This document shows, one piece after another, positions 1 through 64,000 of a DNA stretch of 64,000 nt. The notes beneath the pieces were generated by a model, which saw only the letters and a list, made by a program, of their open reading frames with translations, was not told the origin of the DNA and did not search any database. The position numbers and the translations under genes were made by a program. The stretch is from Arenicellales bacterium (GTDB lineage: Bacteria > Pseudomonadota > Gammaproteobacteria > Arenicellales > Poriferihabitantaceae), in NCBI GenBank assembly GCA_963693025.1, contig OY843749.1, positions 712,719-776,718 on the forward strand, written 5' to 3'. Numbering within the stretch: position 1 is the stretch's first letter; every line of letters begins with the position of its first letter.

Positions 1-1045
1 TGTTGCAGCCGATGCATTCACGAATGTCGTCCGCCCGCCCCGCTTCAATCTTGGCGGGCAGAAACGGGTCGGCAATCGACGGGCGCGCGGCGCCGATGAG
101 ATCCAGCACGCCGCGCGCAATCAGCGATGCCATCGTGTCGGGCGAAGTGAACCGCCCGACCCCGACCACCGGTTTGCCGGTGACTTGCTTGACGAAGGCG
201 GTGTATTTTTCCTGATGGTTCTCCTCGGCAAAGCGCGCGCTCATCGAATCGTTCGACCAGTCGCTGAGGTTGACGTCCCACAAGTCGGGCAATTCTGCCA
301 ACATCTCCACCACCTCGCGCCCTTCGTGTTGCGCGCTGATGCCGTCTTCGCCTGCCAACTCATCGACCGCAAAACGCAACGCGACGCCGCAACGGTCGCC
401 GACCGCGTCTTTGGTGTCGCTAAGCAGTTCGCGCAAAAAACGCACGCGGTTCTCCAAACTGCCGCCGTATTCGTCGCTGCGTTGGTTGCGGCGTTTGGAG
501 ATGAAGTGGAACGGCAACGCCAGGTCGTGACCCGCATACACATACACGATGTCAAAACCAATATCGCGCGCGCGCAACGCCGCCTTGCGATGCCATCGCC
601 GGACGTTGGCAATGTCGCGCTTGCTCATCGCATAAGCCTGCGCCGGCTCATAACTGTCAACCAACATCGCCGACACGCCCATCGCCGGTAAGCGGCTGTA
701 TAAATTAGCGGACGCGTGACCATTGTGGGTAATCTCAATCGCCGCCAGCGAGTCGTGCCGATGCACCGCCTCCACCATCAACCACAACCGCTTGGCATCG
801 CCGTCATCCCACAACCGCCCCTCGATATAAGGCGACCACTCCGAACTCGGATGAATTTCCACCTCCTGAGTAGAAACCACCCCCCAACCTCCCTCAGCCT
901 TAATACCCCGCTGACACGCCTCCCCCCGAGGATAAACATGCCCCATGCCGTTGCAGTGCGGCACCTGATAAAACCGGTTGCGGCTGGTGACGGGACCGAT
1001 TTGCACCGGCTCAAACAGAATGTCGTAACGAGGGTCGCGGGGCAT
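1..1045 (-). CDS. Trimethylamine/dimethylamine/histamine dehydrogenase-like flavoenzyme (Old Yellow Enzyme fold, Fe-S); 3' part runs off the window
   Basis: Not in the ORF track; read manually from ATG at 1045: MPRDPRYDILFEPVQIGPVTSRNRFYQVPHCNGMG...NQRSDEYGGSLENRVR...IGAARPSIADPFLP...RECIGCN. Has the TMADH-type N-terminus, the RxDEYGGSxENR motif and the start of the CIGCNxC Fe-S motif. Confidence 0.85.
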   Translation of the reverse strand, partial: MPRDPRYDILFEPVQIGPVTSRNRFYQVPHCNGMGHVYPRGEACQRGIKAEGGWGVVSTQEVEIHPSSEWSPYIEGRLWDDGDAKRLWLMVEAVHRHDSLAAIEITHNGHASANLYSRLPAMGVSAMLVDSYEPAQAYAMSKRDIANVRRWHRKAALRARDIGFDIVYVYAGHDLALPFHFISKRRNQRSDEYGGSLENRVRFLRELLSDTKDAVGDRCGVALRFAVDELAGEDGISAQHEGREVVEMLAELPDLWDVNLSDWSNDSMSARFAEENHQEKYTAFVKQVTGKPVVGVGRFTSPDTMASLIARGVLDLIGAARPSIADPFLPAKIEAGRADDIRECIGCN

Positions 1046-1099
1046 GGGGTGGTTGCTCTGGGTGATGCTTTGGAGAATTATAGAGTGAATTCAACCTAA

Positions 1100-1550
1100 C
1101 TCGTCATTCATTACTCGTCATTCCCCCTACTTCGTCTCTCGAGCGTTAGTGTCCGTTGCCGCCGCGCTTTTTCTTTTAAGCGGCGGCTTACGGACACTTA
1201 CGTCCTCGGGAATCTCCCTAAGACTGGCACGGGCTTTGTTGGAGTTCACGGTAGACTTAGGGAGATTCCCGAAGGTGATGAAAAATATAGTCGCTATCCA
1301 GCCTGTGTAAAAACTCTCCGCATATCGAAAGGGTGGGAAAATACTCATCAGAATCGCATAAAAACAGGGGCGAGATGGGAAACTTATCCCTTTTTATGAG
1401 AGTTTTTGCTATGTCGGTGGGAAAATTTTTCATGCGCCGCTTGATTTTTGGAATTTTTACACTGCCTGTATCGCTCCTTATTTTTCTATCATTCGAGAAT
1501 GACGAAGTTGTGGAATGACGAAGTTGTGGAATGACGAGTTGTGGAATGAC
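1100..1550. repeat. Cluster 1 of the ~200-bp palindromic repeat, with a nested MITE and a 16-bp GAATGAC terminal array
   Basis: CTCGTCATTC at 1100 and 1114; unit body GAGCGTTAGTGTCCGTTGCC...GGGAATCTCCCTAAG...CTTAGGGAGATTCCC; TCGAGAATGACG ends at 1504, followed by (ag/aag)ttgtgGAATGAC x3. Confidence 0.92.
1299..1468. mobile_element. 170-bp non-autonomous MITE with IS1182-type terminal inverted repeats
   Basis: Left end CAGCCTGTGTAAAAACTC (1299-1316) and right end GAATTTTTACACTGCCTG (1451-1468) match 15/18 as an inverted repeat. TATC is duplicated on both flanks (1295-1298, 1469-1472). The left end matches the IS1182 end at 54082-54099 at 17/18. Confidence 0.85.
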
Positions 1551-1557
1551 AAAGCGA

Positions 1558-2928
1558 TCACAAATACCAAGCCCCTTCATTCAGCTCACTTTCCACAAAC
1601 GCACGATACTCAGCCAACTTACAACTAGTATAAGCATCCAAATACTCCCGCCCGAAATAGTCGGGCAAGACTTGACCATGGCGGCAGGCTTCAAATGCGC
1701 GTTGTGGGTCGAGGGGCATTTGGGGGTCGGGTTGGGCGGCGGCGTTTCCGGTGGCGGGGGGACCCGCGTCGCTGCGGTTGACGATGCCGTGGTGGATGCC
1801 GGCGAGCAACGCCGCCAGGGTCAGGTAGGGATTGGCGTCGGCGCCGGCTACGCGGTGCTCCAGGCGGCGTTCGCTGCTTGCGCTCTTCGGCACGCGAATC
1901 GCCACGGAGCGGTTTTCGTAACCCCAACTGGGGCTGACCGGCACGTAACTGTCGGGCACAAAACGGCGGTAGGAATTGATGTTGGGCGCGAAGAGCGCCA
2001 TCGACTCCGCCAGGGTTTGCTTGAGCCCGCCGATGGCGTGACCGAGCAGCGGGCCCGCGCATGCGGGCGTGCCGTATTCACCGTCGCCGGCGAAGACGTT
2101 GCGCCCGCCGGCGTCGAGCAAACTGATATGCAAGTGCAGCCCGCTGCCGGCGTTGGCGGCGCTCGGCTTGGCCATGAAGGTGGCTTGCATGCCGTGTTTT
2201 TTCGCCACGCACTGAACCGCGCGGCGAAACATCACGCACTGGTCGGCGGCGGCGAGCGGGCGGTCGCTGTGGCGCAGGTTGATTTCAAACTGACCGGGGG
2301 CGTATTCCGCCGATATGGCGCCGGTTGCGATGCCCTGTTGGGCGCAGGCGTCGCTGACTTCGTGCAAGTAGTGGCTGAAACTTTCGACTTGGTCGATGCT
2401 GTATACCTGAGTGGCGGCGGCGCGCTGTCCGCTGAGCGGTGATAGCGGCGGTTGAATGCGTTGACCATTGTCGTGCGCCGGGTCAATCAGATAGAACTCA
2501 ATCTCAAACGCGACCACCGGCGTGAGCCCTAATTCGCCGAAGCGCGCGAGCACCTTGGCGAGCACATTCCTCGGCTCAAAATAATAAGGCGCGGCATCCG
2601 CGCTTTGCAGGGTCAGCAGAACCTGGGCGGTCGGGTAACGCGCCCACGGCGCCGGCGCCAGCGTGCCGGCGATGGGAATGCCGACTTCGTCGGGGTCGCC
2701 GTCGGAAAACCCCAGCCCTTCGGGGTCATGCGAATCACCGGTGACCGCCAGCAAAAACGACGAGCCGGGCAACATCATGCCGCCGCTGAAAACCTTCTCG
2801 GCCATGTCAACCGGATAACGCTTGCCGCGAATCACGCACGACAAATCGCACAAGACCGCATCCAGATATTGCGTGTCGGGGTGGCGTTGCAGATACGCGC
2901 CGAGGGGCGTGGGGTGGGTGGCGTTCAT
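1558..2928 (-). CDS. Glutamine synthetase-family gamma-glutamyl-amine ligase (PuuA-like)
   Basis: 456 aa with DLxxxxRGK, AFEIEFYL, EYAPGQFEINL, ATFMAKP, GSGLHLHISL, WGYENRSVAIR, EHRVAGADANPYL motifs. ATGA overlap with the upstream EamA stop. Confidence 0.85.
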   Translation of the reverse strand: MNATHPTPLGAYLQRHPDTQYLDAVLCDLSCVIRGKRYPVDMAEKVFSGGMMLPGSSFLLAVTGDSHDPEGLGFSDGDPDEVGIPIAGTLAPAPWARYPTAQVLLTLQSADAAPYYFEPRNVLAKVLARFGELGLTPVVAFEIEFYLIDPAHDNGQRIQPPLSPLSGQRAAATQVYSIDQVESFSHYLHEVSDACAQQGIATGAISAEYAPGQFEINLRHSDRPLAAADQCVMFRRAVQCVAKKHGMQATFMAKPSAANAGSGLHLHISLLDAGGRNVFAGDGEYGTPACAGPLLGHAIGGLKQTLAESMALFAPNINSYRRFVPDSYVPVSPSWGYENRSVAIRVPKSASSERRLEHRVAGADANPYLTLAALLAGIHHGIVNRSDAGPPATGNAAAQPDPQMPLDPQRAFEACRHGQVLPDYFGREYLDAYTSCKLAEYRAFVESELNEGAWYL

Positions 2929-3830
2929 CGAATGTCAGGGTGAGGCTTGCGCGGTACATCGCGCCACGCAATTCGCTCCCGCCACGCGATGAAGACGCCG
3001 CTGCCGACGACGATGGCGGCGCCGAGTAGCGTGGTGGGCGACAGCACTTCGCCGTAGAGCAGAAACCCGACGAGCATCGCCCATACCAACACGAAGTAGT
3101 TGAACGGTTGCAGTATCACCGCCGGCACCAGCGACAGCGCTTTGATGAGCAGCAAATGACCGATGATGGAAGTCAGGCTGATGACCAGCAACCACAGCGC
3201 ATCGGCGGTGGTCATCGGCTGCCAGTTGAAGGGCGCGATGAGCGCGGCGCCGATGAAGCCGACCACGGCGATGTAGAGAAACGAAGTCTCGAAAGAATCG
3301 TCGCGCGACACCTTGCGCGTGAGGATGTTATAGAGCGCAAACATGAACGCGGAAGCGAGCGCGATGGCCGCCGCGGGTTGGAAAACCGCGCTGCCGGGGC
3401 GCAGGATGATGAGCGTGCCGATGAACCCGCAACACACCGCAAGCCAGCGCCGCCAGCCGACCGCCTCGCGCAGAAGCGGCATCGACAGCGCGGTGATGAT
3501 GAGCGGGAAGCAGGCGAAGAGCGCGTGGATTTCGGCGAGCCCGAGGAACTGGATGGCATAAGCGAAGACGATGATTTCGCCGCCAATCAACAACCCGCGA
3601 AAAACCTGCAACCCCGGCCACCGCGACCGAAACGCCGCCGCAATCCCAACACGCCGCCCGACATAAATAAGCGCAAACACCGCAAAAAAGAAAAACCGCA
3701 CCGCCACAATCTGCGACGCCGCCAGCGTCTGCATCAAATGCTTGGTCAACGCATCCTGCGACGCAAAAAACAACGTGGCGATGACCAGCATGATGATGGC
3801 TTGGGTGGTGGGATCGCGGGGGGTGGGCAT
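2925..3830 (-). CDS. DMT/EamA-family transporter
   Basis: Hydrophobic ~10-TM protein (RWLAVCCGFIGTLIILRPG; AVILQPFNYFVLVWAMLVGFLLYGE). Start moved to ATG 3830 (MPTPRDP); a TATAAT lies upstream on the minus strand (3892-3897). Confidence 0.85.
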   Translation of the reverse strand: MPTPRDPTTQAIIMLVIATLFFASQDALTKHLMQTLAASQIVAVRFFFFAVFALIYVGRRVGIAAAFRSRWPGLQVFRGLLIGGEIIVFAYAIQFLGLAEIHALFACFPLIITALSMPLLREAVGWRRWLAVCCGFIGTLIILRPGSAVFQPAAAIALASAFMFALYNILTRKVSRDDSFETSFLYIAVVGFIGAALIAPFNWQPMTTADALWLLVISLTSIIGHLLLIKALSLVPAVILQPFNYFVLVWAMLVGFLLYGEVLSPTTLLGAAIVVGSGVFIAWRERIAWRDVPRKPHPDIR

Positions 3831-3961
3831 GGATGCGTTGGGGTGGTGGTGAGGCGGCGACCGCCGGTTTGACCGCCGCCGGCAACATCGGATTATAGGG
3901 CGGAAAACCCCGTGCAGGACATCGCCCGCCATCGCCGCGGACAGCCGTAGCCATCGGGCGG

Positions 3962-4831
3962 TTATGCGGCGGTGAGTACGGCCACGCCGAACAGGATGAG
4001 CAGCGCCCAGCGAAAGCGTTGGCGCAGGTTCTGTTCGCCGAGTAGCAGCGCTCCGAGCAGCACCGACATTAATATGCTTGTCTCTCGAACCGGCGCGACA
4101 TAAATAACCGGCGTAAAAGTCAGCGCATACAAGACGAGGATGTAGGCAAGCGGATTGAGAATCGCAATGCCGATGACTGCCGCGCGGTGTTGGCGCCAGT
4201 GCGCGATGATTTGTGTTTTGCGCCGCGCTGCAAACGGCGCGAGTAGCACACAACGGCTGCATGCGGAAGCATAGTCCAGCAGTAGCGGATGAATCAACAA
4301 CACCGAGACCGCATACGCGTCCCACACCGTATAACCGCCAATCAACACACCGGCGCCCAGCCCAAACAGCAACGACGAGGGCGCGTGTTGTGAAAGACCG
4401 CCGGCTTTAAGCGAGAAGCGCGCGGTTAGACACAACACGCCGATGATGATTGCCGCACCGCCGACAACCACTTGCGCATTCGGGCGTTCACCGAGGAAAG
4501 CGATTGCAAGCGCCGAAGAAAGCAGCGGACCGGCGGCGCGCGCGAGCGGATAAACCAGCGATAAGTCACCGTGCCGGTAACCATTTTGCAGCAACAGGAA
4601 ATAGCCGAGATGCAGCGCCGCGCTGCCGGCGATAAACACTGCCTGCGCCGCGTCAAAAACCATCGCGCGCGCAACCAACAGATAAGCCGCGAGCGGAAAA
4701 TACAAAACGACCGACAGCAGCGAAAACAACCACACCAGTTCCGCCCCGCCATTAATGCGTTTGACCAGAAAATTCCACCCCGCATGACAGCATGCGGCGG
4801 CCAAAACCAACGTCATACCCAGCAACGACAT
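3962..4831 (-). CDS. DMT/EamA-family transporter
   Basis: LVLAAACCHAGWNFLVK, GYRHGDLSLVYPLARAAGP and YVAPVRETSILMSVLLG motifs. Start set at ATG 4831 behind a GGAGGG RBS. Confidence 0.85.
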   Translation of the reverse strand: MSLLGMTLVLAAACCHAGWNFLVKRINGGAELVWLFSLLSVVLYFPLAAYLLVARAMVFDAAQAVFIAGSAALHLGYFLLLQNGYRHGDLSLVYPLARAAGPLLSSALAIAFLGERPNAQVVVGGAAIIIGVLCLTARFSLKAGGLSQHAPSSLLFGLGAGVLIGGYTVWDAYAVSVLLIHPLLLDYASACSRCVLLAPFAARRKTQIIAHWRQHRAAVIGIAILNPLAYILVLYALTFTPVIYVAPVRETSILMSVLLGALLLGEQNLRQRFRWALLILFGVAVLTAA

Positions 4832-4879
4832 AACACCCTCCGCGCGACGAAAAGACGGACGCAACCGCCCGCGCCTTCC

Positions 4880-4975
4880 ATCCCCTCTAGTCTTTTCGTC
4901 TTCGGGTGTCCGCCGTTCGGCTCCTAACGGCGCTCGGTCCTGACTTACAAAAGCAACGGAACCCTAGCCGCACAT
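4880..4975 (-). promoter_or_regulatory. ykkC-family riboswitch aptamer (guanidine-I or a subtype-2 variant)
   Basis: Minus strand reads GCGGCTAGGGTTCCG...GTCAGGACCGAGCGCCGT...GGACACCCGAAGACGAAAAGACTAGAGG. This contains the ykkC hallmarks CUAGGGUUCC, GGACCGAG, ACAC and AAAAG, ~50 nt upstream of an EamA start. Confidence 0.75.
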
Positions 4976-5035
4976 GGATAGGCGAAAGAATGATAGCACG
5001 CTTTTAGATGGCGGCGCCGACCATCGACGATTGCG

Positions 5036-6196
5036 TCAGGATGCTGGAAGTTCAAGCGCGCGTTGCAATGCGGTTTTTTGGCGGTGGGTTTGCAGGGCGA
5101 GTTGGATTAGGCGGTCTATTAGGTCGGCGTAGGGGATTCCGGTGGCGGCCCATAGGCGGGGGTACATGCTGATGGGGGTGAAGCCGGGGAGGGTGTTGAT
5201 TTCGTTGAGGGTGACTTGTTGGGTTTCGCGGTGGACGAAAAAGTCCACGCGCGCGAGGCCCGCGCCGTCTATTTCTTGGAAGGCGGTGACGGCGAGTTCG
5301 CGCACGCGTTCGGCGGCTTGGGCTTCTATGTTGGCGGGGATGACCAACTCGGATTTGTCGTCGATGTATTTGGTGGTGTAGTCGTAGAACTCGGCGCCGG
5401 GTATGATTTCGCCGACCACCGAGGCTTGCGCGTCGTCGGCGTTGCCGAGCACGGCGCATTCGGCTTCGATGCAGTTTTCCATGGACTGCTCCAGCACGAT
5501 TTTGTTGTCGAATTGGAATGCCAGTTGGATGGCGGCTTGCAACTGCGCGCGCTCGTGCGCCTTGCTGATGCCGACGCTGGAGCCGAGGTTCGCCGGCTTG
5601 ACGAAAATAGGGTAGTCGAGCCGGGCTTCGCCGCGTTCGACGACGGCGTTCGGGTCGCGTTGCCACTGTGCGGCGGTGACGCCGAGATAGTCCGCTTGCG
5701 GGATGCCGGCGGCGGCAAAGATTTTCTTGGCGAGGATTTTGTCCATGGCGAGCGCCGAGGCGGCCACGCCGCAGCCGACGTAGGGGATTCCCGCCATTTC
5801 AAACACGCCCTGCAGCGTGCCGTCTTCGCCGAAGGTGCCGTGCAGCGCCGGGAAAATGACATCGAGGGACGGCAACGCGGCGTCCGGCGGTGGTGGGGTG
5901 GTCGCCGCCAGATTGCCTTGATAGTGCAGGTCGAGGGTGACCGGGTTGCCGCCGGTGGTGTCGTCGGGTTTGTTGCGAGCGTGCGCGCGATGCGCGATGG
6001 GTTTGACTTCGCCGCCGCCAAGCAGCGAGTCGAAGTCGTCGGCGAGATGCCAGTGGCCGGTTTTGTCGATGCCGATTAGGCTGATGTTGTATTGGCTTCG
6101 GTCGAGGGCTTGGAGGATGCAGCGCGCGGAGGTGACCGACACTTCGTGTTCGCAGGAGCGCCCGCCGAACAGCAACCCGAGGTTGATTTTTTTCAT
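5036..6196 (-). CDS. ddl: D-alanine--D-alanine ligase
   Basis: FGGRSCEHEVS, FPALHGTFGEDGTLQG, FVKPANLGSSVGISK, NEINTLPGFTPISMYP. Confidence 0.96.
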   Translation of the reverse strand: MKKINLGLLFGGRSCEHEVSVTSARCILQALDRSQYNISLIGIDKTGHWHLADDFDSLLGGGEVKPIAHRAHARNKPDDTTGGNPVTLDLHYQGNLAATTPPPPDAALPSLDVIFPALHGTFGEDGTLQGVFEMAGIPYVGCGVAASALAMDKILAKKIFAAAGIPQADYLGVTAAQWQRDPNAVVERGEARLDYPIFVKPANLGSSVGISKAHERAQLQAAIQLAFQFDNKIVLEQSMENCIEAECAVLGNADDAQASVVGEIIPGAEFYDYTTKYIDDKSELVIPANIEAQAAERVRELAVTAFQEIDGAGLARVDFFVHRETQQVTLNEINTLPGFTPISMYPRLWAATGIPYADLIDRLIQLALQTHRQKTALQRALELPAS

Positions 6197-6212
6197 CGGC
6201 GGGCGTGCGCCG

Positions 6213-7673
6213 TCAGATGGCGAAGCGCCGGATGACGTCGGCGCACAGCGAAATCAAGCCGTCAATCCACGGCAGGATGGCGATGATGCCGAGCGCGTTG
6301 AAGGTCAGCAGCAGGCGCGCATCGAGCGGGGCGGGCTCGGCGCGCGCCGCTTCGGGTTGCTCCTCGGGCGCGTCGAAATACATCAGTTTGATGACGCGCA
6401 GGTAGTAGAACGCGCCGACCACCGCCAGCAGCACCGCCACCACCGCCACCCACACCAACTCGGCGCGAACCAGCGCTTGGATGACCGCGAGTTTGGCGAA
6501 GAAGCCGGCGGTCGGCGGGATGCCCGCCATCGACAGCATCAGAATCATCAGCAAAAACGCGACCCACGGGTTGCGCGCGCTCAGCCCTTTGAGGTCGGTG
6601 AGCCGGTCGGATTCGTGGTCGGCGCGCGTCAGGCAGAGGATGGCGCCGAACGCGCCGAGGCTCATCAGCGAATAAATCAGCACATAGAACAGCGAGGCGC
6701 TGTAGCCGTGCGCGCCGCCGCTTGCGATGCCGAACAGGAAGAACCCCATGTGCGAGATGGTGGAATACGCCAGCATTCGTTTGAGGTTGGTTTGCGCGAT
6801 GGCGATGATGTTGCCGGCGGCGACCGACAGGATGGCGAGGATGAGCAGCATCTGTTGCCAGAGCGCGAACAGGTCGCCGAGGCCGCCGGCAAGCAAGCGC
6901 ATGACCAGCGCGAACGCGGCGATTTTGGGCGCGGCGCCGAGGAACGCGGTGGTCGAGGTCGGCGAGCCGTGATACACATCCGGCACCCACATGTGGAACG
7001 GCACCGCGCCGAGTTTGAAAGCCAGCGCGACGACGATGAACACCACCGCCAGCGCGACCGCCGCGTTGTTGTGGTCGGCGCCGGCGAGCGCGGTGCGGAT
7101 GGCGGACAACTCGAGCGAGCCGGACAAGCCATACAACAGCGACATGCCATACAACAGCATGCTGGAGGCGAGCGCGCCGAGCACGAAGTATTTCATCGCC
7201 GCCTCGCTCGCCAGTTTGTCGTCGCGGTAGCAGGCGATCATCGCATACAGGCACAGCGACATTAACTCCAAGCCGAGATACAGCGTCAGCAAGTGGTTGG
7301 CGGACGCCATCACCATCATGCCGGCGACCGCGAACAAGCCGAGCACGTAGTATTCGTTGGTGAAGATGCCGCGCGCGCGGTTGTAGCGTCGGCCATAGAT
7401 GAAGGCGCCCGCGGACAGCAGGCAGACCGCGATTTTCAGCAACTTGGCGAGCGGGTCGGCGATGAACAGGTTGTTGAAGGCGGCCACCGTGCCGGCGGCG
7501 AAGTCCATGCCGCTCAGCGTTGCTGTGACCGCCAGCGCGGCGATGCTGAGCCAGTAACAAGCCGTGTCGTTGTTTTTTTTGCCCGCCACGCCGAGCACCA
7601 GAATCGCGCACGCCGCCAGCGAAATAAATATCTCCGGCAACGCGGCGGCGGCTTTTAGCGAGTCGAACGTCAT
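6213..7673 (-). CDS. nuoN: NADH-quinone oxidoreductase subunit N
   Basis: EAAMKYFVLGA, FKLGAVPFHMWVPDVYHG, KRMLAYSTISHMG. Start at 7673 gives an ATGA overlap with the nuoM stop. Confidence 0.96.
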   Translation of the reverse strand: MTFDSLKAAAALPEIFISLAACAILVLGVAGKKNNDTACYWLSIAALAVTATLSGMDFAAGTVAAFNNLFIADPLAKLLKIAVCLLSAGAFIYGRRYNRARGIFTNEYYVLGLFAVAGMMVMASANHLLTLYLGLELMSLCLYAMIACYRDDKLASEAAMKYFVLGALASSMLLYGMSLLYGLSGSLELSAIRTALAGADHNNAAVALAVVFIVVALAFKLGAVPFHMWVPDVYHGSPTSTTAFLGAAPKIAAFALVMRLLAGGLGDLFALWQQMLLILAILSVAAGNIIAIAQTNLKRMLAYSTISHMGFFLFGIASGGAHGYSASLFYVLIYSLMSLGAFGAILCLTRADHESDRLTDLKGLSARNPWVAFLLMILMLSMAGIPPTAGFFAKLAVIQALVRAELVWVAVVAVLLAVVGAFYYLRVIKLMYFDAPEEQPEAARAEPAPLDARLLLTFNALGIIAILPWIDGLISLCADVIRRFAI

Positions 7674-9160
7674 GGCAGTTTGGAGACCGCGATATGCGCG
7701 AGCAGGTTGTCGATGGTGGCGTGCATGACTTCGAGCAGCGGGTTGGGCCACACGCCGACCAGCAGAACCAACACAGCGAGGATGGACAGGAAGGCGGTTT
7801 CGCGCACATCGACATCGGCGAGCGCGGCGACTTGCTCGGAGGCGACCGCGCCGTAGATGACGCGCTTGACCATCCACAGCGTATACGCGGCGCCGAAAAT
7901 CAGCGTGAGCGCGGCGATGGCGGCGACCCAGGCGTTGACCCGAAAGGCGCCGAGGATGACCAGGAACTCGCCGACAAAACCCGAAGTCGCGGGCAAGCCG
8001 GCGTTGGCGAGCGCGAACAGCACCACGAAGCCGGCGAACACCGGCATGGGCGTGGCGATGCCGCCGTAGGTTGCGATCATGCGCGAGTGCAGGCGGTCAT
8101 ACAACACGCCGACGCACAGGAACAGCGCGCCGGAGATGAAGCCGTGGGAAATCATCTGAATCATCGCGCCCTCGGCACCGTGGGCGTTGAAGAGAAACAA
8201 GCCGAGGGTGACGAAGCCCATGTGGGAGATGCTGGAATAGGCGATGAGTTTTTTCATGTCGCGCTGCGCGAGCGCCACCAGCGCGATATAAACCACCGCG
8301 ATGAGCGACAGCGTAATCATCAGCCACGCCAACTCGATGCTGGCGTCCGGCGTGATGGGCAGGCTGAAGCGGATGAAACCGTAGCCGCCCATTTTCAGCA
8401 TAATCGCCGCGAGAATCACCGAGCCGCCGGTGGGCGCTTCGACGTGCGCGTCCGGCAGCCAGGTGTGCACCGGGAACATCGGCACCTTGACCGCGAAGGC
8501 GGCGAAGAACGCCAGGAACAACAACACCTGCGGGGCGAGCGCGAGTTTCAGGGCGTGGTAGTCGAGGATGCTGAAACTGCCGCCAGCGGCGTTGTAGAGG
8601 TAGAGCAACGCAACCAGCATGAGCAGCGAGCCGAGCAGGGTATACAGGAAAAACTTGATGGTCGCGTAGATGCGGTTGGGTCCGCCCCAGATGCCGATGA
8701 TGAGGAACATCGGAATCAGCATCGCCTCCCAGAAGAGGTAGAACAAGACCGCGTCGAGGGCGGCGAACACGCCGATCATCAAGCCCTCCATAATGAGGAA
8801 CGCCGCCATATACTGCGCCACGCGCTCGGTGATGACTTTCCAACCGGCGATGACAACCACCACGGTCAGCAGGGTGGTCAGCAGAATCAGCGGCAGGGAA
8901 ATGCCGTCAATACCGAGCGAGTAATGGATATTGAACGCGCTGACCCAAACCGCGTGCTCGCCGAATTGCATGGCCGCGGTGGCGGTGTCGAAGCGCGTGT
9001 AAAGCGGCACGCTCAACAGAAAAATCGCAACGGAAAACCCCAGCGCCAATCTGCGCGCCAACGCATCACGACGCTCGCCTTCCCCCCGCCCGGCGGCGAC
9101 GACCAACACACCGGCGAGGATGGGAAGCCAGATTAGCCAACTGAGCAAGTTATTTTCCAT
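7670..9160 (-). CDS. nuoM: NADH-quinone oxidoreductase subunit M
   Basis: FYLFWEAMLIPM, KVPMFPVHTWLPDAHVEAPTGGS, KKLIAYSSISHMG. Confidence 0.97.
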   Translation of the reverse strand: MENNLLSWLIWLPILAGVLVVAAGRGEGERRDALARRLALGFSVAIFLLSVPLYTRFDTATAAMQFGEHAVWVSAFNIHYSLGIDGISLPLILLTTLLTVVVVIAGWKVITERVAQYMAAFLIMEGLMIGVFAALDAVLFYLFWEAMLIPMFLIIGIWGGPNRIYATIKFFLYTLLGSLLMLVALLYLYNAAGGSFSILDYHALKLALAPQVLLFLAFFAAFAVKVPMFPVHTWLPDAHVEAPTGGSVILAAIMLKMGGYGFIRFSLPITPDASIELAWLMITLSLIAVVYIALVALAQRDMKKLIAYSSISHMGFVTLGLFLFNAHGAEGAMIQMISHGFISGALFLCVGVLYDRLHSRMIATYGGIATPMPVFAGFVVLFALANAGLPATSGFVGEFLVILGAFRVNAWVAAIAALTLIFGAAYTLWMVKRVIYGAVASEQVAALADVDVRETAFLSILAVLVLLVGVWPNPLLEVMHATIDNLLAHIAVSKLP

Positions 9161-9178
9161 ACGCGCCGCCCTTCGCCC

Positions 9179-11140
9179 TCACAACCAAACAAAAAAGGTG
9201 ACGAAACAGAACAAGCCGACGATCATCGCGAAGGCGTAGTGGTAGGTGAAGCCGGTTTGGAGGTTGCGCATGATGCCGGAGCAGGCGCGCACCAGGCGGG
9301 CGGAGCCGTTGACGATGATGCCGTCTATGAGACCTGCGTCGATGCGCGTTGACAGCATGTTGCCGAGGTTGAGCGAGCCTTTGGCGAAGGCGGCTTGATA
9401 GAATTCATCGAAGCCGTATTTGTTTTGCAAGATTCGATGGAGGGGTCCCGCGGCGGCGGCGATTTTGGCGGGTAGTTGGGTGTTTTTGCAGTAGCCATAC
9501 CAGGCGAGGCCGATGCCGGCGACCGCCAGCCAGAAGGGGGCGGTGAGCACGCCGTGCAGTATCGCCGACAGGATGAGGTCGAAGCCGTGTTTGCCGTGAT
9601 GGACGGCTGCCAATTTCGCCACGACATCGTGTTGCGGGTTGACGTGGATGGCGTTGCCGAAAAACGCGCCGTTGATGACCGGCTCGAAGAACATCCAGCC
9701 GGTTATTACCGACGGAATCGCCAGCGCAACCAGGGGCCAAATCACGACGCCGGGGGATTCGTGCAGGCGCTCGCGGGTGTGTTGGTCGGAGCGGTTGCTG
9801 CCGTGGAAGGTCATGAACAGCAGCCGGAACGAGTAGAAAGCGGTGACAAACACGCCCAGCAGCACCGCGACATACGCGTAGCCCGCGCCCCACACATCGC
9901 TGTGGCGCGCCGACTCGATAATCGCGTCTTTGGAAAAGAAGCCGGCGAACGGCGGGATGCCGGCGAGCGCCAACGAGCCGACCGCGGCGGTGATGTAGGT
10001 GATGGGCATGATTGCCCTGAGCCCGCCCATTTTGCGCATGTCCTGTTCGTGGTGCATGGCGATAATCACCGAGCCGGCGGCGAGGAACAGCAGCGCCTTG
10101 AAGAAGGCGTGCGTGCCGAGGTGGAAGATGGCGATTTCATAGGCGGACGCGCCGAGCGCGACGGTCATGTAGCCCAACTGCGAGAGCGTCGAATACGCCA
10201 CCACGCGCTTGATGTCGTTCTGCACCAAGCCGACCAGCGCCATGAAAATCGCGGTGGTTGCGCCGATGACCAGCACCACCGACAGCGCCGTCTCGGACAA
10301 TTCAAAGAGCGGCGACATGCGCGCCACCATGAAGATGCCGGCGGTCACCATGGTGGCGGCGTGAATCAACGCCGAGATGGGCGTGGGTCCCTCCATGGAG
10401 TCCGGCAGCCACACGTGCAACGGCACCTGCGCCGACTTGCCCATGGCGCCGACGAACAGCAGCAGGCAGATAATCGTCATCCACTTCCACTCGCCGAACA
10501 CGCCCGCCACGGTTTGCCCGGCGGCGGCTTCGGCGCCGGCGAACACCGCGCCGTAGTCGAGCGAGCCGAACAGATACAGCACCGCGGCGATGCCGAGCAG
10601 AAAGCCGAAGTCGCCCACGCGGTTGACCAGGAAGGCTTTGAGGTTGGCGGCGATGGCGCTGTCGCGTTCATACCAGAAACCGATTAGCAGATAGGACACC
10701 AGACCGACCGCTTCCCAGCCGAAGAACAACTGCAGGAAGTTGTTCGCCATCACCAGCATCAGCATGGCGAAGGTGAACAGCGCGATGTAGCAGAAGAAGC
10801 GCTGATAGCCGGGGTCGTCCGCCATGTAGCCGATGGTGTAGATGTGCACCATGAGCGAGACGAAAGTGACCACGATCATCATCATCGCGCTCAACTCGTC
10901 GATCATAAACCCGATTCGCAACGGCACGCCGCCGCTCACCGCCCAGGCGTAGATGGTGTCGTTGAACAGGTTGCCGGCGCGCACATCGGCATACACCACC
11001 AGCGACAGCACGAAGGCGGCGCCGACCCCGGCGATGGCGACCGAATGCGCGCCGCGGCGACCGATGACTTTGCCGAACAATCCGGTGATGACGGCGGCGG
11101 CGAGGCAGATGAGCGGGATTGCCAGATAGATGTTTCTCAT
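9179..11140 (-). CDS. nuoL: NADH-quinone oxidoreductase subunit L
   Basis: [57 protein letters not shown]. Confidence 0.97.
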
Positions 11141-11442
11141 CCCTTGAGCGAGTCCAATTCTTCGACGTTGATGGTGCGGCGGCTGCGGAACAGCACGATG
11201 AGGATGGCGAGGCCGATGGCGGATTCCGCCGCCGCCACGGTCAGAATAAAAAACACGAACACCTGTCCGGCGGTGTCTTGGAGGAAGTGCGAGAAAGCCA
11301 CGAAGTTGATGTTGACCGCGAGCAGCAATAACTCGATGGACATCAGCAAGATGACGACGTTTTTGCGGTTGAGAAAAATCCCGACCACGCTGAGGGCGAA
11401 CAGGATGGCGCCCAGGGCGAGATAGTGCGAGAGCGGAATCAT
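11137..11442 (-). CDS. nuoK: NADH-quinone oxidoreductase subunit K
   Basis: [27 protein letters not shown]; 101 aa. Confidence 0.97.
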
Positions 11443-12080
11443 GGCGCTTCGTCCGCGCGGTTTTCGCCTTCGCCTTGGCGGGGCGACGGTTTCATTTTGA
11501 CGATGCGCAGGCGGTCATCGCGCCGCGTTCGCACTTGGTCCGCCGGGTCGATGCGCTTGCCGTCCGGGCGCGGTCGCATGGTCAGCGCGATGGCGGCGAT
11601 AATCGCCACCAGCAGAATGACCGCGGCGATTTCAAACGGATAGACATAGACGGTGTAGAGTTGCTCGCCGAGTTCGCGCGTGTTGCTGTGGCCAAGCGCC
11701 TGCGCCGGCGGGTTGGCGTATTGTTGCGGCGAAAACGAGCGCATCAATACGAGCGCGAGTTCGACCACCAGCAGCACCGCGATGACGCTGCCGACCGGCA
11801 GGTATCGGGTGAAACCGGCGCGCATTTCCGCGAGGTTGACGTCCAGCATCATCACCACAAAAAGGAACAACACCATGACCGCGCCGACATAAACCAGCAC
11901 CAGCACGATGGCGAGGAATTCCGCTTCCAGCGTAATCCACACGCACGCCGCGCTAAAAAACGCCAACACCAAAAACAACGCCGCCTTGACCGGGTTGCGA
12001 ATGGTCACCACCATGGCGGCGGCAAAAATCAGCGTTGCGCTGAAGAAGTAGAAGGCGAATTGGAGGAAGGTGATGCTCAT
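11439..12080 (-). CDS. nuoJ: NADH-quinone oxidoreductase subunit J
   Basis: [44 protein letters not shown]. Confidence 0.96.
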
Positions 12081-12535
12081 CCGTATACCGGGGGACCCGT
12101 ATAGGGGATATATTTTTTGGCGGGTGGTTCCGGGTAATTTCCAAGCCTTACATCTTCGTCTGACGGCATATGTTTTACGCTGAAAGGAAACCGCTCCGGG
12201 TCGCCAACATGTCCATCGAGGGCTTGTTGAAGAGTAAAGACTTCCGGGTTGCAGTGGGTTGGTAAACTGGGGATGACTTTCCGCGCTTCGGCTTCGCTGT
12301 CGTATTGGTGCGCGTAGAGTGGATGAGTCGCCCAGTGAAATCTAATGTCATTAATGTCAATCTCGTAACAATCAAGTTGAGCCATAAAATCGGGGTCGTC
12401 TTCGGGGGCAACATCGCCATCGTCACCAATATCGACACACGCTTGGTCATAAAAAGGTTTTGACATGTAATATACGCCGTTAGCGAGATCCATATCCTCG
12501 GCGTGGATAACATATTTTACGGTTGAATCAGGCAT
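12077..12535 (-). CDS. Acidic hypothetical protein (152 aa), passenger between nuoI and nuoJ
   Basis: Lower-GC ORF with a GGAG RBS upstream; its stop overlaps the nuoJ ATG (ATGA). No recognisable motif. Confidence 0.7.
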   Translation of the reverse strand: MPDSTVKYVIHAEDMDLANGVYYMSKPFYDQACVDIGDDGDVAPEDDPDFMAQLDCYEIDINDIRFHWATHPLYAHQYDSEAEARKVIPSLPTHCNPEVFTLQQALDGHVGDPERFPFSVKHMPSDEDVRLGNYPEPPAKKYIPYTGPPVYG

Positions 12536-12556
12536 GGTTTTACTCCGGTTGGTGGT

Positions 12557-13990
12557 TTATTCGTCCGGCAGGTTTGCCGATTTCAATTCTTCCTGAAACG
12601 CTTCGCCGGTGCGCGGATGCGCGAGTGGCGGCAGTTTGGGTTCTATGCCGCGAAAATACTCGTCGATGGAATACATAATCAAGCGCCTGAATTCTGTTTC
12701 ACCGCGTTTGAATGTCCCCGCTTGCAAGATGCACTTTCTCACCGCCGGCGTATCCCATTTTTTCAGCGTAATGAAAACACCCACCGCCGCCTTTCTGCTT
12801 GCGATGACGCCTGAAAAAGCCCGCAGCGAATCAATGGCGGGTTTGCCGCCTTTGACTTGGGAGATGCATAATTCCTCCTTCTTTTTGGCGCCATAAATCA
12901 GCGCGCGGCCATCGATGCCGCCGTCGCCGCGTTGCACCTTGTTCGGCGCAAAGCCGGGGATGCGCGTAACCGCCCACTTCTCAAAATCAAACGGATTGTC
13001 TTGCGCAAAATGCATTGCCCCTTTCAAGTCTTTCGGCACACCCGCCAGATTGATACGCATATCTTTCATGCGCTCACGCCGCACTACTTCGATGGCGTAA
13101 GCGGAAATATCAATGCCAATCCAGTTGCGTTTTAAGGAATGCGCCGCTTCAATGGTTGTGCCGCAACCACAAAACGGATCCAACACCAAATCGCCTGGGT
13201 TGCTGCTCGCCATGATGATTCGTTTCAGCAAAGCGAGCGGTTTTTGCGTGGGATACCCCAAGCGTTCCGCGGCCATGGCATTCAAGGCTTTCAAGTCGGT
13301 CCATACATCCATTGGCAGTTTCGTTTCTGTCGTTGCTCTGGTTGCACTCTTTTTCCCGGTACCCAGTCGCCTCAAAACTTCGGGGGTTCGTGGCGCCATG
13401 ATGTCCTCGCCATTAAATATAAATTTTTGGCTTTTGCTATAAAACAAAAGGATGTCGTGCTTTCTTGCGTAATGCTTCTTGCCCGCACCGCCGGTTTGGT
13501 AATGCCATATCACTTCATTTTTAAAATGTTTCTTCCCAAAAACCTCATCCATCAAGAGTTTCAAGTAATGCGACGCGGTCGGGTCGCAATGCAAATAGAT
13601 GCTGCCGGATTTTTTCAACAAACGGTGCATCTCGGCGATGCGCTGCGCCATATAAGATAGATACGACAACATTCCACTGCCATCGGGATAGATTTCTCTG
13701 AATGCGCGGATGGCACGATGCGCCGGGTGGTCGATAGCGTTTTCGATTAAGCGCACGCGCTGCTCCGCCGCCTCATCCCATTCCCAAGTATCGGTAAAAG
13801 CCGTCAGTTGCGCGATGTCTTCGTTGTCGCCGCCGTTGCGCTGCGTGCCGAAGATGATGTTGTAGTCCGCCTTGCTGTTGAAAGGCGGGTCGAGGTAAAT
13901 CAAATCGACGGCGTTGTCGGGCCACTCGCGCATCACCTCCAAACAATCGCCGTAATACAGCGTGTTTTTTTTCATTTCCATTTCCATCAT
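12557..13990 (-). CDS. N4/N6 DNA methyltransferase (beta-type order) with C-terminal Mrr-like domain, passenger between nuoI and nuoJ
   Basis: [14 protein letters not shown] (motif IV), [17 protein letters not shown] (motif I), and C-terminal DGGIDG...QVKGG. Start ATG 13990 (alternatives 13987/13981/13975) behind AAGGGG. Confidence 0.9.
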   Translation of the reverse strand: MMEMEMKKNTLYYGDCLEVMREWPDNAVDLIYLDPPFNSKADYNIIFGTQRNGGDNEDIAQLTAFTDTWEWDEAAEQRVRLIENAIDHPAHRAIRAFREIYPDGSGMLSYLSYMAQRIAEMHRLLKKSGSIYLHCDPTASHYLKLLMDEVFGKKHFKNEVIWHYQTGGAGKKHYARKHDILLFYSKSQKFIFNGEDIMAPRTPEVLRRLGTGKKSATRATTETKLPMDVWTDLKALNAMAAERLGYPTQKPLALLKRIIMASSNPGDLVLDPFCGCGTTIEAAHSLKRNWIGIDISAYAIEVVRRERMKDMRINLAGVPKDLKGAMHFAQDNPFDFEKWAVTRIPGFAPNKVQRGDGGIDGRALIYGAKKKEELCISQVKGGKPAIDSLRAFSGVIASRKAAVGVFITLKKWDTPAVRKCILQAGTFKRGETEFRRLIMYSIDEYFRGIEPKLPPLAHPRTGEAFQEELKSANLPDE

Positions 13991-14007
13991 GCCGTCCCCT
14001 TTTGCGC

Positions 14008-14499
14008 TCACCGATACGGCGCGTCTTGTTTGCGCGCGGCGGCTATTTCGGTTTCGTATTGGTCGCCGATTTCCAGCAGGCGTTGTTTGTCGATCCAGCG
14101 CTCGTGTTCTTCTTCCATGTGGAACTCGTGGATGTCGGTCATGACGATGGAGTCCACCGGGCAGGCTTCTTCGCAGAAGCCGCAGTAGATGCACTTGAAC
14201 AAATCAATGTCGTAGCGCGTGGTGCGGCGCGTGCCGTCGGCGCGTTCTTCGGAGTCGATGGTGATCGCCAGCGCCGGGCAGACGGCTTCGCACAGTTTGC
14301 AGGCGATGCAGCGCTCTTCGCCGTTGGGGTAGCGGCGCAACGCGTGCAGGCCGCGAAAGCGCGGCGATTTCGGCGTCTTTTCCTTTGGGTACATGATGGT
14401 GATTTTGCGGCTGAACAGCCGCCGCCCGGTGACGCGCATTCCCTTGCGCAACTCCTTGAGCGTGAAGGTTTTGTAAAGTTGTTTGATGTCGATTCCCAT
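14008..14499 (-). CDS. nuoI: NADH-quinone oxidoreductase subunit I
   Basis: Two 4Fe-4S motifs: [12 protein letters not shown] and [12 protein letters not shown]. Confidence 0.97.
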
Positions 14500-14545
14500 G
14501 ATAAGTCTCCGGTCCCGGTTGACAGGCGCAGCTCAGCAATCCATC

Positions 14546-15592
14546 TTACGCAAAGAACGCGCCGAACGGGGTGTAAAATTTTCCCGCGCCGATGACCGCG
14601 ATCCACACCAGCGTGATCGGAATCAACACCTTCCATCCGAGCCGCATGATTTGGTCGTAGCGGTAGCGGGGAAAGGTGGCGCGGAACCACAGAAAGAAAA
14701 AGGCGACCAGCGAGGTCTTGATGCCGAACCAAAGGAGCGGCGGAATCCAGGTGAACGGCGCGACTTCAAACGGCGGCAACCAGCCGCCGAGAAACATAAT
14801 CACGGTGAGCGCCGCAATCAGGAGCATGTTGGCGTATTCCGCGAGGAAGAACACCGCAAAAGCCATGCCGGAATATTCGACATGAAAACCGGCGACGATT
14901 TCCGACTCCCCTTCGGCGACATCGAACGGCGCGCGGTTGGTTTCCGCCACGCCGGAGATAAAATAGACCAGGAAGAGCGGCAGCAACGGCAGCCAATACC
15001 AGTGAAACAAACTGCCGGCTTGCCCGTGCACAATCTCGCGCAGGTTGAGGCTGCCGGCGACCATCAACACGCCCACGAGCGCAAAGCCCATGGCGATTTC
15101 ATACGCCACGATTTGCGCCGCCGAGCGCATCGCGCCCAAAAACGCGTATTTGGAATTGGACGCCCAGCCGGCGACGATGACGCCATACACGCCCATCGAG
15201 GTGAGCGCGAGGATATACAGCAGGCTGGCGTCTATGTCGGCGAGCACCAGCGTGTCGCTGAACGGGATGACCGCCCACGCCGCCAGCGCCGGGGTGATCG
15301 ACAACACCGGCGCGATGAGAAACAGCGCCTTGTTGGAGCGGTTGGGAATGATGATTTCCTTCATCATCAGTTTGAGCGCATCGGCGATCGGCTGCAGCCA
15401 GCCCCTCGGTCCGACCCGGTTGGGACCGACGCGAATCTGCATGTAGCCAATCAACTTGCGCTCGGCAAAGGTGAAATACGCGACGCACAACATCAGCGGC
15501 GCGAGGATTGCCACGATCTTGAGCATAATCCACAGCGTCGCCTGCAAGCCGTGCGGTAGCCATGCGGTCAGGTGAAAGAACCCCTCTCTCAT
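14546..15592 (-). CDS. nuoH: NADH-quinone oxidoreductase subunit H
   Basis: [58 protein letters not shown]. Confidence 0.97.
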
Positions 15593-15627
15593 CGCGTCAT
15601 TGCCTCAGCGCCCTCGCCCCGCAGCCG

Positions 15628-18096
15628 TCATCGGATTTTCTCCAGCGTCACTCTGCAATGCCCGCCAAGCCGCGCGGTTTGCGCATAACCCGCCGGCACA
15701 TAAACGCAATCGCCGGGGACGCGCTCGTCCGCCCGCAACGGCAGGCTGGCGCTGCCGGCGCCGTTTTGCACCTTCACTTGGTCGCCGGCGGTCAAGCCAA
15801 GCCGGTCGATGGTGGCGCGGTTCAGATGCGCCGCGGGCGGGGGATTGTCGGCGGTTTTTTGCAGCGCCGGCGCGTGGCGCACGGTTTGGTCGCCGCGATA
15901 CATCGGCAGGTCGGGCAGGCGGAGTAGGCTGTCGCCGCCGCCGATTGGGTCGGTGTCGGTGGGAGCGATTCGCGGCGCCGGAATGCTCCATTCGCGCATG
16001 CGCGCTGAGGCGCCGCCGTCGTGGGCGTGATGGGGAATGTCGTCGTTGACGGCTTCCAGCGACACATAGTCAAACCCCGGCAGGTCGAGAAAATTGCCCA
16101 GCACGCGCAGGATTTTCCACGCCGGGCGCGACTCGCCGAGCGGTTTGGCGGCGACCTCGGCGCGCTGAACGCGCCCCTCGCAGTTGAGGAAATGCCCGGC
16201 GGATTCGGTGAACGCCGCCATCGGCAGCAACACATCGGCGCATTCCATCGCCGCGTCGCTGCGGTAGGCGGAAATCTGCACGACAAACTCAGCGCGCTTC
16301 ATCGCCTCAAACGCGGCGCGACCGTCGATGGCGTCCAGTTCGGGGTCGGTCGCCAGCAGCAGATACGCGCGGCGCGGCTGCGCCAACATCGCGGCGGCGT
16401 CGAGCCCGGCATCGGTGTCGGATAGCGCCACCCCGCCGGGTCCGCGATGCGGCAGGCAGCCCGCCCACCACGCCGCCGCGCTGTTGCCCGGCGGCAGCAC
16501 CGCGAGGCGCGCGCCGGTCGTCTCGCAAATCCACTGGGCGATTGCCTTAATCACGCCGGCGTCGCCGTGCTGCTGCGCCGGTGCGCCGATAATCACCGCG
16601 CCGTCCGCGCCCGCTTCCAGCAGGCTGCGGGCGATGCCGGGTTGGGGTTGTACGGTGGGCGCCTTGAGCCATTGCTCGATTCCGTCGGGCAACACGACAT
16701 CGGGTCTCACCGCGGCGATGTCCGACGCCACCGCCGCGAGATGCGCCACCATGTCGGCGCCGGCGGTGATGGCGGTTTCCACCTCGAAATTTTGCGCATA
16801 AGCGAGCGGGTTGATGCTGCTGATATGCGCCCCGTTTTCGCGCGTGGCGGCGCGCAGCCTGAGCGCCAGCAACGGTTGCTCCTTGCGAATGTTGGAGCCG
16901 ACCAGCAACGCGGCGCGCAGGCGGTCGAATTGCTCGATGGGCATTTCCGATGCCGGGAAAACGGGCGCCACCGCATCATCGCGGAAATCGCTTTGCTGCA
17001 AGCGGTGATCAATGTGGTTGCCGCCCAACGCCCGCACCAGTTTCTGCAGCAGGAAATACTCTTCCAGCGTTGAGGCGTAACCGGCGAGCGCGCCGAGATT
17101 GTCGCCGCCGCCGGTTTGGAGCGCCGCTTTGATGCCGTCGCAGGCGCGTTGCAACGCGACTTCCCACGCCACCTCCTTCCACTCGCCTTGCGTCTTGACC
17201 ATCGGCGCGCCCAGCCGCCGCTCGCTGTTGACCGCCTCGTAACTGTATCGGTCGCGGTCGGCGAGCCAGCATTCGTTGACGCGCGGGTTTTCATACGGCA
17301 GGACGCGCTCGACCCGCCCGCGCAGGGTTTGAATCGTGAGGTTCGCGCCGACGCAGTCATGCGGGCTGATGCCGCGGTGATTTTCCAACTCCCACGAGCG
17401 CGCGGCGAAGCGGTAGGGCTTGGAGGTCAGCGCGCCGACCGGGCACAGGTCAATCATGTTGCCGGACACTTCCGAGTCCACCGCGCGGTTCAGAAAGGTG
17501 CCGATGTACGCGTGCTCGCCGCGCCCCGGCATGCCCAGTTCCATCAGCCCCGCGACTTCCTCGCCGAAGCGTACGCAGCGGGTGCAGTGGATGCAGCGCG
17601 TCATCTCGGTGGCGATTAGCGGACCGATGTCGTGGCTCGCCACCGAGCGTTTTCGTTCCAGATAGCGCGAGTCGTCGCTGCCGTAGCCCATCGCCTGGTC
17701 CTGCAACGGGCACTCGCCGCCCTGGTCGCACACCGGGCAGTCGAGCGGATGGTTGATGAGCAAAAACTCAAGCGTGCCCTGCTGCGCTTCGCGCGCCAGT
17801 TGCGAGCGCGTGAACACCACCATGTTGTCGCTGACCGGCGTGGCGCAAGCCGGCAGCGGCTTGGGAGCCAGCCGGAGTTCATCGCGCGCGTAAGTCTTGC
17901 GCTCCCCGCCCGCCGCCGGCAGAGGCTCCGGCGCGTGCCCGACTTCCACCAAACACATGCGGCAGTTGGCGGCGATGGAGAGTTTTTCGTGATAGCAGAA
18001 ACGCGGAATATAAACGCCCGCGCGGTCGGTGGCGGCAATCAGCATTTCGCCGACTTCGGCTTCCACCAGTTGCCCGTTGACTTGCACCGTGGCCAT
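15628..18096 (-). CDS. nuoG: NADH-quinone oxidoreductase subunit G
   Basis: IPRFCYHEKLSIAANCRMCLVEV, NHPLDCPVCDQGGECPLQD, RCIHCTRCVRF. Start trimmed to ATG 18096, just after the nuoF stop. Confidence 0.96.
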   Translation of the reverse strand: MATVQVNGQLVEAEVGEMLIAATDRAGVYIPRFCYHEKLSIAANCRMCLVEVGHAPEPLPAAGGERKTYARDELRLAPKPLPACATPVSDNMVVFTRSQLAREAQQGTLEFLLINHPLDCPVCDQGGECPLQDQAMGYGSDDSRYLERKRSVASHDIGPLIATEMTRCIHCTRCVRFGEEVAGLMELGMPGRGEHAYIGTFLNRAVDSEVSGNMIDLCPVGALTSKPYRFAARSWELENHRGISPHDCVGANLTIQTLRGRVERVLPYENPRVNECWLADRDRYSYEAVNSERRLGAPMVKTQGEWKEVAWEVALQRACDGIKAALQTGGGDNLGALAGYASTLEEYFLLQKLVRALGGNHIDHRLQQSDFRDDAVAPVFPASEMPIEQFDRLRAALLVGSNIRKEQPLLALRLRAATRENGAHISSINPLAYAQNFEVETAITAGADMVAHLAAVASDIAAVRPDVVLPDGIEQWLKAPTVQPQPGIARSLLEAGADGAVIIGAPAQQHGDAGVIKAIAQWICETTGARLAVLPPGNSAAAWWAGCLPHRGPGGVALSDTDAGLDAAAMLAQPRRAYLLLATDPELDAIDGRAAFEAMKRAEFVVQISAYRSDAAMECADVLLPMAAFTESAGHFLNCEGRVQRAEVAAKPLGESRPAWKILRVLGNFLDLPGFDYVSLEAVNDDIPHHAHDGGASARMREWSIPAPRIAPTDTDPIGGGDSLLRLPDLPMYRGDQTVRHAPALQKTADNPPPAAHLNRATIDRLGLTAGDQVKVQNGAGSASLPLRADERVPGDCVYVPAGYAQTARLGGHCRVTLEKIR

Positions 18097-18097
18097 G

Positions 18098-19456
18098 TCA
18101 GGCGGCGTCGGCGGCGGTGGTTGCGGCGGCGTTGGTTGCCGCCGTAGCGGGCGCAACCTCAACCTCGGCGGCGCGGATTTTCGCTTCAAACTCATGCCGA
18201 AAATGTTTAAGAAAACTCTGCACGGGCCACGCCGCCGCGTCGCCGAGTGCGCAGATGGTGCGCCCCTCGATGCGGTTGGCGACGTCGAGCAGGGTGTCGA
18301 GGTCGCGCTCGGTTGCGCGTCCGGCGTTGATGCGGCGCAGGATGCGGAATAGCCAGCCGGTGCCTTCGCGGCACGGCGTGCACTGGCCGCAGGATTCCTC
18401 AAAGTAAAAGCGCGCGAGCCGTTCCAGCACCGCCACCATGTCGGTGGTCTCGTCCATCACGATGACCGAGCCGGCGCCGACCGCGGAGCCGTGTTGTTGC
18501 AGCGAGTCGTAGTCCATATTCGCGCGCATGATGATGTCCGCCGGCAACACCGGCACCGACGAGCCGCCCGGTATGACCGCCTTGAGTCGGCGTCCGCGCC
18601 ACACCCCGCCTGCCATTTCCAGCAGGTCGGCGAACGGCGTGCCCATTTTGACTTCGTAGTTGCCCGGCTTTTCGACATGACCCGTAACCGAGAAAATTTT
18701 CACCCCGCCGGCGTTCTCCACGCCGAGGTCGCGGAACCATTCGCCCTTCATCCAGTCGCCGTTGGCGCGCAGAATCGCCGGCACCGAGGCGAACGATTCG
18801 GTGTTGTTGATGGTGGTCGGTTTGCCATACAAACCGAAGGCCGCCGGGAACGGCGGTTTGAAGCGCGGCAAACCCTTCTTGCCTTCGAGCGATTCGAGCA
18901 GCGCGGTTTCCTCGCCGCAAATATAGGCGCCGGCGCCGAGGTGGTTGTGCAAGTCAAAATCAAAACCCGATGCGAACAAATCGGCGCCCAGCAACCCGGC
19001 GTCATACGCTTCGCGCACCGCCGCCTCCATGCGCTCATACGGCTCCCAGAACTCGCCGCGAATATAGTTGTAGCCGACCGTCGCGCCCATCACATAGCCG
19101 CCGAGCGCCATACCTTCAATCAGCGCGTGCGGGTTGTAGCGCAGAATGTCGCGGTCTTTGCAAGTGCCCGGCTCGCCCTCATCGGAATTGCACACCACAT
19201 ACTTCTGCCCCGCCGCCGCGCGCGGAATAAAATGCCACTTGATGGCCGCCGGAAACCCGGCGCCGCCGCGCCCGCGCAAGTTGGAAGTCTTGAGCGCCTC
19301 GATAATCAACGCCGGCTCAACCTGCTCGCGCAACACCTTCTCCAACGCCTCGTATCCGCCGGTTTTGCGATAGGCATCCAGCGTCCAGCAGCGGTCATGC
19401 TCGCGCGGCAGGCATACGTCGGCGCAGGCGCGGAGGGTGGCGGGCTGGTTAGTCAT
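18098..19456 (-). CDS. nuoF: NADH-quinone oxidoreductase subunit F
   Basis: LRGRGGAGFP, NSDEGEPGT, GAGAYICGEETAL, ESCGQCTPCREG, TICALGDAA. Confidence 0.97.
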   Translation of the reverse strand: MTNQPATLRACADVCLPREHDRCWTLDAYRKTGGYEALEKVLREQVEPALIIEALKTSNLRGRGGAGFPAAIKWHFIPRAAAGQKYVVCNSDEGEPGTCKDRDILRYNPHALIEGMALGGYVMGATVGYNYIRGEFWEPYERMEAAVREAYDAGLLGADLFASGFDFDLHNHLGAGAYICGEETALLESLEGKKGLPRFKPPFPAAFGLYGKPTTINNTESFASVPAILRANGDWMKGEWFRDLGVENAGGVKIFSVTGHVEKPGNYEVKMGTPFADLLEMAGGVWRGRRLKAVIPGGSSVPVLPADIIMRANMDYDSLQQHGSAVGAGSVIVMDETTDMVAVLERLARFYFEESCGQCTPCREGTGWLFRILRRINAGRATERDLDTLLDVANRIEGRTICALGDAAAWPVQSFLKHFRHEFEAKIRAAEVEVAPATAATNAAATTAADAA

Positions 19457-19458
19457 TG

Positions 19459-20619
19459 TTAATATTCAACTTGAGTAAAAACAATATCATCAGCTATGGC
19501 AAATTCAATATAGCGCAATGGCGCACATTCACCTTGGTTGTTTCCATTAAACGAATTGAATTCCGTGATTAAATTTTGATATATGTCCGTCATCTTATTT
19601 TCTATTCGCTTGGCTAATAAAACCGGTACGATATCGCTCGGCAAATTCGGCACATAATACTGTTTCACCCAGTCAATATAACGTTGAATTTGATTCAAAT
19701 TGTCAGCGCTTGCTTCTTCACACTTTAATTCGATCGGCAATATGCTACGATGGCTTTCATGTTCCACCGAAAGCATTACATCTATTCTTTGCATTCCAAC
19801 ACCACACGAAACTTCATTGCCAATCCATTCAATTTTCCCTTGCCCGGCCACTGCAGCATCTAAACTGTGATTGATGTTTCTCCCTAAATTTTGCGTGAGA
19901 TATGCTTGAAGATGCACTTCAAATTTCTGTCCGCACGCACTTTTTTCCAACATTCGAGGAAGTATATTAATACACTCCTGACGACCGGCATATTCGGGTT
20001 GTGATTCATCAATGCAAATAATTTTCTGGTTTTCCAGTTCAAAAGAAATTTTGTTTTCGCAATCCAATTCCCGTCGCTGATTTTTGTTGCGGATAAGGTG
20101 TAGCAACCGTTCGGCTTCGTACGTTGTGATCATCGTGTTTCCACGCACTCCTTTTAATTTGCGGTAAATCAAAGACCACAACATTTGACATGGTGATGAT
20201 AGGCATTTAATTTCATCCAACGCCTCCCATTCGGTCACGCCATCAGCATACACATCAAGCGGCGAAATTTGCACTCTAAAGGTCAAAGATTTTCCAAGAT
20301 CTGACGTAAGGTATTGTGCAGCATCGTAATTATCCAAAAAAGCCGAATCGCTTATGACTTCAAACACGCCAAAAAATTTCCCTTCTCGAATTCCATGCTC
20401 GAAATTTTGTTGCAAATAAAAAATAACTTGGTCGCCTTTCCGGACTCTATTTGCATCCGCAATCATTCCAACTAGGTTTCGTTCTTTTGAATAGTGAAGA
20501 GATGACTGGCGACGGTTATTAAAATCAATCGCTTCTTCTTTTGCCCCGGTGCCAGCAAACAAATACTCCAAGTGAAACTTGAAAGTGCGCCAATCAACAA
20601 TAAAAACATGCGTTGTCAT
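19459..20619 (-). CDS. Putative nuclease: EVE/PUA-like N-terminus plus PD-(D/E)XK (NucS/Mrr-like) C-terminus, passenger between nuoE and nuoF
   Basis: AT-rich. VRKGDQVIFYL...FFGVFEV resembles EVE; RIDVML...PIELK...NQIQRY is a PD-(D/E)XK signature. Start ATG 20619 overlaps the upstream MTase stop (ATGA). Confidence 0.7.
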   Translation of the reverse strand: MTTHVFIVDWRTFKFHLEYLFAGTGAKEEAIDFNNRRQSSLHYSKERNLVGMIADANRVRKGDQVIFYLQQNFEHGIREGKFFGVFEVISDSAFLDNYDAAQYLTSDLGKSLTFRVQISPLDVYADGVTEWEALDEIKCLSSPCQMLWSLIYRKLKGVRGNTMITTYEAERLLHLIRNKNQRRELDCENKISFELENQKIICIDESQPEYAGRQECINILPRMLEKSACGQKFEVHLQAYLTQNLGRNINHSLDAAVAGQGKIEWIGNEVSCGVGMQRIDVMLSVEHESHRSILPIELKCEEASADNLNQIQRYIDWVKQYYVPNLPSDIVPVLLAKRIENKMTDIYQNLITEFNSFNGNNQGECAPLRYIEFAIADDIVFTQVEY

Positions 20620-21422
20620 TTTTTCTTGAATACCAGCAAATATTCGTGTTTGAAAATGTAAAATCCGCCGACCAATGCACGGTACCGCCACAAATTTTCC
20701 TGGTTTAACTTTGCACGATTGCCCGTCATGTTTTTTACCAATATGCTTTTTAGTATCAAGTCAGGTGCGCGTTTTAATGTTTCTTGCATCAAATTAAAAC
20801 CGAGTGGCACCCATTCGCTGTTGGTATATTTGTCGCCAATGACAACGGCAAGGTACCGCCCGGATGCCAGCAGGTCGATAAAATTTTCTATTACATCGCC
20901 AAATTTTTCGGCGAAACAATCAACACTTTCTATGTTGGATAAGTCTTTTTTGTCGTCACTAAACTTAATAATATTGTGATAAGGAGGATGCAAAATAATT
21001 AGATGCACTTGTTTTTTGTTGATTTTATTTAGCACTTTTGCCACTTTTGTTGTGGCGTAAGGGTTCGTGCTGTCAGCAACAATTACCGTGGATGAAACTC
21101 CACCACGGGCGGTTTCTTGTGTCACATTTCCTCGGGCAATTTTGGCAACTTCCGGATTTAACTCAACCCCGATTCCATGCCGGCCAAGCCGCCGTGCTTC
21201 TATCAGCGAAGTGCCATGCCCAAGAAATAAGTCCAATACCACATCGCCTTTTTTGGTAAACCGCCGCATGAGTTGATTGGGAATTTGCGGAATAAAATTC
21301 CCGTGATATGTATTGTTGTGCACACCGGATTTATCGCGTCCGCCCAGCAACCATAAACTATCGGTAAGAATGTCGTCGTATTGCTTCCATTCTTTTAAGT
21401 TTAAGTCATTTATCTTGGCCAT
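20616..21422 (-). CDS. N4/N6 DNA methyltransferase (motif I before motif IV), passenger between nuoE and nuoF
   Basis: HGNFIPQIP, VLDLFLGHGT (motif I), LHPPY (motif IV variant). The AGGAGG RBS lies inside the last nuoE codons. Confidence 0.85.
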   Translation of the reverse strand: MAKINDLNLKEWKQYDDILTDSLWLLGGRDKSGVHNNTYHGNFIPQIPNQLMRRFTKKGDVVLDLFLGHGTSLIEARRLGRHGIGVELNPEVAKIARGNVTQETARGGVSSTVIVADSTNPYATTKVAKVLNKINKKQVHLIILHPPYHNIIKFSDDKKDLSNIESVDCFAEKFGDVIENFIDLLASGRYLAVVIGDKYTNSEWVPLGFNLMQETLKRAPDLILKSILVKNMTGNRAKLNQENLWRYRALVGGFYIFKHEYLLVFKKK

Positions 21423-21427
21423 TTTTA

Positions 21428-21940
21428 TTAACCTCCTAACTCATCCAAAATTTCATTCACCCGCGTCGGGGTCAGGTCTTCGTAATAATCGCGCCCGATT
21501 TGCAACATCGGCGCGCCGGCGCAGGCGGCCAGGCATTCGGCTTCTTTGAGGGTAAATTGGCCGTCGGCGGTAGTTTCGCCGAAGCCGATGCCGAGTTTGG
21601 TTTTGAGGTGGGCGACGACTTCATCCGAGCCGCGCAGCATGCAGGAGATATTGGTGCACACCGAAATTTTGTGCTTGCCGACCGGCTTCAAGTCATACAT
21701 CGTGTAAAAAGTCGCCACCTCCCAGGCGCGCACCGGCGGCACGCCAATCACCCCGGCGACGCATTCAATCAACTCGGCGCTCAGCCAGCCGTGTTCATCC
21801 TGCGCGATGCGAAGCGCCGCCAACAACGCCGACTGGCGCTGGTCGGGCGGATACTTCGCCAGTTCGCGGTCGATTTCGGTGAGGGCGGCGGGGGATAGCA
21901 TGGTGGCGGGATGACTGAATCGGTTCGGGTGGTTGTTCAT
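21428..21940 (-). CDS. nuoE: NADH-quinone oxidoreductase subunit E
   Basis: VATFYTMY, VCTNISCMLRG, ECLAACAGAP 2Fe-2S ligands. Start at 21940 or 21901. Confidence 0.95.
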   Translation of the reverse strand: MNNHPNRFSHPATMLSPAALTEIDRELAKYPPDQRQSALLAALRIAQDEHGWLSAELIECVAGVIGVPPVRAWEVATFYTMYDLKPVGKHKISVCTNISCMLRGSDEVVAHLKTKLGIGFGETTADGQFTLKEAECLAACAGAPMLQIGRDYYEDLTPTRVNEILDELGG

Positions 21941-22017
21941 CCTGCGAGAACGGGTGTTGGGTGGGGAGTCCCCGCATTCGGAAAGGCGGCATCTGCGCGA
22001 TGTTTGCCGGTGACTGA

Positions 22018-22206
22018 CTAACTCGCCGGTATCTCGCCGGCCGCCTCCGCTTCTGCCTTTTCGCGTTTCGCTTTTGCTTCGTCCTCGCGGTCGCGGTCCA
22101 GTTGTTTGACAGCGAAATGTGCAAACACATACATAGATATCAAAGCGGCAATAAGGGAAAGGGGAACCGCTGCGATGAGGATGGAATACCAGAGCGAGTC
22201 GGTCAT
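22018..22206 (-). CDS. Small single-TM hypothetical protein (62 aa), passenger between nuoD and nuoE
   Basis: MTDSLWYSILIAAVPLSLIAALISMYVFAHF followed by a charged tail; ATGA overlap with the upstream ORF. Confidence 0.6.
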   Translation of the reverse strand: MTDSLWYSILIAAVPLSLIAALISMYVFAHFAVKQLDRDREDEAKAKREKAEAEAAGEIPAS

Positions 22207-22481
22207 GACGATTTCTCCTTGTGGTTGATGAGGTGCCAAATTTTTGCGAGCAAGCCGAAGAATAACACAAGCGACACGAAAAATAAAACAGCCCCCCACC
22301 CGAACATGCTGATGCCGGTCGTCTGCAATGCGATGTCGATGCCGGCTGCCGGCGATTCCGGGGCGCGCTGCATCAGCAACAAGCCGGCGATGCCGCCGCC
22401 AACCACAAGCACAGTGGCAAACGCCCCCATCATCAAGCGCGAGAGTAGCGTGATGACCTCTTTTTCTTCGTCGGTCAGCAC
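22203..22481 (-). CDS. Small two-TM hypothetical protein (92 aa), passenger between nuoD and nuoE
   Basis: GTG start 13 nt after the nuoD stop; two hydrophobic segments. Confidence 0.6.
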   Translation of the reverse strand: MLTDEEKEVITLLSRLMMGAFATVLVVGGGIAGLLLMQRAPESPAAGIDIALQTTGISMFGWGAVLFFVSLVLFFGLLAKIWHLINHKEKSS

Positions 22482-22494
22482 CGCTTAAACTGCC

Positions 22495-23748
22495 TCACCG
22501 GTCAATCTCCCCAAACACAATATCCTGCGAGCCGATGATGGCGACCATGTCGGCCAGCATGTGGCCCTTGGACATTTCGTTGAGTGCGGCTAGGTGGGCG
22601 AAACCGGGGGCGCGGATTTTGCAGCGGTAGGGTTTGTTGGCGCCGTCGGACACTAAGTAGATGCCGAACTCGCCCTTCGGATGTTCGATGGCGGCGTAGG
22701 CTTCGCCGGCGGGGATGCAATACCCCTCGGTGAACAATTTGAAATGGTGAATCAGCGATTCCATGTCGCCCTTCATCGCCTCGCGCGAAGGCGGCGCGAG
22801 TTTGCCGTCGTCGGTCATCACGGGTCCGGGGTTGGCGCGCAACCATTCGATGCACTGGCGGATGATTCGGTTGGACTGGCGCATCTCCTCGACGCGCACC
22901 AGGTAGCGGTCGTAACTGTCGCCGTTGACGCCGACCGGGATGTCGAAATCCATTTGCTCATACACCGCGTAGGGTTGCTTCTTGCGCAAATCCCATTCCA
23001 CCCCGGAGCCGCGCAACATCGGACCCGAAAATCCCAGCGCCATGGCGCGCTCCTTTGACACCACGCCGATGTCCACGGTGCGCTGCTTCCAGATGCGGTT
23101 GTCGGAGAGCAGGGTTTCATACTCGTCCACATAACCCGGAAAACGCTCGGTGAAGGCTTCGATGAAATCGAGCAGCGAGCCTTCGCGGTCGGCGTTGCGC
23201 TCGCGCGTCTGCGCCTCGTCAAAGCGCTCGTTGACGGCGTGTTGGGGCATGGCGTCGGGCAGGTCGCGGTACACGCCGCCGGGGCGGTAATAAGTCGCAT
23301 GCATGCGCGCGCCGCTGACCGCTTCGTAGCAGTCCATCAGGTCTTCGCGCTCGCGGAAGCAATACAAAAACACCGTCATCGCGCCGACATCCAACGCATG
23401 CGCGCCGAGCCACAAGCAGTGGTTGAGAATGCGCGTAATCTCGTCGAACATCACGCGGATATACTGCGCGCGCAACGGCGGCGTGACGCCAATCAGTTTT
23501 TCGATGGCGAGCACGTAGGCGTGTTCATTGCACATCATCGAAACATAATCCAGCCGGTCCATATAACCGATGCTCTGGTTATACGGCTTGGACTCGGCCA
23601 GCTTCTCGGTGGCGCGATGCAGCAACCCGATATGCGGGTCGCAACGCTCAATGACCTCGCCGTCCATCTCCATAATCACCCTGAGCACACCGTGCGCGGC
23701 GGGATGCTGCGGTCCGAAGTTCATGGTGTAGTTGCGGATTTCAGGCAT
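22495..23748 (-). CDS. nuoD: NADH-quinone oxidoreductase subunit D
   Basis: [46 protein letters not shown]. Confidence 0.97.
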
Positions 23749-23765
23749 TGTTAATCGCTTGGTTT

Positions 23766-24224
23766 TTAATCGCCGTCGCCACGACCGATTTTGTTCCACG
23801 CTTCTTTGAATTCATCTTTCTCGTAAGTATCAGGCCGCTTCGGATTCCTACGCCTCTGCGCCTCCAACCAGTATGCGCGCTGGCCGCCCTTGTCCCGGAC
23901 GGCATTATCTTCGACCTCTTTGGCGGTCATAACAAATGCGCTTGGCTCATCCTCTGCCACGGCGTTGGTCAGAACGATCCAGAAGTCGCCCATGACTTTT
24001 TCAAGCGAAGTGCCAATAGAAACCGCGTTTTTCCCGGACAAGGTTTTCACTTGAATGCCAAGCATTCTTTTGCCGGTTTGGTTATACGCCACGATATCAA
24101 TCCCCTTTGCGTTGCGCGCGGTCGGCATCACATTCCAGCCCAGCAGTGAAAGTTTGTAGCAAGCGTAATATAGCCCTACATTGCCGACGATTTGCGAGGA
24201 CAGTTTGTGTGGTGTCTTCTTCAT
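23766..24224 (-). CDS. Small PD-(D/E)XK-type putative nuclease (152 aa), passenger between nuoC and nuoD
   Basis: [12 protein letters not shown]...KGIDIVA...GIQVKT pattern; ATG overlaps the nuoC stop (ATGA). Confidence 0.65.
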
Positions 24225-24829
24225 TTTTCCGCGCCGCCCCCAACCGCCTTCCCAATCGTACGCGGCACCAACACACGCGGCTCAATCGTCACCGGCTGAT
24301 AAATCACCCGCCCCTGCTCCTCGTCGTAGCGCATTTCCACCTGTCCGGAGAGCGGGAAATCCTTGCGGAACGGGTGGCCGATGAAGCCGTAGTCGGTGAG
24401 CAGGCGGCGCAGGTCGGGGTGGCCGTCGAAGAGGATGCCGAACAGGTCGAAGGCTTCGCGTTCATACCAGTTGGCAGCCGCCCATATTTCCACCACCGAA
24501 TCCACCGTCGGCGGATTGGCGTCGTCGTCGAGCGCAACCCGCAGGCGCAACCGCGCATTGTTGTGCAGCGACAGCAAATGATAGACCACCGCAAACCGCC
24601 CGCCCGCCCACGCACCGCCCCCTTCGGCGCCCCAACTCGAATAATCAACCCCGCACAAATCGATCAACGACTCAAAGCGAGTCGCCGGGTCATCCCTCAA
24701 CAACGCACAAACTTCCTTAATCCGCCCCGGCGCAATCTCGCAAGTCACCTCGCCCAACGCAACCGACTGCGAAAGCAACGCATCGCCCAGTAGGTCGGGC
24801 AAGCGGTCGTTGAGTTGGGATGGGTTCAT
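24221..24829 (-). CDS. nuoC: NADH-quinone oxidoreductase subunit C
   Basis: [50 protein letters not shown]. Start 24829 overlaps the upstream MTase stop. Confidence 0.96.
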
Positions 24830-26439
24830 GCGATACACCGCTGAAAGATGCCGGGCGCTTCGGAAACCATTAGGTCTTCTTGCAATGGCTGACCGGTGCG
24901 GGGATGGGCGAGTGGTGGCAGGTTTGGCCTGATGCCGGTGAAGTGCTCTTCGACCGACCACATCACCAGGCGGTTGAATTCGCTCGCGCCTTGTTTCAGT
25001 GTGCCGGCGTCGGCGATGCATTTTTTAACCGTTGTCGTGTTCCATTTTTTTAGCGTGATGAACACGCCGACCGACGCGTATCCACCGGTGAGTTGGCTGG
25101 TGAATGCGCGAATTGAATCGGCGCTTGGCGTGCCGCCTTTTACTTGGGCGATGCAAATTCCGTCCTCGTCTTTCGGCGTGCTTAACAACCCCGCCCAGCC
25201 GTCGATGCCGCCGTCGCCGACTTGCTTGTTGTTGGCAACGAAACCGGGGATGCGGTGAATCGCCCACTTCTCAAACGCGAACGGTTGATTGGCCGCCATG
25301 TGAATCGCCGTTTGCATGTCGGTCGGCACGCCGTCTATTTTGAACGTCACGTTTTGCAGCCGCTCTTTTTGTATCACGTCCAGCGCATACATCGAAATGT
25401 CAATGCCGATAAAGTCGCGCTTCAACTTCATCGCCGCTTCCACGGTCGTGCCACAACCGCAAAACGGGTCAAACACCACATCGCCTTTGTCGGACGAGGC
25501 TTTGATGATGCGCTCCAGCAAGGCAAGCGGCTTTTGCGTGGGGTAGCCCAGATTTTCGCCTTTCCCCCGCACGGCATTGATGTCCGTCCACATATCCTGA
25601 ATCGGAACGCCTTCCGCATCATCAAGGTATTTCTTATACCGAAAGGGGCTGGTTGGTGTGGATTGAACCAGTAAACCATCATCAAACTTTTTTTGCATAT
25701 TGGCTTTGGTAAACCGCCACGCTCGGGTGATTCCATGAAATTCGTAAGGCTTGTTTCCGCCCGCTTCATTCGTGCACGGCACCGTTCTATATCTGCCTTT
25801 TTTATCTTCGTGTTTATATGCATTATCCATATACTCATGTGAATACTCGGTAAACTGCTTGTTGTATTTTGTGCCGCTCGATTTTGCATACCATAAAATC
25901 ACATCGTGCACTCTGCCCATTTGTTTGGTTGCCAAATTGTGCGTGTCCTGTTTTCTTTTCCAAACGATTTCATTGCGAAAGTTATTCACCCCGAACACTC
26001 CATCGAGAATCATCTTCAAGTAATGCGAAGCGGTCGGGTCGCAATGCAGATAAAGGCTGCCGGTGTCTTTCAGTGTGCGGTGCATCTCGTTGATGCGGTC
26101 GGCCATATACACCAAATAAGCGAGCATGCCGGTGCCGCTTTCATAAAACGAATCCAGTGCGAGAACCGCCTTGCGGGCGCGATAATCAACCGCTTTTTTA
26201 ATTTCGGCGATGCGCTCGGCGGTTTTCTCGCTCCACTCCCACGTGTCGGTGAACGCAACCATTTGCGCGAGGTCTTTGCGCCTGACCGTGTCGGTTTTGG
26301 TTTTCTTATTGCCGAATAAAATGTTGTAATCGGCGTTGGAGTTAAACGGTGGGTCGAGATAAATCAAGTCAACGCAATCATCGGGCCAAGCCCGCATCAC
26401 TTCCAGACAATCGCCGTAGTAAAGCGTGTTTCGTTTCAT
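24826..26439 (-). CDS. N4/N6 DNA methyltransferase (beta-type order) with C-terminal Mrr-like domain, passenger between nuoB and nuoC
   Basis: [36 protein letters not shown]...QVKGG. ATGA overlaps at both ends; paralog of 12557-13990. Confidence 0.92.
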
Positions 26440-26936
26440 GCGGGCGACACTGGGGACGCAGTGCGCGCAATCGTATTAGTCTTCTTAATCTTCTTCTGCA
26501 ACTGCAAAATCCCGTAAATCAGCGCCTCGGCGGTGGGTGGGCAGCCGGGGACGTAGACGTCCACCGGCACGATGCGGTCGCAGCCGCGCACCACCGAGTA
26601 GGAGTAGTGGTAGTAGCCGCCGCCGTTGGCGCACGAGCCCATGGAGATGACCCATCTGGGCTCGGGCATTTGGTCGTATACGCGGCGCAGCGCCGGCGCC
26701 ATTTTGTTGGTCAGCGTGCCGGCGACTATCATCACGTCGGACTGCCGCGGGCTGGGGCGGAAGAGGATGCCGAAGCGGTCGAGGTCGTAGCGCGACGCGC
26801 CCGCTTGCATCATTTCCACGGCGCAACAGGCGAGGCCGAAAGACATCGGCCACATCGAGCCGGTGCGCGCCCAGTTGATTAACTCATCCAGTTTCGCCGT
26901 GGCAAAACCTTCCCGCAAGGTTCCTTCGAGAGCCAT
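26436..26936 (-). CDS. nuoB: NADH-quinone oxidoreductase subunit B
   Basis: [39 protein letters not shown]. Confidence 0.97.
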
Positions 26937-26942
26937 GTTAGA

Positions 26943-27299
26943 TTACTCCCACTCGAGCGCCCCTTTTCGCCATTCGTAGATGAAGCCGACCACCAGAACG
27001 GCGAGGAAAATCATCATCGCCCAGAAGCCGAACGCGCCGATTTCATCGAGCACGATGGCCCAGGGAAAGAGAAACGCAATCTCAAGATCAAAAATAATGA
27101 ACAGAATCGCCACCAGATAGTAGCGCACATCGAATTTCATCCGCGAATCCTCGAACGCCTCAAAGCCGCATTCGTAGGGGGACAGTTTGTCGTCATACGG
27201 CTTGTGCGGCGCAAGCACTTTGCCGGCGCTGATGGCGACGATGCCGACGCCCAAGCCGACCGCGATAAAAAGCAGGATTGGAAAATAGTTGGCTAGCAT
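26943..27299 (-). CDS. nuoA: NADH-quinone oxidoreductase subunit A
   Basis: [44 protein letters not shown]. Confidence 0.96.
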
Positions 27300-27432
27300 A
27301 TGACTCAAGGCTCCCCCGGCGGCGCGGCGCCGGCAAAACAACGGCGTTTCAATCGAGCAAGTCTATTTCCCGACGGCGTTTCAGTCAAGGACTTGTTTGC
27401 GGCGCAACCCCGGTGAAAACGCCCGCCCGCCC

Positions 27433-29547
27433 TCACAACGCCACCCGCTTGAGCCGCAGCGCATTGGCGATGACCGACACCGAACTGGCGCTCATCGCGG
27501 CGGCGGCGAGCATCGGGTTCAGCAGCAGGCCGAATGCCGGATACAGCGCGCCGGCGGCGATTGGCACGCCGAGGCTGTTGTAGGCGAACGCGAACAGCAG
27601 GTTCTGGCGGATGTTTTTCATCGCCGCCCGGCTGAGGCGACGCGCGCGCACGATGCCGTGCAGGTCGCCTTTCACCAGCGTGATGCCGGCGCTTTGCAAC
27701 GCCACATCGGCGCCCGTGCCCATGGCGATGCCGGCGTGCGCCTGCGCCAGCGCCGGGGCGTCGTTGATGCCGTCGCCCGCCATCGCCACGACATGCCCGT
27801 CGGCCTGCAAGCGCTTGATGTGGTCGGCTTTCTGCCCCGGCAACACGCCGGCGACCATCTCGTCGATGCCAACGATGCGCCCGACCGCGCGCGCGGTGGT
27901 CTCGTTGTCGCCGGTCAGCATGAGGATGCGCAGCCCCTCGTTGCGCAACGCCGCGATGGCCGCCGCCGCGCTCGGTTTGACCGGGTCCGCCACGCCGAGC
28001 ACGCCCGCGAGCGCGCCGTCCGCGCAGACGTATATCACGGTCTGCCCGCCCGTCCGCAGTTGCTCGCTTTGCCGTTGCGCCGCCGCGGAAATCTCGACGC
28101 CCAGTTGCGCCAGCAGCGCGCCGTTGCCGAGACCGACCGATGCGCCGTCCACCACGCCGGTCACGCCCTTGCCCGCGACCGCCTGAAACGCTTCCGCCGA
28201 GCCCGGCTGAATGCCGCGCGCCAACGCGCCGTCCACCACCGCCGCCGCCAGCGGATGCTCGCTGCCGCGCTCCAGCGTCGCCGCCCAATACAACAGTTGT
28301 GCGGTGTCGGCGCCGGTGTCCGCCGCCGCCGTCACCGAAACCAGTTTCGGCGCGCCTTCGGTTAGCGTGCCGGTTTTGTCGAGCACCAGCGTATCGACCT
28401 TGCGCAGCGTTTCAATCATTTCGGCATTCCTGAACAGCACCCCGGCGCGCGCGCCCCTGCCGGCGGCGACCCGAATCGACATCGGCGTGGCGAGCCCGAG
28501 CGCGCACGGGCAGGCGATAATCAGCACCGCCACGGCGTTGACCGTGGCGTAGGCGATGACCGGTTCGGGACCCCACAACGCCCACGCGACAAAGGCGGCG
28601 AGCGCCACCACCAGCACCGCCGGAACGAAGCGCCCGGCGACCGAGTCGGCGAGTTGCTGCACCGGCGCGCGGCTGCGTTGCGCCTCGGCGACGCGTTGCG
28701 TGATTTGCGCAAGCAGCGTCTCACCGCCGACCCGCCGCGCCTCGATAATCAGCCCGCCGGTGCCGTTGAGCGTCGCCCCGATGATAGGGTCGCCCGCCGA
28801 CTTGCTCACCGGCGCCGGCTCGCCGGTAATCATCGATTCGTCCACCGCGCTTTCCCCGGAGACGACCACGCCATCGACCGGCGCCTTCTCGCCGGGCCTG
28901 AGTCGCAGGCGGTCGCCGACGCGGATTTCGCCGAGCGGCAGGTCGCGCTCACTGCCGTCGGGGTCGATGCGCCGGGCGGCGCTGGGCGCCAGCCCGAGCA
29001 ACGCCGCGATGGCGGCGCCGGCGCTGCTGCGCGCGCGCAACTCCAGCACCTGGCCGAGCAACGCCAGCGTGATGATGACGGCGGCGGCTTCAAAATAAAC
29101 CGCCACTGCGCCGGTATCACCGTGCAGGGGGCGCGGGAACATCTCTGGGACGAGCGTCGCCGCCAGGCTGTACGCATACGCGATGCCGGTGCCCAGGGCG
29201 ATGAGGGTGAACATGTTCAGGTTGCGGCTGGTCACGGAGCGCCAGCCGCGCGCAAAAAACGGCCACCCGCCCCACAGCACGACCGGCGTGGCAAGCGTCA
29301 GTTGCAACCACGCCCCCAAGCCATCGCCCGCGAAAAGACCGCTCATGGCGATGACCACCAGCGGCAATGACAACGCCGCGCTGATATACAACCGCCGTGT
29401 CATGTCAGCCAACTCAGGGTCGTCGCCATCCCCCGGTTGCACAACCTCCGGCTCAAGCGCCATCCCACACAACGGACAAGCCCCCGGCGCATCCTCGCGG
29501 ACTTCCGCGTCCATCGGACAAATATAAACACCGCCCGCAACCATCAA
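27433..29547 (-). CDS. copA: Copper-translocating P1B-type ATPase
   Basis: N-terminal CPM...[51 protein letters not shown] and MSASS. Confidence 0.9.
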
Positions 29548-29676
29548 AGCACACCGCCGAGGCGCACCGCCTTAATAAACAGACAAATCACATTCATACT
29601 CGCGCATAGGGTTATTCATCAATGCCGCAGTATACCAACACACCACTCCCATCTTGGGGGCAAATAAAAACAATGC

Positions 29677-30212
29677 CTCGTCATAACAACTCCTCGTCAT
29701 TGTTTGTATCATCCCTGATACAAACCCTTCGGGCTTACGCGAAAATCCGCTCCCGGCGGATTTTTCTCGAACGGTAGAAAATAGGGAGCCCCCACAACTC
29801 GTCATTCTCGAATGATAGAAAAATAGGGAGCGCCAGCGACCATATTTTTCATCACCTTCGGGAATCTCCCTAAGGCTACCGTGAATTTCAACAAAGCCCG
29901 TGCCAACCTGAGGGAGATTCCCGAGGACGCAAGTGTCCGTAAGCCGCCGCTTAAAAGAAAAAGCGCGGCGGCAACGGACACTAACGCTCGAGAATGACGA
30001 GTTATAAATACCCGTCATTCTCGAACGGTAGAAAATAGGGAGCCGACAGGCGACCATATTTTCTTCGATTCGGGAATCTCCCTAAGGCTACCGTGAATTT
30101 CAACAAAGCCCGTGCCAGTCTTAGGGAGATTCCCGAGGACGCAAGTGTCCGTAAGCCGCCGCTTAAAAGAAAAAGCGCGGCGGCAACGGACACTAACGCT
30201 CGAGAATGACGA
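29677..30212. repeat. Cluster 2 of the ~200-bp repeat: tri-hairpin insert in a terminal fragment, then two tandem full copies (29798-30001, 30012-30212)
   Basis: Reverse-orientation copies joined by the spacer TTATAAATACC; CTCGTCAT reiterated at 29677 and 29693. Confidence 0.93.
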
Positions 30213-30286
30213 AGTGGTTGTGAATGCCGCCTACGCAGTGGCGCTTTTGGGGGCGCTTGACGATTAGATTTGCGCCCTTTACTCAA

Positions 30287-32713
30287 CTAAAACAGCGACT
30301 CCGATTTTTCTTCGTCGAGTGGGGTTTGGGGGGCGGGGCGGGAGGGGTTGTCGGGTTCGGTGCCGGCCAGGTAGTACTCCAAGTAGCCGTCGGGGTGGTC
30401 GGGGGAGGTGACTTGGCCGGTTTCTTTGTCGATGAAGCGGGTTGTGATATGGGGGGGCGGGGCTAACTCTCGTTCGGGGAAATCTTTCAGCACCGCGCCC
30501 ATGTAGTCGACCCAGATTGGCAGCGCGGCGGTGGCGCCGGATTCGCGTCCGCCCAGATGTGACGGCTCGTCGAATCCGACGAAAACGGTGGTCACGATGT
30601 CCGGGTTGAAACCGGAAAACCACGCGTCTCGGTGGCCGTTGGTGGTGCCGGTTTTGCCGGAGAGGTCGCTACGATTGAGCGCCAGCGCGCGCCGCCCGGT
30701 GCCGGACTGGATGACCTGCCGCATCAGGCTGCTGATGAGAAACGCGTTCTGTTCGGAAATCGCGCGGTCTTCTTCGCTCGCCGTTTGCGCCGTGCCATCC
30801 GCCGCCGCGGTTTCCCCCGCCGCAGTGACGGCGCTGTCATCGAGGTCGGAGTCGGGACCGGCGGCCTTGACCAAACAGCCATCGCAGGGACCCAGATTGA
30901 CCACGTTGCCCTCGCCATCGACGATGCGCTCGATGAGATACGGCGTGACGCGTTTTCCGCCGTTGGCGAACACCGCGAAGCCGGCGGCGAGGTCGAGCGG
31001 GGTGGCGGTCGTGCTACCGAGCGCGAGCGAGTAACTGCGCGGCAGTTGGTCGCGGTCAAAGCCGAATTTGACGAGGTGGTCGATGGTCTTTTCGATGCCG
31101 ACGGCGCGCAACAGGCGCACCGCCACCAGATTGATGGAGCGGCTCAACGCCTCGCGCAGGCGCGTCGGACCGAAGAATTTCCCGCTGTAATTCTGCGGGC
31201 GCCAGAGGCCCTCGAGCGGGTCTTCGATGACGATCGGCGCCGCGCTCACCAGCGTGCCGGGGGTGAAGCCGTGGTCGAGCGCGGCGGAGTAGATGAACGG
31301 CTTGATGTTGGAGCCGGGCTGCCTGAGCGCCTGCGTGGCGCGGTTGAACTTGCTCAGGTAGTAGTCAAAGCCGCCGGTCATCGCGCGAATCGCCCCGCTG
31401 TTCGGGTCGAGGCTGACCAGCGCGCCGGATATCGCCGGCATCTGGTTGAGGCGCCAGACGTTGTCGCTGGTGCGCGACACATAGACGATGTCGCCGCGGC
31501 TGACCACCTCGGCGCTGGTGGTCGGTTCGCGCCCCATGATGTCGGCGGATTTATAGGCTTTCGCCCACTTGATATGCGCCCAGTCGATGCGAATCGTTTC
31601 CTGATCCTGCGTGAGCGCGGTGATGGACTGCCCGCGGTTTTCCAGCACGACCGCCGGCACCAGTTCCCGGCTCTTGGGATATGCCAGCAACGCCTGGTCG
31701 ATGGATTCCGGCGTTTGCTCGTCCGGGTTGATATGCGCGAGCGGACCGCGAAAGCCGTGGCGGCGGTCGTAACTCATCAAGCCGTTTCGCAACGCTTCAT
31801 CGGCCTGCGCCTGGTGCTCGCTGTTGATGCTGACCGTGACCCGGAAACCCAACTCGTAAGTCCGCTCGCCGAAGCGCTCGACCATCAACTGGCGCACCAA
31901 CTCGGCGACATACGGCGCCTGCGCTTCCACTTCGGCGACATGCCGCGTGGCGGTGACCGGCGCCTGGCGCGCGGTGTTGTAACTGAGGTCGTCGATGCGC
32001 CCCAGTTCGTGCAGGCGTTTGAGCACGTGGTCGCGGCGCTCGGCGGCGCGGCGCGGATTGGATATCGGGTTGTCGCGCGACGGCGCTTTGGGCAGCCCGG
32101 CGAGCATGGTGATTTCGGGAACGCTCAGGTTTTCCAGTTCAACGCCGTAATAAACCTGCGAAGCGGCGGCGAAACCATACGCGCGGTGGCCGAGGAAAAT
32201 CTTGTTGAAATACAGTTCCAGAATCTCATCTTTGGTCAGCGCGCGCTCCATATTGAAGGCGAGCAAGATTTCCTTGAGTTTGCGCGTGTAGGTTTTTTCC
32301 GGCGTGAGGAAAAAATTTCGCGCGACCTGCATGGTGATGGTGCTCGCCCCCTGCGAGCGCGACTTGCTCAGCAGGTTGCTCAAACCGGCGCGCACGATGC
32401 CGGGGAAGTCGACGCCGTTGTGGTGGTAGAAGCGGTCGTCTTCGGTCGCCAGCACGGCGTCGATTAGCAGCGGCGGGGTTTTGTCGAGCGAGACCGGGAT
32501 GCGCCTTTCGTTGCCATACTCGGCGATGAGTTTGCCGTCGTTGTTGTAAATGCGCAGCGGGATGTTCAGGGGGACGCGCCGGATGTCCTCGATGGTGGGC
32601 AGTTCGGGCAGCAGGGTGGCGGCATACAATCCGAGCCCGATGCCCATGGTGACCGCAAACAGCAAGCCCCACGAAAGGACTCTCAGCAGCGCTCTGGCGA
32701 AAAATCTCATCAA
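30287..32713 (-). CDS. mrcA: Penicillin-binding protein 1A
   Basis: EDDRFY, GASTITMQVARNF, RKLKE, RQPGSNIKPF (SxxK), SIN, KTGTT. Confidence 0.95.
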   Translation of the reverse strand: MMRFFARALLRVLSWGLLFAVTMGIGLGLYAATLLPELPTIEDIRRVPLNIPLRIYNNDGKLIAEYGNERRIPVSLDKTPPLLIDAVLATEDDRFYHHNGVDFPGIVRAGLSNLLSKSRSQGASTITMQVARNFFLTPEKTYTRKLKEILLAFNMERALTKDEILELYFNKIFLGHRAYGFAAASQVYYGVELENLSVPEITMLAGLPKAPSRDNPISNPRRAAERRDHVLKRLHELGRIDDLSYNTARQAPVTATRHVAEVEAQAPYVAELVRQLMVERFGERTYELGFRVTVSINSEHQAQADEALRNGLMSYDRRHGFRGPLAHINPDEQTPESIDQALLAYPKSRELVPAVVLENRGQSITALTQDQETIRIDWAHIKWAKAYKSADIMGREPTTSAEVVSRGDIVYVSRTSDNVWRLNQMPAISGALVSLDPNSGAIRAMTGGFDYYLSKFNRATQALRQPGSNIKPFIYSAALDHGFTPGTLVSAAPIVIEDPLEGLWRPQNYSGKFFGPTRLREALSRSINLVAVRLLRAVGIEKTIDHLVKFGFDRDQLPRSYSLALGSTTATPLDLAAGFAVFANGGKRVTPYLIERIVDGEGNVVNLGPCDGCLVKAAGPDSDLDDSAVTAAGETAAADGTAQTASEEDRAISEQNAFLISSLMRQVIQSGTGRRALALNRSDLSGKTGTTNGHRDAWFSGFNPDIVTTVFVGFDEPSHLGGRESGATAALPIWVDYMGAVLKDFPERELAPPPHITTRFIDKETGQVTSPDHPDGYLEYYLAGTEPDNPSRPAPQTPLDEEKSESLF

Positions 32714-32835
32714 ACCAACCGGTTGTGTCTTGACACGCGTCTCGCGGGGCGACGGGAAAACTTCCCCACGCGCGCCCGCACAAAGTATTATAGCCCCAAT
32801 CCGTGTTCGGCAACCGCCACCGTGAGACTTAACGC

Positions 32836-33384
32836 GTGCAAACTAATGTCTATCTGATCGGCCTGATGGGGGCGGGCAAAACCACCGTGGGGCGCAAACT
32901 CGCCCGCCTGCTGCGCTGCGATTTCATCGACACCGACCACGCGCTGGAGGAGCGCACCGGGGTGTCGGTCAGCCACATATTCGAGATTGAAGGCGAGCGC
33001 GGTTTCCGCGAGCGGGAAGCCAAACTGCTGGCGGAAGTCAGCATGCGCGAGCGCGCCGGCGGCGCGGTCATCGCCACCGGCGGCGGCGTCGTGCTGATGG
33101 AAAGCAACCGCCGGGTGATGCGCCGCTCGGGAACCGTGGTGTATTTGCGCGCCTCGGCGGAGTTGCTCTGGGAGCGCCTCAAAGGCGGCCAGACCCGCCC
33201 GCTGTTGAGCGCGCCGGACCCGAAAAGTAAAATAGCGCAACTGCTGGAAGCGCGCGCTCCGCTGTATACCGCGCAAGCGGATTTTATCGTCGACGTGGGC
33301 GCCGATGCGGGCGCCGAGCCGGCGGTCAAACTGGCGAACAAAATAGACGACCTTCTGCGGCACGAGCACGATGTGGTGCGATGA
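32836..33384 (+). CDS. aroK: Shikimate kinase
   Basis: LIGLMGAGKTTVG, FEIEGERGFR, ATGGG, RPLL. Confidence 0.95.
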   Translation: MQTNVYLIGLMGAGKTTVGRKLARLLRCDFIDTDHALEERTGVSVSHIFEIEGERGFREREAKLLAEVSMRERAGGAVIATGGGVVLMESNRRVMRRSGTVVYLRASAELLWERLKGGQTRPLLSAPDPKSKIAQLLEARAPLYTAQADFIVDVGADAGAEPAVKLANKIDDLLRHEHDVVR

Positions 33385-34472
33385 AAACGGTTGAAATCAA
33401 TTTGAAAGAGCGCGGCTACCAAGTCCGCATCGGGCGCGACTTGCTGTCCGCGGCGGACGAGTGGATGCCGTGGATTGCCGGCGGGCAGGTCTGCATCGTC
33501 ACCGACGACGTGGTCGCGCCGCTTTACCTTGAGCGCGTGCGCGCGGCGTTGCCGGACAAGCAGGTGGTCAGCAAAATTCTGCCGCACGGGGAGCCGGGCA
33601 AGCATCTCGGCGGCATCGAAGACATCATTGAGTTGCTGCTGAGCACGCCGTGCGACCGCGAGGTCACGCTCATCGCCCTCGGCGGCGGCGTGGTCGGCGA
33701 CATGGCGGGCTTTGCCGCCGCGTGCTATCAGCGCGGCGTGCCGTTCATCCAGGCGCCCACCACCTTGCTCGCGCAGGTCGATTCCTCGGTGGGCGGCAAG
33801 ACCGGGGTCAACCATCCGCTCGGCAAGAACATGATTGGCGCGTTTCACCAGCCGCGCCGGGTGCTCGCCGACACCGCCACGCTCGACACCCTCGACCGTC
33901 GGCAGTTTTGCGCGGGAATGGCGGAGGTGATTAAGTATGGCGTCATCAACGACTCGGCGTTTTTCGCGTGGTTGGAAAGCCACATCGACGCGGTCATGGC
34001 GCGCGACCCCGACGCGCTGGAGTTCATCATCGAGCGCTCGTGCGTCAACAAAGCGGCCATCGTCGAGCAAGACGAGCGGGAAAGCGCGGCGGGGACTGGC
34101 GGGCGCGCGCTGCTCAATCTGGGGCACACCTTCGCACACGCGATTGAAGCGGGCACCGGTTACAACCAATGGCTGCACGGCGAGGCGGTCGCCACCGGCA
34201 TCGCAATGGCGGCGCATCTGTCGATGGCAATGGGGCGGATGTCCGCCGACGAAGGCGAGCGCATCAGCCGCTTGCTCGTTGCCGCCGGGCTGCCCGTGGG
34301 ACCTTTCGCCGGCGTGTCGACGCCGGACATGCTACGGCTGATGAAGGTGGATAAGAAGGTGCGCGACGGCAAGTTGCGGCTGGTGCTGCCGGAGGGCATC
34401 GGCAAGGCGCGCGTCGTGGCGGATTATCCGCCGCAGGCGCTGATGCAAACCGTGGCGCATTTTACTGCGTAG
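33381..34472 (+). CDS. aroB: 3-dehydroquinate synthase
   Basis: LGGGVVGDMAGFAAA, PTTLLAQVDSSVGGKTGVN, LNLGHTFAHAIE, HGEAV. Confidence 0.96.
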   Translation: MKTVEINLKERGYQVRIGRDLLSAADEWMPWIAGGQVCIVTDDVVAPLYLERVRAALPDKQVVSKILPHGEPGKHLGGIEDIIELLLSTPCDREVTLIALGGGVVGDMAGFAAACYQRGVPFIQAPTTLLAQVDSSVGGKTGVNHPLGKNMIGAFHQPRRVLADTATLDTLDRRQFCAGMAEVIKYGVINDSAFFAWLESHIDAVMARDPDALEFIIERSCVNKAAIVEQDERESAAGTGGRALLNLGHTFAHAIEAGTGYNQWLHGEAVATGIAMAAHLSMAMGRMSADEGERISRLLVAAGLPVGPFAGVSTPDMLRLMKVDKKVRDGKLRLVLPEGIGKARVVADYPPQALMQTVAHFTA

Positions 34473-34495
34473 CAAACGGCTATAATCCGGCTGTT

Positions 34496-34783
34496 ATGGT
34501 GATTGTATTCAACCGCGACGAAGACGCCTATTTGGCATGGCTTGCCAAAAACCCGCATGGTTTTGTCGTCAACACATACCAGAAACCCGACTCAAGTTAT
34601 CTGATATTGCACCGTGCGAGTTGCGCCAGCATTAGCAACGACGCGAAACCGCCGGGCGGATTCACCGAACGGGACTATATAAAAATCTGTGCGCTGACGA
34701 TAGACGAACTTCGCGCCGAGATGAAATCGCGCAAACTAACGAACGGCTCATTCAGCAAAGAATGTGGTCTCTGCAAACCATGA
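34496..34783 (+). CDS. Hypothetical protein (95 aa) with HxxxC...C...CxxC pattern, between aroB and argH
   Basis: Lower GC; TATAAT at 34481-34486; stop overlaps the argH ATG (ATGA at 34780-34783). Confidence 0.7.
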
Positions 34784-36171
34784 CCCAAAAAAAACCCTGG
34801 AGCGGTCGCTTCGCCAAACAAACGCATCCGCTAATGGAAACATTTTCCGCTTCCGTCGGATTTGACCGACGCTTATACCGCCACGACATTCGCTGCTCGC
34901 TCGCGCATGCGCGTATGCTGGCAGACATCGGCGTGCTGAGCGCCGGCGAATTGAACGACATTAAAAACGGCTTGAGCGCCATCCTCAAACAAATCGAACA
35001 AGGCGAGTTCCAATGGAGCGACACGCTCGAAGACGTCCACATGAATATCGAAGCGAAACTCATCGACCTAATCGGCGACGCCGGCAAGAAACTGCACACC
35101 GCGCGCTCGCGCAACGACCAGGTCGCCACCGGCATGCGGCTTTACTTGCGCGAGCAACTGGACGAACTCTGCCGCGCGCTCGGCGCGTTGCAGCGGGCGG
35201 TGGTGGATTTGGCGGCGGCTGAGGCGGCGACGATTATGCCCGGCTTGACGCACCTGCAAAGCGCGCAGCCGGTCACCTTCGGCCATCATCTGCTGGCGTG
35301 GAATGAGATGCTGGAACGCGACGACGCGCGCCTGCGGGAATGCCGCGCGCGCGTCAACATCTCGCCGCTCGGCAGCGCGGCGCTTGCCGGTACCGGCTTC
35401 AACATCGACCGCGAGATGACCGCCGGGGAGTTGGGCTTTGACGGCGTCAGCCGCAACTCGCTGGACGCGGTTTCCGACCGCGACTTTGCGGTCGAGTTCG
35501 CCGCCGATGCGGCGTTGCTGATGGTGCACCTGTCGCGGATGGCGGAAGAAATCGTGCTGTGGTGCTCGGACGCATTCGGTTTCATCGACCTCGGCGACGC
35601 GTTCAGCACCGGCTCAAGCATCATGCCGCAGAAAAAAAACCCGGACGTGGCGGAGCTCGTGCGCGGCAAATGCGCGCGCGTGAACGGCAATCTGACGGCG
35701 TTGCTGATGCTGATGAAGGCACAGCCGCTGGCGTATAACCGCGACAACCAGGAGGACAAGGAGCCGGTGTTTGACAGCATCGACACGGCGTTGCTTTGCC
35801 TGCGAGTGTTCGCCGCGATGCTGCCGCAAATCACGCTTGACCGCGATAAAATGCTGGCGGCGGCTGAGCGCGGCTATTCGACCGCAACCGACCTGGCGGA
35901 CTACTTGGTCGGCAGGAAAGTGCCGTTCCGCGAGGCGCACGAAGTGGTCGGCAAGGTGGTCGCGTTTGCGTTGAAAAAAAATCTGCCGCTGGCGCAAATA
36001 GAACTCGCCGATTTCAACCGCTTCAGCGCGGCAATCCAATCGGATGTATTCGATGTCTTGACCGTGCAAGGCTCGGTCGCCGCGCGCAACCACATTGGCG
36101 GCACCGCGCCCGAGTGCGTCGCCAAAGCGGCGGCGGAAGCGTTGCGCGTGCTGGATGCGAAGGAGGTCTGA
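34780..36171 (+). CDS. argH: Argininosuccinate lyase
   Basis: [47 protein letters not shown]. Confidence 0.97.
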
Positions 36172-36193
36172 CGTGACGAAAGCGAGACAGGCG

Positions 36194-36403
36194 ATGAAAA
36201 AGTCGTGGCGGATGGCGTTGTTGCTCGGCATAACGGGCCTGTTGCCCGCCGCCTGCGGTCAGACCGGCGCGTTGTATTTGCCTGACTCCGGCGGTGAGGA
36301 GAGCGCCGCCGTCGCGCCTCAGGGTAACGGCGTCGCGCCTCAGAGTAACGGCGTAACGCCTCAGCGTAACGGCGTAACGCCTCAGAATATCGCCACCGAC
36401 TAA
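36194..36403 (+). CDS. lptM: LptM/YifL/LppL-family small lipoprotein
   Basis: Lipobox LPAAC followed by GQTGALYLP; conserved position between argH and lysA. Confidence 0.75.
   Translation: MKKSWRMALLLGITGLLPAACGQTGALYLPDSGGEESAAVAPQGNGVAPQSNGVTPQRNGVTPQNIATD
36311..36385 (+). repeat. 21-bp in-frame tandem repeat (~3.6 units) in the lipoprotein tail
   Basis: GTCGCGCCTCAGGGTAACGGC / GTCGCGCCTCAGAGTAACGGC / GTAACGCCTCAGCGTAACGGC / GTAACGCCTCAG, encoding V(A/T)PQxNG. Confidence 0.9.
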
Positions 36404-36456
36404 CCGCCCCGCTTCACGCTCCCCGGCTTGATGCGCGGCGGGGCGGGCGGTCAAGC

Positions 36457-37761
36457 ATGGATTATTTCCACTACATCGACGGTCATCTCCACGCGGAGCA
36501 GACGCCCTTGCGGGAGATTGCGGCGCGCGTCGGCACGCCGTGTTACGTCTATTCGCGCGCCACTTTGGAGCGGCACTGGCGCGCCTTCGACGACGCCCTC
36601 GGCAACCACCCGCACCGCATCTGCTACTCGGTCAAAGCCAACGGCAATCTGGCGGTGCTCGAGGTGCTCGCCCGGCTGGGCTCCGGGTTTGACATCGTCT
36701 CCGGCGGCGAACTGCGCCGCGTCATCGCCGCCGGCACTGAGGCGGCGGACAAAACGATTTTTTCCGGCGTCGGCAAGCAACGCTGGGAAATCCGCGAAGC
36801 CCTTGAAGCCGGAATCCGTTGTTTCAATATCGAGTCGGAAGGGGAGTTGCGGCGCATCAGCGACATCGCCGGGCAGCAGGGGCGGGTCGCCGCCATCTCG
36901 GTGCGGCTGAACCCGGATGTGGACGCCAACACCCACCCGTATATTTCCACCGGCTTGCGCGAGAATAAATTCGGACTGGCGGCGGAGCGCGCGCTCGCGG
37001 TCTACCGGCACGCGCAGAGCGACCCCAACATCCGCATCAGCGGCGTGGCGTGCCATATTGGCTCGCAGTTGACCGACTTGGCGCCGTATAAAGACGCGCT
37101 GCGGCGCGTGCTGGAATTCGTCGACCGGCTGGAAGCGAGCGGCATTGAGATTGAGCATATAGACTTCGGCGGCGGGCTGGGGGTGCGCTACTGCGCCGAG
37201 ACGCCGCCGAGCCCGGCAGAGTATGGCGCGGCGATTCTAGAGCAAGTCCGCGCGCGCAAAAAAATTCTGCCGGTCGTCATCGAGCCGGGGCGGGCAATCG
37301 CCGCCAACGCCGGCGTGTTGCTGACGCGCGTCGTTTGTCTCAAGCGCGGCGACGGTGGCGGCGCGGACGGCGGCGGCGCGGATTTCTGCGTGGTGGATGC
37401 CGGGATGAACGACTTGATTCGCCCGGCGTTGTATCAGGCGCATCAGGAAATAGTCGAAGTGGAACAGCAACCGAGCGCGCCGGAGCGGTTGTATGATGTG
37501 GTCGGTCCGGTGTGCGAGAGCAGCGACTTTCTGGGCAAGGCAAGACGCTTGAAAGTGCACGAGGCGCAGCCCGGCCCGGAGTCCGAAGCGAGCCTGCTGG
37601 CGGTCAGAACCGCGGGCGCGTATGGCGCGGTCATGAGCTCCAACTACAACGCGCGCCCCCGCCCGGCGGAAGTGATGGTGGACGGCGGCGAGTTCCACCT
37701 CGTGCGAAAACGCGAAAGCCTCGATGCGCTTTACCGCGACGAATCGGTGTTGCCGGACTAA
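36457..37761 (+). CDS. lysA: Diaminopimelate decarboxylase
   Basis: YSVKAN, FDIVSGGEL, TGLRENKFG, DFGGGLG, EPGRAI, GPVCESSD, SSNYNARP. Confidence 0.96.
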   Translation: MDYFHYIDGHLHAEQTPLREIAARVGTPCYVYSRATLERHWRAFDDALGNHPHRICYSVKANGNLAVLEVLARLGSGFDIVSGGELRRVIAAGTEAADKTIFSGVGKQRWEIREALEAGIRCFNIESEGELRRISDIAGQQGRVAAISVRLNPDVDANTHPYISTGLRENKFGLAAERALAVYRHAQSDPNIRISGVACHIGSQLTDLAPYKDALRRVLEFVDRLEASGIEIEHIDFGGGLGVRYCAETPPSPAEYGAAILEQVRARKKILPVVIEPGRAIAANAGVLLTRVVCLKRGDGGGADGGGADFCVVDAGMNDLIRPALYQAHQEIVEVEQQPSAPERLYDVVGPVCESSDFLGKARRLKVHEAQPGPESEASLLAVRTAGAYGAVMSSNYNARPRPAEVMVDGGEFHLVRKRESLDALYRDESVLPD

Positions 37762-37807
37762 TGCATGGGCGGCATATTTTTATCAACCTTATAACAGGAG
37801 CATCCCA

Positions 37808-38290
37808 ATGAAAAAATTTCTCATCTCCCTGGCCGTCATCATCAGCGTCATCTCGGTGCTGGCGGTCGGCGGCGTGTATTACGTCTTGTCTCGCGGCGAC
37901 TATGACCACCACATCGTGTCGCGCGTCCTCGATAAAATCGACGACGAAGTGAACCTCAGCGGCGAGCAAAGCACGCGCATCGAAGCGGCGCTCAACGACG
38001 CCGTCAAACGCTTCCGCAAAACGCGCCAAGAGTCAATCACCGCGCTGCTCACCCAGCCCACCCTAACCACCGAACAAGTCCGCCAAGCAATGGACACCCA
38101 CCGCCCCGGCAGCGCCCGCGAACACCGAGACGCCCTAATCGCCGACACGGTGGTAAGCATCCACCAAATCCTAACCCCCACCCAACGCACCGAACTGGCC
38201 GAAGTCCTGGACGAAATGCGAGAAGAATTCACCCACCACCGCGGTCGCCGGCACCACCGCGAACGCTGGCAACGTTGGTGGTGGTGGTGA
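37808..38290 (+). CDS. Spy/CpxP-like periplasmic protein
   Basis: N-terminal hydrophobic signal/anchor, LTTEQ and LTPTQR (LTxxQ) motifs, His/Arg-rich tail. Confidence 0.55.
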   Translation: MKKFLISLAVIISVISVLAVGGVYYVLSRGDYDHHIVSRVLDKIDDEVNLSGEQSTRIEAALNDAVKRFRKTRQESITALLTQPTLTTEQVRQAMDTHRPGSAREHRDALIADTVVSIHQILTPTQRTELAEVLDEMREEFTHHRGRRHHRERWQRWWWW

Positions 38291-38652
38291 GTCGTCATTC
38301 TCGAGCGTTAGTGTCCGTTGCCGCCCCCACTACTCCGTCATTTCGAGCGTTAGTGTCCGTTGCCGCCCCACTACTCCGTCATTCTCGAGCGTTAGTGACC
38401 GTTTGCCGCCGCGCTTTTTCTTTTAAGCGGCGGCTTACGGACACTTGCGTCCTCGGGAATCTCCCTAAGACTGGCACGGGCTTTGTTGGAATTCACGGTA
38501 GCCTTAGGGAGATTCCCGAAGCGAAGAAAATATGGTCGCCTGTCGGCTCCCTATTTTCTATCGTTCGAGAATGACGAGGTTGGGGGGCTCCCTATTTTTC
38601 TATCGTTCGAGAATGACGGCTATTACCCGTCACTCTCGAGCGTTAGTGTCCG
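38291..38652. repeat. Cluster 3 of the ~200-bp repeat: two 5'-end fragments, a full copy (38377-38578), a 3'-end fragment and a 5'-end fragment
   Basis: GTCATT(C)TCGAGCGTTAGTGTCCG occurs four times and TTCGAGAATGAC twice; fills the whole gap between two convergent stop codons. Confidence 0.93.
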
Positions 38653-39537
38653 CTACCCCCCACGCTTGATCTTGAGTCCCGTTTCGTAAAGTTCATTGCG
38701 GCTTTCGTTGAGGAGTTTTGCGGCTATTTGGGTGGCGCGTTTGAGGGGCATTTCTTCGCTCAGTAGCGTCATGATTTCGGCTGCGCGGCGGGCTTCGCCT
38801 CGGCGGGCGGTGGCGCCGCTGATGATGAGCACGAACTCGCCCTTGCGGTGATGCGCGGCGGTGGCAAGGGTTGTCCTCACCTCCGCCAGCGTGCCGCAGT
38901 AAAAGGTCTCGAATTTCTTGCTGATTTCGCGCGCCACGGTGACCTGCCGGTCGTCGCCGAACAGCGGCGCCATCGCCTCGAGCGTGGCGGTGATGCGGTG
39001 GCTGGATTCGTATAAGACCAGCGTGCGCGGCTCGTCTTGCAGGTCGCGCAACCGCCGCTTGCGGGCTTCGGCGGTGGCGGGCAGAAACCCCTCGAAGCAG
39101 AACCGCTCGGCGGACTGCCCCGCCGCCGACAGCGCCGCGGTCACGGCGCTTGCGCCCGGCACCGGGGTCACGCCGATGCCCGCCTCCCGCGCCCGGCGCA
39201 CCAGACGGTAGCCGGGGTCGCTGATGAGGGGCGTGCCGGCGTCGCTGATTAGCGCCATGCGCGCGCCGCCGCCCAGCCGCCGCAGCAACGCCGGCAGCCG
39301 CGCGGCTTCGTTGTGTTGATGAAACGAGCGCACCGGCGTGCGAATGTCCAGATGCCGCAGCAGCACCGCCGCGCGCCGGGTGTCTTCCGCGAGAATCAAA
39401 TCGACCCGCGCGAGCACGTCGATTGCGCGCAGGGTGATGTCCGCCAGGTTGCCGATGGGCGTGGCGACGACGAACAGCGTGCCGGTTTCGCCGCCGGTTT
39501 CAGACGCGCGGGCGGGCGCTTCGGTTTTGCGGTTCAT
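38653..39537 (-). CDS. rsmI: 16S rRNA (cytidine1402-2'-O)-methyltransferase
   Basis: LFVVATPIGNLADIT, AEDTR, ISDAGTPLISDPG, LYESSHR, REISKKFE, KGEFV; divergent from lpoA. Confidence 0.95.
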   Translation of the reverse strand: MNRKTEAPARASETGGETGTLFVVATPIGNLADITLRAIDVLARVDLILAEDTRRAAVLLRHLDIRTPVRSFHQHNEAARLPALLRRLGGGARMALISDAGTPLISDPGYRLVRRAREAGIGVTPVPGASAVTAALSAAGQSAERFCFEGFLPATAEARKRRLRDLQDEPRTLVLYESSHRITATLEAMAPLFGDDRQVTVAREISKKFETFYCGTLAEVRTTLATAAHHRKGEFVLIISGATARRGEARRAAEIMTLLSEEMPLKRATQIAAKLLNESRNELYETGLKIKRGG

Positions 39538-39561
39538 GCGCGGGTCTCGTATACTTTCGCC

Positions 39562-41829
39562 ATGGACTCCAATGTATCATCGGTGGGTTGCGCGGGCGAA
39601 TGTGCTTTTGCCCGCCGCCCTGAGGGAAAAACTTTGCCGAACCCGTTTTCATACTGCAAATTGTTGCGTTGCGCCGCCGTCGCCGTGGTCGTGCCGGCGC
39701 TGGTTGCCGCGTGCGCTCCCGTCGCCGGCATTTCACCGGGCGGCGCCCCGCAGGTGGTTGACAAGCCGGTTGAAACCGCAAAACCCGACGCCACCGCCGC
39801 CGCCGAAACCCCGCCACCGCCCGCGCCCGAAGAGCAAGCCGTCGCCCACGCCATCGAGGGCGAGCAGCAAATCATCGTCGCCGACGCGCCCTGGGCATTG
39901 GTGCGCCAAGCCGAGCGAGCGCCGGCGGACCAAGTGGCGTCGTTGCTGTTGCCGGCGATTTCCGGGTTCATCGAACTGGGGCAGATTGACATTGCGCAGA
40001 CCCTGGTCGGGCAACTGCAAACCCAGCCCATCACCGCCTTCCAGCGGCGCGCGCTGAAACTCTATCAGGCGCAACTCGCGCAAGCCCGGGGACGCCACTC
40101 GCGCGCCATCGGATTGCTGCGCCTGCTCGAGCAATCCCCCGACCTGAGCGCGCAGACCAGCGCCAAACGGTTGCTGTTGCTCGCCGATTCGCAGCAGGCG
40201 CTGCACCGCAACGCCGAGGCGCTGGCGACGCTGTTGCGGCTCGACCGGCTGCCGGAGCAACCCAACCGCGCCGCCAACCAGCAGCGCATTCTGGCGCTAA
40301 TCGATTCGCTCGACCCGCTGAGCCGCCTGCTGTTGCGGGAGAGCCCGCCCGACGACGCCGTCACCGGCTGGATTGCGCTGAGCGAAATCCTGCGCTTCGC
40401 GCCGCCCGAAGACCGAACCACCGGCATCCAGCAGTGGCGCGCGCTCTATCGTGAACACCCGGCGGAGCAACTGCTACTCGACCAGCGCCTGCTGACGGAC
40501 GAGTCGGTTCAATACAAACACATCGCCATGCTGCTGCCGCTGACCTCGCCGTTCGGCAAAGCCGCGCGGGCGTTTTACGAGGGGTTCATCGCGTCGCGCA
40601 ACGCCGACCATTCGGTGAACCGGCCCGAGGTCAGTTTGCACGACATTGGCGAAGACCCGTCGCTGGTGTCGTTATACTACCGCGCCGCGATTAGCGACGG
40701 CGCCGATTTCATGGTCGGACCGCTCGGGCGGCAGGCGGTCAACGCGCTGCTCGCCGGCGCCCCCACGGAGTTGCCGACGCTGATGATCGGCAACGTGCCG
40801 GACGACAAAACCGCGCCCAACTTATACGGCATCAGCCTGTCGCCCGAGCAGGAAGCCGGGCAGGTCGCCGAGCGGGCATTTTTGGACGGCCACCGGCAAG
40901 CCGGCGTGCTCGCGAGCGAATCCGAATGGGGTCAGCGGGTCGCGGCGGCATTCGCGCGGCGGTGGGAAGCCCTGGGCGGCACGGTGGTGGAGAACGTGAC
41001 CTTCCCGCGCGACATTTCCGACTACCCGCGAACCATACAAAAACTGCTCGGCTTGGACAAAAGCATCGCGCGCGAGCGAATCTTGAGCATTCAACTGGAA
41101 GCCAATCTGCAATTCACCCCGCGGCGGCGGGACGACATTGACTTCCTGTTCCTCGCCGCCAACGCCGGCGAGGCGCGATTGCTGGTGCCGCAACTGCGCT
41201 TTTTTCAGGCGCACGACCTGGCGTTGTATGCGACCTCCACGGTCTATAGCGGCAAGCCCAACCCGGCCACCGACGCCGATTTGGACGGCATCATCTTCGG
41301 CGATATGGACTGGATGCTGGACGCCGCCGTGTTGCCGCCGGAGCCGGAGCCTGCGCTTGAGTTGGAAGCGGGAGCGGACGCCGACGCCGATGCCGATGCG
41401 GTGGCGAGCGTCCTGCCGGAAGGGGAATTCGGGGCGGATTGGGACGCGACAATCGGCATGACCGCCGGGGCTCAGACAACCCCGCCGACTCAACCCACTC
41501 AGCCAACTCAACCGACGCCGACACCCGCAACCCCCGCGCAACCGCCGCCCCTGTTGCCGTTTCCGTTGCGCGAGCCGGGTCCGTATTATCACACCGACCT
41601 CGACCGGCTGTATGCGCTCGGGCTGGAGAGTTACCGCTTGATTCCCGGACTGGAGGCGTTGCGGAACAATCAGTGGCAGCGTTATTACGGCAAGGCGGTG
41701 GACATCAGCGTGCAGGCGGACGGCAACGCGCGCCGGCATCTCACCTGGGCGCGGTTTGACCGCGGTCTGCCGGTGCCGCTGCCGGGCACCACCGCGGGCC
41801 TTCGCGTGCCCGCCCCGCCGAGCCAATGA
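39562..41829 (+). CDS. lpoA: Penicillin-binding protein activator LpoA/LppC lipoprotein (start uncertain, could be TTG 39661)
   Basis: Lipobox LVAAC, IAMLLPLTS, VGPLGRQ, RRRDDIDFLF, RLYALG; rsmI-lpoA-yraN synteny. Confidence 0.85.
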   Translation: MDSNVSSVGCAGECAFARRPEGKTLPNPFSYCKLLRCAAVAVVVPALVAACAPVAGISPGGAPQVVDKPVETAKPDATAAAETPPPPAPEEQAVAHAIEGEQQIIVADAPWALVRQAERAPADQVASLLLPAISGFIELGQIDIAQTLVGQLQTQPITAFQRRALKLYQAQLAQARGRHSRAIGLLRLLEQSPDLSAQTSAKRLLLLADSQQALHRNAEALATLLRLDRLPEQPNRAANQQRILALIDSLDPLSRLLLRESPPDDAVTGWIALSEILRFAPPEDRTTGIQQWRALYREHPAEQLLLDQRLLTDESVQYKHIAMLLPLTSPFGKAARAFYEGFIASRNADHSVNRPEVSLHDIGEDPSLVSLYYRAAISDGADFMVGPLGRQAVNALLAGAPTELPTLMIGNVPDDKTAPNLYGISLSPEQEAGQVAERAFLDGHRQAGVLASESEWGQRVAAAFARRWEALGGTVVENVTFPRDISDYPRTIQKLLGLDKSIARERILSIQLEANLQFTPRRRDDIDFLFLAANAGEARLLVPQLRFFQAHDLALYATSTVYSGKPNPATDADLDGIIFGDMDWMLDAAVLPPEPEPALELEAGADADADADAVASVLPEGEFGADWDATIGMTAGAQTTPPTQPTQPTQPTPTPATPAQPPPLLPFPLREPGPYYHTDLDRLYALGLESYRLIPGLEALRNNQWQRYYGKAVDISVQADGNARRHLTWARFDRGLPVPLPGTTAGLRVPAPPSQ

Positions 41830-42197
41830 AGCGGAGCCGACCCCTGCCGCCGCACCTGCATCGCGGCGCCGATGCCGAAAAGTCGGCGCTCCAATACCTG
41901 CGCGCCAACGGGTTGCAACTGGTTGAGCAGAACTACCGCTGCGCCGCCGGCGAACTGGACATGGTGATGCTCGACAACCGCGAACTGGTGTTTGTGGAAG
42001 TCCGCTACCGCGGCTCCGAGCAATTCGGCGGCGCGGCGCGCAGCGTCGATGCCGGCAAGCAGCGAAAACTGCGGCGCGCCGGCGAGTCGTTCCTGCAAAC
42101 CTACGCCGGTCCTTTCACCGGCTGCCGATTCGACGTGGTGGCGGTCACCGGCGCCGCGCCCGGCTACCGAATGGACTGGATTAGCGATGCCTTCTGA
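41826..42197 (+). CDS. yraN: YraN family (UPF0102) putative nuclease
   Basis: NYRCAAGELDMVM, LVFVEVRYR, CRFDVV. Confidence 0.92.
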   Translation: MKRSRPLPPHLHRGADAEKSALQYLRANGLQLVEQNYRCAAGELDMVMLDNRELVFVEVRYRGSEQFGGAARSVDAGKQRKLRRAGESFLQTYAGPFTGCRFDVVAVTGAAPGYRMDWISDAF

Positions 42198-42801
42198 GCC
42201 GTCATCGTCCGGGGCACTGTCCGAGCGCGTGGATGCGCTGCTGTGCGACGGCATTCGCACGCTCGAAGCGGCGCGCGACACGCTGACCGGCGTGGTCGCG
42301 GAAGCCGCGGCGGCGCTCGCGGAAGCGCTCGAAAACGACGGCAAAATCCTCATCTGCGGCAACGGCGGCTCGGCAAGCGACAGCCTGCACTTCTCCGCCG
42401 AACTGGTGAACAAATTCCACCGCGCGCGCCGCCCGCTCGCCGCCATCAGCCTCGCCGCCGACGTCTCGGCGCTGACCTCCATCGCCAACGACGAAAGTTA
42501 CGACGCCGTCTTCGCCAAGCAAGTGGAAGCGCTCGGCAGGCGCGGCGATGTCCTGGTGGTCATCACCTCCTCCGGCAATTCGCCGAGCATCCTGCGAGCC
42601 GCGCGCGCCGCGCAAGCCAAACAAATGCGCTGCATCGCGCTCAACGGCAAAGGCGGGGGCGCGCTCTCGGCGACGCTGCACGCGCGCGACATCGACATCG
42701 TCGCGCCGGGCGAGACGACCGCCAGAGTCCAGGAAATACACGGTATAATCATCCACGCCTTTTGCGAACTCATCGACCATCAACTTTTCGGAGAAATCTA
42801 A
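42187..42801 (+). CDS. gmhA: Phosphoheptose isomerase (GmhA/DiaA SIS family)
   Basis: CGNGGSASDSLHFSAELV, IANDESY, SSGNSPS, RVQEIH; start ATG 42187. Confidence 0.88.
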   Translation: MPSEPSSSGALSERVDALLCDGIRTLEAARDTLTGVVAEAAAALAEALENDGKILICGNGGSASDSLHFSAELVNKFHRARRPLAAISLAADVSALTSIANDESYDAVFAKQVEALGRRGDVLVVITSSGNSPSILRAARAAQAKQMRCIALNGKGGGALSATLHARDIDIVAPGETTARVQEIHGIIIHAFCELIDHQLFGEI

Positions 42802-42803
42802 CC

Positions 42804-43436
42804 ATGGCGACCCCAACCGCAACCGGAGCGAAACAACACCCCGTGCGAACGCTGACCTTGAGGGTTTTGTTGCTGGCTACCGCGCTTCCTGCTCTGAGCG
42901 CTTGCGTGCCGCTGGTGCTGGGCACGGTGGCGGTCATCACAGTCGATGTGAAACAAGACCGCCGCACCGTCGGGAAATATTTGGATGACGGCACGCTCGA
43001 AGTGCAACTGCGCAACGCTATTCGGGCGGACGAAAACCTCGCCGGTGTCAACGTGAGCATCACCGCGCACAATGGTATGGTCTTGTTGACCGGCCAAGTG
43101 GCTCAAGACGAGCAGCGTCAACGCGTGGACGCGCTCGTGCAAAGTTACAAACAAACCGGCAAGGTCTCGGTGGTGGTGAACGAACTGGAACTCGGCAACC
43201 CGACCAACATCCTCAGCCGCACCAACGACACTTGGATTACCGCCAAGGCGAGGTTTAAACTGTTGCAGGTTGGAAAAGAGTTGCCGCTTCCGGCAATCAA
43301 AGTGGTGACCGAACACGGCAAAGTCTATCTGCTCGGTCTATTGACCGAAGCCGAAGCCGAAGCCGCGGTGGCGGCGGTGCGCACCATCAGAGGCGTAACG
43401 CATATCGTCAAGGTGTTTGGTAGACCGGTTGAATAG
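42804..43436 (+). CDS. dolP: BON-domain lipoprotein (DolP/YraP)
   Basis: Lipobox LSAC, DRRTVG, VLLTGQV, DTWITAK, GKVYLLG. Confidence 0.85.
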   Translation: MATPTATGAKQHPVRTLTLRVLLLATALPALSACVPLVLGTVAVITVDVKQDRRTVGKYLDDGTLEVQLRNAIRADENLAGVNVSITAHNGMVLLTGQVAQDEQRQRVDALVQSYKQTGKVSVVVNELELGNPTNILSRTNDTWITAKARFKLLQVGKELPLPAIKVVTEHGKVYLLGLLTEAEAEAAVAAVRTIRGVTHIVKVFGRPVE

Positions 43437-43460
43437 TATCGAGGGGAAACCTCCACCTAC

Positions 43461-43748
43461 CCGTCATTCTCGAACGGTAGAAAATAGGAAGCATCAACAA
43501 CTCGTCATTCTCGAACGATAGAAAAATAGGGAGCCGACAGGCGACCATATTTTTCATCGCCTTCGGGAATCTCATCCCGACTAGCGCTGAGTTCAAACAA
43601 AGCCCGTGCCAGTCTTAGGGAGATTCCCGAGGACGCAAGTGTCCGTAAGCCGCCGCAAGAAAAAGCGCGGCGGCAACGGACACTAACGCTCGAGAATGAC
43701 GAGGTTGTTGTAACGCTCGAGAATGACGGGTAAATGAAGAATGACGAG
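43461..43748. repeat. Cluster 4 of the ~200-bp repeat: terminal fragment, full copy (43501-43703) and reiterated GAATGAC ends
   Basis: CGTCATTCTCGAACG x2 at the left; (GA)GAATGACG x3 at the right. Confidence 0.92.
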
Positions 43749-43774
43749 GTAAAACACAACATGCCGGTGAACTG

Positions 43775-44272
43775 GTGAACTCATACACCCCCACTCCCGC
43801 CGAGCAAAAAATTTACGACACCGCCGCCGGCGTCGCGCTGAGCGACTGGGTGGCCGCCCTCCCCCGGCCGCTGGTGTTCACCAACGGCTGCTTCGACCTC
43901 CTGCACCGCGGCCATGTCAGTTACCTCGAACAAGCCGCCGCGTTGGGCGAGACGCTACTGGTCGGCGTCAACAGCGATGCCTCGGTGCGCCTGCTGGACA
44001 AGGGCGCGCACCGCCCAATCAACCCGCTGCCCGACCGCATGGCGGTGCTGGCGGCATTGGCGGCGGTGGATGCGGTAGTCCCCTACGACGAGCCGACCCC
44101 TCTGGAATTAATCACGCTACTCAACCCAGACCACCTGGTCAAAGGCGGCGACTGGTCCCCCGAGCAAATCATCGGCGCCAACGAAGTCCGCAACCACGGC
44201 GGAAAAGTCCACTCCCTACCCTTCCGCTTCCAACGCTCAACCTCAAAACTAATCGCCCGCATCCGTCGCTGA
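43775..44272 (+). CDS. rfaE2: D-glycero-beta-D-manno-heptose 1-phosphate adenylyltransferase (RfaE domain II)
   Basis: VFTNGCFDLLHRGHVSYL, GVNSDASVR, VKGGDW, STSKLI. Confidence 0.9.
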   Translation: MNSYTPTPAEQKIYDTAAGVALSDWVAALPRPLVFTNGCFDLLHRGHVSYLEQAAALGETLLVGVNSDASVRLLDKGAHRPINPLPDRMAVLAALAAVDAVVPYDEPTPLELITLLNPDHLVKGGDWSPEQIIGANEVRNHGGKVHSLPFRFQRSTSKLIARIRR

Positions 44273-44283
44273 GCGCCGACCGC

Positions 44284-45741
44284 TCAGGCGATTGCCGGGG
44301 TTGACAGCAACCACAAGCCGAACAGCGTGTAGGCGACCATCAGTGCGGCGAGGGGTAGTTGGCTGGCGGCGGCGGGTTGGGGGGTGGGGAATAGGCGCAG
44401 GGCGGTGAGGTGGGCGGTGGTGATTCCGATGATGTGGCCGAGGACGATGAGGAGCGTTTGCAGGCTCCAGATGCGGGACACGCTGGGCAGATGGGTGAGG
44501 AATGAAGTGGTTACGAGGTGGTTTTTTGCCGCCAGCAGGTTCCAGTTGAGGTTGAAGGGGTCGTTGAACGCCAGCAGCGCATACTGGCTGTTGGTCAGCA
44601 GCGTGGCGAGGTAGTGGGCGAGGTGGAAGACCAGCGAGATGGGGACGAGGGAATAGATTAGGCGACCGCAGGCGTGCGGGAAGCGGACGGCGCTTTGTCG
44701 CGCGCGGCAGCCCGCCCACACGCACAGGAAGAACGCCGCCGCCAGCGCGCCGAATGCGAGCAGCAAGCCGAGGGTGTTGCCGGCGATGACCGCGCTGCGA
44801 CCGGGGAAAGCCAGCGGGTTGATGCCGAGCGCGCCGAGCCAGGTGAAGGTTTTGTTGAGGCCGTCGAACGAGACCGCGCTCAGGGTCAGCAGCACGAAGC
44901 ACACGCCCGACAGGGGTAGCGGTGGCAGGGTGATGAAGGATGCGCCGGGCAGGCACAGGCGGATTGCCAGTTTCGCGCGCGTGCCGGTTGCCCTCCCGTT
45001 CGCATTCCGCCCGCCGGCGGTGGGCTCGCGCAGCAACGGCGAGCAGCCGCCAATCAAGCGGAAGAATACGGCGAATGGCTCGGCGTAACGGAGCCAGTAT
45101 TTTTCGCCGAAAAGCAGGCAGGCGGCGAGCGTGAAACACCAGTAGAGCAACACCGCGCGCGCCAGGCGGACGGGGTTGTCGGGCGCGGGGTCGACCAACT
45201 CGAACCAGGCGAAGCCGAGAAACAGGACGAAGGCGGGGGCATAGCCGAGCGCGCGCGGCGGGCTGAATGGCGCGGCGTAGCGGGGGATGCATCGCCGTAT
45301 CACATCGAGCGGCCCGCTCCACGGATTGAGCAGCGGCCAGAGGTCGCCGAGCGCGCATTGCAACAGGGTGAATCCGACCCACCACAGCGTCCAGACAAAC
45401 AGCGGCAACGGGTTGGCGAGCGGGTCGGCGCTGCCGAAATGGGCGGCCAGCAGGAGCAGGCACAGCAGGCAGAATGACAGCAAACTGGGCCATTTCGGTG
45501 GGCGGGCGGGTAGGTGGAAGAGCGGCGCTGAGCGGGTTTCGAGTAGGCGCAGGCGGTGCGGTGGTATGCACAGCAACACGGCGAACGAAGCCGCCACCGC
45601 CAGCGCCGCGGCGATTTGGTAGTAGCCGGTTGGGAGCAGCATCACCATGCCGCGCGCGCCGCCGTGGGCGAAGGCGGGGGTGGTTTGCCATGCGCATAGG
45701 GTTAATAGCGCCGGGGTGAGTGTTGTGTGGGGGTTGTTCAT
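44284..45741 (-). CDS. Multi-pass membrane protein (recalled as the family often labelled fenitrothion-hydrolase-like)
   Basis: Signal-like N-terminus, HG...LLPTGYY, many TM segments, SLVPISLVFHLAHY, FNDPFNLNWNL. Confidence 0.6.
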   Translation of the reverse strand: MNNPHTTLTPALLTLCAWQTTPAFAHGGARGMVMLLPTGYYQIAAALAVAASFAVLLCIPPHRLRLLETRSAPLFHLPARPPKWPSLLSFCLLCLLLLAAHFGSADPLANPLPLFVWTLWWVGFTLLQCALGDLWPLLNPWSGPLDVIRRCIPRYAAPFSPPRALGYAPAFVLFLGFAWFELVDPAPDNPVRLARAVLLYWCFTLAACLLFGEKYWLRYAEPFAVFFRLIGGCSPLLREPTAGGRNANGRATGTRAKLAIRLCLPGASFITLPPLPLSGVCFVLLTLSAVSFDGLNKTFTWLGALGINPLAFPGRSAVIAGNTLGLLLAFGALAAAFFLCVWAGCRARQSAVRFPHACGRLIYSLVPISLVFHLAHYLATLLTNSQYALLAFNDPFNLNWNLLAAKNHLVTTSFLTHLPSVSRIWSLQTLLIVLGHIIGITTAHLTALRLFPTPQPAAASQLPLAALMVAYTLFGLWLLSTPAIA

Positions 45742-45744
45742 GTG

Positions 45745-46318
45745 TTGGCTTAGGCCGCAGGGCTTGTGTTAGGGATGATACAAACAAAAGTCCGCCACAA
45801 CTCGTCATTCTCGAACGGTAGAAAAATAACCCCCAACCTCGTCATTCTCGAACGGTAGAAAATAGGGAGCCGATAGGCGACCATATTTTCTTCGATTCGG
45901 GAATCTCCCTAAGGCTACCGTGAATTCCAACAAAGACCGCGCCAGTCTCAGGGAGATTCCCGAGGTCGTAAGTGTCCGTAAGCCGCCGCTTAAAAGAAAA
46001 AGCGCGGCGGCAACGGACACTAACGCTCGAGAATGACGAGTTATATATACCCGTCATTCTCGAACGGTAGAAAATAGGGAGCCGACAGGCGACCATATTT
46101 TCTTCGATTCGGGAATCTCCCTAAGGCTGGCGTGAATTTCAACAAAGACCGCGCCAGTCTCAGGAAGATTCCCGAGGTCGTAAGTGTCCGTAAGCCGCCG
46201 CTTAAAAGAAGAAGCGCGGCGGCAAACGGACACTAACGCTCGAGAATGACGGGTTGTTGGAATGACGAGTCGTTGGAATGACGGGTCTTTGGAATGACGA
46301 GTCGTTGGAATGACGAGG
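45745..46318. repeat. Cluster 5 of the ~200-bp repeat: degenerate tri-hairpin, terminal fragment, two tandem full copies (45838-46040, 46052-46251) and a 16-bp GAATGAC array
   Basis: Spacer TTATATATACC between the copies; GAATGACG repeated every 16 bp from 46244 to 46318. Confidence 0.93.
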
Positions 46319-46399
46319 TTTGGGAGGGGCGTTGTCGTGCTAGCATACTCGCGTCGTGCCGACGACCATCCCACTTAATCCACCGGCGAGGAACACGCA

Positions 46400-47035
46400 A
46401 TGTCAGACCCATCAGGCGCGGATGTCGCGTTGTTGATTATTGATGTGCAGAATGATTTTTGTCCGGGGGGTGCGTTGGCGGTGGTGGGGGGGGATGCGGT
46501 GGTTGCGCCGATTAATGCGATGTCCGCGCGGTTTGCCAATGTCATTCTGACGCAGGACTGGCATCCGCCGGAGCATGTCAGTTTTGCCGACAACCAGCCG
46601 GGCAAGTCGCCGTTTGAGACCGTCCGCCTGCCTTATGGCGAGCAAACGTTGTGGCCCGCGCACTGCGTTCGGGGGAGCGCCGGCGCCGAGTTTCATCCGG
46701 CGTTGCATCGCGAGCGGGCGCAGTTGGTGGTGCGCAAGGGGTTTCGTGCGGCGATTGACAGTTACTCGGCATTTTTTGAAAACGACCACTCAACCGCAAC
46801 CGGATTGCACGGCTATTTGCGCGACCGGGGCATTTCGCGCCTGGTGCTCGCCGGGTTGGCGACGGACTTCTGCGTCGCCTGGTCCGCCATCGACGCCGCC
46901 GCGCTCGGGCTGGACGTCACCGTGGTGTTGTCCGCCTGCGCCGCCATCGATTTGGACGGCTCGCTGGACGCGCAACTGCGGGCGATGCGCGAAGCCGGGG
47001 TAGCGGTTGAGGACGGCTTTGCAGGCGCGGCTTAA
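46400..47035 (+). CDS. pncA: Nicotinamidase/pyrazinamidase
   Basis: IIDVQNDFCPGGAL, TQDWHP, LWPAHCV, DSYSAF, GLATDFCV. Confidence 0.95.
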   Translation: MSDPSGADVALLIIDVQNDFCPGGALAVVGGDAVVAPINAMSARFANVILTQDWHPPEHVSFADNQPGKSPFETVRLPYGEQTLWPAHCVRGSAGAEFHPALHRERAQLVVRKGFRAAIDSYSAFFENDHSTATGLHGYLRDRGISRLVLAGLATDFCVAWSAIDAAALGLDVTVVLSACAAIDLDGSLDAQLRAMREAGVAVEDGFAGAA

Positions 47036-47036
47036 T

Positions 47037-47136
47037 GATAACGCCGGGCGCGACTCAGCGATAACGCCGAACGCGGCTCAGCGATAACGCCAAACGCAAC
47101 TCAGCAACAACACCGAACACCGCTCAGCGATAACGC
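47037..47136. repeat. 23-bp tandem repeat (~4.3 units) filling the gap between convergent genes
   Basis: GATAACGCCGGGCGCGACTCAGC / GATAACGCCGAACGCGGCTCAGC / GATAACGCCAAACGCAACTCAGC / AACAACACCGAACACCGCTCAGC / GATAACGC. Confidence 0.85.
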
Positions 47137-48290
47137 TTGGCGCCATAAATCAAATACGCCGCGGCGACCAGCGCGGCGGCCCAGTACACCGGCGGCAGAA
47201 TGTCGATGCCGCCGCCGGCGCGAATGACCGCCCAGCCGAAAATCAGGAAGATGATAAAAATCGCGGCTTGCGAATAGTAACTCTTGAGCACCAGATAGCG
47301 GTGCGAAAGGGTCAGTTTGGCGATGTCGTAAAAGCGCTTGTTGAGCGCCAGCCGGAACATCGAGGTGCTGAACGTAATCAGCACCAGCAGGATGAACAGC
47401 AACTCCAGCGACATCCCGTCGTGGGTCAGCGCGCGCAATGCCCAGGAGAGCGCATACAACGCCACCGCCAACTGATAGACGCGCTTTCTGCCCAGCCGGT
47501 CGATGGTGTTTTTGAGCAGGTAGAACAGGATGCCGAAAATCACCGCCAGCGCCAGCACGATGATGCCCAGTTTGGTGAAACTCTCGCGTGCGATGAGGAA
47601 CAGCGAAATCACCCAGAAATAACTTTCCAGAAACAGGTAGACGCCGTCGAGGATGAAGATGGTTTTGGAGGCGTCGCCATCTTTGAACGCGACCACTTCG
47701 CGCAAGCCGAGGGCGGTGGTGCGGGTCAGCGTGCCGGGGTATTCGGGTTTGTTGGCGAGCAGAATCAGGAAGCCGGCGAGGGCGACGATGGCCGAGAGCG
47801 CCACGACATAGACGAAACTGGCTTTCTCCAACAGCAGGCTGCCCAGCAGGATGCCGACCTGCAACAAGGCGCCGACGAAGAGTTGGAAATTGCCGTATTT
47901 GCGTCCCGAGTTCGCCGGGTCTATTATTTCAAAAAACAGCGCGCGCTGGGTGGTCCAGAAGAAGCAGTTATAGACGCCGTAACAGAGCCCCAGCGACAGC
48001 AGCACCGGCAGGGTCATGTCCATGTCGAGCAGATAGACGTTGAGCAGTAGCAACAACTCCAACAACAACGACAACGCAATCATCGAGGTCAAATCGATTT
48101 TCAGGCGCAGCCGGTCCCATACCCATAGCCCCAGACAAAAACCGAGCCCGGCGATGGCGACGAAGACCGACACCGCGCCGAGGTCGTAGCCTTCCTTCCA
48201 CAAATAGACCGGAATGAAGAACGGGAAAATGCCGATGAGCAGCGAGTGAAGCCCCAGATACAGATAGAAAATTCGGGGATGGTGCGGCAT
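47124..48290 (-). CDS. MFS-type transporter
   Basis: ~12 hydrophobic segments; start ATG 48290 overlaps the upstream stop (TGATG). Confidence 0.75.
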   Translation of the reverse strand: MPHHPRIFYLYLGLHSLLIGIFPFFIPVYLWKEGYDLGAVSVFVAIAGLGFCLGLWVWDRLRLKIDLTSMIALSLLLELLLLLNVYLLDMDMTLPVLLSLGLCYGVYNCFFWTTQRALFFEIIDPANSGRKYGNFQLFVGALLQVGILLGSLLLEKASFVYVVALSAIVALAGFLILLANKPEYPGTLTRTTALGLREVVAFKDGDASKTIFILDGVYLFLESYFWVISLFLIARESFTKLGIIVLALAVIFGILFYLLKNTIDRLGRKRVYQLAVALYALSWALRALTHDGMSLELLFILLVLITFSTSMFRLALNKRFYDIAKLTLSHRYLVLKSYYSQAAIFIIFLIFGWAVIRAGGGIDILPPVYWAAALVAAAYLIYGAKRYR

Positions 48291-49204
48291 CAAAAAATGT
48301 CCTTGTCGGGGATGTCCAGTTTGTCCAGTTCGGCGTAGTGGGCGGACAAGTCCTCGACCTCGCCGTAGCGCGGGAAGTGATGCATTTCGGCGTAGGGCCG
48401 CGAGTTGACCTCGATGAAAATGCACTTCTGTTGTGCGTGGCTGACTTCAATGCCCTTCTCAAAAATGACGTCGATGCCGAGCAGGTTGGCGCCGAACATG
48501 CCGACCACGGCCTTGAACAGTTCCGCGTTGTCGGCGGCGACGGTGCGCTGGTCGATGGTCTCCACGATGCCGCCCGGCGCGAGCGCGACGCGGTGAAACA
48601 ATTCAACGCGCCGCTCTTTGTCCGGCACCGAATCGAGGGTGAGGTTGTGTTTTTTGAGGTGGGCGATGACGAGAGCGCTTTTGCTGATGGGGAAGATGAC
48701 CGGATGCAGTTTCATCCGCGCGCGGATTCGGTTTTCCTCGTCGATCAGGGCGCTGATGCTGTCCGCGCCGTTGCCGGTGACGAACGGCGGATAGCGCCTG
48801 ATGACCGACACCAGTTTCTCGCCGGTTGTCAGCACGCGGTAGTTCGCGCCCGCGAGGTATTGCTCGATGACCGTGGTCGGCCACCACACCTTCGCCCACA
48901 AGATGCCGCGCCAGAGTTCGGGGAATGTGTTGATGGGGAAGTAACTGCCGCGCGAGTAGCCGCTGACGTTGGGCTTGACCACCAGCGGGAAGCCGTGCGT
49001 CTCGACGAAAGCGCGCACCTTCCACGGCAGCAGAAAGACCATCCCGCGCGCATGCGGCACGCCGTTGCCGGCAAACACTTCGCGCGCCTGCGCCTTCGAG
49101 CGGCATCCCTTGCGCACCGCCAGCGTGTTGTAACTGGTGCAGCCGTGCATGTAGCGCTCGCTGATCCAGCGGTAGAGCGCCGCTCTTAGTTTTCGCATTG
49201 ACAT
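48290..49204 (-). CDS. Stand-alone ATP-grasp ligase (cyanophycin synthetase/GshAB-type ATP-grasp domain only)
   Basis: FPLVVKP, VIEQYLAG, YRVL, RRYPPFVTGNG..SISALI.EEN, GIDVI, IEVNSRP. No Mur-ligase domain. Confidence 0.8.
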   Translation of the reverse strand: MSMRKLRAALYRWISERYMHGCTSYNTLAVRKGCRSKAQAREVFAGNGVPHARGMVFLLPWKVRAFVETHGFPLVVKPNVSGYSRGSYFPINTFPELWRGILWAKVWWPTTVIEQYLAGANYRVLTTGEKLVSVIRRYPPFVTGNGADSISALIDEENRIRARMKLHPVIFPISKSALVIAHLKKHNLTLDSVPDKERRVELFHRVALAPGGIVETIDQRTVAADNAELFKAVVGMFGANLLGIDVIFEKGIEVSHAQQKCIFIEVNSRPYAEMHHFPRYGEVEDLSAHYAELDKLDIPDKDIF

Positions 49205-49222
49205 TGCCTCATTACGATTTCC

Positions 49223-50092
49223 TCACAAACGCGCGCGCAACGCATTGAGCAGTTTGCCGCGGCGGTTATACAGCATGCTCTTGATGAATACCGGTTGCGC
49301 GCGCGTGTTTGTGTCGTGGTTTTGGTTTTGGTTTTGATTGTGGTGACGGTATTTGGTGGCGAGCGCGAGCGCGCGCATATACTTCCTCACCAGCGCAAAG
49401 GTCGCGCGCCACGCATAGCGCGCATCGAGCAGGTTGATGGGCATCGGCAGGAACAGGTTCACTTCAATCACATGAAAACGCCCGCGTAACAAGTCGTCGG
49501 TCGAGTCGGCGCGCACGCTGAGGCGCGATATCTTGAATGCGCCGATGCGCCGCACCAGCGCCCAGAGTTCATCGAGTTGCGACTCGGAAAACGAATCGGT
49601 GATTTCGACATACCGCGTGTTGGCATTGTAAATGCTGTTGACCGGATTGGCTTCGCTGTCGTTGCGCGCCTGGGTGACGGTGAGCACGGCGTAACGCGCC
49701 GGCTGGCGATGGTGTTGGATTGAAAAAATCTCATACTCGTTGGCTTCCGCCGCCCCTTCCTGAATCAAATACGCCACCGCCATCGACTCGGCGCTGATTT
49801 TTTCCCGTATCCGACGCAACTCATCGGCGTTGTCGGCGCGGTAAACGCCGCGCGCGTTTTGACTCCATTCGGGCTTCACGAAGACCGGGTAACGCTCGGG
49901 TTGGCGCATGCCGTCGTCGTAAAACTGCGCCAACCGCCACGGCGATGGAATCAAGCGGTCGATGCCAATCTTGGAAAAAATCCCGGTCTCGCGGTCGAAA
50001 AAGCGCGCGTTCAACTGAAAGTATTTACACGGCCGGGTGGCGAGGCGCATGCAAAACAAAATATAGACGGTCACCATCAGGCAGGCGAGCAT
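49223..50092 (-). CDS. Divergent ATP-grasp-like protein with N-terminal hydrophobic segment
   Basis: YPVFVKPEWSQNARGV, LIQE, FHVIEVNLFLP. Confidence 0.6.
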   Translation of the reverse strand: MLACLMVTVYILFCMRLATRPCKYFQLNARFFDRETGIFSKIGIDRLIPSPWRLAQFYDDGMRQPERYPVFVKPEWSQNARGVYRADNADELRRIREKISAESMAVAYLIQEGAAEANEYEIFSIQHHRQPARYAVLTVTQARNDSEANPVNSIYNANTRYVEITDSFSESQLDELWALVRRIGAFKISRLSVRADSTDDLLRGRFHVIEVNLFLPMPINLLDARYAWRATFALVRKYMRALALATKYRHHNQNQNQNHDTNTRAQPVFIKSMLYNRRGKLLNALRARL

Positions 50093-50153
50093 GGTCGAAT
50101 GGCCGTCGGCGGCGGATTGCGCTTGCCCTGCCGCGTGGGGTCTCCGGGCTTGT

Positions 50154-50645
50154 CTATCGTCCGCGCTTTGCGTTGAGAAAAAACAACACCACGCCGAGCA
50201 CGAGGATGGAAACCGCGGCGTAAAACAGCGAGCCGCCGTCGCTCTTTCCCTGGTGCAACACTTCCACCCCCAGCGGGGTGAACAGGTGGAAAAACACCGC
50301 GCCGCTCATCACCGCCGCCGCCATCAACCCGCCGATGCTGTGCAAGCGCGCGCGCACGCCGGCGCTGCTCCCCACCCCGACCAGGGCGAGCGCCCAACAC
50401 GCCGCCGGCAACAACAACACGACCGATGTCAGCAACTCGAAACTGCCGACCGCATAGGCTCCCCAAGCGGCAAACCACTCGCCGATGGGCGCGCCCAGGA
50501 CTCCCCCGAGCCATTCGCCGATGGTGTCGAAGATGTGCCGGGTGTCGGGGTGGCGGGTGAATTTATACGGCAGGGAGGCGAGGAACACCCTGCATATCCA
50601 TAAAACGATCGCCCAACTGATGATCGCTTTTATTGTTTTGTTCAT
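50154..50645 (-). CDS. DoxX-like membrane protein
   Basis: YKFT...HIF, GSFELL..VLLLP, MSGAVFFHLFTPLG, DGGSLF; start ATG 50645. Confidence 0.65.
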   Translation of the reverse strand: MNKTIKAIISWAIVLWICRVFLASLPYKFTRHPDTRHIFDTIGEWLGGVLGAPIGEWFAAWGAYAVGSFELLTSVVLLLPAACWALALVGVGSSAGVRARLHSIGGLMAAAVMSGAVFFHLFTPLGVEVLHQGKSDGGSLFYAAVSILVLGVVLFFLNAKRGR

Positions 50646-50845
50646 GATGACAGTCTGCTCGACGGGTTGAGTGCTGGAGGTGTGACGATACCACAAAATC
50701 ACGCGGAAAATGGGTTGGCGGGCGGACGCTTTCGCCGCCGGGTCTTGGTTCGCAAGCGCTCCAAACGCCTGAATTTCCTGATAGACTCCGCTTTTCCTGA
50801 ATCGCTCCCTTGCGACTTGTTCCACCCCTACCTCGGAGGCGCACC

Positions 50846-51478
50846 TTGATCGACTTGTACACATGGAACACGCCCAATGGGCGCAAAGTTTCAATCATGC
50901 TGGAGGAAATCGAAATGCCCTATACGGTGCATCCCATCGATATTGGCAACGACGAGCAATTCGACGACGATTTTCTGAAAATCAGCCCGAACAATAAAAT
51001 CCCGGCAATAGTAGACCACGACAACGGCACGACGATGATGGAATCCGGCGCGATTCTGCTGTATCTCGCCGAAAAAAGCGGCCGCTTCCTGCCGCCCGAC
51101 CCCGCCGCCCGCTGGCGCACCATCGAATGGCTGATGTTCCAAATGGGCGGACTCGGTCCCATGCTCGGACAAGCCCACCACTTCCTCGCCTTCAACAAAG
51201 GCGTCAGCGACTACGCGGAAAAACGCTACGCGGTCGAAGCCCAACGCCTGTACGACGTCCTCGACCAGCGGCTCGAAGAACACGAATACCTTGCCGGCGA
51301 CTATTCCATCGCCGACATCGCATCGTGGCCATGGATCTCCCGCTTCGAATGGCAACAAATCGACCCCAACGAATACCCCAATGTCAAACGCTGGTACCAA
51401 ACCATAGCCACCCGCCCGGCGGTGCAACGCGGCTACCATGTTCCCACCCGGCAGAAGGAGATTTCGTTGATGGGTTGA
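50846..51478 (+). CDS. Glutathione S-transferase, YfcG/Nu-class
   Basis: TTG start after GGAGG; LYTWNTPNGRK, SPNNKIPAI, ESGAILLYLAEK, GPMLGQAHHF, YSIADIA. Confidence 0.9.
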   Translation: MIDLYTWNTPNGRKVSIMLEEIEMPYTVHPIDIGNDEQFDDDFLKISPNNKIPAIVDHDNGTTMMESGAILLYLAEKSGRFLPPDPAARWRTIEWLMFQMGGLGPMLGQAHHFLAFNKGVSDYAEKRYAVEAQRLYDVLDQRLEEHEYLAGDYSIADIASWPWISRFEWQQIDPNEYPNVKRWYQTIATRPAVQRGYHVPTRQKEISLMG

Positions 51479-52478
51479 CCGGGCGCGGGGGACACATGCG
51501 AATACTGAAAACTAATCAAAAACCCAGAAAGACTTACCTTGCGCCATGCTCGGCGTTGGTGAAAGATATGACGGTAACCGGAGATTGATCGGGGCGCAGT
51601 TTAATGGCGGAAAAAGAGGCAAAAGCCAGAATCAAAATCAATAAACTGCTGGAAGCGGCGGGCTGGCGCCTGCTGGACAGTGAAAGCGGGAAATCGAATG
51701 TGCTCTTGGAAAACCGCACCACCATCACCAGCGCTGGCCTTGACGCGCTGGGAGAAGATTTCGAAAAAACAAATTTCGGCTACATTGACTTTCTACTGAT
51801 TGACGACCAAAATTTTCCTCTTGCGGTACTGGAGGCAAAAGCAGAAAAAATCAATCCGCTCGCCGCTAAAGAACAAGCGCGTAAATATGCTCGGTCACAA
51901 AACTGCCGATTTGTCATTCTTTCCAATGGCAACTTGCATTATTTCTGGGATTTAGAGCAAGGAAATCCGGAAATTATTACGCACTTTCCCGATAGCGCTT
52001 CCCTTGGGAAGCGCAAAGAATACCATCCGAATTTTGCAAAACTGTCGTCCGAGTTGGTGGAAAGGGATTACATCGCCCTAAGCCACATGCCCGATTATGC
52101 CTGCAACCCAGGGTGGATGAATGAGCGGCAACGTTCAGATTTTGAAAGGAAAGAAGGGCTGAGGTTCTTGCGCGATTACCAGTTGCGGGCGGTGCACGCA
52201 TTGCAACAATTCGCCGGAAAAGAGAATAATCGCTTTCTGTTTGAAATGGCCACGGGCACCGGTAAAACCTTGACCGCGGCGGCGCTAATCAAACTGTTTC
52301 TGAGAACCGGGAACGCGCGGCGTGTGCTGTTTCTTGTGGACCGGCTGGAGCTGGAAGAGCAAGCGCATAAGGAATTTAAGCAACTATTACAGAAAGACTA
52401 CCAGTGTATCATCTACAAAGAAAAACGCGACGATTGGCGGAAGGCTGAAATTGTGGTCAGCACAGTGCAGTCGCTACT

Positions 52479-54099
52479 CAGCCCGTGCAAAAACTCAAGC
52501 CGCCGCAAGCCAATCGTCCGGCGCGGTTTGTTGTTTTAGCGATGCTCGCGCCGGGCGGGGATGTTCTTGCTTAAAAAACGCCGCTCAAGCCGGCGCCGGG
52601 GAGGGCTCCGCCAATCTCGCGCACAGCGTCTCAACGCCCATGAGGTTGATGACCCGTTTCAGGTTATACGCCAGCATACACATACCCGCTTCCGCCTTGA
52701 CTTTATCCAAACCACGCAGCAGAAACCGACCGCCACCCATCATCTGTTTGATGTTGCCGAACGGATGCTCGCTCAAACTCGCCCGCAAACGCATCAACTC
52801 CGGATGCGCCACCGACCGCCGGTGCATGCGCTCCACCACCGACTCATGATAAGGACGACTGATGCTGCGCCGCCGACTGCCAGTGCACTGACTTCGCATA
52901 CCGCAACCACCGCAAGCATCAGTCGTGTAATGCCGCGTCTGCTTCTTCGCCTCGTTGCGATAACGCCGCAACACCTCGCCAGCCGGACAAGTATAAACAT
53001 CGCGCCGACCATCATATCTAAACCGCGCGCGGCTGAAATAATCACCGCGCGGATGCGACAACTTCGCGCGCGGCACCACCGCCGTTATACCCGCCGCCTC
53101 ACACGCCGCACCCTGCGCGCCATTCTGATATCCCGCATCCGCCAACACCGTCAATCCCTTCACCCCCAAAGCCGCCTTCGCTCGCTTCGCCATGCCATAC
53201 AACTGCCGACGGTCGTTGCTCTCAGTGGTCACTTCATGCGCCGCAATCAACTTGTGCTTGCCATCCACCGCCGTCTGCACATTGTAACTCACCGCTCGAC
53301 CGCCGCCCGCTTGACGCATCAGCCGCGCATCTCCCTCGCCCTTCACCACCTGAGCACCACCGCGACCGCGCAACTCCGCCGACAACCCATCCAACTTGCC
53401 CTTATGCGCATCCAACGCCGCCAACGCCGCGCGCACCGCCGACACTTCCGCCACTTCATCCACCGGCGCATCCGACGCATCCGACGCTTCCAGCAACTCT
53501 CTATACGCCGCCACTTCGCGCTCCACTTGCGCCATCTCTCGCCGTATCCGCGCCGCCGTATAAACCGACTTCTTGCCCGACACCGCGCCAAACTTGGAAC
53601 CATCCACCGCCACCAACTCGCCGCCATACAACCCCGCCCGACGACAAAAATCCACAAACCGCGCGCACACCCCCGACCACGCCGCCGCATTGTCCCGACG
53701 AAAGTTCGCAATCGTCTTGAAGTCCGGACGCAAATCTCGCAACAACCACTGCAACTCCTGATTGCGACCACACTCCCTCTCCAAACGCCGACTCGACCGA
53801 ATCTGATTCAAATAACCATACACAAACAACTTCAACATCATCCCCGGATGATACGGCGGACGACCGGTCGCCGCCGCCACCACCTTGCCAAAACCCAACT
53901 CTAACAAATCCAACTTATCCACAAACCGGTCAATCACTCGCACCGCATTATCCGCCGCCACACGCTCATCCAGCGTCACCGCAAACAACGCCGACTGATG
54001 ACGCGATACCCCTTCAACATGACCCATCCCCGAATCCCCCCATATGAAAATCAAAGTCAAAGAATTTTACCCGAATGGGACGAGTTTTTACACGGGCTG
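52479..54099 (-). mobile_element. IS1182-family insertion sequence (1621 bp)
   Basis: TIRs CAGCCCGTGCAAAAACTC and GAGTTTTTACACGGGCTG match 17/18; 4-bp target duplication TACT (52475-52478, 54100-54103). Confidence 0.93.
52585..54027 (-). CDS. IS1182-family DDE transposase
   Basis: QSALFAVTLDE.V..DN.VRVID, GRPPYHP, SSRRLERE, PDFKTIANFR, VDGSKF, YNVQTAVD, ADAGY, EHPFGNIK. Confidence 0.92.
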   Translation of the reverse strand: MGHVEGVSRHQSALFAVTLDERVAADNAVRVIDRFVDKLDLLELGFGKVVAAATGRPPYHPGMMLKLFVYGYLNQIRSSRRLERECGRNQELQWLLRDLRPDFKTIANFRRDNAAAWSGVCARFVDFCRRAGLYGGELVAVDGSKFGAVSGKKSVYTAARIRREMAQVEREVAAYRELLEASDASDAPVDEVAEVSAVRAALAALDAHKGKLDGLSAELRGRGGAQVVKGEGDARLMRQAGGGRAVSYNVQTAVDGKHKLIAAHEVTTESNDRRQLYGMAKRAKAALGVKGLTVLADAGYQNGAQGAACEAAGITAVVPRAKLSHPRGDYFSRARFRYDGRRDVYTCPAGEVLRRYRNEAKKQTRHYTTDACGGCGMRSQCTGSRRRSISRPYHESVVERMHRRSVAHPELMRLRASLSEHPFGNIKQMMGGGRFLLRGLDKVKAEAGMCMLAYNLKRVINLMGVETLCARLAEPSPAPA

Positions 54100-55757
54100 T
54101 ACTGTTCGATAACAAGTATCAAAGGGTGTTCTCTCCCTCCGACTTTGACTTCATCATTTCTGATGAGGCACACCGTTCCATTAGCGGTAATGCGCGCGCA
54201 CTGTTTGAGTATTTTCTCGGCTATAAACTGGGACTCACGGCCACGCCGAAGGATTATCTAAAAAACCTGGAGAATAAGCCCACGGATGCCCGCGAAATGG
54301 AACGGCGTTTGCTACTGGATACCTACCGCACTTTTGGCTGCGAAAGTGGAGAGCCGACTTTTCGTTATTCATTAGTGGACGGAGTACGGGACGGTTACTT
54401 GGTGAAAACCTATGTGGTGGATGCTCGTAGCGAAATCAGCCAAGAGTTGCTGTCGGATGGAGGTCACACTGTCAGTATCCTCGGCGAGGATGGCGATCTG
54501 GAAGAGCATTCTTATATCAGCAAAGATTTTGAGCGGAAGTTCTTGTCCGATCCGACCAATCGGGTTTTTTGCGATACCTTTCTTAAGTACGCTGAGCGCG
54601 ACCCAGTGAGTGGCGAGATTGGCAAAACCATCGTTTTCACTGTCAGTCAAAATCACGCCGCTAAAATTACCCAGCTACTGAACCAGATGGTGGATGAAAT
54701 GTTCCCCGGCAAGTACAACTCGGACTTTGCCGTCCAGGTGACATCTCTTGTTCAAGGCGCCCAGCAATTCAGCCGCAATTTTTCCAACAACAACCTGAAT
54801 GGGTCGGGCCATTTTTCGGATTCCTACAAGACTTGCAAAACCCGCGTGTGCGTTACCGTGGGCATGATGACCACCGGTTATGACTGCACAGATATTCTTA
54901 ATCTTTGCTTGATGCGCCCAATTTTTTCGCCTACGGATTTTGTGCAGATGAAGGGCCGCGGTACCCGGCGCCATGATTTTCTGGAGCAGTTGACCAGCAA
55001 TGACCTCAAAGAAGAAATTGGAGTCGCGCGAAAAGATCATTTCAAACTGTTCGATTTTTTTGCCAATTACGAATACTTTGAGGAAAAGTATGATTATGAT
55101 CAAGTGATCGAGTTACCACACCTCGGTGAGGGTGCTGGTAGCGTTGGCACCGAGCAAAATCAGGCGAAATATGAAAGCCAAGAACCCGATCAACTTAAAA
55201 GTTGGGATGAAACGCTCATCGGCAAGGAAGGAATGAAAGTAGATCGAAAAATGTTTGATCGTTTTGAGGAAACGGTCAAAGCTGACGAGTTTATCCGCCG
55301 TGGTGTTGAGACCGGACAGTGGGGGATTGTCATCAACCATTTGAAAGAAAATGTGTTTGACCGGCCGGAAGATTACTTCAATCTGAAAAAATTACGCTGG
55401 GCGGTGGGTGCCGACCGCCGCCTAAGCCACCGGGAATTGTTGGAAAAAGCATTTGGATTAATTCCGCGTTTCAAATCGAAAGACGAGTTGCTGGAAGAGG
55501 AATTTAATAAATTCATTGCCGACTGCAAGCCTGATAATCCAGAAAGCATTGTACCTATGAAGTACTACTTCAAGGCCTATGTTACGGACAGCCAAGTACG
55601 GGAAATTGTGGGGAATAAGGATTTCTCCAAACTCTATGCAAACTCGGTTTTGCCCTTTGAGGACTACAAAAACGTGCCCGAAAAATGGCGCGAAACCATT
55701 CCTGAATACATCAAGGATTATGTCCAACTCAACCCGTTCATCGGGTAAGGTACGGTC

Positions 55758-57665
55758 ATGCTAGACAGCGCGACAAAGCGACGCATCGACGCGGCCCGGG
55801 ATACTCTGGTCGGGAAGTTACCTGACCCCAAATCCCAGGTAGAGCAAATCACCATCGCGTTGATTTACAAATTTATGGCCGATATGGACAACGAGGCCGA
55901 GAGTCTTGGTGGCAAACGGTCATTTTTCGCTGGCGATTTTGAAAAATACCGCTGGGAGAACCTCATGTCCACCGGCATGGGTGGCTATGATGTCCTGAAC
56001 GTTTACGCCGACGCCATAACGAGGATGAACGAAAACCCAGGCATTCCGCAGTTATTCAGGGACATTTTTAAGAACGCCTATCTGCCCTACCGTGACCCCG
56101 AAACACTTCGCGGGTTTCTAAAAATCATCAACGATTTCCAATATGACCACTCAGAACGCCTGGGCGATGCGTTTGAATACTTGTTGTCGGTACTCGGTAG
56201 CCAGGGAGACGCCGGGCAGTTTCGCACTCCCCGTCACATTATTGATTTTATGGTGGACATTGTCGATCCACAAAAAGGCGAGATGATTCTTGATCCGGCC
56301 TGCGGAACCGCCGGCTTTCTGATATCCGCATGGAAGCATATTCAGAAAGCCAATGCCAAAAACGGAATCTCCGGTGCCGCGCTTACGCCCGATGAGCGGA
56401 AAAAATTAGCGCACAATATTTTCGGCTACGACATTTCCCCCGACATGGTGCGCTTGTCGCTGGTAAATATGTATCTGCACGGTTTTACCGGTCCGCATAT
56501 CTACGAATACGACACCCTCACATCCGAAGAGCGCTGGGGAGAAAATGCCGACGTGATTCTTGCCAACCCACCTTTCATGACTCCCAAAGGTGGCATCCGT
56601 CCACATAATCGGTTTTCCGTTCAGGCGAAACGTAGCGAAGTGCTGTTTGTGGACTACATCGCCGAACACCTTTCTCCTAATGGGCGAGCGGCGGTGATTG
56701 TGCCGGAAGGTATTATTTTCCAATCAGGGAAGGCATATAAACAACTGCGAAAAATGCTGATAGAAAACCACCTAGTCGCCGTTGTTTCCCTGCCCGGCGG
56801 TGTATTCAATCCTTATTCCGGCGTTAAAACATCCATCCTATTTATGGATAAATCTCTTGCGAAAAAGGCAACAGATATCTTATTCGTCAAAGTTGAAAGC
56901 GATGGATATGATCTCGGCGCTCAGCGCCGCCCCATAGAGAAGAATGATTTGCTGGAATCAGCGCGGCAAATTAAGGCATATTTTCATGATTTAGAAAACA
57001 GTAGTGTTCGGAATATGGAGGTTTTCCCCAACACGTGGTTAGCGCGGAAAGAAAAAATTAATGGCAGTGCGGATTGGGATTTAAGCGGTGATAAATATAA
57101 AGAAGATACAGTTGTTAAGCAGTTCGATTGGCCTAGGGTCGAGTTGGGGGAAGTAGCAACAATAAGTTCTGGGAATTCAGCACCGCAAGATAAAACTCTT
57201 TTTGTGGGAGGCGCCTACCCGTTTTGTCGCACGGCTGATGTTGGCAAAGTTCACATTTCCCCAAATTTTACAGAGATATCAGACCATTTGAATGAAAAAG
57301 GCATAGCAGGGCTTAGACTCTTCAAAAAGGGAACAATTCTGCTCCCGAAAAGTGGCGCGTCAACTTTTCTAAATCACAGGGTAATGCTTGCTCTGGATAG
57401 TTATGTATCGAGTCACTTGGCAACAATATATGCAGATAAGGAAAAGATTAGCAAAAATTTCTTGTTTTATCTTCTTTGTAAAGTGGATGCCAAAAAACTT
57501 ACCGCCCAACAAAGTTACCCATCTCTGCGGCTATCAAAAATTAAGAGTCTAAAAATTCCTCTTCCTCCGATGGAAATCCAACAGAAAATTGTCGCCGAAA
57601 TAAAGGAAGATGAAAAACTAATTGAAGCCAATAAGACTCTCATTCTCTCTTTTGAGAGAAAATAA
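55758..57665 (+). CDS. hsdM: Type I methyltransferase fused to a single specificity (TRD) domain (HsdM-HsdS half fusion); possible frameshift at the C-terminus
   Basis: GQFRTPRHI, LDPACGTAGFL, LANPPF, then a TRD ending in IPLPPMEIQQKIV. The -1 frame continues IKTRIATVWGE* to 57697. Confidence 0.85.
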   Translation: MLDSATKRRIDAARDTLVGKLPDPKSQVEQITIALIYKFMADMDNEAESLGGKRSFFAGDFEKYRWENLMSTGMGGYDVLNVYADAITRMNENPGIPQLFRDIFKNAYLPYRDPETLRGFLKIINDFQYDHSERLGDAFEYLLSVLGSQGDAGQFRTPRHIIDFMVDIVDPQKGEMILDPACGTAGFLISAWKHIQKANAKNGISGAALTPDERKKLAHNIFGYDISPDMVRLSLVNMYLHGFTGPHIYEYDTLTSEERWGENADVILANPPFMTPKGGIRPHNRFSVQAKRSEVLFVDYIAEHLSPNGRAAVIVPEGIIFQSGKAYKQLRKMLIENHLVAVVSLPGGVFNPYSGVKTSILFMDKSLAKKATDILFVKVESDGYDLGAQRRPIEKNDLLESARQIKAYFHDLENSSVRNMEVFPNTWLARKEKINGSADWDLSGDKYKEDTVVKQFDWPRVELGEVATISSGNSAPQDKTLFVGGAYPFCRTADVGKVHISPNFTEISDHLNEKGIAGLRLFKKGTILLPKSGASTFLNHRVMLALDSYVSSHLATIYADKEKISKNFLFYLLCKVDAKKLTAQQSYPSLRLSKIKSLKIPLPPMEIQQKIVAEIKEDEKLIEANKTLILSFERK

Positions 57666-57722
57666 AAACCAGAATCGCTACTGTTTGGGGCGAATAATTT
57701 TTTCCTGCCCCATTTAATTATC

Positions 57723-58745
57723 TTAATCTATGATGCTATTTCTATCTTGAAATATTTCTTCTAACGATAAATCTGTTTGTTTATGTTTCATTCCAATTAT
57801 CGAATAATCTGGAACACGAACAATTTCACCATTTTCTTCAATATAAATGTATTTATCGGTTATGTGGATTATCTTGACTCTGTCTATAGATGTGGAATTT
57901 TTTCTGCTTGGAAACATTGAACTATATTCCTCTCTAATTTGAATATCCGCATGCAGTGGTTGCCCGCCACCAAAGCTGCGTGGTATTTCCCCGTAAAGTA
58001 TCCTGCCGAAGGAAGTAGCCAGAACTAATACCATTAAAATTGTAAAGATGCCTGTGTAAGCAACGTTTGTTCCCTCTTTTTTGTTTTTCTCGATAGTTTC
58101 GGAAACAAGACTCAAGTAAAATACAACTGCGGCATAGAAGAAGAAAACGAAACCTAGATTCCAATCACTCATGGTGTAAAAGAAAATGAACACCGCCGGA
58201 AATTTGACTACTATACTTATCGCCTCGCAAATTTTTTGCCATCGGTGTTCGACCCTTAATATAACAAAATAATCTATGATAAACGCTCCCGTCACACATG
58301 CATAATATATGAAGTTAATCTGGGAAGGTAGAAAAAAACTGTAAAAAATTACTGACGCCAAACAAAGGTTAAAAGCAACACCAACACTGGCATTAACCAT
58401 ACGCATCAAAGCGAACACAATCAAGCCTAGATTAATTCCCCTGTATTTAATATACGAATTTGTACCAGAATCGTAATATTTTATCATGGCTATACACGCG
58501 CGACCGGCTGTTAAATAACCAATCGTCAGGTAAAAAATAAAAATCCCCCCTCCATAAAGATAGCGAATGTTTCCAAATTCGAAATCATATACGCCGTATT
58601 GACTCAGATGGCTATGCACAACAACAAAACCCAGTACGTATACAGCAACTGTTAAAGATGCAAGGCCACGGGTCCACGTTTGAAAAACCCATTTGATGGT
58701 ATTCTTCCAACTCTCCGGGGCGGAAAATAATTGTTTTTCAATCAT
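57723..58745 (-). CDS. AT-rich multi-pass membrane hypothetical protein (340 aa)
   Basis: Long ORF in the low-GC island with ~8 hydrophobic segments and a soluble C-terminus. Confidence 0.7.
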   Translation of the reverse strand: MIEKQLFSAPESWKNTIKWVFQTWTRGLASLTVAVYVLGFVVVHSHLSQYGVYDFEFGNIRYLYGGGIFIFYLTIGYLTAGRACIAMIKYYDSGTNSYIKYRGINLGLIVFALMRMVNASVGVAFNLCLASVIFYSFFLPSQINFIYYACVTGAFIIDYFVILRVEHRWQKICEAISIVVKFPAVFIFFYTMSDWNLGFVFFFYAAVVFYLSLVSETIEKNKKEGTNVAYTGIFTILMVLVLATSFGRILYGEIPRSFGGGQPLHADIQIREEYSSMFPSRKNSTSIDRVKIIHITDKYIYIEENGEIVRVPDYSIIGMKHKQTDLSLEEIFQDRNSIID

Positions 58746-58789
58746 GGGTGGTCAATAACCGCCGCATTGCTGATAGTCGCCACGGACGA

Positions 58790-59068
58790 TTAATAGCGCA
58801 GTTGGCTTATCGGAATTCGCATATACCTCCCGCGTAGCCAGGTGGATTCCGGCAACATGACACACACCGTGTCGCCCTTCTGCATGAAGGCGTGAACGCG
58901 CAGTTGTCCGGGGACGGAATCCTTGCCTTGTACGGGCTTATCCACCTTGACCAGCGTGCGGTCAGCGAATAAATGTCCGAATTCGTTGCCGTCCGCGTCT
59001 TTCACCAAGACAGAATATTCGGACGGAAACATGCCGCGCATGACTTCACAGTTAATCCACGTGGACAT
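58790..59068 (-). CDS. Small hypothetical protein (92 aa)
   Basis: AGGGG RBS upstream; beta-rich-looking sequence with no known motif. Confidence 0.6.
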   Translation of the reverse strand: MSTWINCEVMRGMFPSEYSVLVKDADGNEFGHLFADRTLVKVDKPVQGKDSVPGQLRVHAFMQKGDTVCVMLPESTWLRGRYMRIPISQLRY

Positions 59069-59147
59069 GGTTTTACCCCCTTAGTGATTGGTGAGATGAC
59101 ACCCGCACTATACCACATCCCCGCCCGGCAAAAAGACATCCCGCCGA

Positions 59148-60206
59148 CTAGCGACGCGAGGCCGGTTTGAGGTCTATACAAGTAATTTCATTAAGCGAGC
59201 CAAGGCGCATGAGAGGTCCCCAGGTGCCGGTGCCGGGGGAGACGTAGAGGTGGGCGTTGTCTTTGCTGTATAGGCCTCGGATGCGTTGGTATTGGCTTTT
59301 TACCAGCAGGTTGAACGGGAAGATTTGGCCGTTGTGGGTGTGTCCGCAGAGCATCAAATCTACGCCGTGTTCGAGCGCGGTTTCCCAGCCCATTGGGCGG
59401 TGATAGAGCAGCACGGTGTAGCGGTCGCTGTGGCATTCGATGCCCGGCAGGTTGTCCGCCACTTGATGGTGTTCGTCGGCGTCATCGATGCCGATGACCT
59501 GAATTTCGCCGGCGATGACCTGTTGCTGGCGCAGCGATTCAACGCCCAAATGCGCCAGCATGCCGAGCGCCTTGTCGAGGTCGGCGTAGCGCTCGTGGTT
59601 GCCGATGGTGAACAGCGTCCGGGCGCGCAGTTGGCGCAGGAATTTGAGGTCGTCGTGGCCGACCGCCGAGGAGTCGATGAGGTCGCCGGTGATGACCACG
59701 ACATCCGGTTCCAGCCGGTTGATTCGGTTGACGATTCTTCCGAGATAGCCGCCGCGGCGCGAGCCAATGTGGACATCGCTAATCTGCACGATGCGGTGCG
59801 GCTTGGTGACCTTGGCGGAGGCGAACTCCAGGTGTTTGACCTTGAGATAATGCGACGCCAGCACCGCCAGCACGACCAGCGCCGCGGCGATGCCGAGAAT
59901 CCAACCGACCGCCGCCGCGTCCGACACCGGCGCCAGCAGGCGAATCACTTCATACGGCAGCGTCAGGCACAGCAGGATGAAACTGACGCCCATCCAGTGA
60001 ACCGTGACATAGCGCACGCGCATTTTCGCGCCGCTGAATGAATACCACAGCGCGGCGGTGGCGAGCAGCCAAATCAGCACGGTGGGTCCCGCGCCGAGCG
60101 CGGTCTCAGCGCCATACCACGCGGCCAGCCGGTTGACCGGATAGGCGAACACCAAGAACGACACCAGCGGAAACAGGAGATAGAACCAACGCCTTGTTGT
60201 GGTCAT
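59148..60206 (-). CDS. Membrane-anchored metallophosphoesterase (YkuE/YaeI-like)
   Basis: SDVHIG, ITGDLID, GNHE, LLYHRP, CGHTHNGQI, YVSPGTGTWGP. Confidence 0.9.
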   Translation of the reverse strand: MTTTRRWFYLLFPLVSFLVFAYPVNRLAAWYGAETALGAGPTVLIWLLATAALWYSFSGAKMRVRYVTVHWMGVSFILLCLTLPYEVIRLLAPVSDAAAVGWILGIAAALVVLAVLASHYLKVKHLEFASAKVTKPHRIVQISDVHIGSRRGGYLGRIVNRINRLEPDVVVITGDLIDSSAVGHDDLKFLRQLRARTLFTIGNHERYADLDKALGMLAHLGVESLRQQQVIAGEIQVIGIDDADEHHQVADNLPGIECHSDRYTVLLYHRPMGWETALEHGVDLMLCGHTHNGQIFPFNLLVKSQYQRIRGLYSKDNAHLYVSPGTGTWGPLMRLGSLNEITCIDLKPASRR

Positions 60207-60317
60207 TTTGCGCGCCGTTAATGGATGCTTGGGATGCGAAGCCCGCTCAATTCAAGTGAACTTAGCGCGCGCATCATACTATAATCGCCACTCATCCACC
60301 TCGACCGGATTCGCGCG

Positions 60318-61784
60318 CTGAAAACAAAACAACCCTTCAGGAAAACCAAGGTCATCGCCACCATCGGTCCCGCCTGCGACAACGACCGGACGTTGCGCGA
60401 GATGATTCACGCCGGCATGAACGTCGCCCGCTTGAACATGTCGCACGGCAGCGCCGAGTCGCACGCCGGCACATTGCGGCGCATCCGCGAAGCGGCGCAG
60501 TCGCTGGACGCCACGGTCGCCATCATGGTGGACACGCGCGGGCGCGAAATCCGCACCGGGCAACTCGCCGACGGCAAGGTCTTGCTGGAGCGCAATCAAC
60601 CCTATTCGCTGTTTGACGACGACGGGCGCGGCGGCGACGAGCGCGGAGTGTCCGTCACGCATCCCAACCTCGCCGCGCACGTGTCGCCCGGCGACCGGGT
60701 GTTGATTGACGACGGGCAAATCGAACTCATCGTCACCGGCACGGGCGCGCATGAAATCGTGTGCCGGGTTGAATGCGGTGGCATCTTGCACAACAGCAAG
60801 GGCGTCAACCTGCCCGACAACCGCAACATTTACGAGCGCCTCGCGCCCGACGATTCGCGCGAGATTGAGTTCGCGGTCGAGCATCAAGCCGAATATATCG
60901 CCGCCTCGTTCATCCGCAACGCCGGCGACATCCGAACGATGCACCGGCAACTGAAAGACCTCGGCGCCGACATCCCCATCATCGCCAAAATCGAAAACCG
61001 CGACGGCGTGGACAACCTCGACGACATTCTGTCCGCCGCCAACGGCATCATGGTGGCGCGCGGCGACCTCGGCATTGAACTGGAGATGGGCGAGGGACCG
61101 ACCATACAGAAGCGAATCATCCGGGCGACCGTCTCCGGCGGCAAACCGGTGATTACCGCAACGCAGATGCTGGATTCGATGGAGCGCAACCCGCGCCCGA
61201 CGCGCGCCGAGGTCTCGGACGTCGCCAACGCCATTTTTGACGGCACGTCGGCGGTCATGCTCTCGGGCGAGACCGCGGTCGGCAGGCGGCCGGTCGAAGC
61301 GGTGCGCACCATGGTCATGCTGGCGCTCGAGGCGGAAGCCGGCTTGAAGCAATACGGCTATCTGCAGCAAATCAACCCGAGCCCTTCGGACGAGGTGACC
61401 GAGGCGGTCGCGCAAGCCGCGATTACCGTCGCCAATCACCTCAACGCCGCGGCGATTCTGGCGCTGACCGAGACCGGGCTGACCTCGCGGTTGATTTCCA
61501 AATACCGCCCGGAAAGCCCGATTCTGGCAATCACCTCGTCGCAACGCGTGATGCGCCGGCTGGCGATGAACTGGGGCATACTCGCCATCCACTACCATCA
61601 TAACGATGGCGACGGCGGCGGTGGCGGCGACCGGGGCGGCTCCGACCACGACAAAATCCAGTTCGCGATGTCGCGCGCCACGGAGTTGGGATATGTGCGC
61701 CGCGGCGATTTGGTGATTCTAACCGCGGGCAGTTCGCATCAAGCCGGCAGCACCAACGTGATTCGCGTGTTGACGGTGCGTTAG
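60318..61784 (+). CDS. pyk: Pyruvate kinase (probable non-canonical start, CTG 60318)
   Basis: RKTKVIATIGP lies upstream of the first ATG (60393). Also ARLNMSHG, KGVNLP, IIAKIE, MVARGDLG, ATQMLDSM, DVANAI, MLSGETA. Confidence 0.92.
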   Translation: MKTKQPFRKTKVIATIGPACDNDRTLREMIHAGMNVARLNMSHGSAESHAGTLRRIREAAQSLDATVAIMVDTRGREIRTGQLADGKVLLERNQPYSLFDDDGRGGDERGVSVTHPNLAAHVSPGDRVLIDDGQIELIVTGTGAHEIVCRVECGGILHNSKGVNLPDNRNIYERLAPDDSREIEFAVEHQAEYIAASFIRNAGDIRTMHRQLKDLGADIPIIAKIENRDGVDNLDDILSAANGIMVARGDLGIELEMGEGPTIQKRIIRATVSGGKPVITATQMLDSMERNPRPTRAEVSDVANAIFDGTSAVMLSGETAVGRRPVEAVRTMVMLALEAEAGLKQYGYLQQINPSPSDEVTEAVAQAAITVANHLNAAAILALTETGLTSRLISKYRPESPILAITSSQRVMRRLAMNWGILAIHYHHNDGDGGGGGDRGGSDHDKIQFAMSRATELGYVRRGDLVILTAGSSHQAGSTNVIRVLTVR

Positions 61785-63109
61785 CGAGCGCGCTCCGTCG
61801 TCGTCGTGTCGGCGTCCGCATCGGTACCGACCCATGGGCGGCAGTAAGTTTCGCGCAGCAGCAGGATGCACACCAGCGCCAGGAGATTGGAGCCGATGAG
61901 CACGGTGAAGGCGGTGGTATAGGCGTCGGCGGCGTAGATGCGCACGCCGTCCACGATGCGCCCGTCCCAGTTGAGGTCCAGCAGCCAGCCGATGACCGGC
62001 TGCATCACCGCCCCCGACCCGACCACGCACATATTGACCAAGCCCATGGCGGTCGCGCTGTGGCGGGGTGAGTTGACTTCGCGCATCGAGCCGAACACCA
62101 CGGTCATCATCGAGCCGCTGAGCCCCAGCACAAAAAACAACACCGACATCACCGCCGGCGCGCTGAAGCCGGCGAACAGGATGACCGAAAAAAGCAGCGT
62201 GTTGCAGAGGATGCCGCCGAGCAGAACCGGCTTGCGCCTGCCCTGGAAATCCGACAACCAGCCCATGGCGGGCGCGCCGATTGCCCAGCCGAAGAACAGC
62301 ATCGACGACACCCCGGCGGCGGTCGCCATCGGATAACCAAAAACGCTGTTGAGCCACGGCACCGCCCATAGCCCGGCGAACGCCAGCATGATGCCGGTCA
62401 TGCCGAAACCGATGCCGGCGCACGCCCAACTCTGCGGATTGGCAATCACCGCGAACACGCCTTTGGCGGTGCTCGGCGCTTCATGCTGCGGCTGATGTTG
62501 CGGCGGATGTTGCGCGGACTGCGGGCGGCGCGGCACGATATAGAACAACGACACCGCCAACGCCACCGACACCACGCCCAGCGAGCCGATGACCATGCGC
62601 CAGCCGAATTGCTCCACCACATACCGCAGCGGCGCTTGACTGAGCACCGCGCCGAGCATGCCGATGCTCTGCACCAATCCGGCGAGCATCGCAAAACGCG
62701 CCGGCGCAAACCAGTAGCCGGCGATGGTCAGCGTGCCGACAAATGCGAACGCCACCGAGCCGCCGATCAACGCGCGAAAAAACGACGCCGCCCAGAGCGA
62801 TTCGCTGAGCGCAAAGCCAAACGAACTCAGCGCGCACACCGCCACCGCAACGCTCATCAGTTTGCGCGGACCGAAGCGGTCGTTCAACATCCCAACCGGG
62901 ATTTGGATGCTGGCATAGGCGTAAAAATACCAACCCGACAACGTGCCCAACGCCGCCGCACCAACCGAAAAATCGCGCATCCATTCGGCGGTCATCACAC
63001 TCGGCGCAACCCGATGCACAAAAGCCAAAGCAAAAAACAACGCCCCCACCGCAAAAGCGGCCAGCGCACGCGAGGAAGAAACAACACGGTCGGGAGGGTT
63101 CACCGGCAT
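61781..63109 (-). CDS. MFS transporter
   Basis: 12-TM pattern with MFS motif G.LNDRFGPRK and GWLSDFQGRRK. Confidence 0.88.
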   Translation of the reverse strand: MPVNPPDRVVSSSRALAAFAVGALFFALAFVHRVAPSVMTAEWMRDFSVGAAALGTLSGWYFYAYASIQIPVGMLNDRFGPRKLMSVAVAVCALSSFGFALSESLWAASFFRALIGGSVAFAFVGTLTIAGYWFAPARFAMLAGLVQSIGMLGAVLSQAPLRYVVEQFGWRMVIGSLGVVSVALAVSLFYIVPRRPQSAQHPPQHQPQHEAPSTAKGVFAVIANPQSWACAGIGFGMTGIMLAFAGLWAVPWLNSVFGYPMATAAGVSSMLFFGWAIGAPAMGWLSDFQGRRKPVLLGGILCNTLLFSVILFAGFSAPAVMSVLFFVLGLSGSMMTVVFGSMREVNSPRHSATAMGLVNMCVVGSGAVMQPVIGWLLDLNWDGRIVDGVRIYAADAYTTAFTVLIGSNLLALVCILLLRETYCRPWVGTDADADTTTTERAR

Positions 63110-63249
63110 CGAGTCAATGGATTGTAAAGTTGGCGGCGCACAAGCAACCGCAAAGCGGGCATATTATACGCAACACGCACACACGGCGGAGCAAACCGGC
63201 CAGACTTTACGGGGCATGAATTCGCCCCATTCCGGAATGGCGGCTATTA

Positions 63250-63575
63250 CTCGTCATTCTCGAGCGTTAGTGTCCGTTGCCGCCGCGCTTCTTCTTTTAA
63301 GCGGCGGCTTACGGACACCCCCGCTAACACACTGCGGGGGCAGGCTTGCGTCCTCGGGAAAAATCCGCCGGGAGCGGATTTTCGCGTAGCCCGAAGGGCG
63401 CGTATCAGGGATGATACGCGCAATCTCCCTAAGACTGGCACGGGTTTTTGTTGGAATTCACGGTAGCCTTAGGGAGATTCCCGAGGTCGTAAGCGCCCGT
63501 AAGCCGCTACGCGGCAACGGGCGCTAACGCTCGAATGACGACGTGGGGGGTATTTTCTACCGTTCGAGAATGACA
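63250..63575. repeat. Cluster 6 of the ~200-bp repeat: symmetric chimeric copy with tri-hairpin insert, plus a terminal fragment
   Basis: Left arm, then a 63-nt insert (63361-63423), the central hairpin, and the reverse complement of the left arm ending TCGAATGACG at 63540. Confidence 0.9.
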
Positions 63576-63650
63576 ACCACACATCAAGCACCCACCCCAC
63601 CACCCCGCCATTTTTGTTAAAATACCCCCGTCCCCCACCCCACCACCTCA

Positions 63651-64000
63651 ATGACAACGCCCCCCAACTTCTTCGACAACCCCATGGTTGAAGCCGAGGA
63701 CATTCATTTTTCCTTCGGACAGCGCCGCATCTACGAAGGGCTTGATTTGCTCATCCCGCGCGGCAAGGTCACCGTTATCCTGGGACCCAGCGGCTGTGGC
63801 AAATCAACTTTTTTGAGTTTGGTTGGCGGGCGGTTGCGGCCTCGGGGGGGGCGGTTGTTGGTGGATGGGGAGGGGGTTCCGCCGCAGGGTAGCAACCGGC
63901 TGTTTGAGATGCGGCGCAAGATGGGGATGTTGTTTCAGAGTAGCGCGCTGCTGACCGACCTCACGGTGTTCGACAACGTCGCCTTCCCGTTGCGCGAGCA
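63651..64000 (+). CDS. mlaF: ABC transporter ATP-binding protein, MlaF-like (3' truncated by the window)
   Basis: Read manually: MTTPPNFFDNPMVEAEDIHFSFGQRRIY...GPSGCGKST...RRKMGMLFQSSALLTDLTVFDNVAFPLRE. Confidence 0.8.
   Translation, partial: MTTPPNFFDNPMVEAEDIHFSFGQRRIYEGLDLLIPRGKVTVILGPSGCGKSTFLSLVGGRLRPRGGRLLVDGEGVPPQGSNRLFEMRRKMGMLFQSSALLTDLTVFDNVAFPLRE

Follow-up and report, generated by a model that had tools for sequence, protein, structure and literature searches.

Complementary C/A-rich and G/T-rich codon states beside gene-unit boundaries in a gammaproteobacterium related to sponge symbionts

The stretches described here are closest in composition to rut sites and C>G bubbles, which are C-rich, G-poor, poorly structured RNA of >78 nt upstream of the stop point (PMC6144790). 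In that study, bubbles >78 bp gave Rho termination in all tested templates, G-rich motifs (GG, GGT, TGG) correlated inversely with termination, and CA, AAC, ACA and CAC together with GT and GTG were among the most discriminating descriptors, the sign of their effect left aside; refractory regions were placed in ORFs and strong ones antisense (Nadiras et al., 2018). Our stretches would share the putatively refractory G-rich composition and this placement of strong sites (often antisense) and refractory ones (in ORFs). They differ from rut sites in being made by near-complete synonymous re-coding of coding sequence, with a putative role in Rho termination, and in their sharp edges, their bipartite layout (C/A-rich, or M, then G/T-rich, or K) and their complementary use of both strands.

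In Bacilli, Rho avoidance shapes a gene-wide nucleotide bias (PMC13323073, 2026). There, as we suggest here, selection on Rho-bindable RNAs shapes codon choice, sense and antisense composition are separated and foreign genes are affected. That bias is mild and lies on the purine/pyrimidine axis; ours is found locally at unit ends, is extreme, follows the amino/keto axis and reverses its sign inside genes. In eukaryotic genes transcribed by RNA polymerase II, skews of opposite sign likewise mark the two gene ends; they are seen at four-fold sites, reach amino-acid choice and are linked to transcription phases, but their sign is the other way round (5' C-biased, 3' G-biased), they change gradually, and Rho is absent. 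Replication and mitochondrial strand skews share the G+T versus C+A axis and the origin-like upward jumps, but have a mutational origin and one or two switches per replicon; here the switches recur every few kb at gene-unit ends, and polymorphism opposes a present mutation bias. Finally, a ~212-bp repeat found here resembles REP/BIME repeats of 3' untranslated regions in following stops, often between convergent genes, and in being an insertion sequence (IS) target; it differs in sequence and size, and its tie to the skew is only positional.

Skew jumps and codon states at unit boundaries

The window, by which we mean the whole 64-kb stretch of DNA analysed, comes from a bacterium of ~59% GC, a gammaproteobacterium and kin of the 'Ca. 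Poriferihabitaceae' sponge symbionts. We compared the keto skew, K = (G+T-C-A)/N, between neighbouring 150-bp windows on the + strand, and found 7 upward (C/A to G/T) and 0 downward jumps when the difference had to reach 0.55, against 15 upward and 7 downward when 0.45 sufficed. Jumps lie at 945/975, 3725/3775, 5000/5070, 9225, 11990/12035, 24780/24790, 30295/30305, 38260/38275, 44325 and 63725/63770. Larger intergenic regions have an upward jump on either side and a downward crossing between. A sequence-only reading of this DNA had listed such switches; the jump positions match its list, and the 7-to-0 count agrees with it; its point at ~59150 falls below the jump threshold, yet a tract was found at 59217-59400. 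Its description of the skew as local, strand-symmetric, origin-like in polarity and chiefly at silent sites is upheld. It had placed the switches near gene boundaries, and several lie instead within coding sequence, 10-40 codons upstream of the stop (for example at ~1670, in a glnA-like gene). The comparison with shuffled controls that it called for separated the skew from chance: under synonymous shuffling within genes, the 5'-versus-3' third-position contrast was non-random (z = 6.4, 0/2000). Single tracts reach |z| = 5-8 once the content predicted from the amino acids is subtracted. The 64 kb contain about 20 tracts and no fewer than 15 jumps, tied to gene ends; a replication origin/terminus skew, with one switch per replichore on a megabase scale, was rejected on this count.

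Third codon positions occur in three states: ordinary, G/T-rich (K) and the complementary C/A-rich (M). Where a boundary has an intergenic gap or a convergent neighbour, the 3' part of the gene is M over ~100-150 codons; the change to a K tail, which fills the last 10-40 codons, takes only a few codons. This layout produces the C/A-to-G/T jumps on the + strand. Many gene 5' ends are in the K state for 60-170 codons. The tracts (strand given where one applies) are as follows.

530 to 974, minus strand: K tract, codons 23-171 (5' part) of an Oxidored_FMN (OYE-like; Pfam) gene, z +8.4
1564 to 1651, minus strand: K tail, final ~30 codons of the glnA-like gene, G/T-ending, z +5.9
1696 to 1804, minus strand: M tract of the same gene, switching to the K tail at ~1670 inside the coding sequence, z -4.7
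3585 to 3774, minus strand: first EamA transporter gene, K tract near its 5' end, z +8.0
4634 to 4859, minus strand: K tract, 5' end of the second EamA gene, z +5.5
5060 to 5483, minus strand: M tract, 3' part of ddl, z -8.1
9230 to 9545, minus strand: M tract, nuoL 3' end, z -6.0
14038 to 14188, minus strand: M tract, nuoI 3' end, beside an inserted methylase gene
19163 to 19349, minus strand: K tract near the nuoF 5' end, beside inserted genes, z +4.7
22498 to 22714, minus strand: nuoD 3' end, M tract (22531-22714) and short K tail (22498-22528)
24239 to 24782, minus strand: nuoC, K tract (24491-24782, z +7.1) at the probable true 5' end and K tail (24239-24320, z +6.3)
26457 to 26685, minus strand: nuoB 3' end, M tract (26598-26685) and K tail (26457-26526)
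29428 to 29539, minus strand: K tract, 5' end of a P-type ATPase gene, z +5.1
30305 to 30479, minus strand: M tract, 3' end of the PBP1A gene, z -5.8
37993 to 38242, plus strand: M tract, 3' end of a Spy/CpxP-like gene, z -5.7
38698 to 38827, minus strand: M tract, rsmI 3' end, z -5.0
44107 to 44263, plus strand: M tract, 3' end of a cytidylyltransferase (rfaE2-like) gene, with a sharp start at ~44080, z -5.6
44262 to 44296: small hairpin over both stops of a convergent pair with an 11-bp gap (junction folding)
44329 to 44452, minus strand: M tract, 3' end of a membrane-protein gene, z -5.6; C>G bubble 456 nt, maximum C-G 50%
46420 to 46762, plus strand: K tract, 5' end of an isochorismatase gene, z +7.9
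51067 to 51415, plus strand: M tract, 3' end of a GST gene, z -6.6
59217 to 59400, minus strand: M tract, 3' end of a metallophosphoesterase gene, z -4.8
62924 to 63086, minus strand: K tract, 5' end of an MFS transporter gene, z +5.8
63809 to 63953, plus strand: K tract, 5' part of an ABC ATPase gene, z +7.2

The two states are near complements of each other, and all degenerate classes follow the amino-to-keto axis, Leu TTG versus CTG among them. At the extreme, four-fold sites are C 0.76, G 0.11 and T 0.01. In the second EamA K tract Leu is TTG and the sense strand is nearly A-free, and ddl leans M throughout (CTA, ATA and CAA codons), with a 444-nt C>G bubble reaching the stop. The bias had been described as almost entirely synonymous, which is mostly but not solely the case. 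The metagene of positions 1 and 2 moves in the third-position direction, 5-10 times more weakly, and the shift that amino-acid differences from orthologues cause at these positions is +0.69 for G/T tracts, -0.62 for C/A tracts and -0.09 elsewhere. Silent positions beside unit boundaries, and weakly also amino-acid choice, are held in two complementary states.

We assembled a boundary sample of 149 genes from the window and 10 loci of the same organism, with transcription units defined by gene spacing alone. Genes with a gap of at least 60 bp or a convergent neighbour had an excess third-position skew of -0.2 to -0.44 at codons -150 to -30 and of +0.3 to +0.76 in the final 10 codons. The tail exceeded the tract in 57 of 70 unit-terminal genes (p = 1e-7), versus 28 of 52 internal genes. 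Junctions with gaps <25 bp were flat, with no tract pattern. The nuoL|nuoM junction has a tract despite a gap of only 18 bp, some boundaries (the pyk/MFS convergent overlap, argH, lysA) have no tracts, and aroB/argH has the sign opposite to the usual pattern.

The intergenic repeat, an insertion sequence and other strains

Hairpin-rich copies of a ~212-bp repeat, which matches no Rfam family, lie mostly right after stop codons and often between convergent genes. One IS also falls in the window.

1086 to 1560: one copy of the ~212-bp repeat, structured, intergenic and MITE/REP-like
29756 to 30295: two tandem copies of the 212-bp repeat
38286 to 38673: 212-bp repeat separating convergent genes
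52540 to 54074, minus strand: IS1182-family insertion sequence splitting hsdR, transposase z +17.8

The ORF at 29572-30057 is unlikely to be a gene. The K tail is strongest beside the repeat (+0.75 vs +0.31), and the tract pattern is found at repeat-free boundaries too. On the strand that reads toward the repeat, genes abutting it with their 3' end (n = 29) and, to a weaker degree, those abutting it with their 5' end (n = 9) have a broadly similar composition. The transposase gene is in the K state over its full length, with zero C>G windows in 1.47 kb of mRNA, and the repeat is the IS target in 10 of 11 other IS copies. The window as a whole contains foreign low-GC islands, one IS and many repeats.

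A further 214 kb from other parts of this organism shows the pattern again, as do several related species, and it appears on many separate contigs and in assemblies produced by other projects; the unrelated taxa compared lack it. The same boundary type is used in several species, and tract occurrence differs from species to species. The ddl M tract is present with a following gap or convergent gene (the window, L131-L136, L007) and missing from the loci in which ddl and its neighbour overlap (L130, L137, L004); it is also absent in L002, where ddl lies ~30 bp from the next gene and where the OYE-like orthologue (88% aa) has no K tract. At the nuoL junction, close strains carry inserted defence genes.

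To follow polymorphism we used 8 close strains (97.6-98.7% identity), all of which share the tracts unchanged. Rare synonymous variants in M tracts lead away from the tract state in 53 cases and toward it in 16 (p = 9e-6), at a per-site rate (0.11) equal to that of other genes; in K tracts, where numbers are small, 13 lead away and 9 toward. Synonymous divergence in the tracts is not reduced, at 1.4-1.9 times that of the remainder. M tracts are enriched in A-to-C/C-to-A changes and the IS in T-to-G/G-to-T, and recent substitutions in the intergenic repeat copies have no strong strand asymmetry. The 53:16 excess means that the composition of M tracts is not explained by present mutation input; it must be held by selection or another fixation bias.

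Rho insulation as a possible reading

The reading we lean towards, with slightly less than even confidence and from sequence evidence, is that the tracts are Rho insulators for both directions, written at synonymous sites. M-state RNA is C/A-rich and poor in G and U, K-state RNA G/U-rich and poor in C and A, and the state would decide whether Rho loads. RNA nearing a boundary from either side would present a long M stretch first, a C>G bubble of rut-like composition, followed by ~30-120 nt of K sequence; RNA leaving the boundary would be the complement, a short M stretch and then a long Rho-refractory K stretch. A loading site on one strand would be a refractory or pause-prone zone on the other, so a single coding stretch could serve both directions. 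Unit-terminal mRNAs would thus reveal a strong loading site once ribosomes quit at the stop codon, antisense and read-in transcripts would encounter one immediately upon entering a gene end, and the K state would shield many genes in their 5' parts, and the transposase and some foreign genes along their entire mRNA, from premature termination. The role of the K tail within the last codons is conjectural.

A rut site is expected to have a C>G bubble that runs uninterrupted for ~78 nt or more; the bubbles in all 11 M tracts span 227-546 nt with a maximum C-G of 17-50%, compared with a median of 196 nt and 15% in gene middles. Tracts tend to sit at intergenic gaps and convergent junctions and, nuoL|nuoM apart, not at gaps <25 bp, as judged with units inferred from spacing, and some boundaries have none. 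Intrinsic-terminator-like sites are at chance level (24 found versus 20.8 expected), and C/A-rich RNA should be unable to self-pair. Against Rho insulation, the bias is extreme for a signal to which each site should contribute little, Rho has no obvious need of U depletion, and the amino/keto axis is also the classic deamination axis. The boundaries that lack tracts or have the reverse sign, the tract at the narrow nuoL|nuoM gap and the unreduced synonymous divergence speak against it too. Of the two explanations offered by the sequence-only reading, selection on mRNA ends is the one nearer to Rho insulation, but the signal resembles RNA composition sensed by Rho more than mRNA-end structure: folding z-scores of the junction segments are unremarkable. 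That reading had also known no standard feature class: composition classes do exist (C>G bubbles or rut sites, Rho-refractory G-rich sequence), but we found no description of the sharp bipartite layout within coding sequence in the literature searched.

Alternative explanations and significance

Ongoing strand-asymmetric mutation would produce the same axis if the strand running 5'-to-3' away from a switch were often single-stranded and subject to C-to-T and A-to-G deamination and G-to-T oxidation, the proposed source being the non-template strand in untranslated, divergent or read-through transcription, or R-loops. In vertebrate mitochondrial DNA, single-strand exposure is able to produce skews this strong. 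The exact amino-to-keto axis in all degenerate classes, the near-complementary states, the parallel drift of positions 1 and 2, the enriched A/C and T/G exchanges and the raised synonymous divergence, which fits a biased-mutation equilibrium, all speak for it. We nonetheless consider it unlikely. Flux balance expects as many changes toward the state as away, and M tracts give 16:53 at ordinary per-site rates, which disfavours the local mutational process (single-strand exposure, C-to-T deamination) proposed earlier; the repeat copies lack a clear asymmetry; promoters would be required ~100 bp within many coding regions; and the strongest tracts are in transporter and accessory genes, not nuo genes (expression inferred). 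The sign also flips inside genes and may mirror whichever gene end abuts the repeat (5' n = 9), so sense transcription could not set it. Transcription-associated mutational asymmetry was rejected on these flips and on the variants running against the state.

More doubtful still is a relic of episodic localised hypermutation or repair, now decaying, whether from breaks at hairpin-forming repeats or IS sites with resection and single-strand damage, or from DNA deaminase attack. The K-tail polarity is that of 3'-ended single strands at an intergenic break, the tail peaks beside the repeat, the IS sits in the repeat at 10 of 11 other copies, tracts vary among species, and the surplus of 'away' variants is compatible with decay. 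However, the polarity of the longer M tract is reversed, and none of the resection models tried explains this; 8 strains keep their tracts unchanged and the same boundary type recurs across species; boundaries without repeats are patterned too; and a one-off hypermutation would spare amino-acid positions less well. We give the same low credence to the tracts being footprints of an undescribed episodic strand-specific DNA editing or repair at intergenic repeats or unit boundaries, for example an ssDNA deaminase on resected or displaced strands; a few hundred bases at gene ends would be changed in a single polarity, after which purifying selection would leave largely silent differences.

Translational speed is a very improbable cause. 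G/T-ending codons are read by wobble and C/A-ending ones by Watson-Crick (cognate) pairing, a split paralleled by the endings here, so G/T-ending 5' parts could make slow starts and C/A-ending codons fast ends. Yet rare codons (CTA, ATA) are used in the 3' M tracts, the final 10-40 codons revert to G/T, positions 1 and 2 and first-position Leu choices shift as well, and the neighbouring intergenic gap, not the gene, determines the pattern, in tracts of 100-170 codons; a ramp over the first ~30-50 codons set by tRNA supply is largely refuted by the 3' rare codons, the length and the gap dependence. A mosaic of DNA imported through horizontal transfer or recombination, or else an artefact of sequencing or assembly, is the least credible of all: foreign islands, the IS and repeats in the window would suit it, but it is refuted for most tracts, which are strand-polar, follow a fixed rule of polarity and position, encode conserved residues of orthologous proteins and recur on independent contigs and in other projects' assemblies.

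If the mutational reading were true, no stronger local, strand-specific mutation process would be known from a bacterium. If Rho insulation is correct, the synonymous sites of this lineage would carry a second readable code, visible by eye and bending amino-acid usage, that specifies for both directions where transcription may begin, go on and end. Such a code would account for odd local codon usage that misleads gene finders and horizontal-transfer tests, and would allow Rho-dependent unit boundaries to be predicted from the DNA of uncultured high-GC bacteria, in which intrinsic terminators are scarce. Natural experiments would also be at hand: mobile elements and foreign genes appear to become Rho-refractory in composition, and the same junctions of an essential operon have received defence genes.

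Skew switches in the window

We compared raw keto skew, (G+T-C-A)/N, between adjoining 150-bp windows and found seven upward jumps and no downward ones with the minimum difference set to 0.55; lowering it to 0.45 gave 15 upward vs 7 downward. These jumps recovered all but one of the positions at which the sequence-only reading had placed switches from C/A-rich to G/T-rich sequence near gene boundaries. On the sense strand, third codon positions are G/T-rich (here state K) near many gene 5' ends and C/A-rich (state M) near many 3' ends, and this 5'-3' contrast exceeded that of every control with synonymous codons shuffled within genes (z=6.4, 0/2000 shuffles). After subtraction of the composition expected per codon family, about 20 coding stretches in either state (tracts) reached |z| of 5-8 in the window; the 11 strong C/A tracts without exception occupy the 3' parts of genes, and the G/T tracts mostly the 5' parts. 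A single sense-strand rule, K at the 5' part and M at the 3' part, produces the same plus-strand C/A-to-G/T jump at co-directional, convergent and divergent junctions, which explains why the pattern looks strand-symmetric. The bias was originally described as almost entirely synonymous. It does fall mainly on third positions; however, where the window proteins differ from their orthologues, positions 1 and 2 are shifted as well (+0.69 in K tracts, -0.62 in M tracts, -0.09 elsewhere).

The window is a bacterial chromosome segment with 59% GC, and its genes were mapped by Pfam scans of long ORFs.

Gene content of the window (Pfam)
Window: OYE-like oxidoreductase, glnA-like gene, two EamA transporters, ddl
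Minus strand: entire nuoN-to-nuoA operon; next, P-type ATPase and PBP1A
Plus strand: aroK, aroB, argH, lysA, Spy-like gene
Window: rsmI, lpoA-yraN-diaA-BON, cytidylyltransferase, membrane and MFS genes, GST
Window: type I hsdR split by an IS, fused hsdM/S gene, pyk, ABC ATPase

The ORFs at 29572-30057 (within repeat DNA), 23766-24224 and 21872-22270 are probably non-genes or have starts called too far upstream, and the nuoE and nuoC ORFs reach about 80-130 codons 5' of their Pfam domains. Restriction-modification and defence genes sit inside the nuo (complex I) operon at nuoJ|nuoI, nuoF|nuoE and nuoC|nuoB (12077-14194, 19459-21422 and 24826-26439); these low-GC inserts comprise an N6_N4 methylase fused to Mrr_cat and ORFs that lack a recognizable function. 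Close strains (L130-L138) carry other cargo at the same junctions and, at nuoL|nuoM, DndB-like as well as GIY-YIG genes; the operon junctions thus serve as insertion hot spots. Nearest to the window are MAGs of the sponge-associated 'Candidatus Poriferihabitaceae' (ddl 77% amino acid identity), and scans of genome and metagenome contigs returned no relative with ddl identity above 77%. Look-ups of the transposase and nuoK proteins showed that the ENA assembly ERZ22155170 includes this organism along with several close strains.

Layout at gene ends and the intergenic repeat

The anatomy was resolved in a larger sample, namely the window and ten more loci from the organism (21 kb each, with called genes), fetched via a multi-copy transposase; together they give 149 native genes, each 150 codons or longer. 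Genes followed by a gap of at least 60 bp or by a convergent neighbour carry an M tract at about codons -150 to -30 (excess third-position keto skew, K3, of -0.2 to -0.44), which gives way, often in the space of two or three codons, to a K tail over the final 10-40 codons (+0.3 to +0.76). The profile is flat at junctions whose gap is below 25 bp. The tail exceeded the tract in 57 of 70 genes that end a putative unit (p=1e-7) vs 28 of 52 internal ones, and the flip falls inside conserved coding sequence, for example in xseA, FMN dehydrogenase, thiolase and the glnA-like gene. In genes that begin a putative unit, the 5' part is K between about codon 20 and codon 100-170, with a modest mean (+0.15 to +0.2) and very strong values in some genes; several 5' K tracts in the window set in at most a few codons after the start codon. 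Positions 1 and 2 track the third-position pattern at 5-10 times smaller amplitude.

The same gene in another context takes another state. Thus ddl has an M tract when followed by a gap or by a convergent gene (the window, seven close strains and the related-species locus L007) and none where the next gene overlaps (loci L130 and L137, and L004 from a related species) or lies about 30 bp away (comparison locus L002). The pattern is present to varying degree in related species (L004, L005, L007, L009) and absent from the unrelated gammaproteobacterial, Deinococcus and Streptomyces loci. The skew layout is a real, strong, lineage-wide feature.

Composition of third codon positions by state
Four-fold sites, ordinary: C.47, G.43, A.05, T.05
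Four-fold sites, K tracts: G.62, T.19, C.18, A.01
Four-fold sites, M tracts: C.76, A.12, G.11, T.01
Two-fold pyrimidine sites, T: ordinary.26, K tracts.75, M tracts.06
Two-fold purine sites, G: ordinary.55, K tracts.91, M tracts.13

The choice between Leu TTG and CTG moves with tract state. Enrichment of k-mers in strand-oriented tracts yielded no motif past codon effects, and intrinsic terminators and sigma-70 promoters occurred only at chance level in the 36-52 kb examined.

Many spacers contain a hairpin-rich repeat of about 212 bp; 59 regions of it were counted across 278 kb of the organism's DNA. It has no Rfam match, and the window contains no known RNA family.

Copies of the 212-bp repeat in the window
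1086-1560
29756-30295
38286-38673
43458-43711
45795-46314
63227-63574

The repeat is found chiefly right downstream of genes: it is present in 13/20 spacers between convergent genes, 23/79 between co-directional genes and 4/22 between divergent ones. The skew is strongest beside it, and spacers that lack it have the same layout in weaker form. On the strand running toward the repeat, genes abutting it with their 3' ends (n=29) are K near the repeat and then M; those abutting with their 5' ends give a similar, weaker profile, from just nine genes with uncertain start codons. The repeat ends carry arrays of 16-bp GAATGACGAG-type units and copies are often tandem. At L123, a locus of the same organism, the final 10 or so codons and the stop codon of xseA (9890-9919) come from the repeat. 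A different, 23-bp unit occurs in five tandem copies at 47026-47163, between the convergent isochorismatase and MFS genes.

An IS1182-family element splits hsdR in the window (51604-55748), and its transposase gene (52585-54060) is K over its full length. In 10 of 11 other copies (L120-L129, around 9950-11530) the element sits inside the 212-bp repeat, which suggests that it prefers the repeat as a target. Among the 12 copies, 12 silent sites are variable, four of them T/G. At L126, five adjoining genes that lack a Pfam match (5832-12104) are, like the transposase, G/T-rich at third positions along their whole sense strand, and are possibly a mobile or foreign island.

Mutational and selective explanations

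We compared eight sequences of the nuo-ddl region (seven strain loci and the window, 97.6-98.7% identity), polarizing variants by frequency only, with the minor allele as derived; outgroup polarization was set aside as biased, the outgroup having no ddl tract. In M tracts, 53 synonymous variants lead away from the tract state and 16 toward it (p=9e-6), where an equilibrium under biased mutation predicts 1:1. Changes away occur at a per-site rate of 0.11, the same as in ordinary sequence, which is balanced (175:160). K tracts gave 13:9, numbers too small to decide. In the intergenic repeat copies, the strand bias of recent substitutions was weak and did not point the expected way.

These data go against the ongoing mutational process proposed from sequence. 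Ongoing single-strand deamination linked to transcription or R-loops matches the amino/keto axis of the tracts, but it clashes with the polymorphism, with the sign flip inside genes and with the mirror symmetry, and we regard it as unlikely. On balance, the tracts are being eroded by present mutation input and are to be put down to something else, be it selection or an episode in the past. Simple strong selection does not fit well, since synonymous divergence in the tracts is not lowered (two strains; small numbers). A past episode of hypermutation or break repair around repeats would account for the K tail and for polymorphism that resembles decay, but not for the M tract, which is longer and opposite, or for the recurrence across species, and we consider it improbable. 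Break-and-resection models were likewise set aside, as they fitted the K tail and not the longer M tract of opposite sign.

Rare CTA and ATA codons are used in M tracts, which rules out translational optimization; a codon ramp or tRNA adaptation was rejected on these codons, the dependence on the neighbouring gap and the shift at positions 1 and 2. Structure at mRNA ends had also been suggested, and folding of six junctions for large terminator hairpins or long-range pairing of G/U-rich with C/A-rich parts gave z of only -1.4 to +1.6. A small hairpin from a short inverted repeat (44262-44296) spans both stop codons of a convergent pair 11 bp apart. Transfer mosaics and artefacts were rejected as the cause of the tracts.

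A possible relation to Rho termination

M tracts form RNA stretches with C above G (C>G bubbles) of 227-546 nt, with a maximum C-G of 17-50%, and mostly end 0-16 nt from the stop codon (exceptions are the glnA-like gene, 72 nt, and PBP1A, 205 nt). They share this defining composition, long C>G bubbles, with loading sites of the termination factor Rho. Bubbles above 78 bp led to Rho-dependent termination in all templates tested by Nadiras et al., 2018 (PMC6144790), whose most discriminating descriptors, whatever their sign, include CA/AAC/ACA/CAC and GT/GTG, and in whose data G-rich motifs (GG, GGT, TGG) correlated inversely with termination. The same authors placed refractory regions within ORFs ('possibly to compensate for poor translation'), with strong ones antisense to genes. 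In Bacilli, avoidance of Rho can influence both the base composition of whole genes and what becomes of foreign ones (2026 study, PMC13323073).

From the composition of the M tracts and these two studies, we tentatively read the skew layout as Rho-related compositional coding, a reading that we favour over the others, at slightly less than an even chance. The transposase mRNA has zero C>G windows and, if poorly translated, might thereby escape Rho. At putative unit boundaries, RNA nearing the boundary would bear a Rho loading site, while RNA leaving it would carry a short loading site and, after that, a refractory stretch. The layout may thus amount to Rho insulators for both directions, written into coding sequence.

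Follow-up and report, generated by a model that had tools for sequence, protein, structure and literature searches.

A composite repeat in the intergenic gaps of the window

The window, the whole 64-kb stretch of DNA analysed here, comes from an uncultured gammaproteobacterium and carries an abundant intergenic repeat of about 204 bp. Searches with blastn and nhmmer recovered six intact units, a seventh that is split by a 170-bp insertion (a MITE) and one chimeric copy (63250-63577), along with many repeat fragments (Table 1). These lie in six intergenic clusters, each located between Pfam-supported genes, which together make up 4.0% of the window. The original prediction of seven canonical copies and one chimeric copy in six clusters, all intergenic and in both orientations, was matched by these searches. 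The 14-nt terminal motif occurs 23 times with at most two mismatches (0.33 expected by chance), an arm of the 17-nt stem 14 times (0.03 expected) and the core CGTCATTC 29 times (3.4 expected). The predicted 14-bp terminal inverted repeat and 17-bp stem were thus found where they had been placed, at counts far above chance, and the nested stem GTGTCCGT-GCCGCCGC is also present.

Table 1 Repeat units, modules and fragments in the six clusters of the window.
Feature	Position	Strand	Evidence and remarks
Cluster 1, reiterated end motifs (ACTCGTCATTC, two copies) beside unit copy 1	1096..1131	-	sequence read; CGTCATTC matches at 1102 and 1116
Unit copy 1, hairpin a loop split by 170-bp MITE (1299-1468, TSD TATC)	1132..1505	-	blastn; L054 alignment; MITE TIRs
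16-bp tandem reiteration of unit end (GAATGACGAAGTTGTG, 3.7 copies)	1497..1554	.	TRF; one copy in L054 (strain comparison)
Cluster 2 flank, fam2 double-hairpin module (29702-29765) and left-end fragment	29702..29797	+	block absent from L066
Unit, reference copy, first of tandem pair	29798..30001	+	blastn/nhmmer
Unit, second of tandem pair, spacer TTATAAATA	30011..30213	+	blastn/nhmmer; folded
Cluster 3, two 42-bp partial copies (right end and half of hairpin B)	38291..38376	-	content differs in L066
Cluster 3 unit	38377..38578	-	blastn/nhmmer
Left-end fragment and right-end fragment, the second overlapping the rsmI stop	38586..38673	-	nhmmer
Cluster 4, left-end fragment	43454..43491	+	nhmmer
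Cluster 4 unit, 5' arm of 17-bp stem degenerate	43501..43703	+	blastn/nhmmer
Reiterated end motifs	43717..43748	-	motif matches
Cluster 5 flank, fam2 remnant and left-end fragment	45767..45837	+	nhmmer
Cluster 5 unit, first of tandem pair	45838..46040	+	blastn/nhmmer
Cluster 5 unit, second of tandem pair	46050..46253	+	blastn/nhmmer; 3.5 units at this site in L074
16-bp tandem reiteration of unit end, 4.6 copies	46244..46317	.	TRF
Cluster 6, REP-B module reversed, extra small hairpin at 63319-63344	63250..63360	-	blastn/nhmmer
fam2 module inserted at ATT^CCCGA half-site of 17-bp stem	63361..63420	-	sequence
Hairpin A (17-bp stem and loop)	63421..63484	-	stem-arm match
Variant REP-B, compensated stem GCGCCCGT/ACGGGCGC, short loop	63485..63541	+	compensated pair at 63493-63524
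Left-end fragment	63551..63577	-	terminal motif; nhmmer

The repeat was found at no fewer than 10 further loci of the source genome, and at a density of three to six clusters per ~17-21 kb in sister-strain loci, which were fetched by way of repeat-derived ORFs. Within a genome, copies share a mean identity of 89%. Units lie in either orientation, with no strand bias relative to genes, and the gaps that they occupy were tallied as 13 tandem, 4 convergent and 4 divergent. Some clusters are located inside operons (trkA|trkH, dctP|dctQ) and are hence necessarily transcribed; no excess of promoter- or terminator-like sites was found at the repeats. The one gene that a fragment overlaps, rsmI (38653-39537, minus strand), was assigned from orthologous called genes in the strain loci L066 and L074.

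Architecture and fold of the unit

CGTC-tagged REPs, described in 2013, consist by definition of a CGTC tag, a stem of 8-9 bp with A-T and T-A as its first two pairs, a loop of 4-5 nt and a short unpaired tail that is mostly CCA; their dimers are mostly HH, that is, with the tags outside (Di Nocera, De Gregorio & Rocco, BMC Genomics 14:522; PMC3733652). The 204-bp unit is probably best read as two long-stem REPs of this kind placed back to back with their tags outward, which in the terms of Di Nocera is an HH heterodimer. REP-a is CGTC-ATTCTCGA-(hairpin a)-TCGGGAAT, and REP-B, on the other strand, is CGTC-ATTCTCGA-GCGTTA-(hairpin B)-TTGCGTCC-TCGGGAAT. The tails of the two, CTCCCTAAG and CTTAGGGAG, are complementary, and their pairing gives the 17-bp stem; the whole unit closes as a four-way junction, either as a single strand or as a cruciform.

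In an alignment of 28 units, each of the 27 complete ones has CGTC directly ahead of ATTCTCGA at either end, and the outer ends of every unit are CGTC...GACG, with the tags outside. The arms ATTCTCGA/TCGGGAAT and ATTCCCGA/TCGAGAAT are 8 nt long and start with AT, in agreement with the stem of the published definition. Their separation of 45 nt in REP-a and 62 nt in REP-B departs from the 4-5-nt loop, and the tail of the window units is CTC rather than CCA, with CTCCCTAAG paired to the partner tail instead of unpaired. A canonical short-loop CGTC hairpin is absent from the window. The outer arms ATTCTCGA/TCGAGAAT pair perfectly in 27 of 27 units and the inner arms TCGGGAAT/ATTCCCGA in 28 of 28, whereas pairing within each REP leaves one mismatch per stem, suggesting that the unit may now behave as a single element and not as two REPs.

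The clusters are mosaics of separable modules, which also occur alone. Partial copies break at model positions ~42-46, 56, 77, 106-110, 123-130 and 177, of which 56 and 130 are ATTCYCGA half-sites, and the fam2 junctions fall at ATT^CYCGA or ATTTTTC. The bases outside the tag are inverted and not direct, and the units have no target-site duplication.

When the unit was folded as RNA, each of the two strands reached -108 kcal/mol (z = -12 and -10); folding as DNA gave z = -11.9. Across 28 full units, covariation was confined to hairpin a, in which three pairs covary and a 1-nt indel is matched on both sides; cells changed on both sides numbered 25, compared to 9.3 in shuffles (0/500). The number of covarying pairs was not above that of shuffles (371/500), and 43 of the 63 pairs are invariant. 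Most changes in hairpins A and B have no compensating partner, with a compensated hairpin-B variant in 1 of 39 copies and an uncompensated change in 5 of 39; the fam2 stems also show compensated variants. Recombinant copies break pairs, and the covariation therefore behaves as linked haplotypes. The covarying stems of the original prediction were thus retained for the three pairs of hairpin a and lost for the terminal stem, the 17-bp stem and hairpin B, while the compensated variant that it had reported near 63540 is present as the single divergent hairpin-B copy.

Relationship to CGTC-tagged REPs and other palindromic repeats

Short-loop CGTC hairpins were found outside the window, one in the sister strain L070 and four in L065, a related genome of 52% GC. 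The L070 hairpin, CGTC-ATTCCCGCA-GGA-TGCGGGAAT-CCAG, lies with an inverted partner within a unit cluster, and L065 carries arrays with CGTC-ATTCTCGC-GAAA-GCGGGAAT-CCAG; both the L065 REP-a and the L070 canonical pair have the CCAG tail. Over 57 nt the L065 REP-a matches units L063_5695 and L068_5196 exactly; both units belong to sister strains of the window species. The two genera that share this sequence, with the same stem polymorphism, have PBP1A proteins that are only ~72% identical, and the repeat is absent from closer relatives.

The published survey assigned the Neisseria dRS3 to CGTC-1 and the Rickettsia RPE-4 and RPE-6 to the CGTC REPs, and found no dedicated transposase (PMC3733652). 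The likeness to Neisseria dRS3/NIME and Rickettsia elements that had been noted at the outset is borne out, as all share a CGTC tag and, directly behind it, a stem beginning with AT. The dRS3 of N. gonorrhoeae is CCGTCATTCCCGCGAAAACGGGAATCCAGT, and a blastn search with the unit as query gave no match in a collection containing two N. gonorrhoeae chromosomes. The closest named PBP1A matches of the host are 'Gammaproteobacteria bacterium' MAGs, the top tblastn matches reach only 40-44% identity and are to taxa other than N. gonorrhoeae, and no DUS dialect was found in the 64 kb. Since the host is not a member of the Neisseriaceae, we infer common descent from dRS3 from the short motif and the intermediates, and not from long alignments.

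The repeat is thus likely to be an enlarged, paired and lineage-specific version of the described CGTC-tagged REPs. It shares with CGTC-1 REPs the unpaired CGTC tag and the AT-start stem (ATTCYCG...), the HH dimers (here a heterodimer) and the high intergenic copy number, and canonical members lie within clusters of the sister strain and the related genome; no associated transposase was seen in the window or in ~270 kb of sister-strain loci. It differs from them in that extra nested hairpins, 45-62 nt in all, take the place of the 4-5-nt loop between its arms, its tail is CTC(CCTAAG) instead of CCA, and its dimer is fixed as a 204-bp four-way-junction unit that is itself tandemly duplicated. 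Like the NIMEs (dRS3 plus RS elements), the clusters have the half-site CGTCATTC(C/T)CG, form intergenic mosaic arrays of several repeat families that are targets of other mobile elements, and vary in repeat number between strains at syntenic positions. In contrast to the NIMEs, with more than 100 RS families, one 204-bp arrangement dominates here; the host is an uncultured gammaproteobacterium that lacks the Neisseria DNA uptake sequence, no filamentous phage link was seen, and the 20-bp dRS3 (ATTCCCN8GGGAAT) does not occur in the window even with one degenerate position allowed per arm.

The REPIN/RAYT system is similar in that two inverted REPs form a larger hairpin unit that behaves as the replicating entity, the hairpin is accompanied by a tetranucleotide tag, and the family is homogeneous within a genome. 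The tag there is GTAG rather than CGTC, the unit is a single hairpin of ~70-110 bp rather than 204 bp with four helices, and the RAYT is a domesticated IS200-like transposase, whereas no RAYT gene was found here in the fetched loci or the scanned window ORFs. Rickettsia RPE-4 and RPE-6, although of the same CGTC-tagged superfamily (PMC3733652), are often in frame within protein-coding genes, while the repeats here are all intergenic, with at most a fragment overlapping a stop codon. The BIMEs of E. coli, the RIMEs of Sinorhizobium and the Correia elements of Neisseria are likewise intergenic repeats, mosaic or palindromic, that measure 100-200 bp and can sit in operons, but they have no sequence similarity to the unit, and Correia elements have a TA duplication and 26-bp TIRs, whereas the units have no duplication. 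Like the units, BIMEs are preferred targets of specific insertion sequences (IS1397).

Turnover, alternative readings and spread

Comparison of strains indicated that the clusters turn over in place. The window carries two units in cluster 5 where L074 carries 3.5, the flanks of clusters 1, 2 and 3 vary from strain to strain, and gains or losses of flank blocks occur between CGTCATT repeats. Of the six positional orthologues, four share 85-94% identity, each with a match of 93-97.5% among paralogues, and flanking DNA is ~96% identical. A site lacking a whole unit was nowhere seen, and each of the six window clusters is also occupied in the second and third strains compared. In strain L064, the island found between sufB and sufC has one unit on either side. 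The units host insertions of an IS1182-family IS, of its MITE and of a second MITE; of the six insertions of ISs and MITEs observed, four are in hairpin a. At the site of unit copy 1, L054 has an intact 204-bp unit with the MITE site empty, and the TIRs of this 170-bp MITE match the IS1182-family IS. Both true MITEs have clear duplications, of 4 bp and 8 bp, and empty sites.

It is very unlikely that the unit is itself a classical MITE, i.e. a deletion derivative of a DDE-type IS moved in trans by cut and paste through 14-20-bp TIRs. Its perfect 12-14-bp terminal inverted repeats, which extend to ~20 bp (CAACAACTCGTCATTCTCGA / ...GTTGTTG), its uniform size and high copy number, and the occurrence of true MITEs and a parent IS in the species are consistent with such an origin. 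The real MITEs, however, show the duplications and empty sites that the unit lacks, its flanks being inverted, and its ends carry the REP signature of CGTC plus AT-stem. In addition, modules occur alone, end motifs form 16-bp tandem arrays, no IS with unit ends was found in ~330 kb of the species examined, and the IS1182-family ISs, the only ones seen, have different ends. We also consider it improbable that the clusters are NIME-type arrays in which ATTCYCG half-sites are substrates of a Piv/IS110-type site-specific recombinase that shuffles modules and recruits foreign DNA, in the manner of Nf phage integration into dRS3. Module breakpoints and fam2 junctions fall at half-sites here, two units bracket the sufB-sufC island, and syntenic mosaic arrays vary in repeat number, as described for NIMEs (PMC1797815). 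Against this, the window has no 20-bp dRS3, the host is not Neisseria, and neither an IS110/Piv-type gene (among the called genes of the fetched loci) nor filamentous-phage genes were seen; the proposal moreover overlaps the reading as CGTC-tagged REPs and differs from it only in the enzyme.

Selection of the multi-hairpin fold as a structured RNA, whether an sRNA or a cis-regulatory element, also has little probability. The very stable predicted fold, the covariation and matched indel of hairpin a, the compensated variants of the fam2 stems and of the one divergent copy of hairpin B, and the clusters within operons all argue for it, but the same signals appear in palindromic DNA elements. The two strands fold equally well and units lie in either orientation, most pairs are invariant, covarying pairs do not outnumber those of shuffles, recombinants break pairs, hairpin A and B changes are mostly uncompensated, and promoter- or terminator-like sites show no excess. 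No Rfam family matched the window at gathering score, with noise at E = 0.5-0.7 in E-value mode. The modules also occur separately, and a dedicated structured-RNA family, as had been proposed, is not supported. That the repeats encode a family of small proteins was rejected, with next to no probability left to it: at least 38 'proteins' predicted in the public collection arise by translation through units, but they start and end arbitrarily, span one to three units, are of low complexity, have no credible Pfam domain and are confined to the species group. Indels of 1 and 2 nt between copies leave no conserved frame.

The lineage-restricted, non-coding and non-autonomous family of the original prediction is supported, as is the lack of a cognate transposase in the window. 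No dedicated transposase was seen in the Pfam lists of the window or of ~270 kb of sister-strain loci, no HUH/RAYT gene among the called genes of that sister-strain DNA or the scanned window ORFs, and no Y1 transposase domain in the Pfam lists of the fetched loci. The suggested GIY-YIG partner is not supported, as the sole GIY-YIG ORF adjoining a unit is single-copy. As CGTC-tagged REPs, the units would be spread and homogenised at the DNA level, either by recombination or gene conversion between copies or by a trans-acting enzyme that, by analogy with RAYTs and GTAG REPs, might recognise the CGTC tag and AT-stem hairpin on single-stranded DNA. Effects of the very stable hairpins on operon transcripts would be a by-product and not the reason for the family. 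The shared 57-nt REP-a, the repeat-free closer relatives, and the homogeneity and turnover of the units suggest recent horizontal spread and ongoing activity, and it is conceivable, if doubtful, that the lineage carries an active system that moves or homogenises CGTC-tagged REPs.

The kind of repeat is known and its composite form is new; the claim of novelty, which a match to a described repeat was to count against, is weakened to that extent. CGTC REPs are widespread and extend over alpha-proteobacteria, the dRS3/NIME of Neisseria and the RPEs of Rickettsia, and we know of no mobilising enzyme and no agreed function for them, in contrast to GTAG REPs with their RAYTs. In this species group, one dominant and highly homogeneous composite unit takes up ~4% of the sampled DNA, several closed or near-closed, co-occurring strains can be compared, the REP-a module is identical in another genus, and canonical and derived forms lie side by side, so that the group is suited to studying the spread and homogenisation of such repeats. 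The insertions in hairpin a present the units as safe landing pads for insertion sequences, and the public protein entries that are translations of the repeat call for caution in annotation. If an active system is present, the closed genomes and co-occurring strains could reveal the CGTC REP enzyme by co-occurrence or flank analysis.

Copies and anatomy of the repeat

Three sequence elements of the repeat were counted in the window. The 14-nt end motif matched 23 times with at most two mismatches (0.33 expected), the 17-nt stem arm 14 times (0.03 expected), and the 8-mer CGTCATTC occurred 29 times (3.4 expected). Chance cannot explain the family, which is real, and the stems described in the original prediction were all located in the window sequence, together with the compensatory change GCGCCCGT/ACGGGCGC near 63493. 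A search by blastn, with the copy at 29798-30001 as query, and by an nhmmer profile identified six intact units of 202-204 bp, a seventh unit interrupted by an insertion, a chimeric copy and numerous fragments. The six clusters sum to 2,552 bp and occupy 4.0% of the window; every one is intergenic, between neighbours with clear Pfam assignments. Two unrelated intergenic tandem repeats were also observed, at 36315-36386 in the argH/lysA gap (21 bp, 3.4 copies) and at 47024-47143 after the isochorismatase gene (23 bp, 5.2 copies).

Parts of the unit, and positions of units, clusters and associated elements (window coordinates unless a sister-strain locus is named)
Feature	Position	Strand	Detail
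Unit left end			CGTC-ATTCTCGA
Hairpin a			GAAAAATA / TATTTTTC, loop 16 nt
Hairpin A			TCGGGAATCTCCCTAAG, 33-nt loop, CTTAGGGAGATTCCCGA
Hairpin B			GTGTCCGT..GCCGCCGC / GCGGCGGC..ACGGACAC
Unit right end, after hairpin B			TCGAGAAT-GACG
Intact units (starts)	29798, 30011, 43501, 45838, 46050		blastn + nhmmer
Intact unit (start)	38377	minus	blastn + nhmmer
Seventh unit	1132-1505	minus	interrupted by 170-bp insertion
Chimeric unit copy	63250-63577		
Cluster 1			OYE reductase gene / glnA-like gene gap (Pfam)
Cluster 2			P-type ATPase gene / ponA gap (Pfam)
Cluster 3			metal-resistance gene / rsmI gap (Pfam)
Cluster 4			BON-domain gene / coaD gap (Pfam)
Cluster 5			unknown gene / isochorismatase gene gap (Pfam)
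Cluster 6			MFS transporter gene / ABC transporter gene gap (Pfam)
fam2 copy	29702-29765	plus	
fam2 copy	63361-63420	minus	inside chimeric unit
fam2 remnant	45767-45790		
IS1182-family copy	52479-54099		splits hsdR; duplication TACT
Its transposase	52585-54060	minus	
hsdR pieces (type I restriction)	51604-52539, 54075-55748		
IS1182-family full copies	L069 1400-3020, 8141-9761		
170-bp MITE	1299-1468		in unit copy 1; ends same as IS1182-family element; duplication TATC; empty site in L054
190-bp MITE, second type	L074 3132-3321		26-bp TIRs GGGRAYTATCGCGCAAAGTTGACAAA; 8-bp duplication ATATTTTT

Full units were aligned, seven at first and 28 later, with a mean column identity of 88-90%. Each consists of four parts, in the order left end, hairpin a, hairpin A, and hairpin B with the right end, and is predicted to fold as a four-way junction. 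For RNA, both strands reach a predicted -108 kcal/mol, with z = -12.1 for one and -10.3 for the other; for DNA the z is -11.9. Breakage of the fragments is non-random, with breakpoints near positions 42-46, 56, 77, 106-110, 123-130 and 177 of the nhmmer profile; those at 56 and 130 are the inner motifs ATTCCCGA/TCGGGAAT. The unit end alone is repeated as 16-bp tandem arrays at 1497-1554 and 46244-46317. A distinct module, fam2, carries two hairpins in about 62 bp, and its junctions with units lie either at ATT^CYCGA or, in hairpin a, at ATTTTTC; its outer stem occurs as two fully complementary haplotypes (GCGCG...CGCGC and GTTTG...CAAAC), and several further copies lie in the sister-strain loci L064 and L069.

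The pair count covered 63 pairs in 28 units, and 97.9% of the cells were paired. Since the copies are on average 89% identical and 43 of the 63 pairs are invariant, direct pair counting was enough for the question of covariation. Three pairs of hairpin a had changed on both sides (T-A/C-G, A-T/G-C and G-C/A-T), and this hairpin also carries a matched indel (A5/T5 versus A4/T4), while no pair of the terminal stem, hairpin A or hairpin B showed two-sided changes in these units. The original description of the stems as covarying goes too far, since covariation in the units is confined to hairpin a. Cells changed on both sides numbered 25, against 9.3 in shuffles (0/500), and the count of covarying pairs did not exceed that in shuffles (371/500). 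The recombinant copies L070_6077 and w38369 break the hairpin-a pairs, which thus behave as linked haplotypes. The G-C/A-T polymorphism is also present in L065, a related 2.6-Mb, 52%-GC genome; PBP1A of a close relative of L065 is only 72% identical to that of the window. In hairpin B, a compensated variant was found in one of 39 copies and an uncompensated A-to-T change in five. These results indicated that the hairpins are maintained, and that covariation does not separate RNA from DNA structure.

Likeness to CGTC-tagged REPs, dRS3 and NIMEs

CGTC-tagged REPs are defined by a CGTC tag, an 8-9-bp stem beginning with AT, a 4-5-nt loop and a CCA tail, and occur mostly as dimers with the tags outside (HH); CGTC-1 of Neisseria is dRS3, the CGTC REPs of R. 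conorii are RPE-4 and RPE-6, and no dedicated transposase was found in the survey that described them (Di Nocera et al., PMC3733652). The L065 genome, with its dRS3-like arrays, was the key to identifying the kind of repeat to which the unit belongs. Its arrays hold CGTC-ATTCTCGC-GAAA-GCGGGAAT-CCAG, a hairpin that differs little from the dRS3 of N. gonorrhoeae (CCGTCATTCCCGCGAAAACGGGAATCCAGT, taken from a chromosome filed under plasmids in PLSDB). L065 also contains a long-stem REP, CGTC-ATTCTCGA-ACGAT-A-GAAAAATA-(loop)-TATTTTTC-ATCGT-A-TCGGGAAT-CCAG, the first 57 nt of which match, without a single difference, the left third of the sister-strain unit copies L063_5695 and L068_5196. Within a unit cluster of the sister-strain locus L070, a canonical CGTC-ATTCCCGCA-GGA-TGCGGGAAT-CCAG lies with an inverted partner at 10298-10410. 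The likeness to dRS3/NIME and Rickettsia elements, noted in the original prediction, was thus a good lead: the canonical and long-stem CGTC REPs of L065 and L070 place the family in a kind already described, and what is new is the composite 204-bp form.

The unit resembles CGTC-tagged REPs in its tag, its AT-stem, its HH dimer form and its intergenic abundance. It has neither a 4-5-nt loop nor a CCA tail, and no canonical short CGTC hairpin was found in the window. In our view two long-stem CGTC REPs probably make up the unit as an HH heterodimer, with REP-a on the left and REP-B on the other strand on the right; their tails would have turned complementary and now form hairpin A. The outer arms (T...A) pair perfectly with each other, as do the inner arms (C...G), whereas pairing of the arms within each REP leaves one mismatch in each stem, so that the dimer now looks like one element.

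The clusters are not NIMEs in the strict sense, as the window is without the 20-bp dRS3 and the host is not Neisseria, yet their array behaviour is the same as that of NIMEs (PMC1797815). Long NIME-like arrays with near-canonical dRS3 hairpins occur at 9000-10450 and 15900-16540 of L065, adjoining a gene for a giant protein (>2,900 aa, DUF285/cadherin-like). No Neisseria DNA uptake sequence was found in L065, so that arrays of the NIME type also exist outside Neisseria. PLSDB entries NZ_CP119140.1 and NZ_CP119142.1 are two 2.17-Mb N. gonorrhoeae chromosomes filed as plasmids. dRS3-like 30-mers also matched Azospirillum and Photobacterium replicons, which fits a wide spread of CGTC REPs.

Distribution and turnover in strains and relatives

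The ENA metagenome ERZ22155170 contains several sister strains side by side, with 95-98% identity to the window, and the repeat is dense across about 270 kb of their DNA. Loci reached through repeat-derived ORFs carry 3-6 clusters per roughly 17-21 kb, a density that is enriched because the loci were selected through these spurious ORFs. Some clusters lie inside operons (trkA/trkH, dctP/dctQ and sufB/sufC). When the translated repeat was compared with the protein collection, 38 public "proteins" (P0039-P0076) proved to be translations across the repeat, all from the species group of the window and the L065 genome; two have a precomputed match to Pfam PF15221, and all are annotation artefacts. 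Ten of the 38 belong to the source genome and none of these falls within the window, so that the genome holds at least 16 clusters; extrapolation from window density gives several hundred units.

The 8-mer CGTCATTC was absent from 63 kb of three relatives (L053, L060 and L067; about 80% nucleotide identity in nuo, or 78% PBP1A identity). Two repeat patterns had no match in JGI metagenomes, pattern scans of viral contigs gave none, and blastn found no match to the unit in phage and plasmid collections. A pattern of 16 specified bases, run against a genome collection, yielded nothing beyond single hits attributable to chance. Horizontal spread is suggested by a REP-a that two genera have in identical form while closer relatives lack it. 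The best named PBP1A relatives are MAGs labelled "Gammaproteobacteria bacterium" or "Arenicellales bacterium" (59-75% identity); among mislabelled chromosomes the best matches were Aeromonas and Pasteurella (43-44%), with N. gonorrhoeae outside the top matches. No Neisseria DUS dialect was found in the window. The host is an uncultured gammaproteobacterium and not a member of the Neisseriaceae.

Arrays vary between strains. Cluster 5 has two units in the window and L063 and 3.5 in L074; cluster 2 of the window has an additional block of fam2 and left end between direct CTCGTCATT repeats, missing in L066; the content of the cluster 3 flanks varies; and a 16-bp end sequence that L054 has once is repeated 3.7 times in the window. 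Four of six positional orthologues are 85-94% identical between strains, with flanking DNA at about 96%, and each of the four has a match of 93-97.5% among non-orthologous copies. This closer likeness to paralogues than to orthologues points to gene conversion, or to replacement of one copy by another. No whole-unit empty site was found, all six window clusters being occupied in the other strains sampled, nor any site at which one strain has an entire cluster and another has none; the strain differences found are in modules and copy number only.

Associated elements and possible routes of spread

An IS1182-family element of 1,621 bp (TIR CAGCCCGTGYAAAAA, also given as CAGCCCGTGCAAAAA; NCBIfam NF033551, E = 2e-116) is present in the window and in L069, and the 170-bp MITE shares its ends. 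Three of these four IS and MITE insertions, namely both full copies in L069 and the 170-bp MITE, lie at one target, the hairpin-a loop GTCGC-TATC-GC, in either orientation and with a 4-bp duplication, which suggests that targeting of the repeat is sequence- or structure-specific. The 190-bp MITE lies in the hairpin-a 3' arm of the L074 orthologue of unit 29798, and is missing in the window and L066; by its ends and 8-bp duplication it may resemble the IS6 family (IS26). The low-GC type I restriction-modification island around the window's IS, at about 51.5-58.7 kb, is missing from L063.

The nuo (complex I) operon (about 5000-27300, minus strand) is broken at 12557-14194, 19459-21422 and 24826-26439 by DNA methyltransferase or Mrr-type genes and one unknown gene; in sister strains the cargo varies (DndB pairs, a GIY-YIG ORF, an NYN-domain gene, one or two methyltransferases). 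A 4.6-kb insert between sufB and sufC in L064 (8001-12580), flanked by two same-orientation units, encodes a weak GIY-YIG ORF, cytochrome c, cytochrome b and a HARE-HTH gene. At 32713-32836, aroK-aroB directly follows ponA on the opposite strand without pilMNOPQ, which is commonly found beside ponA in related proteobacteria; this may hint that type IV pili have been lost.

The repeat is of the CGTC-REP kind: non-coding DNA that is modular in build, palindromic and homogenised between copies. That it is instead a family of RNA genes, as the suggestion of a structured RNA had it, is unlikely. Units inside operons must be transcribed and would be expected to form very stable structures, but Rfam gave no match at gathering or E-value thresholds, both strands fold equally, and units lie in both orientations in gaps that are tandem (13), convergent (4) and divergent (4). 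Promoter- and terminator-like consensus sites were not in excess, and promoter or terminator function was likewise rejected. A classical MITE would share inverted ends with the unit, but this reading is also unlikely, because no target duplication was found for the units and no parent IS in roughly 330 kb of DNA of the species, in contrast to the two true MITEs inside them.

Spread and homogenisation of the CGTC-REP-type repeat would take place at the DNA level, by recombination between copies and/or by a trans-acting enzyme that may read the CGTC tag and hairpin in single-stranded form, on the model of RAYTs and GTAG REPs. No mobilising enzyme was found: no adjacent dedicated transposase was seen for units in the window and sister-strain loci, and no IS110/Piv-type or Y1 genes were listed among the called genes of the loci retrieved. 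The proposal of a GIY-YIG mobiliser was rejected, as the one such ORF adjoining a unit, in L064, is single-copy, with no more than two relatives among 5.8 billion proteins. In L070, two units adjoin a tyrosine recombinase, an unremarkable divergent integrase that falls far under the XerC/D cut-offs; the adjacency means little because repeats occupy nearly every gap there.

The repeat is real, abundant and lineage-restricted, with arrays that are NIME-like in behaviour. Its clusters illustrate the targeting of repeat hairpins by an insertion sequence, and they offer a clean system of several strains in which to ask how CGTC-tagged REPs, including dRS3, are moved and homogenised.

Follow-up and report, generated by a model that had tools for sequence, protein, structure and literature searches.

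The nuo operon and its passenger genes

The window, a stretch of 64,000 nucleotides, comes from a sponge-symbiont gammaproteobacterium (Arenicellales, Ca. Poriferihabitaceae). On its minus strand, from position 27299 to 6213, the ORF map gives 22 co-directional open reading frames: the 14 nuo genes of Complex I, all full length and 60-98% identical to those of relatives, and eight further genes, here called passengers P1 to P8. A sequence-only reading of this DNA had placed eight passengers at five junctions among 14 intact nuo genes, and the map confirms both the gene content and the positions.

A candidate sigma-70 promoter (TTGACT-17-TAGACT; 27360..27388, minus strand, as are all features below) lies 5′ of nuoA (26943..27299; 118 aa). 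The next gene, nuoB (26436..26936; 166 aa), has a C-terminus about 6 aa longer, reaching the ATGA overlap with P1, a methyltransferase with an Mrr-like domain (24826..26439; 537 aa) that fills the B-C junction and has an ATGA overlap at each end. After nuoC (24221..24829; 202 aa), the C-D junction holds P2, a small stand-alone Mrr-like protein of the PD-(D/E)XK type (23766..24224; 152 aa). Downstream of nuoD (22495..23748; 417 aa), the D-E junction contains two small open reading frames, P3 (22203..22481; 92 aa, two TM-like segments, GTG start, GC3 0.75) and P4 (22019..22206; 61 aa, one TM-like segment, charged tail), the latter with a good Shine-Dalgarno sequence and an ATGA overlap with P3. 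Between nuoE (21428..21940; 170 aa) and nuoF (18098..19456; 452 aa) lies a two-gene cassette, formed by P5, a Type II DNA methyltransferase (20616..21422; 268 aa, GC 0.42), and P6, an EVE plus NucS/DUF91-type PD-(D/E)XK nuclease (19459..20619; 386 aa, GC 0.40) joined to P5 by an ATGA overlap. Then come nuoG (15628..18096; 822 aa), nuoH (14546..15592; 348 aa) and nuoI (14008..14499; 163 aa), and the I-J junction is occupied by P7, a paralog of P1 (49% identity) that also combines a methyltransferase with an Mrr-like domain (12557..13975; 472 aa), and by P8, an acidic orphan (12077..12535; 152 aa, pI 4.4) with an ATGA overlap with nuoJ (11439..12080; 213 aa). The operon ends with nuoK (11137..11442; 101 aa), nuoL (9179..11140; 653 aa), nuoM (7670..9160; 496 aa) and nuoN (6213..7673; 486 aa).

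Each cassette consists of one or two bare open reading frames, placed exactly at an intercistronic junction in the orientation of the operon and without a mobility gene. No conserved flanks were found around the cassettes, whose ends are the ends of the open reading frames. As had been claimed, the nuo region contains no transposase, and direct or inverted repeats flanking the inserts were no more frequent than in shuffled controls, with no terminal inverted repeats or target duplications above that level. Nor are there promoter-sized gaps, the widest intercistronic gap across 6213-27299 being 78 nt, and all six ATGA overlaps listed by the earlier reading are real. Three promoter-like sites were found on the minus strand in 11000-28500 (5′ of nuoA, in the H-I gap and within P7), only the first of them upstream of the operon; promoter-like and terminator-like sites showed no excess, with counts at or below shuffle expectation.

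The shared orientation, ATGA overlaps, small gaps and lack of a promoter or terminator excess indicate, only indirectly, that the passengers are co-expressed with nuo. Read-through from the nuoA promoter would then transcribe them, and their translation would be achieved by coupling, through the ATGA overlaps or a Shine-Dalgarno sequence at the end of the upstream gene. Given such coupling, nuo genes downstream of a passenger would depend on its translation; an example is nuoF, which lacks a Shine-Dalgarno sequence of its own and starts 2 nt past the P6 stop codon.

The claim that the passengers are lower in GC holds overall (0.40-0.56 vs 0.54-0.67 for nuo; GC3 0.37-0.75 vs 0.72-0.89), with P3 close to the host in composition. 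P5-P6 departs strongly (GC 0.40 vs about 0.62 for the host), and this, together with the contig being metagenome-assembled, could suggest chimeric joins that put foreign low-GC genes into the operon during assembly or binning. We regard such an artefact as exceedingly improbable: these inserts recur with identical boundaries in independent assemblies from other samples, and no seam is visible at the junctions, where start and stop codons overlap.

Predicted functions of the passengers

By domain matches, the cargo was rightly described as restriction-modification-like. P1 and P7 match the Pfam family N6_N4_Mtase (E = 1e-48 to 1e-49), and Pfam and PADLOC together identify P1 as a beta-class N6/N4 DNA methyltransferase with a C-terminal Mrr-like nuclease domain. 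The Mrr_cat match at the C-terminus of P7 scores 24.2 bits, over the Pfam cutoff of 21, and that of P1 falls just under it (19.9 bits). Among 122 homologues, the E..GDGGIDG..QVK motif of the fusions is at least 95% conserved; their Mrr-like part has the motif in a non-canonical form, D...(Q/S)xK. In actinophages and on rhizobial plasmids, full-length homologues of the fusions occur as solitary "methyltransferases". Judging by these sequence features, the fusions could be, rather than restriction enzymes, orphan methylases in which a domain derived from a nuclease binds DNA.

P5 matches the PADLOC MTase_II model (E = 5e-101) and also Pfam N6_N4_Mtase. In the predicted structure of P6 (pLDDT 81), the EVE part matches PH1033 and THYN1 and the nuclease part matches EndoMS/NucS, with residues D280, E297 and K299 (a D...ELK motif) invariant. 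P5 is 75-76% identical to the methyltransferases of L170 and L171, which carry the same pair, and pairs in Patescibacteria and Zixibacteria, with the same 4-nt overlap, share 60-68% identity with P5-P6. Only two of the eight contigs that have the NuoF 90% cluster carry P5-P6. By its composition and these comparisons, the E-F pair is a recent import, a portable cassette also known from unrelated phyla.

P2 gives a weak Mrr_cat_2 match (Pfam, E = 0.009), its family conserves GxD...IQVK, and its homologues are named PD(D/E)XK endonuclease in UniRef; a homologue with 52% identity lies at C-D of L001. P3 and P4 have, apart from their TM-like segments, no support as genes. Members of the P3 90% cluster are found on four of the eight contigs having the NuoF cluster, and P4 is weakly similar to antisense small open reading frames in the E-F gap of L001. 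For P8 no family match was found, and its relatives form only seven representative clusters among 1.84 billion proteins; a homologue follows the methyltransferase in L083. The core of its structural model is confident (pLDDT about 95, residues 70-110) and had no fold match in the PDB.

Variable cargo in the nuo operons of relatives

Comparison with relatives bore out the expectation of variable cargo at the same junctions. Inserts of more than 300 nt at nuo junctions were present in 8/8 members of the window clade (the window plus L001, L002, L003, L004, L083, L086 and L089) vs 2 of about 150 other gammaproteobacterial loci; L005, outside the clade, has one insert. The earlier reading had allowed that the arrangement might be ancestral and widespread; in the Gammaproteobacteria this is not the case, the approximately 150 other operons being compact. 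Within the clade six junctions are occupied (B-C, C-D, D-E, E-F, F-G and I-J), with methyltransferase and nuclease genes that differ from member to member, including an Eco57I-like methylase, GmrSD and other N6/N4 methylases.

L089 has an ortholog of P1 with the same boundaries as the B-C insert of the window, and counterparts of P7 are found at I-J of L001, L083 and L086. The identities of the I-J fusions (76/71/66% vs 71/73/66% for NuoG) and of the B-C insert (70% vs 73% for NuoC) show that both fusions are old, their divergence being similar to that of the faster nuo genes next to them, an age that fits long-term retention and not a transient refuge. In the tree of the methyltransferase-Mrr family, nuo and non-nuo copies are intermixed, and therefore movement between loci continues.

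Long retention in the operon, tight coupling through overlaps and the solitary homologues in phages and plasmids, which suggest that a methylase-only function is possible, would be consistent with the stronger form of the earlier reading, in which the passengers are domesticated epigenetic regulators, orphan methyltransferases whose dosage is tied to respiratory-chain expression and whose methylation is linked to energy state. However, close relatives differ in what the cargo is and in where it sits, the cargo includes several nucleases or Type IV enzymes (GmrSD, EVE-NucS) rather than regulators, the same families occur in unrelated contexts, and no evidence links methylation or restriction to respiration, so that we consider this explanation very improbable.

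Co-directional open reading frames between Complex I genes are not in themselves new. The URFs of Paracoccus and Rhodobacter, small conserved hypothetical proteins not known as restriction-modification genes, presumably occupy junctions that include E-F, F-G and I-J, and these three, by analogy, appear permissive both there and in this clade. They were reportedly found in the nqo genes of Paracoccus denitrificans by Xu, Matsuno-Yagi and Yagi in 1993 and in the nuo genes of Rhodobacter capsulatus by Dupuis et al. in 1995. Unlike these URFs, the cargo of the clade consists mostly of DNA methyltransferases and nucleases and varies among close relatives.

Permissive junctions might nevertheless merely tolerate open reading frames, as in alphaproteobacterial nqo operons, with no sheltering, addiction or defence logic, the cargo being methylase-rich only because these are the commonest mobile genes of sponge symbionts. 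Inserts are indeed limited to B-C through F-G and I-J, with none at A-B or in the tightly overlapped J-K-L-M-N; P3, P4, P8 and part of the relatives' cargo (a 444-aa open reading frame in L002, one of 196 aa in L001) have no defence signature; and the passenger families also adjoin many unrelated housekeeping genes outside nuo. Enrichment of defence genes, including restriction-modification genes, in sponge symbionts is described by Horn et al. 2016 (PMC5099237) and Slaby et al. 2017 (PMC5649159), who deal with the same ecological group, whose genomes each hold many methyltransferase and restriction genes; by title and abstract those studies concern enrichment, and here the matter is placement inside a core operon. 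Against mere tolerance, DNA methyltransferases or restriction-type nucleases make up at least 8 of about 13 distinct cargo units in the clade, no DNA methyltransferase or restriction-type Pfam family is listed among the neighbours at five non-nuo loci (L081, L082, L084, L087 and L088), and old inserts are still intact after 15-35% protein divergence. We therefore find this account unlikely. Rather probable, in our view, is that the nuoA-N operon of this bacterium and of its whole clade has long been a lineage-specific hotspot at which DNA-methyltransferase and restriction-type nuclease genes integrate without promoters of their own. The hotspot is only relative, since the methyltransferase-Mrr and P5-P6 families also occur outside nuo. 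Sheltering in an essential operon, as proposed by the earlier reading, is a conjecture, and the passenger families also lie beside unrelated housekeeping genes.

Proposed spread and maintenance of the cassettes

Free-standing homing endonuclease genes of T-even phages lie between conserved genes (intronless homing). The cassettes resemble them as single nuclease-type open reading frames between conserved genes, optional in relatives, co-oriented and probably expressed with their neighbours. In a homing-like selfish spread, the methyltransferase-Mrr, P2, P6 and GmrSD nucleases would cut naive alleles or genomes, and repair from a copy bearing the insert would drive the cassette into the junctions of conserved genes. 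Consistent with this, bare single genes lie between highly conserved ones and vary among relatives without other mobility machinery, nuclease motifs are conserved, copies shift between loci, and opposite orientations are seen in two genomes at one and the same malic-enzyme/ABC-transporter locus. However, the nucleases are Mrr-like, NucS-like and GmrSD, none from a known homing-endonuclease family such as GIY-YIG or HNH, they reside on a bacterial chromosome, and the junctions share no recognisable common target that could be a homing site. The fused or adjacent methyltransferases point to ordinary restriction-modification specificity, with many genomic sites and not one. Homing thus appears improbable.

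A parallel to the proposed hotspot is offered by the minimal mobile elements of Neisseria, reportedly also treated by Saunders and Snyder in 2002 and Snyder in 2007. Such elements were defined in Neisseria, and the N. meningitidis nuo cluster is a homologous-recombination hotspot (PMC3787668). As there, variable and often restriction-modification cargo lies between specific conserved genes without transposase, integrase or terminal repeats, and homologous recombination between the flanking genes accounts for the exchange in Neisseria. Unlike there, six intercistronic junctions of one operon are used, the cargo is promoterless and apparently coupled, and the hosts are uncultured sponge symbionts. 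A selfish and mobile nature has been ascribed to restriction-modification systems (Kobayashi; Furuta et al. 2010, PMC2853133), and the latter paper describes all restriction types as mobile, their genes being inserted or replaced in the absence of other mobile elements and different types swapping at one locus, much as here. The long target duplications, flanking inverted repeats and integrase linkage described there are absent here, and insertion into an operon does not figure in the passages of that paper that use the word operon (three times).

We propose that cassettes first enter by illegitimate or microhomology recombination, and that the highly conserved nuo sequences on either side would then allow co-resident relatives to exchange or replace them by homologous recombination, in the manner of minimal mobile elements. 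Spread through these flanks is probable, although at per-gene resolution no recombination tract was detectable in them. Once in place, cassettes would be kept by a defence benefit, by restriction-modification addiction and by the cost of imprecise deletion in a respiratory operon. We found no earlier description of restriction-modification genes within a Complex I operon in the literature searched; a core respiratory operon is an unusual home for defence genes.

Passenger genes within the Complex I operon

The nuo operon of the window is a string of 22 co-directional ORFs on the minus strand (27299 to 6213), made up of 14 nuo genes and eight passengers, P1-P8. All 14 subunit genes (nuoA-N) are full length, in canonical order and on one strand, as expected of an operon for a proton-pumping NADH:quinone oxidoreductase. 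The passengers, likewise on the minus strand, lie between nuoB and nuoC (P1, 24826-26439), nuoC and nuoD (P2, 23766-24224), nuoD and nuoE (P3, 22203-22481; P4, 22019-22206), nuoE and nuoF (P5, 20616-21422; P6, 19459-20619), and nuoI and nuoJ (P7, 12557-13975; P8, 12077-12535). Their presence inside the operon, first noted in a sequence-only reading, was confirmed and is far beyond chance. All six ATGA overlaps listed in that reading are present, besides native ones at the J-K, K-L and M-N junctions, and its count of five DNA-modification or nuclease-type genes among the eight passengers holds on domain, fold and homologue evidence, the assignment being weakest for P2.

The widest gap in the entire string is 78 nt. 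GC3 is 0.72-0.89 in the nuo genes and 0.37-0.64 in the passengers, P3 (0.75) excepted. Scanning revealed a promoter-like site upstream of the operon, before nuoA (27388-27360, minus strand), and within the nuo region promoter-like and terminator-like sites were at or below shuffle expectation. No transposase was found in the nuo region, and no Rfam families or tRNA genes were found window-wide. A D-Ala-D-Ala ligase family gene (5036-6196) follows nuoN by 16 nt and is co-directional with it, so the transcription unit may reach beyond nuoN; a relative, L086, has the same neighbour (13373-13482).

Methyltransferase and nuclease cargo

Scans of the passengers against Pfam and NCBIfam gave methyltransferase or nuclease matches, or nothing. 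P1 and P7 are paralogs (49% identity), each consisting of a beta-class N6/N4 DNA methyltransferase domain and a C-terminal Mrr_cat-like domain (24.2 bits for P7, above the Pfam cutoff of 21; 19.9 bits for P1, slightly under it). In the methyltransferase, whose nearest solved relatives are M.RsrI, MboIIA and CcrM, motif IV (DPPF) precedes motif I (FxGxG). Methyltransferase and endonuclease-type domains therefore share one chain, as in single-polypeptide Type IIG/IIC enzymes. However, the Type IIG/IIC order (N-terminal PD-(D/E)XK, gamma-class Eco57I/MmeI-type methyltransferase, target-recognition domain) is not seen in P1 and P7, because their methyltransferase is beta-class and their nuclease-like domain is C-terminal. 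At least 95% conservation of E...GDGGIDG...QVK is seen in 122 homologues of this methyltransferase-Mrr fusion; this motif is Mrr-type, of the non-canonical D...(Q/S)xK variant, and phage and plasmid homologues have SVK. The Mrr-like domain may cleave DNA, which would make P1 and P7 one-gene restriction-modification enzymes, or may be only the DNA-binding module of an orphan methylase. Actinophages and rhizobial plasmids carry full-length relatives (39-45% identity) as solitary "methyltransferases", such as gp42 of Mycobacterium phage Dori (L181), flanked by the lysis cassette and the integrase, and a solitary full-length gene of Mesorhizobium pMLa (L182); both include the C-terminal GDxGxDG...SVKGG domain. 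P2, a stand-alone protein of 152 aa with a GxD...IQVK core of the same kind, is a solitary Mrr-like core without a reader domain. Its homologues (52-62% identity) are solitary genes in many phyla, some of them labelled PD(D/E)XK endonuclease in UniRef.

P5 is a Type II methyltransferase (PADLOC MTase_II, E = 5e-101; Pfam N6_N4_Mtase) with the SAM-binding motif 'VLDLFLGHGT' and the catalytic xPPY motif as 'HPPY'. The structure model of P6 (pLDDT 81) has an N-terminal EVE domain resembling PH1033, MJECL36 and THYN1, and its C-terminal part has a predicted NucS/EndoMS-type nuclease fold, in which the invariant D280...E297-x-K299 (a D...ExK motif) forms a PD-(D/E)XK core. As in Type II restriction-modification systems, methyltransferase and nuclease are adjacent and kept as a unit: pairs of the same type with the same 4-nt overlap occur at five other loci (L170-L174), and such a pair adjoins dnaA-dnaN in Patescibacteria and ilvA in another large contig. 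Proteins of P5-P6 and its counterparts are 60-76% identical, and comparison of the pairs revealed no conserved sequence outside the ORFs. Judged from these sequence comparisons, P5-P6 is a portable two-gene cassette. The EVE domain, a modified-base reader, may give P6 a modification-dependent mode; in the L170-L174 comparison, P6-type proteins carry this domain yet are always paired with a methyltransferase. A search returned essentially no P6 relatives on plasmids or phages.

The other passengers are more obscure. P8 is acidic (pI 4.4). Only seven of 1.84 billion representatives are clusters related to it; Pfam, NCBIfam and PADLOC contain no family for it, and its core, although modelled confidently, found no structural neighbour when compared with the PDB. 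P3 and P4 are short ORFs with TM-like segments and no Pfam or NCBIfam family match. In a relative, L001, the nuoE-F gap (9368-9998, 630 nt) contains no sense-strand gene; its antisense strand has two or three small TM ORFs of ~42 aa each, and these are weakly similar to P4 (E = 0.004), with which they may form a small membrane peptide family. Elsewhere in the window, a 95-aa ORF (34496-34783) without a Pfam match and with a reduced GC3 of 0.58 shares 22 nt with the start of argH, co-directionally, and could be another small embedded passenger.

Occupancy, age and movement of the inserts

A NuoF scan with one genome per species was used to place the window among its relatives; it groups with sponge-symbiont MAGs labelled Arenicellales, Ca. 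Poriferihabitaceae and Ca. Spongiihabitans (top NuoF identities 83-84%). At 169 loci, we located every nuo gene and measured every junction, counting inserts longer than 300 nt, and defined the clade of the window by a NuoF tree and a concatenated F-G-H-I tree. All members of the clade have at least one such insert, and outside it only L005 and L078 do. The ~150 other gammaproteobacterial nuo operons are compact, including those of sister lineages L006, L007, L008, L009 and L090; the last, without inserts, was the one further close relative returned by a metagenome NuoF scan, the remainder of which are compact-operon controls.

The cargo varies within this single clade. At B-C, L089 carries a methyltransferase-Mrr fusion and L002 a 444-aa ORF of unknown kind; at C-D, L001 has a P2-like ORF and a 196-aa ORF; at D-E, L086 and L089 have an Eco57I-like methyltransferase, as does L005 outside the clade; at E-F, a different N6/N4 methyltransferase is present in L002 and the 630-nt insert in L001; at F-G, L004 has a bona fide GmrSD Type IV enzyme; and at I-J, methyltransferase-Mrr is found in L001, L086 and, together with a P8 homologue, L083, and another N6/N4 methyltransferase in L003. 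Among the measured loci there are no inserts at A-B, G-H or within J-K-L-M-N. The nuoI-J gap of L078 (15297-15974), a distant, unrelated gammaproteobacterium, holds a RelB-like antitoxin ORF, a hint that this junction tolerates insertion in a wider range of bacteria. Neutral accumulation at permissive junctions would fit both the confinement to certain junctions and the non-defence cargo, but it leaves unexplained that at least eight of the ~13 cargo units across the clade are methyltransferases or nucleases, and we consider it unlikely. No decayed methyltransferase or nuclease gene was found in the short gaps inspected for remnants (D-E of the window; E-F of L001; H-I, I-J and J-K of L002). 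In L083, NuoF is lengthened to 575 aa by ~102-nt tandem repeats (~82% inter-copy identity) at the nuoF 3' end, before nuoG (~1500-1900).

Both boundaries of the B-C insert are common to the window and L089 at the nucleotide level. An assembly artefact, in which the passengers would not belong to the operon, is excluded by independent assemblies with identical boundaries and has next to no probability. In the window, nuoB has lost its stop codon, and NuoB continues for about six codons up to the ATGA. Compared with the copy in the window, the I-J methyltransferase-Mrr proteins of L083, L086 and L001 are 76, 71 and 66% identical (NuoG, 71, 73 and 66%) and the B-C protein of L089 is 70% identical (NuoC, 73%); the Eco57I-like proteins of L005 and L089 share 73% identity (NuoE, 73%; NuoF, 79%). 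The old inserts diverge in step with the faster-evolving nuo genes and have therefore long been resident in the operon, intact. P5-P6 (GC 0.40) differs from them: it is found on two of the eight contigs sharing the NuoF 90% cluster, compared with two for P2, four for P3 and six each for P1 and P7, counts that derive from clusters and make absences soft evidence.

In these MAGs, the methyltransferase-Mrr family is large, with multiple copies. Copies outside nuo are single bare ORFs adjoining housekeeping genes (after a TPP enzyme, before tag, after an aminotransferase, and between malic enzyme and an ABC operon). At the malic enzyme/ABC-transporter locus the copies of L082 (8001-9452) and L084 (6001-7422) have opposite orientations, indicating independent insertion or inversion. 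In the family tree, of which terminal groupings only are used since rooting makes deep-node bootstraps unusable, nuo and non-nuo copies are interleaved, which indicates that movement or replacement between loci continues. The interleaving bears on exchange by homologous recombination via the flanks; per-gene identity matrices, that of the D-E Eco57I-like insert of L005 and L089 included, gave no clear signal of recombination tracts.

The cassettes consist of bare ORFs that fit exactly into intercistronic junctions, follow the orientation of the operon and carry no mobility machinery. No conserved sequence was found outside the methyltransferase-Mrr ORFs, and at the five inserts neither flanking repeats, direct or inverted, nor target duplications exceeded shuffled controls: the longest direct repeats are 8-11 nt, inside shuffle expectation, and the 8-nt CGCATGAA at each end of P1 is short enough for chance. 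Restriction-modification insertion with long target duplication (Nobusato/Furuta/Kobayashi), which requires flanking direct repeats of >30 bp with one matching copy at the empty site, was rejected on these lengths, and an IS, transposon or MITE origin was rejected in view of the lack of transposase, terminal inverted repeats or target-site duplication at the inserts. None of the mobile restriction-modification forms listed by Furuta et al. (long target duplications, inverted repeats, integrase linkage; PMC2853133) is matched by the nuo inserts.

The sole IS in the window (52585-54060), with a DDE transposase, splits hsdR on the opposite strand within a Type I restriction-modification locus (51604-57665) that also encodes an HsdM-HsdS fusion (55758-57665); beside it lies a 340-aa ORF (57723-58745, minus strand; GC3 0.35) with no Pfam match. 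A ~212-nt intergenic repeat family is abundant window-wide (1137-1540, 29764-30370, 38271-38673, 43467-43727, 45684-46320 and 63230-63574) and has no copy inside nuo. These repeats are low in GC, occur in both orientations and in some tandem pairs, bracket operons, and have a palindromic core (GTGTCCGTAAGCCGCCGC...GCGCGGCGGCAACGGACAC) of REP- or MITE-like appearance. At 47026-47163, a 23-nt unit (CGCGGCTCAGCGATAACGCCGAA-like) occurs six times in tandem in the interval from an isochorismatase-like gene to the following ORF.

Exchange, expression and retention

Close relatives differ in the cargo that a given pair of conserved genes encloses, and the inserts come with no transposase, integrase or terminal repeats. 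Both are features of minimal mobile elements, and we rate the nuo operon here as an integration hotspot or a minimal-mobile-element-like site inside a core operon. First entry would have been by illegitimate recombination; spread and replacement among co-resident relatives would, by analogy, proceed by homologous recombination via the highly conserved nuo flanks (within the clade, NuoB is 92-98% and NuoK 93-98% conserved). The minimal mobile elements of Neisseria, where the nuo cluster itself is a recombination hotspot (PMC3787668), provide a parallel to such exchange. Alternatively, the nuclease domains could themselves drive a homing-like spread, for which free-standing phage homing endonucleases offer an analogy; however, no homing site and no homing-endonuclease family is present, and this explanation appears quite improbable.

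The passengers would be expressed by read-through from the nuoA promoter combined with translational coupling. The P1 and nuoC starts lie in ATGA overlaps; an AGGAGG at the extreme end of nuoE would serve translation of P5; and nuoF, without a Shine-Dalgarno sequence, starts 2 nt past the P6 stop. The interpretation in the sequence-only reading, by which defence or epigenetic genes would shelter in an essential operon and might tie methylation or restriction to respiratory expression, is partly supported: the cargo is restriction-modification-like and varies among relatives, and co-expression is plausible. That the methyltransferases are domesticated epigenetic regulators tied to respiration is very improbable: a respiratory link finds no support, and relatives differ in their cargo. 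Retention would come from a defence benefit or restriction-modification addiction, together with the cost of imprecise excision.

Taken jointly, these results allow a tentative and, as a whole, still doubtful reading. In this clade, the Complex I operon would be an operon-embedded defence island, a heritable docking platform at which co-resident symbionts exchange promoterless restriction-modification modules of a single ORF via the conserved nuo flanks. The beta-methyltransferase-Mrr fusion, as yet uncharacterised, would be the principal module and would work as a restriction-modification system in one gene. Expression of the modules would follow respiration, and they would be shielded from loss, since Complex I would stay translatable only after precise excision.

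Defence and restriction-modification genes usually reside in accessory islands, prophages and inter-operon hotspots. Alphaproteobacterial nqo/nuo clusters carry intervening URFs, with some of the same junctions tolerating ORFs; none of these is known to be a restriction-modification gene. Our literature searches gave no account of methyltransferase or nuclease genes having colonised a nuo operon. Enrichment of restriction-modification genes is known in sponge symbionts, where two reports deal with the enrichment of defence genes (PMC5099237, PMC5649159).

In this clade, one core respiratory operon has received at its junctions at least eight independent cargoes that are methyltransferases or nucleases, and has kept some of them through deep divergence. 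Direct tests are feasible, as the HiFi data underlying the MAGs should already include methylation kinetics. If this is a general strategy, core operons can scaffold horizontally exchanged immunity genes and would offer a natural system for how translational coupling accommodates promoterless genes, and the very abundant, uncharacterised methyltransferase-Mrr family, which ranges over sponge symbionts, actinophages and rhizobial plasmids, would be a candidate single-chain restriction-modification enzyme.
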